Origin: Ginglymostoma cirratum
Lineage: Eukaryota
Reading direction: 5' to 3'
DNA length: 64,000 nucleotides
Assembly (NCBI GenBank): GCA_024137785.1
Contig: JAHRHZ010000218.1
Location: forward strand, 10,005,624 to 10,069,623
Made by a program: the position numbers and the translations under genes. This document shows positions 1-64,000 of the stretch, piece by piece (within the stretch, counting starts at the first letter, position 1; every line of letters starts with the position of its first letter). The notes under the pieces were generated by a model. The model saw nothing but the letters and a program-made list of their open reading frames with translations, had not been told where the DNA came from and did no database searches.

Positions 1-86
1 AATGATGCTGCTTGGCCTGCTGTGTTCATCCAGCTCCACACCTTGTTATCTCGGATTCTCCAGCACCTGCAGTACCTATTATCTCT
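1..86 (+). mobile_element. 3' end of short Penelope-type repeat, family A (cut by the window edge)
   Basis: gatgctgcttggcctgctgtgttcatccagctcc...ccagcacctgcagtacctattatctct, near-identical to the copies at 23130-23211, 35268-35350, 42508-42588 and 61273-61347. Confidence 0.8.
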
Positions 87-1639
87 GCAGAAAATGTGTA
101 TTGACTGATGGCTGTTTGTATGTAGAAATGTGTTTGAAAAAAAAACTTCTGTGACTAACTTTTGCTTATTGTCTTATGCCAATTTAAATACTGTGGTGTC
201 TAGGAAGTTAATGCTTCATTAGTGTGTTGTGGCTTTACGTTTAATGGAGGTTTGACAAATTATTGAGAATATTCATGAATTGTTCTAATTCTGTTTCTGT
301 GTGAGTCAGAATATCCCTAAATCAACACAACTACAGAAGGTGTTGTTACTATGTGACTGTATCACCTACTAAATGATTTAGTGAGAATCATAAAAAAGCC
401 CCTGAAAACCAAAATGTAGTGATGAATATCAAAACGTAGTCCCTGAGAAAATCTCAAGGGTCCTCAACGAGAAAAAGAAATTTTGTGTACTGATACCGGA
501 TACATATTTAAGTTCTGAGGTGTCCTATTTCTCAAATCTCTGAATTGGATGCTGGAGGCTTTTAGTTTGACACCCTCTCCTTCCTGACTCTTTAGCTTGT
601 AGAGAGACATCCAAGTGCTTCAGAATATGCAGGTAGAACTGGCTGCCATTTAATATGGGAGTCAGCTCCTGTAATAAATCCACCTTGATGCAGGATCCCT
701 GCACCGAATTGCATACCTATCGTATAAAGAGACATGCATGTTACACCCATTAATTTAATGGTTGTCGCATAACCAAGGTCAGCTGGCTGTATCAATCCCT
801 CAGATATTATTCTTTATGCTGAGAAGACTTCCAAGGTCACAGTGCAGCAGGGGCTTGAAGAAACTGAAGCCATCATGTTGGTAATACACAGAACCTCACA
901 GCCATGGTCACACATCTTAGAATAAACGTTGCTGGTCACTACACACCCTCTCCAAATTCTAGCCAACTCCCCATTTCGGATCCGTACCATAATAACTACA
1001 TTCCACCAAATGGCAAATTGGTTGGAGAAACCTGGTTCACGCTTTCTCTAAACGTGGGTCTAAAAGACAGGCACGTTGCAGACATTTGAGCAGTTTTAGA
1101 AAATCTTTAACGTTTATGACAATTCCAGCAATATCAGAGCTTGGTTTCCAGCCTGTTACCCCAGTGAAGTGTAACAATGAGTGAGTAATTTAGTTATAAT
1201 GACAAGTTGTATTTGTAATGCTATGACTAACTGATTTAATCATAATTCACAAAAAAAAATTGGAAAATTTTCTTAGATTTTCCCAGCTCTTAAATGATGT
1301 GTGTTACAGTGAGAAATTTGGGAGAATCACATAAGACTTCCCCCACTGAGGCCTTCTTAACATTATGAGTAACAGGTCACATTTTCAAACTCTTTCTGGA
1401 GGTCAAGATGGAATTCTAACTAGTGACTGGTTACAGGCCTATTAATGGGAACTTATTGCTCATTATCCACCTCATTATTACTTAGGTTTGTAAGTGATTA
1501 CTTACTGTCTTATTTCACCACCCATCTAATGGAAACTGAACACAGACATTTCCCAACGCTGAAGTCCAAATGGGTACCCGATGACTCCAGCTCCCTACTT
1601 GCTTCTCCAAACTTCGATCTTGGACATCCAGTGTTAATG

Positions 1640-3000
1640 TCTCAGGGCACATTTTATGGATAGCAGCATATGCCTCCCACAGCAACAGACCCTGGCACAT
1701 GCCAGCCTCTCCACACCATAATGGCGTATCTCCGATTCACTTGCAAAACGCTTCTGCACTTTAATGATGCTCTTTGGGGTGCACTGGTAACTAACATTAG
1801 AATACTCATGCAAGGACACTTTGCACTCATGGATGTCCATCCAGCTCATGGATGTATTTCAATGCTGATCACTTGTTGGTAGTCACTCAATTCCTTGCCT
1901 ACCTTGATGCCCACAGCATCCCTGCCCATTTCTGCCTCGCCTTGCCTTTCAGTACTTTGCCTCTCAGCCAGAGTTAACTGGCACAAAGTTCTCTGTCTTG
2001 ACTTGTCTTTTACAGCAGATACAAAGTCAGAAAGCTTGTCATGGTTGTCTGTAGTCATCAGTTAAGGGATGAACATGTTACTGTAAGGAACCTTGCCATG
2101 TCGAACTCACACCTGCATCATGTACCGTCTGCACATATAGCAAAAAAAAAACGCACGTTTCGAGCAAATAGCCATGTCTCAAAGTGAACGGGGAGTACTC
2201 TTCAGTTAAGTCAGAAGAGATACTCTTCTGTCAAAAGGACCCAGCTCAGTATGTCAAAAGCAGCCTCCGATATCAGTCTGTGATCTTAGACCTGGCCATT
2301 TGGCCAGTCAGGTTGGTCAGGATCAGGTTCCTTTCCTTGCAGGAGGTGAGGAACCAAAGGCCAGGCACGCCAACAATCATCTTATACACTCATACACTTT
2401 TTACAGTATTTTCACAAATACCTGTAACAATAAATTACTATTGCTATTATCATCATCTTGGCACTTCCTGCTCTCCTGTTGGCTATTTTCTCCTGGAATG
2501 AGAGAAAGAGAGAAATTGAATGAGATGGGAAGGAGTAGCACAGCTATTTGTGCTAGTGCAAGAGTAGTAAAGGTTGTGAGGTGTCTTGAGTGAGTGAGAA
2601 GGCAGTGAGTTAGTTGTTTCAGGGAATTGAGTGGCTAAGAGTGAGTGAGGGAGGATGTTGCATGGATTAGTGAGAGTGTAAGAGCATTAACCTTTTTGGG
2701 ATGTTGATGCTGTAGCAGAGGTAGAATGAACGTGAGGTAACAGAGAGAATATCGTGGTACTTATCTTGACAAACAGAGAAAACTGTTGGGTGTTCCTGCA
2801 GGTGTGAGAGTGCAATGATTCAAGTGGCACCCTTGGACCAGGCTGGCGTAGTCTGATGACATGGCCTTCTCTGGCAGTCCTGTGTGGAGAACATTCCTCT
2901 TCTGTACCAACCATTCTCAAGAACTCCGTCTACAAAATGGGTCACCAATTTCCCCTTATCTGCTATGTCTGGGTCAAATATCATAAACCATGCAGGCGAA
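1640..3000 (-). mobile_element. Degraded Harbinger/PIF-like transposon remnant with a Myb/SANT-like coding fragment near 2770-2950
   Basis: The minus-strand translation FVDGVLE...MFSTQDCQRRPCHQTTPAWSKGAT...CRNTQQ aligns by eye with the clearer Myb/SANT fragment at 15215-15418. Boundaries are uncertain. Confidence 0.45.
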
Positions 3001-4769
3001 CTCCAGACATGATTGTCCTGGACTGGGTGCACAAAGACCTGCTGAAGGTGACATTGATGTGAGGGATCCCAGGATATCCCAGCAGTAACGAATACCTCCA
3101 ACAATGGCAAGTGATAGAATTGACTAGCGTTGGACAAGATGGGTGCCACGTATGGGCATGTTAGATAGTCCATGAAGTGGGTTCGGGATGCTAGCCTGAG
3201 AAAATCCACTAGACCTCACCCAGAGAAACCTTCCATGTTTTGGAATTGAAGCTGTCTTAGATTAACTCTTTTATGATCACAGTAATAATTATGTGCTCTC
3301 ATGACCTTTCCCCCCTCAGGATCAGGTGGTCTTGAAACTATTCAATTTCACCAGGCATCAGTTTGAGCCTTCAAACAATAGCTCACCAGAAAGTTTTAAA
3401 AAATTACAACTTTAATTAATCATTTTAAAGGTAACTTGTCCATCTATGTCTGATGCTTAGTGGCCGATAGGTTCTTTCTGTTTGCTGAAGCTGTCATCTT
3501 TCTACGTTTCTGGAGTGAAAGCTGTAGAATAGTTAGGCATCATGTTTTAGGACGGAGGAGCAAGAAACCAGACATCGTTCATAATCACTCCCAACACGTG
3601 AAGATACCCATTCAATATTCTGTTTACAATCTGAGAGAAAGAACAGATTTATTTCCAAACACATCTGTTATAAATATTGTTCAAAGTTAATTGGAACCAT
3701 ATACCAATGGTTCTAACTGAACTTTTAAGTAGTCCTCATAATGTAGCACATTAGAAAAAAAACTTAATCTAAACATTGTGTTTTTAAATTCTTCATACCA
3801 AAATCACTTATGCTGTGTGAAATGTACGCTTTTTAAGGGACTGCCTACATCCTGACAAGTTGACAATTCTCATGTCAACAAAATGTTAAGTCAGCAAGGT
3901 TTGCTTTTGATAATTTGAGGCATTATCTCCCAGGGAGATTGATTAGCTCTGGAATGCCAAAATTAATCCGTATAGTGAAAGTGCTGCCAGCACTTGTGTG
4001 TGGTGTGTCACTTTTATGGCACTGTATAATGCTGTTGTTTAAAATAAACCCCTCAACTCCTGAATGCTCAACTCCATCTTTTTCCAAAATATGGGAACAC
4101 AGTGACATACTTAAATAAGATGCATATGATTAGCCTTAGCTATTAGATGTTTGTGGGAACTTAATTTTTAAAAGAAATATATACCAAGAGTAAGGTCACA
4201 TTTACATAGTCATCATTGTGGTGTATTCATTCATTACCAAATATAATTTTAACGTTTTTGTTGGCCTGTTTCATTTGACCCTGTGAAGCCTGTCCCTCTG
4301 TGCATTTGCACACATTTGTTATTGTACCTGTAATTGAATCCAATGACAGCTATAATCACTCTCCAATGTTTTTGAGATTTGGTGCTATGCTGGATAAATG
4401 CAAATATGCAGTCCTATTGGAATTTCTGTTGATCCTAATTTGAGAAACATTCAAATTATAAGTTATTATGACACAATGGCTCTGCCACAGGGAATAGTCA
4501 AATATAACATAATTTCTTTAGTTCACAGATTGGAGTAATTTGACACCATCATATTAAGATCAATAATGAACCAATTAGGACACGTTGCTGGCTTAGAAAA
4601 CACAAAAGCATAAATAATATAATTATGATTTGGCGATGGATCCAACTCTTTTCATTTTTAACATTTCTTTCCATAGATAATCTGCTGGAACACGTTCTAT
4701 CAGATATATTCAAAAAGAAACCTGACCAGTCAGCCTAACATGATTTGCAGGATAACTTTAATGATATTA

Positions 4770-5045
4770 ATGTGAGACAAAATTGATTGACACTTAGAAA
4801 ATATGGAGTAATAAATGAAAAGCAGCACAGATTTGTTAAAAGCAAGTAATGATTGATCTACTTGATTGAGTTCTTTGAACTAATGAAGAGGATTGATGAA
4901 AGTGTCGTGATTTATGTTGCACATGAGGTTCAATAGTAACAGATTCAATGGGCACTTCCAAAAAAATAGATAAACAGAAAAGTTTCAGAGCCATGAGGAA
5001 AGAATATGGGATTAGGATGAACTAGATCATTCTTTCAAAGACTGG
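4770..5045 (+). mobile_element. Highly degraded CR1-type LINE fragment
   Basis: cagcacagatttgttaaaagcaagt...ttgattgagttctttga resembles the CR1 RT QHGF..GKSCLTNL.EFFE region. Confidence 0.5.
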
Positions 5046-8000
5046 TTTCCTTTAGTACTTAACTGATAATGTCTCAGTTAATCCTTCATGGGGTAGACTT
5101 TTACCTGGATATGTTTTCACAGGCCTAGTCAGAATTCTGCACAATCAAAGCCCACCTGACCTGAAAAACCTAAACCTAACTTGATCCTTGAACCCCAACA
5201 GCATTTTCAGGCTGAGCTGCTAACACCAGCCCTACCTGATAGGCAGCTCAGTTCAACAACATATTCTTTGCAGCTGAGCCAATTATGCCACACTTACTTC
5301 GAATTTGAATGTTTCTCGATTTAGGATCAACCAAAATTCCACCAAGACTTTGTTCAAATGTTCCTTTATCCAACATAGCACCAAACATCTGCTGCATCCC
5401 TCAACTATGTGTCATAATGGATGGCTGTGAAGGGGTTGGGTAATTGCAATGCCTGTGGAGTCATGGGGGCCCCCTACACCTCTGGAAAAATTTTCTTTAA
5501 TTTCAGCTGCTTTTCACTATGATCAGTGAGACTGACAGATTTCTTGTTGGGGTTGTTTAAAATATGTGAAGGCTCTAACTTACATACTTAAGGAGTCTTG
5601 AGGTATCTACTTGGAAGGCAGAAAAAAATGAGGCCTGAGTTTAGCAGTGGGACTAATGCCTGCACAGAGCGTAGGCAGGCAATGGGTAGTTAATTACTAC
5701 GTGCTGTGCCTAATTTAAATCTGAAAAACTAATGCAATGAATTTGCATTTTTCTTATCATCTTGAATATTATTCCAGGTTGAATCTTTATTCATAATTTT
5801 AAGAATTACAAATGTCTATATTGAGCACCCAAAAATGCCTTAGTATAGAAACACCTCCATTGATCAGTCACATAGACAACTATATTCTAGTGTAACTAAG
5901 TTTTCTTAGGCACGTAGCACAAAATCATAGGATTACCAACCTTTTCATTTGTCCAACATTCTGATCAGAGTAGAAAATTAAATCCCCAGTCACTGCTACT
6001 GGGAACCTGTGAGCATAATAAAACTGTAACTTTTAAAATTCACTTCACAACTATGTCTCTCTTTCTCTTGCCCACCACACCTAAACTTTATCACTTTCAA
6101 TTCATTTAAGTCTTATCATATTTAAGTGAATTTCATATTACATATCTCCAGTCAAGCTGATGTGCTTTACCTATAGGTCCTGCATCACAGAATTCTCGCA
6201 ATAAAGTGAGTGGTGAGAGAGTCCAAGACTCAGCTGGACTTGTGTCCACTGAGTATCAGGATCGCTTAGTTCATTCTGCGGTAAGGGAGCAAAAAAGAGA
6301 GAATGGTAGCCAAGTTTTCCTGGATCTGCAGTTCTCTGGAAGACCTGTCTCACAGTAACCCTTTGGTGATATCATTGACGTTAACAGACCATGCTGAGTT
6401 GAATTAGACCTCTCGTCACGTGCCTATACTTTACTTTCTACATTAGTAAAACAGTTGGGTACAAACATGCATTGGTAATGCATGTAAGTGTGTAGTGGAG
6501 ATTTTGGATCTGGATAGGATCTGTTTCAATTATGATTTTCCCGAGTATTGGATAATTTTTGCCAATAATCTGGATTCTTGCCTGAATAACAGTCAAGCAG
6601 GTTAAATAGGAAAGTTCTGCTGGTTTCAAGTTTCAGCAAAATACATCTTCAAGAAAGAGGAGAAAAAATAGACTTTGGTAACTGTAATGTAGTGGAATGA
6701 TTGCTAACAATATCATAATATTAGTCTTTTTCTGTGTTGATACTTATAGAAACCTGACAGCAATGAGATGAGTTCAGTAATAGTTTGCATCAATCTCTGT
6801 TCAGACATAAATAAACCTGAATCTAATGGCAAATAGAATGAAGTCTGATAGACAGTCACAACTTTGAGAAACCTAAGTTTAGAATGGAAGTGTAGCTTTG
6901 AACAGCAGAATGGTCATTCCTACAAATTAAGTTGCAGTAGTTTTGTTTTTGGCTTATTGCCTAAGTTATCAGGGCTCAGAGTGTTTGAGACTGTCACCAG
7001 ATGCAGTGAAGAAAAGACAGTGTCCATTCCTTTGAGTGAACATACTCTTGTAATAATGTCCAATCTAAATGGAAGACAGACTTCTTCTTTCTCCAGAGTT
7101 CTGGAAGAAAAGCAAACTAAGTGTGCACTCAGTTAGTCAACTTGATGACATTGGTGTAGATTTTCTGTTTGGCAGACGTGGTTCAGTAAATTTAATATAT
7201 TTTGAGCAGCGTTATCGCCAGATTGATTTTTCTAGTTACTGTGATCCGTGGTAACGGTTACCACAGAGTAATTAAAATCTAATTAAAGCAATAATTTCGT
7301 GGAACAAAATGTACCCAATTCCCATTTCTTAACTCAAATTTCAATATTAAGCAACCAATTCAGATTTGTCATTAATAGTACCAGAGAGTTATAGAAATTA
7401 CATATTTCAATGTGCCAATTATGCAATAAATCAACACTTACCTCTAAATAGCCACTTAACAGCCACAGAGTGCATTTCCCAGGTCATTGTTGTCTATCTC
7501 TATTTTAATATTTTTACTTTTGTAATAGTTAACAGGTGAGTAATTGTTTCATGTGCAGCTGTTCATAGGAAGGTCCAAAGTATTTTTGTGGTAACGCAGT
7601 TTTTTCTTTTCATTTCATTTACTAATATTAATGAAAATATCAGCATGGGTAGAAAATGGGAAAACTTTATACTTCCAAATTTTATCCATAGCATTAGCAA
7701 TTAAAAACTGCATTATATATAGTGTAATACATCATACACAAGCATTCTCAGTTAAAATTCTGAGAGCTTCATTGATGGCTATAGAGTTGCGTCATATCAC
7801 AAAGAATGTGCTGGGAATAGATGTAAAAGATTGGCAAAGTAACAGATTTCTTTTTAACGGAAGCAGTGTAGAGGTGAATTGTTCTGATGCTGATCCATCT
7901 GAACACAAAGAAAATATTCAGTGTTGAACAAAAATGCACATTCTGATAATTAGAAGGAAAACAATTTGCTTCTGTAGCTGTCATTACAAATATTTCAGAA

Positions 8001-8408
8001 CTGAACCAGTGCATTTTTCAATAACTGGGAAATGTTTAAAGCATGAGAAGACTGTTGAGTTTTCAGTTAATTTTGTAGATATTGTCTGTAACTCTTAACA
8101 CTTGTAAAAGTCATATCAGTTGATCTAAGTGATTTGTCCAATAATAATTTCATGCAGTTTTATTTGAGATAAATAACTATGTTTTAAGTAAAAGCTGTCC
8201 CTTTGATCAGCTTCCTCAGTCTATACTGTGTTGAAATTGCATACAACATTCAGAAATGAGTTATTATTGTTATTACTTTCTTTACAAGTGATAGAACATC
8301 TCTAGAAAATGAAATAAACTAATTACAAATATCTGACTGGTTGTGTTAACATCTCTTGCTCTCTCTTTTTCTTTCCCCCGCTTTCTACTGTTCTTATTCT
8401 CCTCACAG

Positions 8409-8589
8409 GATCTCCAGTTCTTACTGGCACAGGCACTATCATCTTGATTGTTGATGATGTCAATGACAATATTCCAGCATTCGCTTTCAAAACTTACCAT
8501 GCCACAATCGCTGAAGATGTTCCAACAGGGACTGATGTCATACTTGTAAACGCCACTGATGTTGATGAAGGTTCAAATGCAGTTATTAG
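8409..8589 (+). CDS. FAT4: FAT4 protocadherin internal coding exon (181 nt, cadherin repeat), phase 1 to phase 2
   Basis: Long polypyrimidine tract plus cacag acceptor ending 8408, donor ag|gtaatg at 8590. Translates (G)SPVLTGTGTIILIVDDVNDNIPAFAFKTYHATIAEDVPTGTDVILVNATDVDEGSNAVI, with cadherin DxNDN and AxDxD motifs. Not present in the ORF track. Confidence 0.93.
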
Positions 8590-10199
8590 GTAATGGCATT
8601 TTGTATGATGCATGTTTCCCTCACTGTTGTGGCTCAGCATGTTCAACAGTAACTCCGTAATATTCCCAAATATAACTCACTGGTCAGAACCTGGATTGCA
8701 CCACCCTGTTTTTCAAGCACTAAACTTGTGCACTTTGAGAGTTGACATACACACGACCACCTTCTCCAGGGCTCTTAGTGCTAGTTTAGCCAATAATCCA
8801 TGAATGAATTTTAAAAATAGTTTGTGCTGGAGGTGCACATACTGCATGTTATGGGCACGAAGGAAGACATGCATTTTTCAACACAGTCAAGTTCCTGAAC
8901 CACTATGTTTTAATTTCTCATCAATACCAGGACAAAGTAAAACATTTTGTCCATGATAAACCTCTTGATATAAAACATATTCTATATGGCTTCAAGTGAT
9001 GACTTCTTGTGGAGCATCTACTGTGACATCTTTACTATGGCATGGCATTCATTCATACTGTGAATGAATTCCCGAGGCTAGACAGAAATCCCGCCATAAA
9101 ACTCTAATTCCCAATTCAGGCAAACAAAAATAATGATGATGCTAAGTGGTGATGACATACTGTTCACAGCACCACTCAGCAAGGGGTTAGTATAGTTTTA
9201 CAGAAGGTAGAATTCTTTAAGCTTCTTTATGCTGCTCAGGGTAATTTCATAAATTAGTCTGTTCAGTTAAGTTCTCTTGCCTCTGTAAATAATATTCCAT
9301 GCAGGAGATTCACAAAGTAGGAAGGTGAAAGCAGGGTTCACTTACACCTTTTTTTGTACAATTTCCCATATCTCCCTTTGATACAGTGTCATGTTTTCCT
9401 TTGAAGAAATCAGTTTGGCTGGGTGAAAAAGTTTATTAAAGTAATAATTTGGAAGATTTTGAAGCTTGTGACTATGCAACATACAAGTGGAATCAAATAA
9501 GCCATATTTTCATTGATGATTAAGAATTATTTTGTGATCTCTTTTCTTCTGTTATTTATTGTATACTAACGTCTCTGTGAGGCAGGAGAAGGGTATTGTG
9601 GTAGTTGCAAAATTCTGTATCAAAATACATTGAAACTTTATTTGCATTGTGCCAATGCAAAAATGTATTTGGTCAAAACCCTGGTACTCCTCAATAGCTG
9701 TGTGGGTGTATTTGAATAGACTATAATGGCTCAAGAAGACAGTTCACCGGTACCTTGTCAAGAATATTGAGTCTTAGCCAGCAAAGGCCACATCCCATGA
9801 ATGAAAAATTGTCACCTACAACACCTGTTTTGTCTGTAGACAGCAATGACCTATTTCACAGATAAAACTGCTATTGTGACATTGGGTGGCTTTACAGTTG
9901 TGTGGCGACACTATGGTGCTATTTGGGATTGACTCCAAACAGGTCTAGCAATCAAGACTGGGTATCCAGGTTGGTCAGCAGCAAAGGAATTGAACTGAAT
10001 AGCAATCTGTAATCTCATTGCCCAACATTTCCCTCATTTATCTGTAACCACTAAACTAGGCACTCAAGAACGCAGTGGTCAGAGGCACTCCTAAAAATCA
10101 GAAGTCAGCCTGCTGAAGTTTCAATACAAGCCAAACACTGTAAGCATCGTGCAATGGACAGAGCTAAGCAATAAGGCAAACAATGGATCATATCTAAGC

Positions 10200-10575
10200 C
10201 CTGACCTTATAAAGGTTTATAATATCATGAAGTTCATAGATAAGTTGAATAGCAAGGCTCTTTTCCAAAGGGTTGGGAGAGTTCAAAACTAGATGACTTA
10301 TTTTTAAGGTGAGAGAAGAAAAATTTAAAAGTGACTTGAGGGGCATTTCTTTTTTTCACTCAAAATGTGGTTCATATGTGGAATGAACTACCAGAGGAAG
10401 TGGTAGGTACAGTTACAATATTTAAAAGACATTTGGACAGGTACATAAATAGGAAAGGTTTAGAGGGATATGGGCCAAATGCAGGCAAGTGGAATTAATT
10501 TAGTTTTGCAAGCTTGGTTGGCATGGACTAGTTGGACTGAATGTGTTGTATTACTCTGTGACTTTATGGCTCCGT
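10200..10575 (+). mobile_element. CR1-type LINE 3' fragment
   Basis: gaccttataaaggtttataatatcatg...tggaatgaactaccagaggaagtggta matches the DLIEVYKIM...WNELPEEVV C-terminus of CR1 ORF2. Similar to the reverse complement of 39610-39990. Confidence 0.75.
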
Positions 10576-10599
10576 GACTCATGTCAAATCCCATCTTGA

Positions 10600-12562
10600 A
10601 TAGTGGTGGTCGGTTAAACAATGAATAGGAGAATGCTTCATAAATACCCCCATCTTCAATGATGGAGAAACCCAGCACATCAGTGCAAAAGAAAAGGCTG
10701 AAGCATTTGCAAGCATCTTCAGCCAGAAGTCCTGGGTGAGTGATGCGTCTCAGCCTCACAAATCCCCAGCATCACAAATACCAACCGTCAGCCAATACAA
10801 TTGACTTGTATCAAGAAATATTGAAGTTCTGGATTCTGAAAAGGTTATGAGCCCTGATAAGTATTTTGGCAATGGTACTGAAGACTTCTGTTCCAGATTT
10901 AATTGTCACTTTGGTCAAGCTGTCCCAACACAACTACAGCACTAGGTTGATGAAATTAACCAGGTGTATCTTCTCCATAAAAAGTAGGACGACTGCAACC
11001 TGGCCAATCACCATCTTATCAGTCTGCTGTCAATCATCAGCCAGGTAATGGAAGGTCTCATTGACAATGTTATCAAGTGGCACTTTGTCGACATTAACCT
11101 GTTCACTGATACTCAGTTTGGGTTCCAGCAGTGCCTCTCAACACCTGACTTCAATATAGCGTTTGTCCGAACATGGGCAATGTAAATGAACTCAGGAAAC
11201 AAATGGTGGTGAGTACCCTAGATATCAAGGCAGTATTTGACCAGGGCCGCGCAGTGGCTCAGTGGTTAGCACTGCAGCCTCACAGCACCAGGGACCCGGG
11301 TTCAGTTCCACCCTCAGGCGACTGTTTGTGTGTAGATTGCACATTTTCCCCATGTCTGCGTGGGTTTGCTCCGGTTTCCTCCCGCAGTCCAAAGATGTGC
11401 AGGCTAGGTGGATTGGCCATGCTAAATAGTCCGTAGTGTTCAGGGATGTGTAAATTAGGGGGATGGGTCTGGGTGGGATGCTGCAAGGGTCGATGTGGAC
11501 TTGTTGGGCTGAAGGGCCTGTTTCCACTCTGTAGGGATTCTATGATTCAAGTATGGCATCAAGGAACCCTCGCAAAACTAAAATCAGTGGGAATCAGTAT
11601 GAAAGTTCTTTGCTGTCTGGTGTCGTACCTGGCATGAAGGAAGCTGGTTGGAAGATGGAGGTCAGTCACCTTAGCGATATCACTGTAAATGTTCCTCAAG
11701 ATAGTGTCCTCAGCTCAACAACCTTCAGTTGCTTCATGATGAAACTTCTGTCCATCATAAGGTTAGAAATGAGAAACACTTGTGCTCCTCACATACTGAA
11801 GCAGTCCATGTACTGACGTAGCCAGACCTGGCTACATTTCAGGTTTGGACAGATGAGTGGTAAGTAGCATCCACACCACACAAGTGCCCAGCAATTACCA
11901 TCTCCAACAAAAGTAAATACAGTCATCACTCCTTAACATTCAGTGTGTCACCATCACGGAATCCTTCACTGCCAACATCCTGGGCATTACCATTGACCTG
12001 AAATTGAACTGGACCAGCCAGATAAGTACTGTAACTACAAGAGCAGGTCAGAGACTGGGGATCTGTGGTTAGTAGCTCACCTCCTGACTCCTCAAAACCT
12101 GCCCACCATTTATAATACAGAAGTCTGGAGTGTGATGCAATATTCTGCACTTGCCTGGATGAGTGCAGTGTCAAAAACACACAAGAACCTTGACACCATG
12201 CAGGACAAAATAAGAGTGCTTCATTGGCACCTCATCTAAAACCTTCAATATTCACTTGCTGCACCACCAACATACAGTAGCACAACAAAAACTTACCAAG
12301 GCTCCTTAAAAAGCACCTTCCAATCCTGCAGCCTCTATCGGCAACAAGGACAGTGAATAAGTGAATACTTGGGAACACCTTAATGTGAAAGTTTCTCTCC
12401 AAGCCACACACCATCCTAGATTAGAACTGTGCCATCATTTCATCACTGTGTCTGGGTTGAAATTTTGGAACTCCCTTTTACAACACATCTTAGCGTACCG
12501 ACTAATCATCACCGTGTAAAGGCCACTTAAAGATGCAACACCCACATCCTATGAATGAAAAA
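10600..12562 (+). mobile_element. Degraded CR1/L2-superfamily LINE (RT region to 3' tail), interrupted by a SINE
   Basis: RT motifs QFGFQQ, LDIKAVFDQ|VWHQG (split by the SINE) and VPQDSVLSSTTF. Ends cccacatcctatgaatgaaaaaa. Confidence 0.8.
11244..11548 (+). mobile_element. tRNA-derived SINE (HE1/V-SINE-like)
   Basis: A box tggctcagtggtt, B box ggttcagttcc, V-domain-like core tgtctgcgtgggtttgctccggtttcctcccgcagtccaaagatgtgcagg, LINE-like tail gtagggattctatgattc. Confidence 0.88.
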
Positions 12563-13623
12563 ATTATCTGCTAATTTCCTTAGACAAGTTTTGAGTAACA
12601 CCATACTTGCATTGCAATTAGACAAAACTTTCCAGCTGCTGCCAGGCTAGTGACTTCATTGATTTGGAAGAAGCATAGAATTAATTCACCCACCATATTT
12701 TTTTGCCTCACAACGCCCCACTAACCATCAAAGAGCATAACATTTTTAACAAACCCACCTGATCCTGTATTGATCTATGTGGAAGAAATGGGTGGTGGTG
12801 AAGAACAATTCATTCTTCCCTCCCCGGCCCCACTTAAGTGAAAACCTATGCTCTTCTTCCTGAGACAGCTAGTTCTCATATGTGTCTGAGCTCATGCTAT
12901 TTCTCTTTCCTTCATCTTCCATTACCTTGCTTTGACTTGCCGTCACTACCTCATTCACATTTCTCATCCTCACTGTACCTTGTCTGTCTCCTCCCCTCTT
13001 TTCCTCTCCCATTCCTTAAATGGTTTAAAATTAAATTTCAAATGGCACAATAGGTTTAAATATTTAAATGCAATCTGGATTATAATCCATCCTAAACTAA
13101 TGGTATGAACAGTTCACACTTTCTGTAGTGTGAAGATCCTAAATTGAAATGAGTTTAAGCAATTTCAGCCAAGTTTATTATGGGCACGCTACCACAAAAC
13201 TACATTTAACTGGGCAACAAGTGGCTGAGTTTGAGACATCAGAGCCAGTCTTACATTAACATTGGGCAGTGCTGAACAATAATAGGTGATATGTTTGCAG
13301 TTTCTAATTCTAGACAGTTTTGAGCCCAAGCAATTATTCACAAAATTGGATTTCATGAGGAGATGTGGCAGGCAAATAGCATTCACAGCTGGCAGGATTG
13401 TGGCATCAGTTTCCTGCTTTTTATATAAAGCATGTACCAACAACCAATATAAGATTTCTTTCAAAGCTAATTCAATTAAAACAAAAATGACCATCTTGGC
13501 AGACATTGGCTCCAGTAAAATCTACTAAACTTCCTTGATGACAGTTTAGGTATCATGTCACACTAGAAACAGAGATCCATCATTTTTCTAAACATTATTT
13601 CAGTTTTATGAATGTGATGAATT

Positions 13624-15714
13624 GGAGTGGAATTTATTGACTGACATGTTACAGGCATTGTTCTATGCCCAGCCTCATTGACGTTTTGGCTGATGTATTC
13701 TTCTGCTATAGCGCAATTTGAGGACCTCCTTAGCGTGACAGGAAATAATTAGAATGGAGAGATAGGTTGCTGTTTGATGAAACTGCCATTGGCCTGGACT
13801 AGTGATGAGGTGGGCCATTGAAAAGTGAAATGTTTCCATCCAATCTACGAAGACTGCTACGTTTAATAGCTGTGTGACATCTTGGGTGGAATCTTCCCAG
13901 GTCCTGAAAGACATGGGCTTGAGAAAGAGATTTGGGAGAATTGCGTGAGAAATCCACTGCAGTCATTCTTGACGTCAGGAGCAATATGCCACATTTTCCA
14001 AATAAGTTCTGGAAGCCAAGACAAAATTCTTCCATGTGCATGGCAAGAGGCCTATTAATAGGAATTATCACTCATTATCATCCCAATTACTACCTAATCT
14101 AATTTCAGTATTTATTGCACATGCCATTTCCATGATCCACCAGATATGAACCAGATGCTGAGAATTCCCAACATGAAAGTCTGAAAAGATAGCTGGCAAC
14201 CCCAATTCAACACTTGCTCCCTGGGCTTTCATCTTGGACACCTGGCATAACCAACATCTCAGGACGTGCTCCATGTGCAGTGGCCACGTGCACTTTATGT
14301 TCACAGATGCTGGCATTCAATACAAGCCAGACTGTTCGTTCCATCATAGTACATCCCTGTTCCGCTTACAATTCGTCTCTACTCTGTAATGCTACTCTTT
14401 CACTCGAATGCAGCTGTAAGGACACTTTACTAGCAGGGCAATAAACCCACCTCATAGATTGGACCAGGTTGCATCTCACAGCTGCTTACTTGCTTGCTCT
14501 CTTAGCACTCACTGACAACTGAGTGCCCTGCCCTGCTTTGCACTTTAGCACTTTACCCCACCAGCCAGAGCTAACAGGTACACAACGGTTCTGGCTTATC
14601 CTGCCTTTTAGTGCACGTGCAAAACCAGGAAGCTTGCCATGGCCATTAGCAGCCATCAGTCAAGGGATGGACTTGTTGCTGTTATGGCACTATTCCATAT
14701 CAATCTCTCACCTCTACTATGTGCTAGCAACCTACTCAACAAAAGCATTGCATGTGCATCAACCAAATGGTAATCCTTCACATCTATGGAGATTAGTCCT
14801 CAATCAAGGAAAGGAATATGACTGTCAGTCAGCGGGATTGGGTTCCTCTGTTCATCGTGGGTGAGGAGCCAAATCCTGGGTACCCCATCACCCATCATGG
14901 CTCTTCAACCCTAATGTGGGCTGTTTTCACTTAGAATGAGAGAAGGGGAGTGATTGAGTGACGTGAAAGTGTGTAACATGGTTGTTCATACTGGAGCAGG
15001 TGCAGAGGGTGGTGAGGTGACCTGAATGAGTGATCAGGCAACACAGACACCCCATGTAGGGTTAGTGGTATGAAAGGGATTGGGTGGTTAAGAGAGACTG
15101 AAGAAAGATATTGTATGCAATAGCAAGCATGGTATAACATAAGCCTTGGTGGGAGGTGGGTGCCATAGCATGCATAGAGTGAGGGTGAGGTAGCAAAAGG
15201 AAGATGGTGGCACTTCACCTGGCAGAGTGCAGAAAATAATTTACCTTCTTCCTACACTGCCTGGCATTCCTCCAGATGGCTGAAACTGCACTTACCCAAG
15301 TGGCAACCTTGAACCAGGCCAGCAGGATCTGGTGTTTGGCCTCCTTTTCCAGTCCTGGGGTAAGAGGATGTCCATCTCTCACCAGGGCCTCCAGGTCCCC
15401 GTCCACACAGTGGGGCACTAATTTCCCTTTTTGTGCTATGTCCTGGGCACATTTCAGAAAATGTGCATTCCAGACTAACAGTGCTTGACCAGGTGCACAT
15501 TGGTCAGTGCTAGGAATCCTGGGATATCCAGCAGTGGTAAGGACCTCCGGCTATGCTGAGTAGCAAAATCAGGCTAGCATCAAAAGAAAGGGGTGTGGTA
15601 GGCAGGAAGCGAGATAATTTTGGACCAATAGCGCAAGGAAACCGTTAAGCTTCACTGAGGAAAACCATCTATGAAACTCAACAAAAATTCGCTAAAATAT
15701 AGTAGGATTCAGCC
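13624..15714 (-). mobile_element. Degraded Harbinger/PIF-like transposon with a Myb/SANT-like DNA-binding remnant at 15215-15418
   Basis: ORF PHCVDGDLEALV...LAWFKVATWVSAVSAIWRNARQCRKKVNYF shows the W..VA..VS......R...QCRKK.N Myb/SANT (trihelix-like) signature. Weak candidate termini ggagtggaattt and aggattcagccc. Extent is approximate. Confidence 0.55.
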
Positions 15715-16004
15715 CAGATTTCTGTATTGCGGAATGTGTATTGAAAAATGAACATAATATTTTCATCCATCAGACATGTACCAAGTTTTTTTAGTTGCTA
15801 ATTGTATCTCTTGTTCACCTTTTCTTCCATTTAAACAAAGACCTTGACTGCTTTCTGGTTTCACAAACCATTGGGTTCCCAAGCACCCTGTGATAACTCA
15901 CTCAAGTGACTGTTTCTTAGGTCTAAGTCTCATTGTGTCAACAGCTGTTCACAACAACTCCAGTTTTCCCCATTTAACTGTATAATTCCATTGCTAGTGC
16001 AAAA

Positions 16005-16720
16005 ATTGGCAGACGGAATGTCATGTGCAAAAATGTGAGGATATGTACTTTGGCAGGAAGAATAGAAGAGGTAAAAAGTTACTATACAAGTTTAACAGAT
16101 AATAGGGAAGGGAAATAGAATGTTGGCTTTTATTTCAAAGGAAATGGTGTATAGAAATAAGGAATTCTATGCAAGGGACGAGACAAAACATACCTGGAAT
16201 ACTGTGAACAGTTTTGTCCCCTTATCTAAGATGTACTGGCATCGAAGGCAGTCCAGAGAATGTTCACAGGGTTGATCCCAGGCATGGAGGGATTTTCTTA
16301 TGAGAAAGGATTGAGTATCTTGGGTCTGTACACATTCGAGTTTAGAGAAGCGAGAATAGACCTTATTGAAACATGTAAGATTCTTAGTCGGCTTGACAAG
16401 GTAGATGCAGAGCGATTGTTTCCTCTTAATGGAGTGTCAAGATGCAGAGGGCAGAATAAAGATGGACGAGGTGGAATTTTTTTCTCCCAGAAGGTAGTGA
16501 ATATATGGAATTCTTTACCACAGAGGGCTGTCCAGGCTGCATCATTAAGTATATTTAAGGATGAGATTGACAGATTTTTAATCAATAAATCAATAATCAA
16601 TTAAGAGTTATTAGGAAAAGGCAGGAAAGTGGAGTTGAGGATTATCAGATCAGCTGTTATCTCATTAATGGCAGAGCAGACTAGATGGGCTGTATTGCTT
16701 ATTTCTGCTCTTCCGTCTTG
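16005..16720 (+). mobile_element. CR1 LINE 3' fragment
   Basis: ORF 16260-16604 (LIPGMEGFSYEKGLSILGLY...DLIETCKIL...FFSQKVVNIWNSLPQRAV...FKDEIDRFL) is the CR1 ORF2 C-terminus. Confidence 0.88.
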
Positions 16721-18384
16721 CAGAAATAGTGTGCCATTTACCTTTCCGAACCCAAAGATTGTAATGCCTCTCTCGCTGTGTAGCTGAGAACAACTACCTC
16801 AATACAAATTGGTTACGGAACATGCATCTTGTTTGCATGTTTCATTAAACCTCCTGGCAAAGAATTTCAACTCACAGCTGTCCAAATTTCAATTTACAAT
16901 TTGTGTAACTCCACTAAATTTAGTGTTTTGGTCTGTTAAGCTCGAGTTCTCCTGGTATTACACTGGAATTTATTTTAGTGCAAGTTGCTTTGAATCATTC
17001 AGCTCATGTTCCTGAAATAGGCACTAACCTCCATGAAAATGCAAATAATTAAGAAATATCAAAGTCAGGTACAAATGCCTGGAGTGTACAGCATGTATGC
17101 TGACCTTCGTGTACCAGAAAGGTGCTGAAAAGCAATTACATTAATTTTCAGTTTTTATTTTTAGGAGAAGCTATTTATACAAAAATGCTTGCTGGTCATT
17201 GATTTTCCACATAATAATGTCACTTCCTTTCCCCATCCTAAATCCTTCCCAATCTCAAAGGCCGTCCATAATGGTGAGTTGAAGCAGGGTGTTGCTTTGA
17301 TAACTGCAACTCATCAACAATACGTAAATAATACCCGGTGCCTATTTCACATCTGCAAAGCCACAGCAAACAGTCATTCGTTACTCAAACAAACTTTCCA
17401 CTCAACTTGGAACTTTGAATTAGAAAATTAATAGGAATCTAACAAGACATTAATTTAAGCAGAGATATGACAAAACCTATAGTGGCTGCAAATTTGAAGA
17501 AAAGCAAAACATTTTGGAAATGCACAGTTTTATCAGCTCCTTGACCTTCTCTTTAATAATAAGTGATGTGCTACGCATTTCCAGCTGTTTCTGTTTTTCC
17601 TCATGATGTCATTAATGATATGCAGAATGAACTAGATAGCATTTGAATCTGCAATATTGGTTTTGGAATGTGACAGAAGCTTCTCAGTTTGTTTGAGGAG
17701 TTGAAGTGCAAAGGAGTAGAAGTGAGAGCTCTCATGCACGTTATTAGATGATTAGAGATGAGGATTGAATATTCTCCTTTGCGATCCTGCCCACTTTGAC
17801 TAAGACTGTTTATGCCTCCCTCTGTAATCAGGATTTACCATCCCTTCAAGGATTGGCATGCTAGTTGTAAACAGTGACATGTTGAAGTGTTGACTTTTCT
17901 TCATGCCCACCCCAATTACCACTGCTTCCTGAGGCCATCTTGGGAAGGCTGGCAGTCCAGTATTCTCAGAAGTGTAAGTATCAATTCTGTTCCCTCATGA
18001 AGGAAACATGTCTTGTAGTGATTTTCACTGCTTCAGTTCAAGTTCCCATTTAGCTTACATGGGCATTGTTCAGTCCCTCGCCTTCAAAGTATAGCGACCA
18101 TCCCATCTGTAATGTGCTTCTTTCCCTTTAAGTGCCCAGTGTTATTTTGTTGAAATGGAAGTCCTGTAGTAGTGCCATCAAGATTTTGTGACTAAGCAAT
18201 GTTAAGAAGTCTGCTAGGACCTGCCCACACGTTTGGGATGAACTACTACTTAGGTTCTTGTCTGAGCATTGTCGTGTGGAAAACAATGCCATAATCAAAT
18301 TTTCATTATTTTCTGAGCATGTTACCCATTTAGTACAGCGTTTTCATTTGGTACTGCAGCAAGGGATGAGATGACTGACCGATT

Positions 18385-18775
18385 CAGGCTCTACACAGAA
18401 CACACCACATAGGCTGACATGCTAGTGTAGTGCTAAAGGAATGCTGGACTGTCACACATGCTGCCTTTCAGTTGGGACAAACATTCTGTACTCTGTCTCA
18501 GATGAAAGAGGATGATACTGTGGCAATACTTCAACAGAGAGCAGGGGAGTTTTCCCTAATGTCCTGATCAGTATTTATCCTTCAGCCAACATAAGTAACA
18601 CAGTTTTATTTGCTCATTATCACATTCCTGTTTATGCATATGGGACCTTAGTGTACGCAGTTGGCTGACATGTTTCTGACATTACATCACGTCAGAATTA
18701 TTTTGCTGGCTGTGAAATACTTTCGGATGTTCTGAGGTCATGTAAGATGCTACATAAATGCAGTTTTTCCTTTGT
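18385..18775 (+). mobile_element. DeuSINE-like (SacSINE1/AmnSINE1-related) element
   Basis: Deu-domain-like core gagcaggggagtttccctaatgtcctgatcagtatttatccttcagccaacat...ctcattatcacatt and tail ggatgttctgaggtcatgtaagatgctacataaatgca. Family assignment is from recalled consensus. Confidence 0.7.
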
Positions 18776-19996
18776 TTTGATGCCGCAGAAATTAATTCAA
18801 AGTAATCTATTCCTGTTGAATTCATACTTCTGTTCAGATGTGGAATTATTCAAATGTGTTGGAAGACGTGCAGTATTATTAAAAGTTTAAAGTTTCCTGA
18901 TGTGGGAACACAAGTGACAAATATTTAAAAAGTAAATTTAATTAATTCAGAATTGAAGGAAGGACAAAACTAAAATAAATAAATAATACCTAATTGAGTT
19001 TAATCTCACTGGTTTTGAAACATTGAATAGATTTCAAATCCTACTTTATGATATTAATCCAGTGAAATCTTTAAAGTTCTTGAAGTTCATTTCAGTAAAA
19101 TTTCTGTTTTATTTCACTTTGCCATGTCTTTAACTAAAGGCTAACTAAAACATACACCTTGGTTCCCAGTCAAAACACTTATAGTTGATTGCAGCATTTG
19201 ACCTTGATGCGAAGGAATCTAACGTTAACCATTCTGTTTTCACACACTTACTAAGTTATTTCCCTTAAATTGGTAAAGCACATGCTCCCAAACTGCTCAG
19301 CTTTCTTAGGAAATTATGTGGAGACTTTTCATGGTCAATTAAAGACTCACTTGGCTCCAAGTCACAGTTTTGGAATCCATGTTGTTTGTTATTTAACATC
19401 TGGAGATTGATACATTATTAGACTTTGGTGTGGATGTGTGGAGAGTGGTTGAAGTCAATGCAGGATAAACTAACCCTTCAATGAGGTTTGTAAACAAGCT
19501 CTTCTGCTATAAATGTAAAAGTAATAATTGAGTATTATCCTTTGTATTCAATTGAACTGAACAGGCATGTGTTAGATAGTTATAGTAATTAGTTCAGATT
19601 TTGAAGAAATACAGTCCTGAGCTATACAGTGATGGAAGTGTCTCCATTTGGTTTCTGGTCTTGGTTACATTAGTACATCTAGGACAACAGTTAGGATGGT
19701 TACAAATGGCCAGCATTAGAGAGAATGGAACATCAAGCCTAGTGCAGTGGCCCTTAGTTTGGGAGTATTGTGTGAACAGTAGGAAAACAAGAGTGGTATC
19801 CTGCTTATACTCGCATCTAGGCATTCATGATGAGCTGCCACTGAGTAGTTTCAAGAAGAACCTATATCTTTTACTTTTATTCTGAAACAGTTATTTTTCT
19901 TTTGACTTTGTTTACTTCACTTTACTGAAGCTGTTAAATGTAATTTAATCCTAACGCACCCACTGAAATTTTTTAAAATTATCTTCCCTCTAACAG

Positions 19997-20247
19997 CTAT
20001 AGCCTGGTTGGTGGCAACTCCCAATTTTCCATTAATCCATCTACTGGACAAATTATCACAAGTGCTCTGCTGAACAGAGAAAGCAAAGAAATGTACAGTC
20101 TTGTGGTGGTAGCTACCGATGGAGGCATACCTCAAGCCATGTCCAGTTCAGCCACCGTGTTTATAACCATTTCAGACATCAATGACAACCCTCCGAAATT
20201 TCGTCACTTCCCATATGTTACTCATATCCCATCACCAACAAATGCAG
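19997..20247 (+). CDS. FAT4: FAT4 internal coding exon (251 nt, cadherin repeat), phase 2 to phase 1
   Basis: Acceptor ttccctctaacag, donor cag|gtaaga. Translates YSLVGGNSQFSINPSTGQIITSALLNRESKEMYSLVVVATDGGIPQAMSSSATVFITISDINDNPPKFRHFPYVTHIPSPTNA. The phase fits both flanking exons. Confidence 0.94.
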
Positions 20248-21289
20248 GTAAGAAGTTTGTCAAAAGCATTCCAAGTGAAAAGGAAAATACTTTGGAAGTT
20301 GCCATATAGAAGGTGATGTCATCAGGACAGAGGAAACGAAAGATGAAAGATTGTCCTAGCAAGAAGTTGGGCGGGAGGAAATATAATCTAGGTCGCTGTG
20401 GGCATCAGCAGGCTAGTTATAGACAATGATGAGCAGACTACCCCAGAAATGGAAACGGATAAGTCAAAGAAAGCAAGGGAATAGGCACAGATTGACCACA
20501 TCAAAATAGTTTGTTCACATTTATCCAAATTAAGGAAAAATGAAACAAAATGTTCAAATTAACAGATATTACATATGAATGTAGAACAGATGACAAGAAA
20601 ATCTTGCAGAAGGTTGACTGTCCAATAAGTAATGAAAAGCAAATAAATACACAATAAGGATAAAGGAAATATAAATTGAGTGTAATGTTCAATTAATAAC
20701 TTTCAATGGAATTTTAATATACAAAGATATAGATACTGATTAAAACATATCCAATAACAGTTACAATGTACTATGTGTTGATGTATTAGTGCATACTAAA
20801 ACATCACATCTCCTGCTGTCATGTTTGCAATTGCCTCATAGCAAAGAATGGATGAAGTGTTTTGTGCTTTAAATCTATTCTGAATAACAAAACAGGATGA
20901 TTAAGTAGTGCATGTTTAATGTGCACTATCCTTCTTCAGTAATTTGTGCTTTCTGTTAGAGATTAAAAAGAGTTTAAATTGTTGGCTATCATCCAAATTA
21001 GTTTACTGTGATGTATTGTTGATAGATAACTATATATCAGTGGTATTACTGCAGAATTGCCTTCAGCTGAATGAAACTATTTTTAACTGTGAATCTGGCC
21101 TGCATATTTCATTTCAGCCAGATCACTAAATTAAAAGTACAATTTTGGAGCAAGAATTCAATAAACTGCTCACACCAGCTGTGAATAATATGTATTAAGC
21201 CCTTATTATTCTGAATGGGAACTGTAGAAATATTATGTCCTAACCTTTATTGCTGCCTGGGAATATAATTTTGATTTTCAACTACTGAT

Positions 21290-21700
21290 TTTTTACAGAA
21301 AGAACTTGTAATTATCTAACACTCTTCATGACTTTAGAATTTTCAAAAGCATATCATGGTAAAATATAAAGTACTCGAAGTATGGGCACAATTGAAGTAC
21401 ATCAAGGTCACAATTGCGATCATCAATCTTTTGTTTAATGATGTTGGTTGAGGAATAGATGTTGTGACACTATGAAATAAAAAAACCCATCTTCTTGTTC
21501 ATGTAATATTATGGGATCTTATATATCCGTCTGAGAAAGCAGAGGGAACATAAATTTAACGTCTCATCCAAAAGATTGCACTCACGCACGCAGTATTCCA
21601 CTGAAGTGCCATCCTAAGTTCCATATTTAAATTTCTGGAATGAAACTTTGAAGCAATAACATTCTAACTTATGATCAAGAATGTGACTACTGAACCAAGG
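21290..21700 (-). mobile_element. DeuSINE-like element, degraded
   Basis: The reverse complement resembles 18385-18775 and 59390-59760 (gatgttggttgaggaataga; atgggatcttatatatccgtctgagaaagcaga; tttaacgtctcatccaaaaga). Confidence 0.6.
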
Positions 21701-22961
21701 TTAACACCTGGTTACGTTATATTTATTTAATCCTTCAATATGGAAATCATCAAAAGTACAGAATATTGTATACATTAACGTCCAACATAATAAACAGAAT
21801 TTGAAGTGCAGAGTGAACTTTATCACATATAACTGAGACAGAATGGAGTGATTTCTACCAGCAGCAATCTCATTTCTTGGTTCTGCTGAACAAAAGGAGT
21901 GAATTTTACCGCTAGCATTTTCCTCCACCCTTTGGTGTGAATTTGTTAGGCGAACCCAGAATAACAAGCAGTGGGACGTTGGACATGATTTTCCTTGAGA
22001 GCATCAGTTAAGAAGTGGGAGGGAACCAGTTGCCATTGAGGCAGGCCAAATATTTGCAAAGGCATCAGTCTTCATGAAGTGACTGAAAGGGTATATCTGC
22101 TGTCTGTAGTTAGATCCTGTTTGTAACTTATTGCAGACAAACAAACATTGGCACCATGAGGCTGGGAACATTACAGACTGCTCACCTTGCTTTCTATGTG
22201 ATGTTATTGAATCCTCCACCACCTGGAGGAAATAGTAACTCGTACATCGGTATCCCCAAGTATACAGTTTATTGTTTATTACAGTCTCAGTTAATTATTC
22301 ATCTGCAATGAGAACACCACAAACTCTCATGGTTTTCAGTGTGTGACATTCACTTCTCAATATTGATTTCATTTAATTTAAATCACAGAACATTAATATT
22401 AAAAAAGCTTGAAGTTATATAAAATCAATATTGGTTATAAAATAGTTTGTACAGTGTGATGTCATATAAACCAGTTGACCTTTAATAATAACATGAAAAC
22501 ATTATTACCAATTTCATTAAATGCCTTTTAATAATTGCTCCTATTTATCTACAGTTCTCTAACATATGCACATTTCCATCAATCCTATGACCACAGGAAT
22601 GCATAGGACTAGCAAAGACAATGATGATCCACCTGAGCATAAGGGCAGAGGAAAAGAGAGTAGACAATTCTATACCATTTGTCAACTCTGTTCCATCAGT
22701 TAATACGATCATGTCTGATCAGAAATCTTCAATGCATTTTACACACACTATCCTCATTGGTAATCAAGAATCTATCAATCTCTACTTTAACTGTATTCAA
22801 AGACTGAGCTTCCATTGCCTTCTGGCATAAAGAATTCCAAAGATTCACCACCCTGTGAGTATAAAAAATTCTCTTCACCTTGGTCCTAAATGGCATCCTT
22901 TTTATTTTTAAATTGTGTTGCCTGGTCCTAGACTCCCCAACCAGGGAAAACATCTGCATCT

Positions 22962-23211
22962 GGCTCCATCCCCACCTCTGCGACTTGTCTGCCTCCTCTC
23001 CACCTATCCTCTCCTCTATCCATCCTCTATCCGCCTCCCCCCCCTCCCTATTTATTCCAGAACCCTCTTCCCCTCCCCCATTTCTGATGAAGGGTCTAGG
23101 CCCGAAACGTCAAGTTTTCCTGCTCCTATGATGCTGCTTGACCTGCTGTGTTCAATCAGCCCCACGCTTGTTATCTCGGATTCTCCAGCATCTGCATTAC
23201 CTTTTATCTCT
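22962..23211 (+). mobile_element. Penelope-type family A element: pyrimidine-rich leader, hammerhead motif and 3' tail, with a 15-bp TSD
   Basis: TSD aaaacatctgcatct at 22947-22961 and 23212-23226. Confidence 0.85.
23080..23115 (+). ncRNA. Putative minimal type-I hammerhead ribozyme (family A)
   Basis: attt CTGATGA a GGGT-ctag-GCCC GAAAC GTC aagt. The catalytic core is intact, stem II is 4 bp, stem III is the ACGU palindrome, the cleavage triplet is GUC, and stem I is AUUU/AAGU. Activity is not shown. Confidence 0.7.
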
Positions 23212-23542
23212 AAAACATCTGCATCTATCCTGTTATCCCTTAAGTATTTTGTAGGTTGCAATGAGATCACCTCTCATGTTTCAGACTCTGTAGAATGGAG
23301 GTTTAGTTTGCCAGTCTCTCTTCATAGGACAGTGCCTCTATCCAAGGAACAAGTGTAATGAATTTTCACTGCACATCTTCCTGTGGCAACAATATCTTCC
23401 CTGAGGTACAGAGACCAACACTGCACACACTACTCCATGTCTGGTCTAACCAAGCTTCTATGCAATTGAAGTAAGTCTTCACTACTCCTGTACTCAAATC
23501 CTCCTGTGTTAAAGGCAAATGTTCCATTAGCCTTCCCAACTT

Positions 23543-23829
23543 TGGTGGCTCTGTGGTGAGTACTGCTGCCTCACAGCACCAGGGACCCAGGTTCAATTCC
23601 ACCCTCGGGCAACTGTCTGTGTGGAATTTGCACATTCTCTCCATGTTTGCGTGGGTTTCCTCCAGGTGCTCCAGTTTCCTGTCACAGTCCAAAGATGTGC
23701 AGGCTGGGTGGATTGGCCATGGGAAATAATGCAGGGTCATAAGGATGGGTGGGATGCCATTTTGAGTGTTGGTGTGGACTCAATGGGCTGAATAACCTGC
23801 CTCCACACTGTAGGGATTCAATGATTCTA
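23543..23829 (+). mobile_element. tRNA-derived SINE (HE1/V-SINE-like)
   Basis: Same head (gcctcacagcaccagggacccaggttcaattcc), core and gtagggattc tail as 11244-11548. Confidence 0.87.
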
Positions 23830-24255
23830 AGATACTCTGCACATCTGTTCCTCCAGGCCAAAATGGATAACATTTTTCCACATATTCCATTTACTAAATT
23901 CTCACCCACTCATTAAACCTATCCAAAACCTCCTGAAACTACTTTATATCTTCCTCATAACAATCACTCCTGCTTAGGTTGTAATATATACAAACTTGGA
24001 AATATCACATTGGCCCCCATGCCCAAATCAGTAATATATTTTGAACAGCTATGATCCAAGTACTGATCTTTGCAATACCCGGCTAGTTACAGTCTACGAA
24101 GACAAGAATAACCCATTTAATCCTTAATGGTTTCTGTCTGTCAGGCAATCCTCAAACCAAAACAGTACAATACCTCCAATTCGATGTGTTTTCATTTTGC
24201 TAACCGATCTTATCGAGAGTCTTCTGAAAATTTAAGTATACTACATCCATAGACT

Positions 24256-24786
24256 AAACAAAAAAACCAAAGAACCGCAGATGCTGGAAATCAGACTGTT
24301 GACCCAGATAACTGTCCGAGGCCATGGCAGATGGTGGAATTTGAATTCAATAAAATATCTGGAATTACGAGTCAAATGATGCCTGTGAATCCGCTGCCAG
24401 TTGTCAGGAAAAACCCATCTGATTCACTAATCTCCTTTAGGGAAGGAATCTGCCATCCTTACCTTGTCTGGCCTACATGTGACTCCAGATTCACAGCAAT
24501 GTGGTTGAACTGCCCTCTGAGCAATTAGGGGTGGGCAATAAATGCTCCCTAGCCAGTGATGCCCTCATCCCGTTAATGAATAAAGAAACAAAATCAGAAA
24601 TTGCTGAAAAAACTCAGCAGGTGTGGCAGCATCTGTGGAGAGAAAGCAGAGTTAATGTTTCGGGTCTAGTGAACCTTCTTCAAGGAGGTTCTGAAGAAGG
24701 GTCACTGAGCCTGAAAGGTTAACTCTGCTTTCTCTCCACAGATGCTACCACACCTGCTGAATTTTTCCAGCAATTTTTAATTTTGT
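24256..24786 (-). mobile_element. Penelope-type family B fold-back element (about 95-bp inverted arms at 24587-24787) with a 14-bp TSD and a nested SINE
   Basis: TSD tacatccatagact at 24242-24255 and 24787-24800. Arms aacaaaatcagaaattgctg...gagaaagcagagttaa and ttaactctgctttctc...cagcaatttttaattttgtt. A degenerate hammerhead core is present in each arm. Confidence 0.85.
24296..24586 (+). mobile_element. 5'-truncated SINE with a LINE-derived tail, nested in the family B element
   Basis: cccatctgattcactaatctcctttagggaagga...gcaattaggggtgggcaataaatgct...aatgaataaa. A reverse-complement relative lies at 41625-41920, and the tail resembles the LINE ends at 12500-12562 and 31610-31680. Confidence 0.7.
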
Positions 24787-26276
24787 TACATCCATAGACT
24801 CCTCCTTGTAAAGTTTGTTAATAACATCCTCAAAAAATTCCAGCAAATTTGTCAATCATGATTTTCTATTTGCAAATCTATGCTGACTGTGCCCAGTCAG
24901 ATCATTTTCATTTAGTGACCATTTATCACATCCTTCATCATGGACTAAATTATTCCCCCTACTGCTGATGCGAGGTTGATCAGTTGTGCTTCCCTGTTTT
25001 CTCCTTTCTTAAATAGTGGGGTGATATTTGCTGGCTTCCAATCTGCAGGAATATTCCAAATTCCAATGTTCATCCACTGTTTATTCCAATGCAAATCCAG
25101 TGTTTAGTAAATATATCCCATAATACCAGTCATCAGCTTTCTCATGGACTGTTATTCAAAATATGCTAGCTAGTGAGGCTTACTTTTTAATCAACTGTAT
25201 GTCATGAGATATCAGATTGTAGCTAGCTAGCATGAAACTAGCGACACCAGACGCCATGAAAGGAGCTTAATTTTCCATTGCAGTCATGAACCCGGTATGC
25301 TATACACTTAATTCTCATGGCAAATCTTAACATTTTTAAAGAACAATATACTATTTTGCCTTGTTAGACTATTTTTCATTGGCATTGTTATCTCCATCTT
25401 ATGGTTGTACAGATCACTAAAGTTTTGATGTGAAGGTTAGAATCATTAAAGCAAAGTATTTATAATTCATCACTGGAATGTCTCATCTTAAATGTCCAAT
25501 CAGATGAGATTCTAATTTCCATTTCGTAAGGAAATGAATGCACCCACATGTGATTTTAACATGTGTTATTCAACAATTGATTTTATGCCCATCTTGTTAA
25601 TTGAAAGCATGCTGGCTTTTTACAGGTACTGACCACATTGTCATAGTTATCACTGTTTACAGTTAGGATTTAAGAGTAAAAATGTGGGATGAATTTATTC
25701 TGCTCAGAATGGTTTCATACCAATAATTCTGAATTTGGAAAATGTCAACCTAAATTTCTGTTACATATACTGATAGACCTCCCTTCTATTTATAGCCTTT
25801 GTTCACTGAGCATTGTCATAATGGTTTTACAAAGTCGTTGATTGTTTGAAAAGTAATTCAAGTCTCCAAAGGCTTTATGTCTATTATGTTTATAAACCAA
25901 GATTTTCTCAGTCCATAGTCAGACCACAAACTCAATCAGTGCAATGATAATCGACTTTTTCCAAACCCTACTCTTTGGACTTGGGTATTTTGCATTGGTG
26001 TGCCACGTAATGCAATGAGTGACAAGCATATAAGACCAAGAATGTAAGCAAATGGTGATATAATTTTGCTAAAGATTACTATATTGTGACATTATTCACT
26101 AGTTCCATTCATGCAAATGCTCGTGACTGGAAACAGCTGATATTGGCTGTTGAGATTCAGATCATTTTCCAATTAGAAACATCTGATAGGATTGCTTTAT
26201 CTTTTAAATGCTTTTTAACATAACTATGTATCAATTAACAGACTCCTAATGTCTTCCCTGTTTGTACTATACACAG

Positions 26277-29200
26277 GTTCATTTGTGTTTGCAGTGACAG
26301 TTTCAGATGACGATGAAGGCCCCAATGCAGAACTCCAGTATTCCTTGACAGGAAGAAATGTGGAAAGATTCCAGATTGATCCAAGTCGTGGTGCTATCAT
26401 GGCTGCACAGAAGCTAACTGGAGGCACTGACATAACTATTACTGTCAATGTTAAAGACAGAGGAATGTATCCAATGTCAGACTCCACCACTGTGACAGTG
26501 AGATTTGGAAATGAAGTTGATTTTCCTCAAATAAATGCAGGGCAACAGTCTTTTACTTTCCCGGAAGACCAAAAGATTGATACCTACATTACAACAGTGT
26601 CAGCTTCGTCAAAAAGAAGCCCTGTAAGAGGGTCATTATCTTACTATATTGCCAGTGGTAACCTCGGTGATGTCTTCCACATTGATCAACTTACAGGGAA
26701 ACTTGTTCTCAAAAAATCATTAGATTTTGAAGCTGTTCAGAAGTATGTCTTGTGGATTGAAGCCAGAGATATGGGGTACCCTCCCTATTCTTCCTATAAG
26801 CAATTGAATATCACTGTGCTAGATGTCAATGACAACGCACCAGTTTTTAAGCAGAATCCTTTCATGGCTAATGTAATGGAGAATACCTTCTCACACAAAA
26901 TAATCACTGTCGTAGCAGAAGATAAGGACAGTGGTCCTAGTGGCCAAATAGAGTATACTATACTGGATGGTAACAGAGGCAATAATTTCAATATCAACAG
27001 AGAAACTGGGGAGATCAGAAATACCAAACGTTTGGATAGAGAAAAGGAGGCCCAGTATACATTAACTGTACAAGCAACAGATAAAGGACCTTCCTCAAGT
27101 AGCTCTGTGTGTCGTGTCATCGTCAACGTCTTGGATGAAAATGATAATGCCCCAAGATTCTCTCAGATATTTAGTGCTCAGGTGTCTGAAAATGCTGCTA
27201 TTGGCTACACTGTGACACGTGTTACCACTTCAGATGAGGACACTGGAGTGAATGCTGTTAGTCAGTACTCCATACGAGATGTAAGTCTTCCCTTCTCTAT
27301 AAATGCAAAGACCGGAGATATCACAGTTAGCAGGCCTCTGAATCGGGAGGACGTGGAGCGCTACACAGTCAAAGTTTATGCCCATGATTCTGGGTGGACA
27401 GTGAATACAGACATTACTGTTTTTGTGACAGATGTAAATGATAATGCCCCACGATTTACTCAACCCTCGTACTATCTTGATTACCCAGAAGTCACTGAGA
27501 TTGGGTCCAGTGTTACTCAGGTAGTAGCTACAGATCCCGACAATGGCCTTAATGGTCAAGTGTTTTACTTCATAAAATCACAGTCAGAATTCTTCCGAAT
27601 AAATTCCAGTACAGGAGAGGTCTATACCAAACAATACATAAAATATCACAATTCCTCAGGTTCTAACAATCTGAATATAAACAGGCATAGTTTTATTATA
27701 ACAGCCTCAGACAGAGGTAGAATTCCCTTGATGAGTGAAACTACAGTCATTATCAACATTGTGGACAGTAATGACAATGCACCACAGTTTGAATCTGAAA
27801 ACTACTTTACTCCTGTTACTAAGAATGTCAAGGTTGGTACAAGGTTAATCAAAGTCACTGCAGTGGATGATAAGGATTACAACTTAAATTCGGAAATAGA
27901 GTACCACATTACTGGTGGAAACAGTTCAAACCTATTCACACTGAACAAGAATAATGGTTGGGTTTCCGTTGCTTCCACTCTGAGAGCCAATGTGAATAAA
28001 GTGTTTTTAATCATAATCACAGCAATGGATAAAGGCAATCCCCCACTGTCTGCAACATCCACTGTTCGTATTTTGGTAACTGAAGAGAATTTGCACGCGC
28101 CTCAATTCTCTCAGAGCCACATTAGCATCATAGTTCCTGAAAGCCTTGCCATTGGAACAGTAATCAGAACTGTTTCAGCCAGAGATAAAGATGCTGATAT
28201 GAATGGGTTAATCAGATATAACATTTCTAAAGGAAATGATGCTAAATTGTTCTCTATCATTAATACAACGGGTGCAATATCTCTAGCTGGCCACTTGGAC
28301 TATGAGACTCAACAAATGCATGAACTGACCATAAGTGCTGAAGATGGTGGTTGGGTGAAAAGAGCTGGCTACCTAAGTGTGACCATTCACATCACTGATT
28401 CCAATGATAATTCACCACTGTTCAGCCCAGATGAGTATTTTCCAACTATATCAGAAAATGCCCCGAGTGGTACCACTGTTGTTCAGTTAAATGCTACCGA
28501 TGCAGATTCTGGAGCTAACGCTGTGATAGCTTATGCAATTGAGAGGAGTGACAGTGACCTTTTTGTCATTGATCCAAACACTGGAGTCATCACAACTCAA
28601 GGATTTTTAGACTTTGAAGTAAAACAGAGTTATCAGATGTATGTGAAAGCGTTTAATGTCCCAGATGAAGACCACTTTAGCTTTGCCAATGTTTATGTGC
28701 AGCTCAGTGGTGTAAATGAGTACGTTCCACGTTTTGTGTCCAGACAGTATAGCTTTGAGGTTTCAGAGGCTGCTTCAAAAGGTACAACTGTCGGGGAAGT
28801 ATTTGCCAGTGATCGAGACCTTGGGAATGATGGAGTTGTCACCTACCTCCTTGTTGGTAAAAGCGGAAGCAAAGGATTAAGAATTGATAAAAACACCGGA
28901 CAAATTTATGTATCCGGGCAACTTGATCGGGAAAAGGAAGAGAAAATTTCTTTGAGGGTTCTGGCTAAGAATGCTGGAAGTATCCGTGGATTTGATGTTG
29001 ACGAAGTCTTTGTAAATATTACTATACTGGATGCCAATGATCCTCCTGTTTTTACATCTGAGGAGTACAATGTGCAGATTAATGAGGGAGCAGCACCTGG
29101 GGCTCATGTCATTTTCGTAAGTGCCTTTGATTCTGACTCAGTTCCCAGTTGGAGCAGATTCACTTACCACATTGGAGCTGGAAATGAAAAGGGTGCCTTT

Positions 29201-30635
29201 TCTATTGACTCTCAGACTGGGCAGGTTTCAGTGGCAGCAGAACTGGATCGTGAGTCCATACCCATATATAACCTCTCTATATTAGCTGTTGATTCAGGAG
29301 TGCCTTCAGCCACAGGTAGCACCTATTTACTTGTCAACCTGGAGGATATTAACGACAATGGACCTACTTTAGTATCTACAACTGGAGAAGTTGTGGAGAA
29401 CCAACGTGCAGGGGCTATTGTGATGACACTTAATGCCACTGATCCAGACCTTCCACCAAACCAAGGTCCTTTCACCTACTATTTGCTCAGCACAGGCCCT
29501 GCTACCAGCTACTTCAGTTTAAGCTCTGGGGGTATCCTCACAACAACCAGAGAAATTGACAGGGAGCAGATCAGCGATTTCCACTTGTCAGTGGTCACTC
29601 GGGATTCTGGCACTCCGCAGATGTCTTCCACAAGTACTGTACATGTCATAATAAATGATCAGAATGACAACCCATCTGAGCCCAGAACAGTGGAGATATT
29701 TGTTCACTATTTTGGAAACCTGTTTCCTGGTGGAGCCTTGGCCAGTGTGAAGCCCCAAGATCCAGATATATTGGACACTTTCCAGTGCACTTTGACTATG
29801 GGGTCTACCACTCTTTTTAACATCCCAGCAGGTACTTGCAATCTAAATTCCCAGCCAAGGTCAACAGATGGAACTTTTGATCTAATTGTCCGTAGTAGTG
29901 ATGGATTGCACAGTGCGGTCAACAACAATGTCCATGTATTCTTCACAGGATTCAATAATGCGACTATAGACAATAGTGTCCTTCTTTCCCTAAATATTGC
30001 AACAGTGAAAGATTTTCTCACCAACCATTACCTACACTTCCTACGGATTGTTAACTCTCAACTGTCACAAATGGGAACTGCAGTACAGATCTACGGGTTT
30101 TATGAACAGGATGAAAAAACATATATAATGGCAGCTGTGAAACGATTTAGCAATCAGTATGTAAGTACCAGTGGGGTAGCCACTTTTTTTGAAAGCATTA
30201 AGGAAACATTATTCAGACAGAGTGGAGTACGAATTGATTCCGTGGACCATGACCCTTGCACTAACGAGCCATGTCAGAATGGTGGAAGCTGTGTGAAGAG
30301 ACTTGCTGTAAGCCCATCATTACAAAGTGAGGAAAGCGTCCCAGTGATCATTGTGGCCAACGCAGCTCTCAAACCATTCATCTGTCGATGTCTACCAGGA
30401 TACTCTGGACATGCCTGTGAAACTGACATAGATGAGTGTCTTCCATCCCCTTGCCACAATGGTGGAACCTGCCATAATTTATTAAGTAGATTTTCATGTA
30501 CCTGCCTGGAAGGGTTTATGGGCACTGCTTGTGAAAGGGACATTAATGAATGTCAGTCGAATCCCTGCAAAAATGGTGGAACTTGCCAGAATTTCCCAGG
30601 AGGTTTTAGCTGTGCGTGTAAAGCTGGATATACAG
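26277..30635 (+). CDS. FAT4: FAT4 giant coding exon (4359 nt): about 11 C-terminal cadherin repeats, linker and three EGF-like repeats
   Basis: Lies within ORF 26249-30805. Acceptor atacacag|gt at 26276/7, donor acag|gtattg at 30635/6. Repeated DxNDNxPxF, LDRE/LDFE and AxDxD motifs, followed by EGF repeats (DIDECLPSPCHNGGTCHNL, DINECQSNPCKNGGTCQNF). Segments such as NLNINRHSFI and VHYFGNLFPGG are recognisable as vertebrate FAT4. Confidence 0.96.
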
Positions 30636-31147
30636 GTATTGAATGCAGGAATCCTCTTTTAATATTTCACTCAAGGATTGTTTATATTAAATGCATTAAT
30701 TACTTCAAATCAGAAATAGCCATTAAGATTTTTCAATATTTGTTTAAAATAACAATAACACTGAGAAATATGTTCTGGGCAGTTGACAGGACCGTTGTGC
30801 TGTAGTAAGAGACCTTCAGATACAAACCTACACAGTCAAATGGTTAATTCCTCATTAAACCAGTAAGGGAACATACCAAACCTAAGCAAGGTATCTACCG
30901 CAAGGAAAAGTAGAAAAGGCATCATCCTGGCCACCCTTACACAAATCCATAAGATGGTCGTGAGAGTCTCTGGTACATTAAAAGCTGTCCAAATAGAAAG
31001 TTACCTGAATTATCTCAATGGAGTAATTGTGGTTACAATTGAATGATAAGTTGCTGACTATTGCCCACATAATAGCTTTCAACTTATATTGAGTTCTGTT
31101 CTGTCAACAAGAATCCAAGTAAACAACAAAGATAGCAGAAATAATAC

Positions 31148-31320
31148 AAACATAAAATATTGCAGAAGCTGAAAATTTGAACCGAGAACAATAAAAGCTG
31201 GAGAACCTCAACAGGAGAGGCAGGATCTGTGGAGAAGTCATCGACCTGAAAAATTAGCTCTGCTTCTTTCCACAGATGCTGCCTGACCTGATAAGTTTTT
31301 CCAGCTTTATTTTTTCCTTT
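31148..31320 (-). mobile_element. Older, internally deleted family B-like fold-back element
   Basis: aaagctggagaacctcaacaggagaggcaggatctgtggagaag and cttctttccacagatgctgcctgacctgataagtttttccagcttt form imperfect inverted arms similar to 24587-24787. Confidence 0.65.
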
Positions 31321-31504
31321 ATTAGGAAAAAACAGCTGTCATCTCAGGTTGCTGTTACATTCCTGCTACTCCTGGTTATAAAACAGCATTAACAAAAACC
31401 TGTGTGTCAAATTGTACAGCACTAGGGATTGTACAATGATAATAGCAATGCCTAAAGTGAGCTGCTTCTTTTGCAGCGAGCTTGGTATAGTCTTTTGAAT
31501 TCAA

Positions 31505-31680
31505 AAGGATCAATGACCTGGAACTCCCTTCCTAACAGCACTATGGCTGTCCCTACCTCTGCCTTTCTGGACTACACCAGTTCAAGAAGATGGTTCACCA
31601 CCATCTTATCAAGGGCAATTAGAGATGGAAATAAATACTGCCCAAGCCAGAGTTGCCCTTATCTCATAAAAGAATAAAAC
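31505..31680 (+). mobile_element. LINE 3' end fragment
   Basis: WNSLPNST-coding segment followed by caccaccatcttatcaagggcaattagagatggaaataaatactg, same family as 12400-12562. Confidence 0.65.
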
Positions 31681-32979
31681 TAAATTATGATTGATGCAAT
31701 AAAAAAATCACTTTTAGATGTTAAATATTCATGTATGTCTGCACATATGGTGTTCCAACATTTAACCTGAAACTTAGTGACCATCAAATGTAGATAGACA
31801 CAATGTGCCTTTCATCCTCACTCCAGCAAACCTACTGCACATTTTGATGGATTATATTTTGCCAGCTGTTTTGTGACTCATTTCAGTGAACTTATTCTAC
31901 GTTTTTGGGCTGACGATAACCGAAAGATTACCTCAGCCCAATGTAATTTTAAAGTTTGAACCTTTCTGCTGAAGAGTTGAGTTAGTTAATGATGATTTAG
32001 GACACTGTCTTCTGTTTTAAAAAGATACATTTTCTTCAAAGTAACTAGGCTTCAGATACAGGAGTTGGGTGTTCATTTTTTCTGCCCAGCCTTTTCTTGA
32101 ACTATTCATTTCCTGTTTCATATGTCTTATCATAGGAACACACTTGCTGTAAATTGTTTGTCTTTAAATTAAGAAATCATACTTATATATTTGAGTAAAT
32201 AATTCAGTAAAATGCAATTAGAACAAAAATTACAGTGAAGTTAACAATACTCACCAAATCAAACAGCAAATTTAGTGGGGCAAATGGACAATTAAATATG
32301 TGAATGAAAGTTGCTGTCCGAGATGCTGCTGTTTGCGATTAGCCTTGCAAACAGCCAATACATCACTGTCTGAATCACCATTGAAATTCATTGAATATCA
32401 GGAAGTTTCAGTGCCTGCACCCACTAAACTTGTTTCCTGAAGTTAGACCTTGTTTGTCTCAGCCAAGTAACCTTTTAAATGGTATGATGTGTCATAATTA
32501 TTGACAAACAACCATTCTGGCTCTAAAATGATCTATTACAAATGTAGAGTCTAATTCCTTCAGCTTTTAATTATTTTTGTACATTTTTACTTTGTAGCTC
32601 TGTTTTCTTGCTGTTTCAAATCTAATCTTTCTTACCCTCTCTCTCTCTACTGTCTGTACAAGATTTGACATTGAGTCCAAATTACATTTCCCACACTACT
32701 CTATTCATTTAATAATACTTCAGTCTAATTGATTAAGGAAATGCATTGTTGTTTCCTCATCCAACTTGCCTGTGTAAGTCCCGGAAGCCTATATAGAGTA
32801 CTTAGTATATTCTCCTTTCACTTACAGAAACTTGCAATACATAAATAGAAATTAAACATACCAGGAAAAGTCTCCATTGTTTGTTTGCTAACTTGTTTAT
32901 TTTCCCTTTTGTTGTCTTGGCAGTGGTGTAATTTTAAATTACCTTTTGATCACCTTGCCCTTTTGCTTTGGTTTTTATC

Positions 32980-33300
32980 ATTTGTTCACGGAATATGGAT
33001 ACAGTATTGCTAGCTAGGCCAACATTTATTGCTCAACCCTACTTGCTCCAAAATAGGTGGTAATGAGCTGCCACCTCGATCTTCTGCAGTATTTCAGGTA
33101 TAGAGACACCAACAGGATTGTTGGAGAGAAAGTTCCAGGATTTTGACCCAGTGACAGTGAAGGAACAGTGATTTAGTTCCAAGTCAGGATGGTGTGTGGT
33201 CTGGAGGGGAATTTGCAGGTATTCCATGCATCTGCTGCCCTTGTCCTTCTAGATGGTAGATGTTGTGGGCTTGGAAGTGAACCCTTGATGAGTTGACACT
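32980..33300 (-). mobile_element. LINE 3' end fragment
   Basis: ORF 33039-33227 (SFTVTGSKSWNFLSNNPVGV...AAHYHL) is the same C-terminus as 31505-31680 on the opposite strand. Confidence 0.7.
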
Positions 33301-34651
33301 AAATTTCCTTTTTGCTTTGACTATTCATTTTTGAACATTCATAAATTGAGCCTCAATACAGAGTGCAATATTTATGCTCTCATAGCGAATTTGGAGACAG
33401 TGAGGGCATTTAATCATGATGGTGATTCTACCACCTTTCTGTGTCTGCCCTGATACAGTCCATGGACAGCTTTCCCACACCATTCCTGTGTTAATACAGA
33501 TTGTTAGTAAACAGTTAATGTAAAATTAAAAGCTTCAACCCACTTTAACTGCTGGTCACCATGGTTTGCAAGTTGATTGTTGTCTCCCGTGTTCAAACCA
33601 CTCAATGCGTCAATAAGGGACACAGCATTGGGAAAGTGGCCAGGGTGCCGTTTCTTTCTCGCAGCAATCACCATTTTGTTGGTGATGATGCAGAGCAGCA
33701 GAAAGAGTGGCAGCTCTCAGCAGGTGAAACTTTTGACATTGAAGTGCTTGATCCCAGTGAAAGAACACACCATGGATCTTTCCGTGGCTCAAAAGTCAAT
33801 GGATGAGAACCCATTCCACCACAAAAAGACCCCAGGATCTTTGTTGCCTATTGAAATATGTGCACTTCCTTTAATTTTGGTAATTTTAAACTTTTTTTAT
33901 GCTTGACACTTTATTTATGGGTTAAAATTATATACATCATCAACCACGTGTAACTATGATGTTATTTTTGCACCACTTGTTGTCGTAAAACTCATTCTTA
34001 TCCAAATTTTGTTTCATATAATTTCCATCATAACCCATCTGTCATGATTAAATGATTAATTTAGCAAAAGTAAAAACAAAAATTTATTTGAGATTCAGGT
34101 AAAATGTGGACAGAGGAAAGGGAGGTTTTGACATTCTAGTTGCCTTTCCATACCATTTTATTATCTCACCTCAGAATAAGTCCTTGAAAGTTAACCTTAA
34201 GGGTTGGTGACTCTGATCCTTAATTATCACCAAGACCCCTCAGTTGGATGTTTAAGATGGTTCGTAGTACTCTTCACAGTGCCATGTAGGTTTGAGCTGC
34301 AACTGGAAGATTCAAAATCTAGCCTTAGATTACCCTCTACTGGCTTCTCCTGGCATTGTTTGTGGCTTCTCCGTTCCCACCCCCACATCCAATGTGGCCA
34401 GATTTCCCATCAGGTTTTCTTAGCCAAGTCTTCAGCAATTTGCAACTTCAACTTTCCTTCTTCGTAACTCAATCCCAGCAGCTCTGTCACTGCAATCTCT
34501 CATCTGAACTAATAAAAACTGATTTTATAAGTGTTTGAAAAGTCCTGCTGGTTTTTAGCTGGAAGCTTAGCATTGGATATTGCAAAGAAGAGGGTGTCTT
34601 TTGAAGGGTGGCACAGTGACCCAGTGGTTAGCATCGTTGCCTCACAGCACC

Positions 34652-34863
34652 GAGATGTGGAGGTGCCAGCGTTGGACTGCGATAGACAAAGTCAGAAGTC
34701 ACACGACATCAGGTTATAGCCCAACAGGTTTATTAGAAATCACAAGCTTTCTGAGCACTGCTCCTTCATCAGGTGAAGTGCTACACGTGACGAAGGGGCA
34801 GCACTTCAAAAGCTTCTTATTTCTAATAAACCTGTTGGACTTTAACTTGGTGTCATGTGACTT
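34652..34863 (-). mobile_element. Penelope-type family C fold-back element with hammerhead motifs and an 11-bp TSD
   Basis: TSD ctcacagcacc at 34641-34651 and 34864-34874. Inverted arms agaagtcacacgacatcaggttatagcccaacaggtttattagaaat and atttctaataaacctgttggactttaacttggtgtcatgtgacttct. Confidence 0.85.
34741..34775 (-). ncRNA. Putative minimal hammerhead ribozyme (family C)
   Basis: Minus strand reads cac CTGATGA a GGAGC-agt-GCTCa GAAAGCTT gtg. Stem I is CAC/GUG, stem III is the AGCU palindrome, and there is one mismatch at the base of stem II. Confidence 0.62.
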
Positions 34864-35220
34864 CTCACAGCACCAAGGACCTGGGTTTGATTCCAGCCTC
34901 AGGCGACTGTCTGGAGTTTGAGCATTCGCCCTGTGTCTGCGTGGGTTTCCACAGGGTGCTCCGGTTTCTTCCCACAGTTGAATGATGTGCAGGCTAGTTG
35001 GGTTGGCCATGCTAAATTGCCCATAATGTCCAGGGATTAGCCATGGGAAATGAGATTTATAGAGGTACAGTCAGCAGCTAGGTCTGGTTGGGATACTGTT
35101 CAGAGGGTCGGTGCAGACTCGATAGGCTAAATGACCCCTTCTAGCAGTAGAGGGATTCTATGAGTCTAAGTGATGGGGGCAGACATGAAGTAGATGGAAC
35201 ATTTATTGAATTTTTGAATT

Positions 35221-35350
35221 TTCTGAAGAAGGGTCTAGGCCCGAAACGTCAGCCTTCCTGTTCCTCTGATGCTGCTTGGCCTGCTGTGTTCATCCAGCTC
35301 TACACCTTGGTATCTCAGACTCTCCAGCATCTGCAGTTCCTACAATCCCC
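35221..35350 (+). mobile_element. Penelope-type family A copy beginning at its hammerhead motif (CTGAAGA variant)
   Basis: tt CTGAAGA a GGGTCTAGGCCC GAAACGTC agcc...gatgctgcttggcctgctgtgttcatccagctc...ccagcatctgcag. Confidence 0.82.
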
Positions 35351-36351
35351 AAATGTCATTATATTGTTCTTTGACTCAAGTAAGTCTCAGTTCTTTGGGA
35401 ATTTATCTTGATGTTCTGTTAAATTTTAGGTAGTCTAGCCTTCACTCTTTGTACCCCGTCAATCTCCCCATGCTCCACCCATGCCAACACATGTTCCTCA
35501 TCTACACTCCCACTGCATGCCAAATTATAAAGTGAGTTTCTGAGCAGCGTAAAAAGATATTTCATGAATGAATCCAAGTGAATGTTACCACTTCATCAAA
35601 CTGATTCAATGCTGAATAGTGAGGATCAACCCCCTTACGGAATTGTCTATGCATGACGAACTGTGGTACTGATCAAAAGCATTCCTAACACTTTAATAAG
35701 TGCTGTCTTTTTCTGGTGGGGCATACAACAGAAACCTGTATCATAATGGGACCACAGAATTAGAGTCTGCTTTGCCACTGGTGTTGTTGAGAGAATCTAA
35801 TGTCCCAAAAGTGGCAGCAAGTCAACATTGCATCTAGAATGATGTCATGATTGGCAAATTCTACATGCTTTTGGTGCAGGCGATATCGTAATCTAACACT
35901 GATTTAGCGCCTGATCTAACTTTTATAAACCTTATAAGTTCTCTCTTGAGCTCTGCTCGATATTTGAGAGACCCAGCATTTCCCCTATGCCCCTCCCCAA
36001 TACCCACCCACTACTGCTATCAAGGGCTTGAGCATGGGACTTTTAGTGGCCTAATTTTGAATTTCTAATTCTGCTATGGAGTTTGTGAAATGTTGTGTTG
36101 TTGGAGGAGGTCTAAAAATGTGTTAGTGTCCAAAGTGAGTGATTGAGAACTTGTAAAAGTAGTTCATTGGAGTTAAAAACTTGTCAGCAAGTCCCTCATG
36201 GGTACTATCCCCCACGATGTGTTTTGCAGGGTGATGGAAGATGAAGCACAGGCCGCAAAGAAAGAAAGTTTTGAGCCAAGGAAGGAGAATGAGGGCTCTT
36301 AGTAAATGGTACATTCACCTGGGGTCTTCATGAAGTTTTCTTCTAACTGCA

Positions 36352-36430
36352 GGAGGCATGGTGGCACAGTGGTTGACACCAGTGCCTCACAGCACCAGGG
36401 ACCTGGGTTTGATTCCAGTCGGGCAACTGT
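36352..36430 (+). mobile_element. Truncated tRNA-like head of an HE1/V-SINE-like element
   Basis: ggtggcacagtggttgacaccagtgcctcacagcaccagggacctgggtttgattccagtcgggcaactgt. Confidence 0.75.
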
Positions 36431-37656
36431 AGTCCTAAATTTCCATACCTTAGGATCCATCCTGGCTGAACTCGACAACACTGCCAACATCTCACAGCTT
36501 GTCATGAGTCACGACAGGAAGAGAGGCCCTATGTGTCAGGAAAGGGTACTCTGTACTTTTATGTCTTTCTAGACAAAAACAGGGGGAATTCAAGTAACTG
36601 ACAGAGGCTGTGTGGGGCTTGTTGAGTCAGGGTGTTCCTACCTCCTCAGTTAGATATTCAGACTCCCGTACCAGTGGCTGGCTACGTGACAGTTCTGAAG
36701 TATCTGAAAGATAAATGCACGAGGATAGGTTTGATGAAGGACGAGAAGGAAATCAAAGGTGCATGTTTAACCATTACATCAGGTTGTGGAATTATGGTGA
36801 AGTGCGATTTGAGGTTTATTTTTCAGAAATATGCCAACAGGTTTACATGCTGTCTGATTTACCTTCTACCAGTCACAGGGTAGTCATAAATCATCCTCAG
36901 TACACCAGCTAATAAGTCTGTTTGAATTTATAAACCACAGACAACTAATTGGAAATCAGATTCAAGAAAAAAAAAATTGCAGATGTTTACTCTATCCATT
37001 TTTCTTTTGAGCAACATTCTTGCTCTCAGATCTTCAATGTTCTGGTCCACTCACTGTGCCCCACTTTCCTGTTCAGAATGAGGAACATTGAAAACCATTG
37101 TGTTTTAGATTCATTGTCCACCCAGCAGGAATTTTTCAATCAGCATCTCAAACCTGTATCGTAACACCATGCTTTTCGGTTTCATATCCCTTAACATCCT
37201 TAGATTTATAAGCAGTGTGATGGCACATCAACTAATGTATACAGATTTTCACTAATTTTTGGACTTATTTTGGATGAGAACCAATAACATTGAACTCATA
37301 TATATGGAACAACTGTATTTAATTGACTACAATAGGACACTTAAAATGGAATGAACAGTTTAGACATGATGTTTCCATTAGATAGGCTTGGGATGAAAGA
37401 TGGGCAGCATGGCCGATCACCATCTGGTGAGAAACTACATATTTGAATACAAACGTAGGAGTTCACAGTGCAGCTGCAAGCTGTTGAATTCACATACCAA
37501 CAAACATCCAAGGAAATAAATGAGGGGAAGATTTTTAAAAAACACAATTTTTAAATCTTAACATTCTAAGAATGGCATGCAGACTTTGAAGTGGTGAACC
37601 CTTCAGTAGGATAATCTATGTACATTTCATTTGTGTTTTTTCTTTGTTTGTTGAAG

Positions 37657-37761
37657 GTAAAACATGTGATTCTACTGTTAACTACTGTGAATGCAACCCA
37701 TGTTTTAATGGAGGAACCTGCCAGAATCAAGCTGCTGGTTATTACTGCCACTGTCCATTTG
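37657..37761 (+). CDS. FAT4: FAT4 coding exon (105 nt, EGF-like repeat), phase 1 to phase 1
   Basis: T-rich tract plus ttgaag acceptor, donor tttg|gtaagc. Translates (G)KTCDSTVNYCECNPCFNGGTCQNQAAGYYCHCPF. Confidence 0.93.
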
Positions 37762-38829
37762 GTAAGCAATATCAGTATGGTTATGTATGCATGTATATAC
37801 TATTCAAAGGTGCAGTCTTTTTGCAAAGGATTCTTGAGGCTTTGTATTTAATTGAAACAGGCCCATAATGACAGGTTGATCTGAATGGACGGAATGGTCA
37901 TTTATCATTTTTGTTTTCCCTTGTGTAATCATAATGTGCTGTTCTCCAATATACATTATCATCCTGTATCATAGAATGATTGTTGCTTCATTTAAACCAG
38001 CAATTCAGGCTAATTCATGTATAATTGTGCATAAGCAGTTGAAATGCTATTGCTTTTCATTGTAAACCATATTACTTACACTCACTCTGTTATTACAGTT
38101 TATTGCAAAGCTTGAGCTTGTTTCATGAAACATTAGTCATGTATACGACATAAACTTATTCCAAGTTTAATTTACAACATATAATTCAGTGTGCAAAACA
38201 AGCAAAATTTGTACATCATTTGAACAACTGCCAGGTTAGTTTAATAGATCATATAACTAAAAAAAAAATTGTTGGCTGTAAAGCACTTAGCAATTCCCTG
38301 AGGTGGTGAAAGATGCTATGTAAATGAAGTTGTGTTTTCTTTTCTTTTCCTCTTTTCATTTTTGATTCCTGTACGTGAAGGTTCTTCTGTAATTAAAAGC
38401 ACATACAAAAAAGTGACTTTCGGACTCATCCATCACAGATAAGGTTCATTATTTCCATCAGATTAAATTTGCAGCTAGTCTGAAGTCATATCTGGACTGT
38501 TACCAGAGAATTGTAGATGACATATAATGGAAATCATTTTAAGGTTTTTTTCCTACAGTTATCAGAGAAAGACTGTCTCCCTCCTTAAGTTTATTCTGAT
38601 ACTCCCCTAACTCTTGTTCATGGTTTTCTCCGAATTCCCAGTCATATAGTACCCTTCTCCCTTCCTTTAACCTGTCCTTGTTTTGTCTTCACTGCTTCTT
38701 TCTTTCTACAGTTTACACCAGCCCTGTCTATCCAGCACCAGAAGTTACTCTGACATTTCCACTACTCTACCAGAATACATTCATTTTCTTTTCCAAAAGT
38801 CTTGTGCTCAGACCGATATAGCTGTCATG

Positions 38830-39050
38830 GAGGAGCCAGTTAGCTTGCTTGGCTGAATGGCTTGTTTGCAATGTAGAGTGGCACCAACAGCACAGGTTCC
38901 ATTCCTACACTGGCTGAGGTCCTCATGAAGGTCCTATCTTCTTGACTTCATCCTTCACTTAAAGAATGGTAACTGTCAGGTTACACCACCATCAATCATC
39001 TCTCTCTCTCTAGTGAGAGAGCAACCTTCTGGGACTTTTGCAACTGCCAC
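38830..39050 (+). mobile_element. Degraded tRNA-derived SINE of a different family
   Basis: A-box-like agttagcttgcttggctg, B-box-like ggttccattcc, and a ctctctctctagtgagagag hairpin near the tail. Confidence 0.5.
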
Positions 39051-39609
39051 CATAGTTCTTACCCTTCATGCCCACCTCACTTTCCGAGGGTAGAATATAA
39101 TTTACAAAGTCAATAATTGCAGTTCCAGAAAGACGGATTGGGCTGTGAACAGTTAATTTGGAATAATACTGAGTTTGTTATTTTCAATGAGATAACTAGA
39201 GGTGATATATATATAAAAATGCCAGAGAAACTAAAGAAGAACGTATCTCTAGGCCAAAGGCTACGTTGATTCCAGAGGAAGGTGTTTTCCTTCTGGCAGG
39301 GCAAGTGGAGGAAGCAGGAGGTGCAGATGAACGGAGCACCATTTGGAGATGGCAGGGTCAGGATGATGAAAGATTCTCACAGTAGTACAGCTCAACACTG
39401 GCAATTAATTTTACTTTGCAGTAGGCAGTTATTTTGATAATATTGAATGAGTGCCATTAGAGCCCTGGTAATACATGCAGTCCTTATGGACCTATTGCTA
39501 CCTTCCCATGCTCAATTTGCTACCGCCAACCTAGAGACTAAAGATTGTTGCCTACTATTGATGAGAGTTTCCTATATTACCTACAAAATCAGATGTCAGT
39601 CAAGTGTGT

Positions 39610-40884
39610 AGAGTTGGCAGAGAGACAGACCCTTCAGTCCAACTCGTCCATGCTGACCAAGTTCCCCAAACTAAATTAGTCCCATTTGCTTGCTTTTGTC
39701 CCATATCCCTCTAAACATTTCCTATTCCTGTACCTGTCCGAATGTCTTCTAAATGTTCTAACTGTACCTGCATCCGTCACTTCTTCAGGCAGTTTATTCT
39801 ACATATGAACCACCCACTGTGTGGAAAAAGTTGCCCCTCAGGTCCCTTTTAGTTCTTTCTCCACTCCCGTTTAAAATATGTCCTGTAGTTTTGAAGTGCC
39901 CAACCCTAGAGAAAAGACCTCTGCTGTTCACCTTATCTATGCCCCTCATGATTTTATAAACCTCTATAAGGTCACCCCTCAACCTCCTACAGTCCAGTGA
40001 AAAAGGTCCCAGTCTATGCTTATAACTCAAACCATCCAGTCCCAGCAACAACCCTTGTAAATTTTTTTTCTGAATCCTCTTCTAATATCCTTCCTATCAC
40101 AGGGCAACTAGAACTGTATACAGTACTCCAAAAGGCCTCACCAATGTCCTGTACAAATGTAATATGATGCCCCAACTCCTACACCCAATGATCTGAACAA
40201 TGAAGGCAAGCATGGTAAATACCTTCTTAACCACCCTGTCTACCTGTGATTCAGCTTTCAAAGAACTAATGACCAAAAGATAGATAAGGGCAGAATTGTA
40301 GATATTAGCTATATGGACTTCAGTAAAGCCTGTGGCAAGGTTCAGCATGGTAGACATGTTGGTAAAGTTATATCACATGGAATTCAGGGAGACCTTGCCA
40401 ATTGGATACAAAATTGACTTGATGGTAGGAGACAGAGAGTGTTGGTGGAGAACTGTTTCTCGGACTGAAGACCTGTGGCCAGAGGTGTTTCGCAGGGATT
40501 AGTGCTAGGTCCACGATTGTTTGTCATTTATGTAAATGATTTGGATGAGAATTTAAGAAGGATGGTTAGTAAGTTTGTGGATGACACCAAAATTGGTGGT
40601 TCACTGGACAGTGAAGGTTATCCAAGGTTACAAAGTGATCACGATCAATTGGGCCAGTGGGCTGAGGAGTGGCAGATGAAGTTTAATCTGGATAAATGCA
40701 AGATGTTACATTTTGGTAAGACAAACAAGGGCAAGACTTATACAGTTGATGGTAGGGCCCTGGGTAGTGTTGTTGAAAAGAGAGACCCAGGGGTCAGGTG
40801 TATAGTTCTTTGAAAGCTATGTCGCAGGTGGACAGGGTGGTTGAGAAGACATTTAGCACGCTTGCCTTCATTGCTCAGACCATT
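39610..40884 (-). mobile_element. CR1 LINE with an inverted 5' segment (39610-40270 minus, 40275-40884 plus)
   Basis: Minus ORFs include RRLRGDLIEVYKIMRGIDKV. Plus ORF 40475-40813 reads GVSQGLVLGPRLFVIYVNDLD...SKFVDDTKIGG...WAEEWQMKFNLDKC. Confidence 0.85.
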
Positions 40885-41624
40885 ATTTTATAATCTGATG
40901 AATGTAGGTAGGCCACTGCCCTTCAATGCTATATCCAGTTACCATTTTTACATAATTCAGTATGCCGCAAAATGCGAATCCCTGAAGACAGCAACAGAAA
41001 CTTATGCACTTAGAGTTGTGACGCTTGGAGTAGACCCAGACTATTATAGCTAAGGCAAGTTAATTCATAGTTGACCTTAGTGAAGGGCAGATAATTTATT
41101 TGAATCTATTTTGAAGTGGACAAGCAAACATTGGAGAGAATTAAATGCCCTCAAGCCCTACTTGCTAGTGAGTCTAAGGTGAGGGATGTTTATTCAGGGG
41201 GAGAGTGCAGGATGGAAATACTGCCTCCTTCCCATTCCTGGATTGGGAGGCTCATCCAGATGATAATTGAGGACCTTAGGTGGGCAATTAGTTGTACTTA
41301 TGTACATATTCAATCTTTGTCAGATAGCAGAGTCTTCACACAGAAAATCCAAGAAGCAAATCATTTTTTGTAAGATTTTAGGAGTCTGGAATGCTAAGGG
41401 AATGATCCCTCAATTAGGCACCAACAAGTCCGGTGAAGAAGGACACTGAAAGACACTCCATGTCTTTGCCTTCAACCCCTGTTTGATCAGATACAGGCTC
41501 TTATACATATGGAGCCTGTGGCTAGATGCCTGCTCATGGGCTACTCCGTACAGGGCAAGGTGCAATACATGCTGCTTAACTGTTCTTACTTTTCTCAGGT
41601 GCATCACTTGCATGGCCAAAATTT

Positions 41625-41920
41625 GTTGCACATCCCTAATTGCCTTTGTGTTAATGGCTTGTAATACCATTTCAGAGGATATTTACAAGTCAACCACATT
41701 GCTATGGGCCTGGAGTCAGATGGAGACCAGGTCAGGTGAGGAGGACAGATATCATTCCCAAAATGAAACCGGTGAACTAGATGGTTTTTTAGAACAATTG
41801 ACTGTGGTTTCAAAATGGCTTTATATTGCAGACTTATTAATTTAATTCAAATTCCACTGTCTGTAATGGTGGTGTTAGAATCTCTGTCTCCAGAGCATTA
41901 GTTTAGGCCTCTGGATTCCA
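41625..41920 (-). mobile_element. SINE, same family as 24296-24586
   Basis: gtcaaccacattgctatgggcctggagtcagatg is the reverse complement of catgtgactccagattcacagcaatgtggttga, with mismatches. Confidence 0.65.
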
Positions 41921-42021
41921 GACTTAATTTCAGCAACTCTTCACTAATGATTCTTTAAGCAGTGGGCAAGACCTCTGTTGCAGACATTAAATTCTGCCAA
42001 CTGAATCTATAGCATCTATGT

Positions 42022-42588
42022 TAACAAGCATGGGGCTGGATGAACACAGCAGGTCAAGCAGCATCATAGGAGCAGGAAAACTTGACNNNNNNNNNNNNNN
42101 NNNNNNNNNNNNNNNNNNNNNNNNNNNNNNNNNNNNNNNNNNNNNNNNNNNNNNNNNNNNNNNNNNNNNNNNNNNNNNNNNNNNNNNNNNNNNNNNNNNN
42201 NNNNNNNNNNNNNNNNNNNNNNNNNNNNNNNNNNNNNNNNNNNNNNNNNNNNNNNNNNNNNNNNNNNNNNNNNNNNNNNNNNNNNNNNNNNNNNNNNNNN
42301 NNNNNNNNNNNNNNNNNNNNNNNNNNNNNNNNNNNNNNNNNNNNNNNNNNNNNNNNNNNNNNNNNNNNNNNNNNNNNNNNNNNNNNNNNNNNNNNNNNNN
42401 NNNNNNNNNNNNNNNNNNNNNNNNNNNNNNNNNNNNNNNNNNNNNNNNNNNNNNNNNNNNNNNNNNNNNNNNNNNNNNNNNNNNNNGTCAAGTTTTCCTG
42501 CTCCTATGATGCTGCTTGACCTGCTGTGTTCATCCAGCCCCATGCTTGTTATCTCGGATTCTCCAGCATCTGCAGTACCTTTTATCTC
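42022..42588 (+). mobile_element. Penelope-type family A fold-back element spanning an assembly gap, with a 15-bp TSD
   Basis: TSD ctatagcatctatgt at 42007-42021 and 42589-42603. 42022-42086 is the exact reverse complement of 42487-42551. Confidence 0.88.
42087..42486. other. Assembly gap (400 N)
   Basis: Run of N. Confidence 1.
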
Positions 42589-44209
42589 CTATAGCATCTA
42601 TGTGTAGCACTCCATTTACCCCTCAGGTTTTGTCATGGCAGCTTGTTTTCATCTGTCATTGAAAACATTCTGGCAGTTCAAGGAAGCAAGGCGGAAATTC
42701 CTTCTTCCTCCCCATTCATTCTTCATGGTATAAAATAGAGCCTAAAATCACATGGCTGTGAATATACTCTCCCGGAGACCAATTAACTGAATTATCTACT
42801 ACCAAGGGAAATGAGTATAATGACACAGCAAGACAGCACAGTGATTTATCAGTTCATTGTCCAAGATGTCATTTATGATGCTAATTTACATTTGGAAATA
42901 GGTACCATAACCATGGTATCACTTGGTTAACATGACATAATTCAAGAAGAAATACTTTCCACAATATAAACATGACTCAACATTTTCTGTGACTCAACAT
43001 GTAAAGTCCAGTCAACATTGATTGGGACTACATTACACCACAGCTTAATTCTTCTGATGAGAACAGGAATTCCAGTGCTTATCACGAGCCAACTCAATTC
43101 AGAACTCTAAAGATATTCACTCTCCAAATGTAAATTACAATTGGAAGTACAGCATTTACAACATCTGGAAAAATGTTCCTAATCATTCTGTTTGCTAACT
43201 TCTACAATAACTATTGCCATCATGCATTAAAATGAAGTACTGAAGGTTGAAATCATTGCCAGCATGCATTATGGCAGACCACCAGCAAGAAATTAAGGTG
43301 ATTCAAACCACATTGGATGCTGCTACATGTTAAATGCTGAGAGCTGTAACTTCTTACTGTCATTTTATTCAAGACAAATCACAATTATCCTGTCACCTCA
43401 TTGGTACGTGTACAAAGCATTTTTATGTACGAGCTTACAGTACAACAGTAAATCTACAGATAATGACAAGTAATCGCAGTAAAGGTTGAAATATAAACTA
43501 GGTACCCCGGATTGTTTATACAAGCAGATTCCAGGCAGTTGTTTTATTAAACAGATATAATTGATGAAATCATATGTGCTGTGAGATCTCAGACTTGAAA
43601 CATTTATTAAAATGGTGACTGTTAAAGTTGATATATTCAGGAATAAATGTTCCACCTTTATGTCTTACAATTTAATAAAACGTTAAAACTATTAATAATC
43701 TAATATATAACTGTGATAAGGTCTGGGGTTGAAGTAGGACAATGGTTTTGTGCACTGTCTTCCCACTTCAAAAGACTTAGGTTTCAATCTCATTCAGACA
43801 TATGGGCGAAACAGTTGATTATTCAAATAGATAGCTGTATCCATGAACCATATTTGTGTGAAGCCCAAAGCCACTCGCCCCCATACCACGCCCTCCCTCA
43901 AAAAAATCAGAAATTATGCATTCAGACTCAACACTTCTGATTTGCGAGGTTTTTCATCATTTTTGCAAGGGCAAAGAGGCTGTCATGTCAAAAATGTAGC
44001 TATGTGCTTAGCACTGAATCCAAAGTACATACGGTACTGGCACTGATTCTGTAAAAATAGGAAATGCCCCATTGCAGAGTGCTGATATTCTTTATCTCAA
44101 TGAATGAGCAGTAAGCACAGAATCTGTGCTCTTCTCGGTTGCTTTTGTGTCATCATTGCAATTAAATACTCAGTCGTTCCACCACCATGCACTATAAGAC
44201 ACTGTGCAT

Positions 44210-45515
44210 TTCATTTAAGCAGCAGGACTTCACCAAGGCGCATTTGAAATCACCTCCCAAGCCCATGACTTCTTCCATCTAGAAGGACAAGGTCAGTAAA
44301 CACAAATGAATACCACCATCTGTAAGTTCCCTGCCAAGCCCCACATCATCTTGACCGACAACCATATAGCTGTTCCTTCTCTAATGCTAGGTCAAAGCCC
44401 TGGCGCTCCCTTCCTAACGACCCTGTGAATGTATTTGCGCCACATGAACTGTAGCTGGTCAAGAAGATGGCTCACCACCACCTACTACTAGCATGAATCG
44501 AGGATTGAGTGACTGGCAGAAAGCGGCGAATGGGAATAAAGAGTCCTTTCTCAGAATGGCAGCCAGTGACCTGTGGAGTTCTACATGGGTCACTGCTGGG
44601 TCACAACTATCCACGTCATACATTAATAATCTGGATGAAGGACCTGAGGGCATTGTTGCTGAGTTTACAGATGACACAAAGATAGGTGGAGGGTCAAGTA
44701 ATGTTGAGGAAGTGGGGAGGCTGCAGAAGTACTTCAATAAGCTAGGAGAGTGGGCAAAGAAATGACAGGTGGAATACAGTATGGAAAAGTGTAAGTTTAT
44801 GAACCCTGATAGGAAGCGTAGAGTCATGGAATATTTTCTAAACAGGGAAAGGTTTCAGAAATCTGAAGTACAAAAGGACGAGGAGTCCTAGTTCAGGCTT
44901 GTCTTAAAGTTAAATTGCAGATTCAGTTGGCAGTTTGGAAGGTAAATGCATTGTTCACATTAATTGCGAGAAAGCTAGAATACAGGAGCAGGGGATTTAC
45001 TGCTAAGCCTGTATAAGGCTCTGATCATGCCACGGTTGGAATATTGTGAACAGTTTTGGGCCCTATGTCTAAGGAAGGATGTGCTGGCCTTGGAGGGGTT
45101 CCAGAGAAGGTTTACAAGATTACAAGATTGACCCAAAGGATGAAGGGCTTATCATTATGAGGTGTAGTTGACAACTCTGAGTGTGTACTTGATGGAGTTT
45201 AGAAGGATGGGGGGGTGCTGGTTTCTGATTGAAACTTACAGAATACTAAAGTGCGTGGTTAGAGTGGACATGGAGAGGATGTTTCCACCAGTAGGGGGGA
45301 CTAGGACCCGAGAGCACGACCTCGGAGTGAAAGGACGACTCTTTAGAACAGAGATGAGGAGGAACTCATCGCCACAGAAAACCGTGGAAGCCAAGTCATT
45401 GAGTATATTTAAGACAGATAGACAGGAAAATGTAGTTGAGAAATGTTAACAGCCATGATCGAATGATAGAGCAGACTGAATGTATGATTCTGCTCCTGTA
45501 TCTTCTGGTCTTATC
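44210..45515 (+). mobile_element. LINE 3' fragment (44210-44490) followed by a CR1 RT-to-3' fragment (44495-45515)
   Basis: YINNLDEGPEGIVAEFTDDTKIGG...LGEWAKK and LIETYRILK...MFPPVGGTRTREHDL are CR1 ORF2 segments. Confidence 0.82.
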
Positions 45516-45523
45516 TAGAGCAG

Positions 45524-45764
45524 TTTGAATATTGCTGAAAAAGGAGACATGGCGCTGAAGCGTTTCATCTTTCTTTCATCTGGATTTATCATGGTGATGA
45601 CAAAGTTAATCGGAAATGACTTGCTAACCAATTAGCATCTTTTCCTAACATAGTACAGATTGTTGTAATTGTTTGAAATGTTTTGGCATTCTTGCATTTG
45701 TTCTGATGAGTGCAAAGTGAAAAAGTTTTGGAAATGTGTCTTATTTTGCAACAATGTTCAAGTT
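45524..45764. mobile_element. Old fold-back element (family E) with a degenerate hammerhead-like core
   Basis: The left arm tttgaatattgctgaaaaaggagacat...tttcatctttctttcatctgga is an imperfect reverse complement of ttctgatgagtgcaaagtgaaaaag...atgtgtcttattttgcaacaatgttcaag. Confidence 0.55.
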
Positions 45765-48700
45765 ATGTCGTGAATGGTTTGTTGCAAGATATACCTTGAC
45801 ACATGGCTGAGCTTGAAGAATATTATCTGATATATAATCTAAGAATCTCAATATTGCCTGTATCAGAAAAAATGGCTGTACTGACCCGTGAACAAACCTG
45901 ACTTTACAATTGTACATTCCATTCTTATTTAATATTTTGCAATGCACAGAGTTAGAATTTTGTGAAGTGACTGTGGATGCAAATTGGGAGAATCGTCAAC
46001 AGACCAGAAATGGAGGGCAGAACTCTGATTTGACGAGTTTATACCTCAAATATACTTTGGCCAAAATTAGGATCAGTTTCCTGCTTGTTATCCATGTCTG
46101 TTTCTGGTACCAGGCTACATTTGGTAATGTGTCTCAGGTTATTCTGGACAATCTGCTCCCATTAGATCAATGGAAGACGTGCTTATTGTCGTTGCTTGCC
46201 ATATTGGAATTTTTCAAAGCAAAATTTTTAATGGTCAGAGATAGTGGATTTCAGATAGCAGTAATTACTTTTGAAAGATGACCTTGGTTTCTCTTCAGGG
46301 AGAAATTAAAAATTGACAGTTAGCTATTCAACTCATGAAACCTCATTGCTTTTGCTATCAGACTGATGGAGTGTTATTCCAATTTTTCAGCACTTTATTG
46401 AACTAGACATCTCCGCTGAGCTTCCAGTACATTAGTTATCCAGTCTCGTAACTAAAATGATTCCATTCCAGGGGAATTAGGGATTGTATTAACATTCTCT
46501 CCTCTAGGCAGCTCCCACTTGGACCCATAGCTATTTTTCCAATTTATTGTTCTCTCCCATTTAAATTTTGTCACTCACAATTACGTTTTGCATTTGCAAT
46601 GGGAATTGTTTAATTGTATTTAAAGAATTCGTGGAATGTAGATTTGTCTTGTGTGTATTAACAGGAAATTGACTATCCTGTTCACGTTATAATAATGATT
46701 ATGATTTGTATGAATCATTACTTATGAGAACAGAGAATACAGTTAACCAGGGATTTATATGCCATTATATGTTGTTCACTTTTTGGATATTAGAATTCCA
46801 CATTATTCCTCCCACCATCAGGACAATTTACATATATACAGCATTTTCAATATGAGAAATGCTACAAGCTACATGGAGATGGGTTTCAGGAAAAACTTTA
46901 ATCTTCTTTGTGTGGAAATGGTTCTAACAGCCTGAATGGAGCAATAACACTGACCAATTGTACGTACCTCGTTTACACAGTTGATTAGAATTTTAAAATA
47001 CTCCCACTTACATGAATAGTTTATATACAAGTTATCAGCTTCTCGTTTCTTTTGAAGTAAATGGGAGTTCAAGTTGAGTTCAGGTTAGCGTAACATAGAT
47101 GACAGCAAACTTGCAGACCATTTTACCTTTAGAACACTTGCTTTTCATGAGGTCACTGCAAAGGAAAATTGAATAGGTTATCAAACCAGCACTAATCCCT
47201 CAATCAATAGTTTGATTCCCTGACTGAGTCAAAAAGTGGGCACACTGACAAGATTTTGACTAGATTACTAGTTGAACTCTTGTGACATTGCAATAACAGT
47301 ATCATGGTTGTGTGCAATTTCAGTTTAAGCAGGGTTGAAGGGTGTGTGGGACAACTGGATCAAGCTGGACGAGGTGGACAGAGAAGAAAGGCAGGTGAGG
47401 AGACAATGGTTGGACTGAGAGTGGGGGAAAGTGAACGCATGGAGATTAGAGATGGGGCAGTGGAAAGGAAGGGGTAAACAAAGGAATAAGGTGGGGAGGA
47501 TCAAATGGGAAGGAAAGAGGGATTGCTAGGTGGAAGAATGAGAGGAATAAGAAGGCATTGGCCCAATATTGCCTGGTGTGAGATGTATAGGCTAAAAAGG
47601 GGCATTAACAAGATATAAAGACTGAAGTGTCTTAAAGGGAGGCAAAGTTAGACCAGAAAGGTTATTAGCGACAGAGAGAATAGAAGCGTAAAAGGGACAA
47701 TATCCTTAATCTGGTGGGTGTTTTATATAGCAGAAGAACTGCTTCTACAAATGTTAGCACAAAAGGGTCCAATGTTTCACAAACAAGGGGCAAGGGACAG
47801 GTGTGAAGGACTGGGTTTTTTTTTTCTGAGTTTGGAGATTGATGACAGAGTAAAATAAAGCTCACTTGTTTAGTTCACATAAGCCCTGTATCCTTAAGTT
47901 TCAGAGTAGAAGTTTGGCTCTGGCAGGTTTTGTTTCGAACTTACTATAATATGCTTTATTTTAGGGTTTTTCAACCTCTGACCAAGACCAATATTTTAGT
48001 GACACAATGGGACTCCAAACAGTTTATTAGATGACTAAGAGGGCCTCAGCAGTTCCTCCATTAGTTATAAAATGCCAAATCAAATCATAACCGCAGAATT
48101 TGAGTTTGTTGTTGTGATCGCTGCCTCCTCATGAAGTAGATAATTCAAAACAGAAGAGCCAGAGAAATAGACAGCTGTGTTCTGCCTTTTTCACTACTAT
48201 GGTATGCAGGCAAAACTTTTATGAAATAATTTCCAGAAACATTTGAAACAGTTAAACATTATTTTTTGGCAGCACTGGAGTGTCACAAGTGTAGTGTAGT
48301 GTATTACAGTTTCCACATGAGAAGAGACTGGCACTGGACAGAATTTTCTCTTATCTTCTTTTACTTAAATCTTCCTTTAAATTATTGGAGTGGGGGAATA
48401 GTAGACGATTCTTTTCCATATCAGTACAACATGCAAGAGTGCAATGCAGTATTCCATATCACTGCAGTTAGCATCATTGTATTAGAGCTTGCAAAAAGAA
48501 CGATTTTGCTCCATTCATTTTTTGGTAGGGTGAAGCCATTTATAGGATCTCCAAACAATAGCATTTCTTAAGAATCAAACAGATGGGAGAAACATTATGA
48601 TTAGCTTTACTGTCCTATTTTGTTTTTCTACCAAATTAATATTTTTGTTCCCACTATGAATCGAATTGCTGTAGGTGGGAGCAGAATTAATATTGATAAG

Positions 48701-49537
48701 CATCATTGATCCAAGGTGATATAGCAACCATCACATTTTAAACTTTGTGTTGGTTAATGCAGCTCCATCACATTGTCAACCTGGTAGCTGCTGCTCCAAG
48801 GAAAACTGACTGAAGAAACCTGTAAAGCCAGGAATTCCTCTGGGTACTGAATGTACTAATATTAGAAACTTATTCATGAGGATTTCCTCTTCTTGAACTT
48901 TCTAGTGAAATTGTAAATACATTCTTTTAGAGCAAGTCTGTAATTTTGCTGGAAATGCCAAGCAGATGCATCTATAAAAACCCTATACAGCAACAAGAGC
49001 GATTCCTAACAACTTTGTTTGCTTTTTCAAAATCAGTGAAATTAAGATGAAGAGCCATTAAAGTTAATGATAATTCTTTCCAAGTGTTTAATTTTTTAAA
49101 AGGGTGCTGAGGGTGAGACTAGCGCAAATATTTCCCTGCTTTTCCTGGCAAAGTGCTCAATAAATCACTTTGCCCAACCTATTAGATGTCTTTCGCTGTA
49201 GTCTGTTTTATGCAGTTTAAACAACTTTTACATAGGCCTGGTGTAAGTATAAACATCTTGTTCCTTACACCTCACACATAGCAGCTCAGAGACTGCAAGA
49301 TTCAGTTCTGTGAAGCCACGAGTTGGTGCAGGTTTAGAAAGAAAAATGGAGTTCTCCCCACTTCCAACAAGATTCGCATACAATAGGGTTAGGGTCAGGG
49401 TCAGGATCAGATGTCATATCATTGTGTTAGCGCAGGCTGCAGAGTAGACAGGTTTTAATATCACTCAGCATCTAAAAGTGATTTGACACCCAACCTACCA
49501 TTTTCAACCACTCTAGTTACTCTAATTTAACTGATAC

Positions 49538-49790
49538 TTAACCTATTTTTCTAATCAACCTGCCTCAGAGATGTTATTACGTCTCTGAGCAAGCAAGACG
49601 TGAACCTGGGCCTCCTGATCCAGGAGTAGGGATACTACCACTGTACCACAGGAGGGTCTTTTTTAAAAATTAACCTATTTTTCTAATCAACCTGTTCAGA
49701 AATGTTATTACATACCTCCAGAACAAGTGGAATTTGAACCCAGACCTTCTGGTAGGGGTAGGGATGCTACCACTGCTTCACAAGATGGGA
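49538..49790 (-). repeat. Tandem dimer of a roughly 120-bp tRNA-derived element
   Basis: Two units start ttaacctatttttctaatcaacctg (49538 and 49670). The minus strand has an A-box-like tgtggtacagtggtag and B-box-like ggttcacgtc / ggttcaaattcc. Confidence 0.75.
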
Positions 49791-51850
49791 TGAGAGGATC
49801 CTCATTAACACTTTCTCTCAAATACATGCAGCTGAACATAGGTCAGCAAAAAGACTCCCCCTGGTCCATCCTAATGAAAGGCATAATAATCAAACTTGCA
49901 GGTTATCACTGATTACTTTCCACTGGCACCTTCTGAGTTCATGGACGTACTAAGCATTTGGATAAGTTTATGAAATTCTGTGAAATTTATAGGGTGCGGC
50001 ACTGGAAAATGGGGTAGTGTTGGTTGTATGGCTGCTGAAGAAACCACTTCCTCCTAGTCATGAGGTTCAGGAACAAACTCCCTTGAGAAAAAGCATTGGA
50101 AGGTAATGAAGTAAAGAAAGCAAAGCAGACAAGCTGCTCAATGAGGGAGGTGGAGGAGGGCTGTCAATCCCCTAGGTTTTCAGTGTGAGCTTTTCCTACC
50201 TGCCCCAGAGTCAGGAGCAGTGCCTTCAGCGGCTGCATGCACTTCATCAAGGAGGTGACAACATCTTGACACCACATCTAGAATAATAACAGGGCAAAGA
50301 TTGTAATGCCAGTTGCCTTCAAGGTGTCACCAGCAGTTCCTTCTGGGCTGAAACTGGAGATTTTGGGAACACATTCCTGTTCATCAACCATTGTTGCATC
50401 TGGGCATTCACAGAAATTCTCTCAACAAGGAGTAGGAAATTTGTTTGCATATGACTCAACCATAATAGTACGCAGCCACCCTCTGCTCCAATGACCATCC
50501 CCACCAAGTCACCAAGTTAGCTTTGCCTATTGAGCTTCTGCATAGGATCCAAACAAATTGGAGCAAGCTGTACGAGTTTTTATGCAATTACCATTTCTGT
50601 TGCTTCTTACTCAGTTTTATTTTTGCAACCAGAATGCACCTTATCTTTAAGAGATGTTGTCTGGCTTTAAGATTGCAGATTAGCTTTAAGTGGTGTGAAC
50701 CTTACACAAGCTTGAGCCCTGGCTGATGTTTGCAGCCACTCAGCAGCACATTCAGTGTGGGTTTAGGTGCCACAATCATTTAAATTAATTGGCAGAATAA
50801 AGCTCGTATGGTTTGAATAGGTGCAGGCAGGCTAATCATCCATTACAATTCCCTGTGCTGAGTTTTGGAGCTATCTAATTTCGCTCCAAAAATGTCTTAT
50901 CCTTGTACAAATTTATTTGATGAGATACCTTCATAAATGTAAACTGTGAAATGGAGTACAAATGTAATAAGTGAGTATCAAATAGTTATTAAATGAAAGA
51001 AAATAGTAATTTTTCACATTATTGCGCAAATACAGAATCAATCAGAAAAGCACAAACAATCTGAAGTAAAAACAAAGTGCTGCCAGTAAAGGGACATTCA
51101 ACACCTGATAAAGAAAAATAGGAGAATGTTTTAGGTAGGCTTTTTCACCAGAGACTCATTTTGGAACAACATTTTCTGTTTTTATTTCACTGTGGTAGAG
51201 GATCACTCACAGAAGTTAGCCACTCCACTGCCAGACTGGTCCTGAAGTTGGTCCTGTTCATCAGGATGTGGCTCACTGACTTCTGTTACTAGTGGGACAT
51301 ATTTGTTTGGAATTAACCTCCCTTGATTTATGACAAAAGAAAACGTTGGTTTCTACATTAGGAGCAATATATTCAAGATCAACAATTACAGAAGTTTTTG
51401 TGAGTTTAATGTGGCTGGTTCTGAACATTCAAAGCAATACCTAAGCTTACAAGAATGACAGAAAAAAAGCAATAAAAGTCCAATATGTTAAAAAAAAAAC
51501 AGAGCCATTGGCTCTAACTCATGCTTCACCTGAAATGGTCTTAACGCTAGATACATGCATTCTTCAGTCTTATGTGTGGGAGTAGAAATTTGAGAGTGGG
51601 TTAGATTGGTTCATTTTGGATCAGTTTACAAACACGTGAATTTTGTCCAGCCTATGTTGTTCACATCCAAATTCAACCTTTAAAAAATGTAATGCATGTG
51701 CAAGAAAGACAAAGTGACATTATTTTATGAATTCCAAAGCTTTTACAAAATTACAAGTAATTCAGTTCCTTGTTTTAATGTTTGGAATAATTGTAACAAA
51801 ATCTATCAATAATTGCTGAACCAATCATACTGATTATTTTGCCATTTCAG

Positions 51851-52158
51851 GTGTCTTTGGGAAGCACTGTGAACTGAATAGTTATGGATTTGAAGAACTG
51901 TCTTACATGGAGTTTCCTAGTCTGGACCCAAACAATAATTACATCTATATCAAATTTTCCACTATTAAAGAAAACTCTTTGTTAATGTATAACTACGACA
52001 ATCAGACAGGAAACAAGGCTGAGTTCCTGGCTCTGGAGATAGTAGAAGGCAAGATGAAATTCTCATTCAACCTGGGGAACGGAGCACACAGACTGATGAC
52101 AACTAAGAAGGTCTCTGATGGACAGTTTCACACTGTGGTTGCTAGAAGGGCTGGACTG
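51851..52158 (+). CDS. FAT4: FAT4 coding exon (308 nt, end of EGF repeat and N-terminal part of laminin G-like domain 1), phase 1 to phase 0
   Basis: Acceptor gccatttcag, donor ctg|gtaagt. Translates (G)VFGKHCELNSYGFEELSYMEFPSLDPNNNYIYIKFSTIKENSLLMYNYDNQ...FLALEIVEGKMKFSFNLGNG...VSDGQFHTVVARRAGL. Confidence 0.95.
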
Positions 52159-53327
52159 GTAAGTAGCAAATTCACTGAACTGGATTCCATTGTGACTTCT
52201 GGAGTGAATTTTATTCCTACTGCACAATATGTACTTTAGACCAGGGTTAATTCATTTCAATTTTTTAATGAACTTACAGTCGTATACATCACACAGACTT
52301 GGAACTTAGGTGCACTACCTCTAATGCATAACAGAACCATCAATAAGAAAATAACTCGCGACAATAGTTCTAAGTTGCTTACTAAGCCACTTATTGGGAA
52401 CCACAAAAGTATGCCATGTATAATTGCAATTACCATGTTCACAACTTGAAACATAGATGGTCAAGGTAAGTTGATAGAAAGGTCCCCCCCATTCATAATG
52501 CTTAGGTTATTGTGCGTAGTGTAGGGAGAATGGGTCAGAAAGACCATTTGGAGATCCAGAACATGTCAAAGGCAAAGATTGAAGATCAGGAGACTCCTGG
52601 ACCTGCTGGGTCTGGAAAAATGTGCAAATTGAGCTGCCCATTTCGAAAAAAGTGCCAAGGCTTAAGTACCGAGTAACAGAGACACAATTGGTATAGTTGG
52701 ACATGCCACTTAATTACTTTATCTTGATAATATAGGACTGAGTGTCAGTTAACTTATATGAATGCTTCTCTTATGCCTGTCCAAGGAAGCATTAAATATT
52801 CTGCCCATAATCTGCTGCTGTGCTTTCTCAGATTTTCCAAGATATGTGGGACTAAATTTATGAGTCACCCGTAGTCATGAAAACAGGTAAGTGGACCCCA
52901 ACATTAGGACATTGTGCCATCAGGGATGTTCCTTGCACTAGTGGTTCACCAACACACACATGACGTTATGGGCACCAATCTGTGGTCCAGTTGAGACTCT
53001 TAACTGCACAGTTAATGCCTGATTAAGTGCCTCGCCACACTGCGGCTCCTGTTTAACAGGTTGCAGGAGAGACCTGTGCCAAATGTGTAGCCTGGCAGGT
53101 TTAACCTTGCAAAATTCTTAATCGGTGAAAGAGCGAGGAGTGTCTTCTTCCCAGACCTCACCATGCTAAGTAGTGGAACCCCGACAGTTTACCTTCCCCA
53201 AATCCACCCTCCTGTCACTGACCTGCTAACGTGTACCCCTTCCCTACTTGCAGTGGCCTGTCATTCAGGCCCTGGAAAAGCCCTGGACCTGCCTCAATGG
53301 CCAAGGTCATTGATGACCATCACTAAT

Positions 53328-53454
53328 ATAACAAGATGTAGAGCTGGATGAACACAGCAGGCCAAGCAGCATCAGAGGAGCAGGAAAGCTGTGTTCATCC
53401 AGCTCTACACCTTGTTATCGCAGATTCTCCAGCATCTGCAGTTCATACTATCTC
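53328..53454 (+). mobile_element. Penelope-type family A short fold-back element with an 11-bp TSD
   Basis: TSD tgatgaccatc at 53311-53321 and 53455-53465. Arms ataacaagatgtagagctggatgaacacagc and gctgtgttcatccagctctacaccttgttat. Confidence 0.85.
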
Positions 53455-53829
53455 TGATGACCATCTCTTCCTGCTTTATCTGCAATACCAGCAGTGGCTG
53501 CTGCAGTGCACAGTGTTGTGTGAGTGCTGGCCAATTCTGGCAGATCTATGAGGTGAAACTTGCTCTTCGAGGCACAGGGAGGTCCTGCCTCATATAGTGC
53601 TGTGTTTTATTTGCTCTTCTTTGACAATTGCTCTGTTGATTTCCATCGGTGCCATGTACCAGATTTTAAATAGGGGAATTCAATAATCATATGATAATAA
53701 TTAATTTATATGTTTCAAATTAAGGATTGTTTTGTCAGCAGTTTTCCAAAAGTTATTAATTCATTGAATGTGGATATCATTGGCTAGGCCAGAATTCATT
53801 GGCCATCTCTAATTACCCTGGGGAACCAT

Positions 53830-53936
53830 GATGTGGAGGTGCCAGGGTTGGACTGGGGAGGACAGGGTCAGAGGTCACATGACACCGGGTTATAGTCCAA
53901 CAGGTTTATTCAAAATTTCAAGCTTTCAGAGCGCTG
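53830..53936 (-). mobile_element. Penelope-type family C truncated copy
   Basis: gatgtggaggtgccagggttggactg...caacaggtttatt...caagctttcagagcgctg matches 34654-34760 and breaks inside hammerhead stem II. Confidence 0.8.
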
Positions 53937-55173
53937 TAGAAGTGAATCTAATTGGGCAAGCACTGGCATCAATATGGATCATCCCCTCGGCACTTCTGGC
54001 TGAAGATAGTTTGCAGTGTTTCAACATGATCTTTTGTCCTGATGGACAGCTTTCTCCAGCATTAAGGATGAGGATATTTGTATAAGCACTCTCCTGTGTG
54101 TTATTTGATTATCATAGACTGTTTGTGATTGGATGTAACAATAAAACAGAGTTTTGATCTGTTCCATTAGTTGTGGATTTACTTTGGTGTGTCTATCACA
54201 TTTGGCTAGCATTGTTTAGCATGCAAATAGTCCCATATTGTCGCTTTACTAGGTTGGCACATTGTTTTTCTTGAGTAGGGCAAATATGCTGGATATTTTA
54301 GATTTTGATTTTTAGGAAGTATTTGACTAGAAATCTTATAGTTAAGCCAGTTACTACAAGGATAAAGAGGCTAATTTTTTAAACTAGATCATAAAATGCT
54401 AAATATGAGAAACATTATTACACAGCTAATTGGACAGCTCTGACTAACTGAGTATCTCTCCGATCAGTGTTGAGATTTCTGCCGCATTGAGGTGACAATA
54501 AATATATTTCTATGCAGCATCGAGTCATTTGGGGGTCAGAACATTCAGCGAGGTGATCAGCTTCAGGGGAAACGTTAGGCTCACCTTACCAGGGTGATTG
54601 CAGGGCTGTCAGTGCTGATGACACCAAAAGAGAGTCTGCTTTATGCATTACACTTCACCGTCACCTTTTCAGATACCCTTCCCAGGCAATATGCTCCTGC
54701 CTGGACTTTCATTTCCACTTCTTGCTGTACCCACACCACTCTTTTTCTTCTCCTCCCTCTCGGGTCTTCCACACAGTTGTCTGGGTCTGTGCTGGCCACA
54801 AGCCCTCTGCACCCAGACCCAGAAGGGCCACTATAACCACCGCTAAACCTGAATTTGGGGAACCACCCACCGAGTGTCAGGCCTGAGTGCAGTCACCCAG
54901 GCTGTGCCCAGACAAAGTCAGACTTGCACCCTAACCCTACCTGGGCATCAGTCAAAGCCGGCAGGCGATTGTTACCAGTCAGTGCTTTCGTCTCTCATGG
55001 CTGTGTCCCTCAATACACATTATGTCAGTTCTGAGCTCCTCATGCAAAACATGCAGAGCCATCCACAGTAGTTAGGCAGTAACGATAAGTCAGAAATATG
55101 GAACAGATGCCATCAGAGAAGCCCACGCATTAAACCCACAATAGAATTGGAGACAGATTCGAAATAGTCAGGG

Positions 55174-55421
55174 TGAAATAACTCCACAGAGCCCAGTAGC
55201 CGGTCTCCAAGTCACCCTTTATTTACACGTGCATAGTACTCAATACTGGTCCAGCTTCCTCAGAGGTAGCTGTCAGAATGGACAGAACCTCTGATGCTTT
55301 TGCTCTTATCTGTCAGCCTGGGCTCCCTGATTAGGTCAGGTTAACAGCCCCAATCAGGGAACTCATATTCTATGATGTCCACCTGGCTGACCTCATTACA
55401 GTCACTACAGTCTCCCCCTCA
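55174..55421 (-). mobile_element. LTR (55174-55409) with adjacent polypurine tract, Gypsy-like 3' LTR
   Basis: Minus strand: PPT tgagggggagac immediately before TGTAGT..., internal AATAAA, ending ...gttatttCA. No second LTR was found. Confidence 0.65.
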
Positions 55422-58400
55422 CTTACCAACGTCCTGGGATCCACGAACAATACTAATCCTTGGGTGAGTATTCTACTGACAGCAACCACTGCCTCACTGG
55501 TCATACTGTCACTCAATCAGAGCTGCTGGGCCCTAGTTGGTCAGCTGTTCCCAGCAGATGGGACTTCTGCCGTCTTGATGCTAAGAAAGGTCCCATGTCA
55601 TCCAATTTAATGTCTTCCTTAGAAGAGACGTTACCTCAACACACCCCACTCCCCTTCCAAAAATAGCGTTTTAATTGAACACGGTTTTTTTATTGATAGC
55701 TTTTGTACAATGTAGCTTGCCTCTTAGTTTACCAGACACCTTAACCAACAGTTTATGCATTGTATTGCACAAATTGAATTTCAGATTGTTACCCTATCCA
55801 TCTCTGTGCTTTCGAAAATCTACTTTCACACATTTAGTAGAAGGTGCATAGTAATAAACTCAATGAGATAAATGTTCAAAAAGTTAATGAAACTTCACAA
55901 CTGAAGTTGACTTTGCACTGTTGCAGCCCTAAATCAATAACAGGCTGTCACTCAAGGTGGCATTAACAACGCTCCATCTTAGTTAGAGAACACTTAATAT
56001 GTTCCTGTGCTGAAAGAATTAAAAGAAATTCAGAGCGTAAAAAACAGTTACAATAATAGATTGTCAGTTATTCAACATGCAGGCTTGTTTGAGCTAACGA
56101 AATATGTCAGCACATGGTATGTAATGGGAAATAAATTGTGGAGATTGCACAGGGAACTTAAGCAGCATTCTGTTATAAGTGCTGAGAGAAATCAGTTTTA
56201 AGCTTAGAAAATTCTGGAGATGTATATATAACATAAAACTGTCATGTTAAAAGTTTTCACTGTTTATGCAATTCTTTAAATGCTGAACAAATACAACTAA
56301 AGACTTCAGTCATAGACCAGTTTGTTGAAGCAAAGACCAGCTGATTTCAATTATAACTTCAGCACATTCTGTGTGCTTTACCAGAGCTGGATAGGCTGCT
56401 CAGATTGAACCTGATGACCTTTCTGTCTTTATAGTTAGGAGTTTCCAAAAGTGTAATGTTTAGATTAGGTTTTGTTTTCAAATGGTTTTATATTTATTGG
56501 CAATAGGAACATTTTCCTATTTCACAATCAGTGTATAATACCACTTAGCATTGACAATCTTGCAACACAGAGTCAGATCTGCATCAAAACTCAAAACCTT
56601 TAAAGATATACAAAGAATATCAGGATTTGAATGTCAAAAACAATTTTATATTTACAAATTACACAGCTACTACCATAAAACCCGATATTTTCAGAAGTAT
56701 TACGTAGAATGGAGTAAAAAATTCAAAATAATCTGAATATTAAAGTTTCATTTAAGTATATTAAGAAATTGTTCACGTCATAAGAGACATTGCAAACTGT
56801 TCACACCATTCATGATTTTATAAATATTATATATACACATGTTTTATATGTTTATAATTTTAGTTATTAAGCAAAATAGAAGACATGTACTGTTCCACAT
56901 TGTTTGCCCATCTCTGTATATAAGTTTAAATGTAACTGGAGGTAATAATTTGACTTACTGAAATTAATTGGGGATGCAATTGGACTTTAATAATCCTATG
57001 AAATGGGCTTACAGTGAATCAACAATCTGTTTTACGCCAGACACAGTTTTCATTATACACAGAAAACAGGCTCCTAATTCACTAGAAGCCTGTTTTGCTC
57101 TGCTAACATAGACCAATTTCACCCCCATTGTTTCCAATTTTCCATGCACAATTAACTTGAAATATTATGAAAATTGAAAGCAGTTTCGGTCTTTTTGAAT
57201 TGCAAACATTGGAATGTCTTCTGTGGGAAATGGTTAAAAATATGGTCAAACTGCACAAAGCTAAACTACGTTTCTTTTGACTAGGTGGCATCTCTCACAG
57301 TAGACTCATGTTCTGAAGATCAGGATGCTGGTTACTGCACAGCAACCAGCTTGACGTCAGCAACTGATTGGTAAGATTTCCTCTTGCAGCCGCTGCAAGG
57401 TTAGATGTGTTATGACAAGAAAAACAAAGGTGAGGTTGCAAGAACCTAATAGCTAGCTATATCACTACGTTCCTACTGTTACTTATAAAACCCCTGTACT
57501 TATCAAATATTGGATATTGAATCTGCAACAAAAAATGGCCACAGTTCTGCCAAGAAGACCAGCGAGGGTACCGAGGACCTGAGTAATGGATGACAAACTC
57601 AGCAAAATCTGGAACATAAATGTTCTATCTGCATGGCCTCATTTGAGTAAATGTTTACAGAGTCTCACATGACCAGATTGACATAGCCAGTGACTGGACA
57701 GTCAATGGACATCACATTGGGAGGGACAGACCAGCGTTTTCTCTTGATTGAAAATGGAAGAATGTCAGAGTTTCCTTTTTGTGATAAATGATGATGAGGA
57801 TGTTGATACTCTGGGTTCCTGAAAATCATTTGGTACTGGTTTCGGAGACCCAAGGTTCTCTTAAAGGCATGACATGAGAATTCCTGCTCCTCCAGGTCTA
57901 CAAAGAGTTCAAAGACAAAGTTTAAAAGCTTACCTGCCTCTTTCTAGTCCATCACTTCCTTCTGCATCTTTGCTGTTGTTAACCAACACACAACATGGGA
58001 GGTCTCCCAGTAGAGGACTCAAAATTATTTTGCAATGCCAATGATATCGTTGAACTACAACTTTTAAATCTTAAGTAACTTTGGTGTGCTTTTAGTGTTT
58101 ACTTCATCTAGGGCTTGAATCTCATCTGAACCATCAATATTATGATGAGAAAATTTCAGAAGCTTTTGGAATTGAGAATTCAAATTTTAGGATTTTAACG
58201 CCTTGTCCAACTCACTACTGCTATTCTGGACAGAGTGGCGAGGGAGAGAAGATGGTGGAAAGTGTTAAAGTTTGGCTGTGAAGTCAGCACAGCAAACCTA
58301 AGGATACATTTAGTTCTGCGAGAGTTAATACTCATCCCATAGCAATTGGAATGACGATACAAATTGTTTGGTCCTCATGCAGAGTAAATTTTTTTTAGAT

Positions 58401-58540
58401 GTTTTCTAATGCATTTAAAAATCAATTTTGTTTAGAATCTGGGATTTTTGTAAAGAGAGAAATAATTGGAATACCACTGGAAAGTGAGGGCAAACATTTA
58501 GTTTCCCACAATAAGCAGATCATCAAATTACCCAGAAAGT

Positions 58541-58573
58541 GATTCTCCAGCATCTGCAGTACCTTTTATCTCT
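58541..58573 (+). mobile_element. Extreme 3' tip of family A
   Basis: gattctccagcatctgcagtaccttttatctct is identical to the tail of 61257-61347. Confidence 0.75.
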
Positions 58574-59389
58574 CTCAACTACATTTTCCAACTGGCTAGT
58601 TAGGATTTGAGACCTAGGTTTGCACCCAGTTCAGTTTGACGGTATCTCATCTTCTTTGTCCGACAGCTGTTAAGAGTTTGATGTCAAATAAATTTGACAG
58701 TAAAAATATTATTTGTAGTCAAACCATGCTTATGAAACTATCTCAAATATTGTTAATTGACAGTAATTCAACATTTCATTTGAAGATAGCCTGAGTAACA
58801 TTTTCTGAGTATGACCATTAGAAATCTGATGCATCGCAGTGGAGCAGTCAAGTTCTTTTGTGTGTGGAGCACCCACACTGACTTTGTAGCTGACACTGTA
58901 GTTAGACTGTGTGACAATCAATGGCAGTACCGCATCAGGCAAGTTCAAGTACAAAGGCTGAGCTGTTGGCTGAACAGAAAAATAGAAACAGTAAACACTG
59001 ATGATGTATGACAAATGAACAAACGTGAAAAAAAGTGAACAACTTAATACTGGATGCTTTGTCAGGCTATTTGGCAGATGAACTTTTCTTGCTTCACTAA
59101 GAAAGAAATAGTATACGAAGTTTTATTTTTACAAATCGAATCATATGTTAAGAGCATTCAAGTGCATAACTTTCTATTTATGGATACAGCTCATACTAAT
59201 GGGTGAGCCGCCTGCAGAGTTAATTGAGCATGTCTCTGGAGTAAGTTGGCTGTCGGCACACCTCTAGTTCTGATGTGCCATATTTCAAAAGACTTCGGAA
59301 AAGAGAATTGCAAAACAAATGGAAAATCAATATGTGTTTGCTTGCTGACAAAAATTCATAGTTTCTAACTTTCTAAGGCAGCTCGGTCA

Positions 59390-59760
59390 TGATGGACTCT
59401 TGCCTCAAAGGCAGAAAATCATGAGGTTATGTCCAATTACAAACAGTTGAGCAAATATACTAGGCTTTTACTTCAGTGTTACTAAGAGAGTGCTTGGAGG
59501 TGCTGGCTTTTGAATAAGACATCAAGCTGAGAGGCATATCTGACCTATGAGACATTTCTGCTGTCTTGGCTGTGTATAAAAAATCGCATATCATTGTTTT
59601 GAATAAGGTGAGGAGTGCTCTGACTTGACAATATTAGTCAATTAATCAACAGATTATCTGATCATGAAATTGCTGTTTCTGGGACTTTGCTGGGTGAAAA
59701 CTGGCTCCTGTGTTTCCTACATTACAGCCATGACTAAAGTAATTAATGACTGTTAAACTC
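59390..59760 (+). mobile_element. DeuSINE-like element, degraded
   Basis: gactcttgcctc...taggcttttacttcagtgttactaagagagtgct...cagattatctgatcatgaaattgctgtttctgggactttgctg...tgtttcctacattacagc, similar to 18385-18775. Confidence 0.65.
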
Positions 59761-60912
59761 TCGCACTCCTGGGTTCTTTGCGTAACAATTTTTTGAGTCA
59801 GAAACCATCTCTTTTTCCAATGTTAGGATACAATAGATACAACCTTGCTAGAACAGGCCATTGTCATGCACATGCCAATAATTAGACTTTTTCCAGCATC
59901 ATTCTACTGAAAATATTTTACTGCTCTTATTATCTGGAAGTGCAAGCTGATATTGTGAGATGAAGGCAACAGGACATCTGAGATCTTATTGGGTAGTGGA
60001 ACCAACAGTTCATCTCCTTAATGAGATTTGGCAAATAAGAAATGAGAATTTACAGTGAAAGAATGTAGAGTCAGTGAATTAAATTTAAATCAATTACAGA
60101 AGGAGAAATATAGAGAATAAAAGGAGAGAAAGGAAAAGTAAGAAATATGTTTTAAAATGTCATTTTGATAAGCATTTCTTTATGCCGGAAAAGGATTGAC
60201 AAATAAATTCTTGCTTTTCTAGGCCCAAGAAGTTGACTGGCACGATATTAACAATAGTCATGTTATTATTACTTGCACTTCAAATTATAAGCCATGACTT
60301 CCTGTGATGTTCTTAAAGTAGTCAGAGACCCGTGGTTAAGATTTTACTTTCACACTGCAAACAGAATGGCGCAAGCCTAACATCAAGTTCTGGAGATTCT
60401 TAGCTTTTGGTACATCCCCTTAATTTGTTCACTATTTTGTGTCATAATAATGGTGCATCATTAATATATCAGTATTTTTCAGCAACAGCTGCTTTCAACA
60501 GTTGTCATCTAGGCAGACTTTGATCTGTTGGCAAATAACATTTGACTTTTGCCATTAGTACATTTTATTGAATATTTAGTTTGTTCAAATAATAAGAAAC
60601 TATTTGTGTGCTTTTTTTCAGTTCAATTTAGAATATCACACGTAACTACCAGCATGGTATTGCGACCTAAAGTTCAGTGCATGATTTTTAAGGACACTGC
60701 AATTCCACTATTGAAATAGCTTAAAGAGAAAACAGATTGTTTTGTTTATTTTGCGGAATGTAATGGGTAACGATGAGGTACAATGCAGTCATTTAATTGA
60801 ATAGGCTAATTACAATGCCTATGAGAATGAATACCATTAAGGTTTAGAGTAGATTTGTAGCTCGGATTGAGGATATAGTGGTTGGTTGGCTCGCCGAGCT
60901 GGTTCATTGTTC

Positions 60913-60954
60913 TGCAGACATTTCATTACCCTGCTGGGTAACATCATCAGTGCA
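60913..60954 (-). ncRNA. Putative minimal type-I hammerhead ribozyme in the Penelope pLTR (family D)
   Basis: Minus strand: tgca CTGATGA t GTTACCC-agca-GGGTAAT GAAA TGTC tgca. Stem I is 4 bp, stem II is 7 bp, and the triplet is GUC. The sister copy at 61675-61705 retains GAAACGTC. Confidence 0.75.
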
Positions 60955-61616
60955 TCCTCCGATGAAGCTCTGTTGTATTTTCCCACTTGTTATGTAAACT
61001 CTGGAGCCCGTTGAGCTGGGTTACCTCACTTCCGGATTTTCTTTGCAATAGAGTGTATATGGGGTCTAGCTGTATGTGTTGATTGATGGCTTTCTTAGTG
61101 GAGCACCAGACTTCTAGGAATTCCCATGCTTGTCTCTGCTTTGCCTGTCCCAGGATCCTAGTGTTGTCCCAATTGAACCGGTGGTTTTCCTTATCCATGT
61201 GGATGGAGATGAATGAGTATTCATCATGTCTTTTTGTTGCCAGTTAATGTTCATGTCCTGCTCCTACGATGCTGCTTGACCTGCTGTGTTCATCCAGCCC
61301 CATGCTTGTTATCCGGATTCTCCAGCATCTGCAGTACCTTTTATCTCTAATGTTCATGTACTGTTGTGGCTAATTTCCTTCCTGTCTGTCCAATGTAATG
61401 TTTGTCACAGTCTTTACAGGGAACCTTGTATATGACATTGGTCCTGTCCATAGTGGGTAGCGGGTCTTTGGTTTGGATTAGCAGTTGGCGTAGGGTTGAT
61501 GTGGGTTTGTGTGCTACTCTGATGTCCAGTGGTTGTAGGAGTCTTGTGTTCCTGATGTAAGATAGCGTGATGAGTGTGTCGGGGCGTGCAGTATCTTCTT
61601 GGTGTTGTTCATGCAA
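60947..61616 (-). pseudogene. Penelope ORF C-terminus (end of RT thumb/linker plus GIY-YIG endonuclease), disrupted
   Basis: ORFs 61347-61616 and 60947-61198 join in frame after removing the 61257-61347 insertion and one TSD copy: VHEH*LATKRHDEYSFISIHMDK. Confidence 0.88.
61257..61347 (+). mobile_element. Family A 3' fragment inserted into the GIY-YIG ORF, with a 12-bp TSD
   Basis: TSD taatgttcatgt at 61245-61256 and 61348-61359. Confidence 0.9.
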
Positions 61617-64000
61617 TAAGCATCTTCTGACCCAGTTCTTCGGGTATCCGACAACAGGTCAGATGATAACCCCCGATGTTACTCAGCAGGGTAATGAAAC
61701 GTCTGCGGAACGACAAACCAGCTCGGCGAGCCAACCAACCACAAAAATGATTGCCTTTAAAGTTTGAATAAGTATGCACTGACGTAGAAATTCCTTGAGT
61801 TCCCTTCATCTCACGCTGAAATTTGTCACGAGATTGTCAGAAATTTCCAGCCACCAAAAAACGTCAGTGTTTCTGTTCTGCCATTTAAAGTGATGGTGAG
61901 AAATTAAGAAGTATTCCTGTGAAATTTCATGGACTATGTGTCTATTTTACAGTGAAGGTTCCCAAGCTGAACAGTGCTAGCAGGGGAAGGCAGTACCCTC
62001 ACCAGTGGATGGTTGCAATCCACTGAAGTGTGGAACTTGTTGCTCTTTCCTGCTACTATTGGGGCATGATGCTAATGGGAGCCACTGACAGTTATTGGGG
62101 ATTGTGCTTCAGTGATGTGGTGACATGTTGGAGGTCAAGCTGTGTTAAAGCTGCAATGTAGGGATTCACAGAGCTGTGGCACAAGTGGTTACGCTTCTGT
62201 ATTAACCTGTCAGAGGGGATGACGACATCAATGACTGAAATAGCAGTCACACATCAAGTCACACGCAATGAATAGGCCATGTAGTGTGAAAATCCCTGGA
62301 GAGTGTTCCTGCTGTTGTTTATCTACTTGCTGCTGCTCCACTGTGGCATGTGGTGGCAGGGCCGACTCACCACTGGGACAGCTTCGATTCCAGCAGAACA
62401 TGCTATAATTAATCTCAATAAATGTCTCAACACTATAAGTACCTAGATTTTCATGTTTGCTCTTGCAGGACAGTGTTATTCTTACTAATAATGCCGTAGC
62501 ATTCTTCCCAAAGATTGAGATTTCAATTCCTGTGATGGTTACATCATTACTACGAAATTAAAACATTCTTTTTTAAACAGAACATACAAGGCAGAGCTTT
62601 CAATTTTCTGGGAATCATGGCCCTTGAGGTCAGAAGGCCAGCCTACCATAAAATACCAGCCAATCCAAGACTGCTGTCTCTTCAAGGGATCCATTAAGTG
62701 ACCCATGAAGAAAAATGGTTTGTATAGGAACTACTTGTCAGTCACCCATGATTTGCTGCACCATGTAGTCATCCAATGACACACAGGGTCTCAAAGTTTG
62801 TGTCCGCAGAGTTTATGTTCCAGTAGCGTTTGAAAGCTGACACTGATAGCTGGCATTGTTAATCTAATACTGAATTCTATTTGCAGCACAGAAACAGTTC
62901 TTTGAGACGAATAGGTTAATGCCAGTGCTTATGCTCCATATCACATCTTCGAATAAGAATTCATTCGCTTACTTAGCTCCAATACAAGCTAATTTAATAT
63001 AAGAACCAAACTTCCTATCTGGTTATCTTTTGAGTTGTTCCCTTTTCCAATGAATTTGTACATATATATATATGCAATGGTGCCTCTGCTTTTACTTCCC
63101 TGATCTCTTCTCATATGTGTGAATGCAATACATCTGGATCTTTCTAGGGTAGATTGGTTTATCTGTTATGTCCCTCTTTTATAGCTGAAATGTCTTTGCA
63201 TCTGTTCTGAATTTTTCTTATAATTGCACCCATAATCCTAGTTCCACTAGTAAATACTAAAACAATGTTTTTTGCCATTTTATTCTCATTACCTGTGAGC
63301 ATAACATCGAAATTGATTTGAAGCTATCCATATCCTGATTTTCCTTTTGTTATTTAAATATCTACAGAATTTTTCATATTTTTTGATAATTCATTTTGAT
63401 ACTTTCTCTTTGCCTTTATTTCCAAATCTTCCAATTTTCCAAATGGCAGTCTCTTCTTTGTTCTTTGTGTATGTTCTCCTTCAATTTTAATTTTACCCTG
63501 TTTTTATTCATTCACGCATTATTGTTCACTAGATTTTTTTCTTGCTTTTTAATGGGACGTATTTATCTTGTACTGTTTCAATAATTTCTAAAGGTTTCCC
63601 ATTGCTGCTCCATGTCTTTGCTTGTCAGCAAATATCTGTTACATTCAGTTGCAGTTACATTCTCCTCTCCTTGAAATCAGTTTCTTTTGGTCTTCATTTT
63701 ACTTCTATCCTTCTCAGTCTTTTTCTTAGCTCTTATTATGTTATGATCGCTATTGCCTTAATACTTCCCGAAGCTTACTTGTTTTATGTAATCTAATTAA
63801 TTTTCCATTATGCTTCTGTATGTAAATTGTTAGCACCTTGAATTTAGGCTAATATTTGAACATCACCTGGTGTTCAAATGATACCCAGCAACCAGCAACC
63901 AAATGAAAAGTAGTAGACAAGAATAAACAACATTTTTTGTGCAAACTGATTTTAAGAAGTTTAAGCTATTTTTAACGGAAACCAATTAAACCAAATCTCA

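Follow-up and report, generated by a model that had tools for sequence, protein, structure and literature searches.

The region of a FAT-type giant cadherin gene in Ginglymostoma cirratum raises the question of where several short sequences with hammerhead ribozyme motifs came from, and whether they are elements of their own or remnants of larger ones. Within the stretch of 64,000 nucleotides that was analyzed (the window), 12 loci with altogether 18 arms were assigned to four families, A to D (Table 1). They are likely to be dead insertions that stem from about three lineages of Penelope-like elements (PLEs) with an endonuclease, and are best read as 5'-truncated or solo-pLTR insertions.

Table 1. 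Positions of the insertions, of candidate E and of the largest host exon in the window.
Feature	Positions	Strand	Properties
A, 3' part	2..86	+	cut by window edge
A, longest copy	22962..23211	+	pyrimidine-rich leader of 122 nt, then minimal hammerhead with C3 at 23084 and a predicted cut 3' of 23111; pLTR part downstream, 38-nt tail (23174-23211); 15-bp TSD (22947-22961 / 23212-23226)
B, inverted pair	24587..24787	.	arms 24587-24682 and 24692-24787, 88% complementary; damaged hammerhead in each
Host context	26219..30805	+	open frame with largest exon of the FAT-type giant cadherin; 11 cadherin repeats, EGF domains
B, second inverted pair	31186..31316	.	more decayed; 5' end of right arm roughly in stem II; missing from the preliminary description
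C, inverted pair	34654..34863	.	minus arm with hammerhead (C3 34772) and 37-nt tail (34654-34690); 11-bp TSD
A, second subfamily	35220..35347	+	starts 3 nt 5' of C3 (35223); perfect descriptor match
A, inverted pair	42022..42588	.	flanks 400-N gap (42087-42486); tail on right arm alone; 15-bp TSD
Candidate E	45703..45728	+	core boxes only
A, inverted pair	53328..53455	.	no hammerhead core; tail on right arm alone; 11-bp TSD
C, second copy	53830..53936	-	with tail; 5' end inside stem II; missing from the preliminary description
A, tail only	58541..58573	+	33 nt
D, 5'-truncated Penelope/Poseidon-type element	60846..61742	-	inverted pLTR arm, broken ORF, hammerhead, tail
A, in D endonuclease ORF	61256..61348	+	no hammerhead; 12-bp TSD

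Host Gene

Plus-strand exons of the cadherin, EGF and laminin-G types were found at about 8.4, 20.0, 26.3-30.7, 37.7, 51.9 and 57.3 kb. The domain order and the general likeness suggest that the host gene is FAT4. According to these exon positions, families A to C sit between exons. Family D is located 3' of the last exon found, and since LamG is still unfinished at that exon, D is presumably intronic as well. The earlier placement of all families in FAT4 introns thus applies directly to A to C and by extrapolation to D. The paralogue assignment is tentative, as a FAT3-named cluster was the second match (0.92) in the Atlas search. No evidence pointing to a role of the insertions in the host gene was obtained.

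Hammerhead Motifs

A minimal-hammerhead descriptor was run over both strands of the 64 kb, with 100 block-wise order-2 Markov shuffles as control. Two perfect matches, both in family A, compare to a mean of 0.01 per shuffle (maximum 1), and four matches at up to one mismatch (A, A, B and D) to a mean of 0.27 (maximum 2). Judged by these counts, the core boxes CUGANGA, GAAA and U-H together with a stem II of at least 4 bp are above chance. Family C misses the descriptor solely at the closing stem II pair. By themselves, the core boxes are weak evidence; ten such matches occur in the window, compared to 4.35 ± 2.06 (maximum 11) in 200 shuffles. One of the ten is E, which the preliminary description had regarded as a degenerate hammerhead family. 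Since E has two G.U pairs as stem II and no palindrome, and neither a second copy nor a TSD was found for it in the window, it was accepted neither as a hammerhead nor as a repeat family. Eleven descriptor matches at two mismatches and a core-like match at 2205(-) were recorded in addition. Six of these weaker matches belong to A-D arms, repeat them or were set aside; the remaining ones, without any repeat context, were considered background.

For A to D, hammerheads were present at or near the positions reported before. However, the whole core (both boxes) is kept in only seven of the 18 arms, the other 11 being without a whole hammerhead. An extra base between positions 9 and 10.1 is found in all A-D arms, while the pair 10.1-11.1 is G-C in A, in the left B arm and in the right C arm, G.U in D and in the right B arm, and G.A in the left C arm. 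A loop-less palindromic stem III had been ascribed to all four families. This holds for both A hammerheads and the second D arm (ACGU) as well as for both C arms (AGCU), but the palindrome is mutated in both B arms and in the main D arm; in E it is absent. Stem I comprises 4 bp in A23084, the right B arm, the left C arm and D, 2 bp in A35223 and is missing in the other arms.

The family A hammerheads at 23084(+) and 35223(+) possess a stem II of 4 bp, including one G.U pair, and C at H17. In the C pair, the left arm (minus strand) has an intact core, the palindrome and the stem I described before, but its closing pair G10.1.A11.1 had been omitted; the right arm (34787+) carries G3 and A12. The B motif had been presented as a reconstruction from two arms, and indeed neither arm is intact: the right arm (24691+) has AGGU as stem III, the left arm (24683-) U3, ACAU and no stem I. 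The search of Rfam that had been suggested was performed and did not yield any hammerhead family at E ≤ 10. Folding z-scores of the five hammerhead-bearing regions (-1.16 to 1.11) were not notable and are uninformative. Unconstrained cofolding of copies did not give the stem III dimer; stem II pairs between copies were formed instead.

Structure of the Insertions

Inverted pairs exist at six of the 12 loci and in all four families, with the element 3' ends pointing outward. Four of the six pairs have an extension of 32-39 nt on one arm only. This tail measures 38 nt in A (two loci), 37 nt in C and 32-39 nt in D, and is missing from both loci of B. Five of the 12 loci tested (four A, one C) are flanked by exact TSDs of 11-15 bp; at the other seven, including A35220, both B loci and D, no exact TSD of at least 8 bp was found. 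In the control, 0 of about 3000 random pairs reached 11 bp or more, with the reservation that the insertion boundaries were chosen after reading the sequence. Inverted pairs, one-sided tails and TSDs are published Penelope hallmarks. Tails of 30-40 bp are a PLE feature in two reports (PMC8557442, PMC3846280), and two RT start sites in pLTR RNA have been described for anole Poseidon (PMC11167929).

The copies have their 3' ends in common. Their 5' ends are ragged, ranging in family A from -122 to +95 relative to C3. A35220 starts at -3, both arms of a B pair about 10-17 nt upstream, the C arms at about -12 and -6, C53830 at +12 and the D arm at +5. Of the 15 arms whose 5' end is readable, eight have it no more than about 17 nt away from C3, one has it at the cut site and one 7 nt beyond. 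The arm starting at the cut site is the inverted arm of A53328, whose junction lies inside a 4-nt microhomology and could be due to chance. In the two inverted A pairs the short arm ends at an identical site. Both arms of A42022 enter the gap at the GUC triplet, so that this pair would centre on the stem III palindrome, provided that the gap is empty. Given the ragged ends and the 11 arms without a whole hammerhead, the proposal of mini-elements with a fixed structure of their own lacks support.

Family A had been described from two loci (23080 and 35221). Both do carry a hammerhead, but the family has seven loci in the window, most of them without it, and some A pairs are 94-98% identical. 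Since A and B have downstream sequence in common, they are related families; the four families are real but not all distinct, and amount to about three lineages. The C34654 pair is inserted within a SINE-like repeat. As A61256 sits in the endonuclease ORF of D, it is younger than D.

Family D

The D element has its inverted pLTR arm at 61675-61742 and a tail of 32-39 nt below 60878. Its linker and GIY-YIG ORF (about 61658-60950) is split by the A insertion and also shows an internal stop and a small deletion compared to its relatives. A decayed 20-bp TSD (16/20 identical by eye) is possible. The main hammerhead, with C3 at 60950(-), has a 7-bp stem II, a 4-bp stem I and AUGU as stem III, and stems I and II make up its minimum-energy fold; the second arm (61675+) lacks the CUGA box. 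An ATG at A9-U-G10.1, 28 nt 5' of the cut site, opens a 35-codon frame through the tail.

Protein searches with D returned 3939 proteins at E ≤ 0.001 (best 6.7e-43), the named relatives being from Chiloscyllium, Hemiscyllium, Stegostoma and Rhincodon, then flatworms. Of 12 relatives scanned, eight contained RVT_1 and six a weak GIY-YIG match below the cut-off. The D copy is truncated before the telomerase-like RT, which its relatives carry. Strong homology to RT plus GIY-YIG proteins indicates that D carries a broken GIY-YIG endonuclease of the Penelope/Poseidon type, close relatives of which occur in carpet sharks. The two D fragments themselves gave no match to Pfam, nor did the C-terminal fragment match longer proteins in a protein search. 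The Neptune Cys linker (CX2-5CxxC between RT and EN) was detected in none of 29 relatives with RT and EN and is also absent from the D linker translation. In sister families from sharks, the end of the ORF extends into the hammerhead, and seven proteins either terminate within a T/A-E/D-D/E-V-T/S motif or continue through it. As claimed before, D is the only family tied to a Penelope ORF, none being linked to A-C. One forward frame of A (of six), compared to longer proteins for read-through, gave no match, and a tblastn search with D relatives revealed no second PLE ORF in the window; a match at 40274-40792 was a LINE-type RT hit by a chimeric protein. Neither a DNA scan of prokaryotic genome contigs for the A/B core motif nor a comparison of a shark PLE protein with such contigs produced a match.

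Origin of the Insertions

The Penelope-like origin and the minimal type I hammerhead postulated previously are now better supported, because A and C have TSDs, inverted arms and a one-sided tail, features that do not depend on an ORF. Presumably, the protein of an autonomous PLE nicked both target strands and primed reverse transcription at either of two positions in the pLTR RNA that lie 30-40 nt from each other, for which anole Poseidon provides an in vitro precedent. Copying that halts early or reaches the RNA 5' end would leave one or two short arms, and the hammerhead would be carried passively as a part of the pLTR. In the parent element, the hammerhead probably requires dimerization or the protein of the element for cleavage; the published anole motif did not cut without protein. 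The copies in the introns, being single and mostly mutated, are probably without activity and neutral. A variant of this scheme, in which the short arms are full copies of a short template and not random truncations, is rather unlikely. Priming would in this case occur at the tail of the 5' pLTR, with copying back to an RNA 5' end that would lie either where transcription starts shortly 5' of the hammerhead or where the hammerhead cuts.

An unlikely alternative is that A, B and C are non-autonomous short elements, SINE-like parasites of PLEs with master copies of their own, whose transcripts would span roughly the hammerhead through the tail and be mobilised in trans. A-C have no linked ORF, many arms (A35220, B, the C arms, C53830 and the D arm) begin near the hammerhead, and non-autonomous PLE derivatives such as MRC1 are known (PMC8557442). 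Yet A22962 extends 122 nt further upstream, five A arms start at or downstream of the cut site, and junctions differ at each locus. The ORF-bearing D yields short arms of the same type, hence no separate master is needed for them. That the loci are monomers of non-LTR retrozymes spreading via self-cleaved circular RNAs, as the label "retrozyme-like" had implied, is very improbable. A preprint derives retrozymes from pLTRs and reports dispersed monomers and retrozymes in the one chondrichthyan genome covered (bioRxiv 10.64898/2026.07.22.740005). The label, however, requires tandem hammerhead-bearing units, and none of the four tandem arrays of the window overlaps a hammerhead. Moreover, no unit reaching from cut site to cut site exists among the copies, the whole core is missing from most arms (11/18), and the motifs are minimal, not canonical type I, without a match to Rfam hammerheads. 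There is hardly any chance that the palindromic loci of B, C and A represent DNA elements of the MITE type or hairpins of miRNAs, with an incidental hammerhead likeness: the long inverted arms account for the sub-threshold Rfam miRNA-hairpin matches at B and A53328 (41.9 bits vs 68; 35.1 vs 94), but the same sequences occur as single arms, some with TSDs (22962, 61256), which largely refutes this idea, the tail makes the arms unequal, the TSDs are not of uniform length (11-15 bp) and the descriptor matches are far above chance.

Comparison with Known Elements

Reading the loci as PLE insertions, the closest counterparts are the min-HHRs of metazoan PLEs reported by Cervera and De la Pena in 2014 (PMC4209133). 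Common to both are the CUGANGA and GAAA boxes, the extra base 9/10.1, G at 10.1, a loop-less palindromic stem III, a short stem I and mostly single, dispersed motifs from truncated PLEs. The same authors also found hammerhead pairs located on opposite strands at distances of 100-700 bp. By contrast, neither the 56 motifs in Fig. S3 of that study nor its Table S1 include a chondrichthyan, and relative to it the family sequences of the window are new; families A-D may well already be contained in Repbase or Dfam. The assumption that such elements are poorly described in cartilaginous fishes holds, as far as searched, for the hammerhead sequences, but an intronic Penelope expansion in shark and retrozymes in one chondrichthyan have already been reported.

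Family D resembles the Penelope/Poseidon element PAc of Anolis (PMC11167929), as both have no Cys linker, a tail, an inverted pLTR and an ATG at the stem II start; in PAc, stem II marks the beginning of the ORF, 26 bp 5' of the cut. By eye, the D hammerhead is nearly identical to motif 1 of Clonorchis Cercyon, with the same UGCA stem I and one compensatory U-A/C-G pair. Unlike PAc and Cercyon, D is truncated before the RT and broken, and its placement in Penelope/Poseidon, made without a tree, does not fix the exact subclade. A recent horizontal transfer of D between shark and fluke is unsupported, identity to fluke proteins being just 40-51%; the N-terminal D fragment is 48-66% identical to named shark proteins. 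A35220 matches the Acropora digitifera Neptune hammerhead (PMC4209133) by eye at 25/31 bases from C3 to the 3' strand of stem I, and a pyrimidine-rich leader occurs in A and in this Neptune. This likeness may serve as a lead only, about half of the matching bases belonging to the fixed core. Like non-LTR retrozymes, as these are presented in PMC7229834 and in the preprint cited above, the insertions are non-coding, hammerhead-bearing and pLTR-related. They differ from them by the lack of tandem units and of a canonical hammerhead, by ragged 5' ends and by an inverted instead of a head-to-tail arrangement.

The insertions add shark examples to the known pattern of PLE pseudo-LTRs with minimal hammerheads across vertebrate genomes. 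Their practical value is that of a young, dense set of copies with readable junctions. Anole RNA-seq did not reveal cleavage by PLE hammerheads in vivo (PMC11167929), and the 5' ends of copies, compiled genome-wide, could bear on this question. If the short arms were indeed complete copies of such a template, the large number of copies in sharks would represent a fossil record of PLE hammerhead cleavage in vivo.

Results

Self-comparison and profile searches of the window yielded 18 arms, i.e. single repeat copies, at 12 loci: 13 of families A and B, three of C and two of D (seven loci for A, two each for B and C, one for D). The A–D motifs were found where the preliminary description had placed them, strand convention aside. 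Its four distinct families reduce, however, to about three lineages, since A aligns with B downstream of the hammerhead. Both core boxes, intact or mutated, are present in 7/18 arms. The A arms have common 3' ends, and their 5' ends lie between positions -122 and +95 as counted from C3, the first core-box base. In family A the arm with the tail is on the plus strand, i.e. sense to the host gene, at all seven loci (p=0.016, post hoc); the C and D tails are antisense, and all families together gave 7/10 sense (p=0.34).

A descriptor modelled on the published minimal hammerhead (CUGANGA, 0-1 extra base, four or more pairs in stem II, GAAA, two-base palindrome, U-H) matched the window perfectly twice, both times in A (23084, 35223), and four times with one mismatch, adding D and the right arm of B. 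The chance means in 100 block-wise Markov shuffles were 0.01 and 0.27, respectively. In the better arm of C the core is intact, the palindrome reads AGCU and stem I has 4 bp; this arm fails the descriptor solely by a G.A closing pair of stem II. Core boxes by themselves are near background (10 observed vs 4.35 +/- 2.06 in shuffles). Family E, a supposed fifth hammerhead family, did not hold up: it shows a core-box match only, its stem II consists of two G.U pairs, and palindrome, second copy and target-site duplication (TSD) are all absent. The suggested scan with the Rfam hammerhead families gave no match in the window at E<=10. Folding scores of the hammerhead regions were unremarkable, and stems I and II formed the minimum-energy fold in D only.

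Exact TSDs (Table) were detected at 5 of 12 tested loci (11 A–D loci plus E; the window-edge A copy was excluded) vs 0 of ~3000 random pairs at >=11 bp, a generous null as boundaries were chosen with the sequence already read. The remaining seven loci showed no exact TSD of at least 8 bp. At six loci two arms form an inverted pair, the element 3' ends facing outward. In four of these pairs one arm exceeds the other, by 38 nt in A (two loci), 37 nt in C and 32-39 nt in D, and in both A pairs the short arm stops at the identical site; this one-sided extension is absent from both B inverted pairs. According to the available text of PMC8557442 and PMC3846280, hallmarks of Penelope-like elements (PLEs) are truncated copies in inverted orientation and a tail of 30-40 bp on one side. 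Thus TSDs, inverted arms and the one-sided tail tie A and C to PLEs on structure alone. In the anole element (PMC11167929, in part), RT starts at two sites whose spacing equals the tail length.

Table. Loci with exact TSDs (named by family letter and start coordinate) and further features of the window
Position	Feature	TSD
A22962	family A	15 bp
A42022	family A	15 bp
A53328	family A	11 bp
A61256	family A	12 bp
C34654	family C	11 bp
42086-42487	gap at which A arms halt at mirror positions in a GUC triplet; direct join would put ACGU stem III at the palindrome centre; assembly effect possible
53388-53391	inversion junction of an A pair at predicted cut site, inside 4-nt microhomology
2152-2205 (-)	hammerhead-like boxes 37 nt apart, ACGU palindrome; H17 (cut-site base)=G, stem II and second copy absent
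49538-49775	tandem unit of 132 nt, 1.8 copies, 77% matches; hammerhead core absent
40187-40884	LINE with inversion: CR1-like RT fragment (40274-40792) between 82-nt inverted arms, 85% complementary
4378-4496 / 5262-5385	inverted repeat of ~120 nt, 76% identity, ~770 nt apart; hammerhead core and PLE ORF not seen; possibly a decayed DNA transposon
11254-11548, 23545-23827, 34600-35166, 36361-36430	SINE-like family, tRNA-like head, presumably resembling shark HE1 SINE; one copy carries a family C insertion
1277-1484 / 13891-14096	200-nt repeat, two copies, 70% identity

Readable 5' ends were available for 15 arms (edge copy and two gap-limited arms excluded). In eight of them the start falls no more than about 17 nt from C3; another arm begins at the predicted cut site and a further one 7 nt past it. 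These positions were read from pairwise alignments in which the copies are few and decayed, and the single cut-site start is within the chance range. Retrozymes are tandem units with at least two hammerheads (PMC7229834; bioRxiv 10.64898/2026.07.22.740005, both in part). None of the four tandem arrays in the window contains a hammerhead, which speaks against the retrozyme-like nature claimed for these insertions.

On the minus strand, from ~61658 to 60950, D contains a linker and a GIY-YIG remnant, interrupted by a stop and by an inserted A copy. Its N-terminal fragment matched 3939 proteins at E<=0.001 in the protein search; of 12 relatives scanned, eight revealed RVT_1 and six a weak GIY-YIG match. 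A search starting from one relative was topped by carpet sharks, followed by trematodes and cestodes, an order that also hints at the probable taxon of the window. Since the Neptune cysteine linker occurs in 0/29 RT+EN relatives, D is by sequence assigned to the Penelope/Poseidon type. Seven relatives terminate in a short peptide corresponding to the hammerhead or read through it, and two read the hammerhead in the other frame, so that conservation of the motif at this position extends beyond the D copy of the window. An ATG at A9-U-G10.1 of D opens a frame of 35 codons running through the tail, a likeness to the anole PLE PAc (PMC11167929, in part). Judged by eye against the motifs of PMC4209133 (Fig. 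S3), the D hammerhead is close to that of Clonorchis Cercyon, and the A hammerhead, as a tentative lead, to that of Acropora Neptune. For A, B or C, the searches made found no linked ORF.

Two database proteins (P0002, P0004) fuse a D-like endonuclease with translated A- or B-like repeats and are probably gene-prediction artefacts. Another, P0158 (EukProt g23113.t1), is 75% identical to both D fragments, above every named shark protein; it may be an entry from a shark or reflect a transfer.

The plus strand carries exons for cadherin, EGF and laminin-G domains between about 8.4 and 57.4 kb. FAT4 is the label we assume from domain order; the Atlas search did not decide between paralogues.

Discussion

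The most likely source of the copies is PLE nicking combined with dual-site priming, a reading in which the structures are observed and the enzymology is borrowed from PAc. An autonomous PLE protein would nick both target strands, priming would occur at one of two sites in the pseudo-LTR RNA, and the joining of short cDNAs would leave single arms or inverted pairs flanked by the duplicated target sites. The intronic copies themselves are probably inert. In the available text of the respective reports, minimal type-I hammerheads (min-HHRs) were uncut as monomers and weakly cut as dimers (PMC4209133), cutting by the anole hammerhead requires the element's protein (PMC11167929), and 8/9 Xenopus retrozyme dimers remained uncut (bioRxiv 10.64898/2026.07.22.740005).

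The view that such elements are poorly described in cartilaginous fishes stands in part. No paper describing shark PLE hammerheads was found in a search with Repbase, Dfam and subscription journals outside its scope and most matches judged from listings, but a Penelope expansion in whale shark introns (10.1101/443036) and retrozymes in one chondrichthyan (bioRxiv 10.64898/2026.07.22.740005) have been published, as far as these sources were available; the supplements of the latter may list these families. The accessible part of PMC4209133 reports that coelacanth and Xenopus contain min-HHRs by the thousand, dispersed and derived from truncated PLEs; its Table S1 and Fig. S3 contain no chondrichthyan examples. 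Families A–D add new members to this min-HHR PLE pattern.
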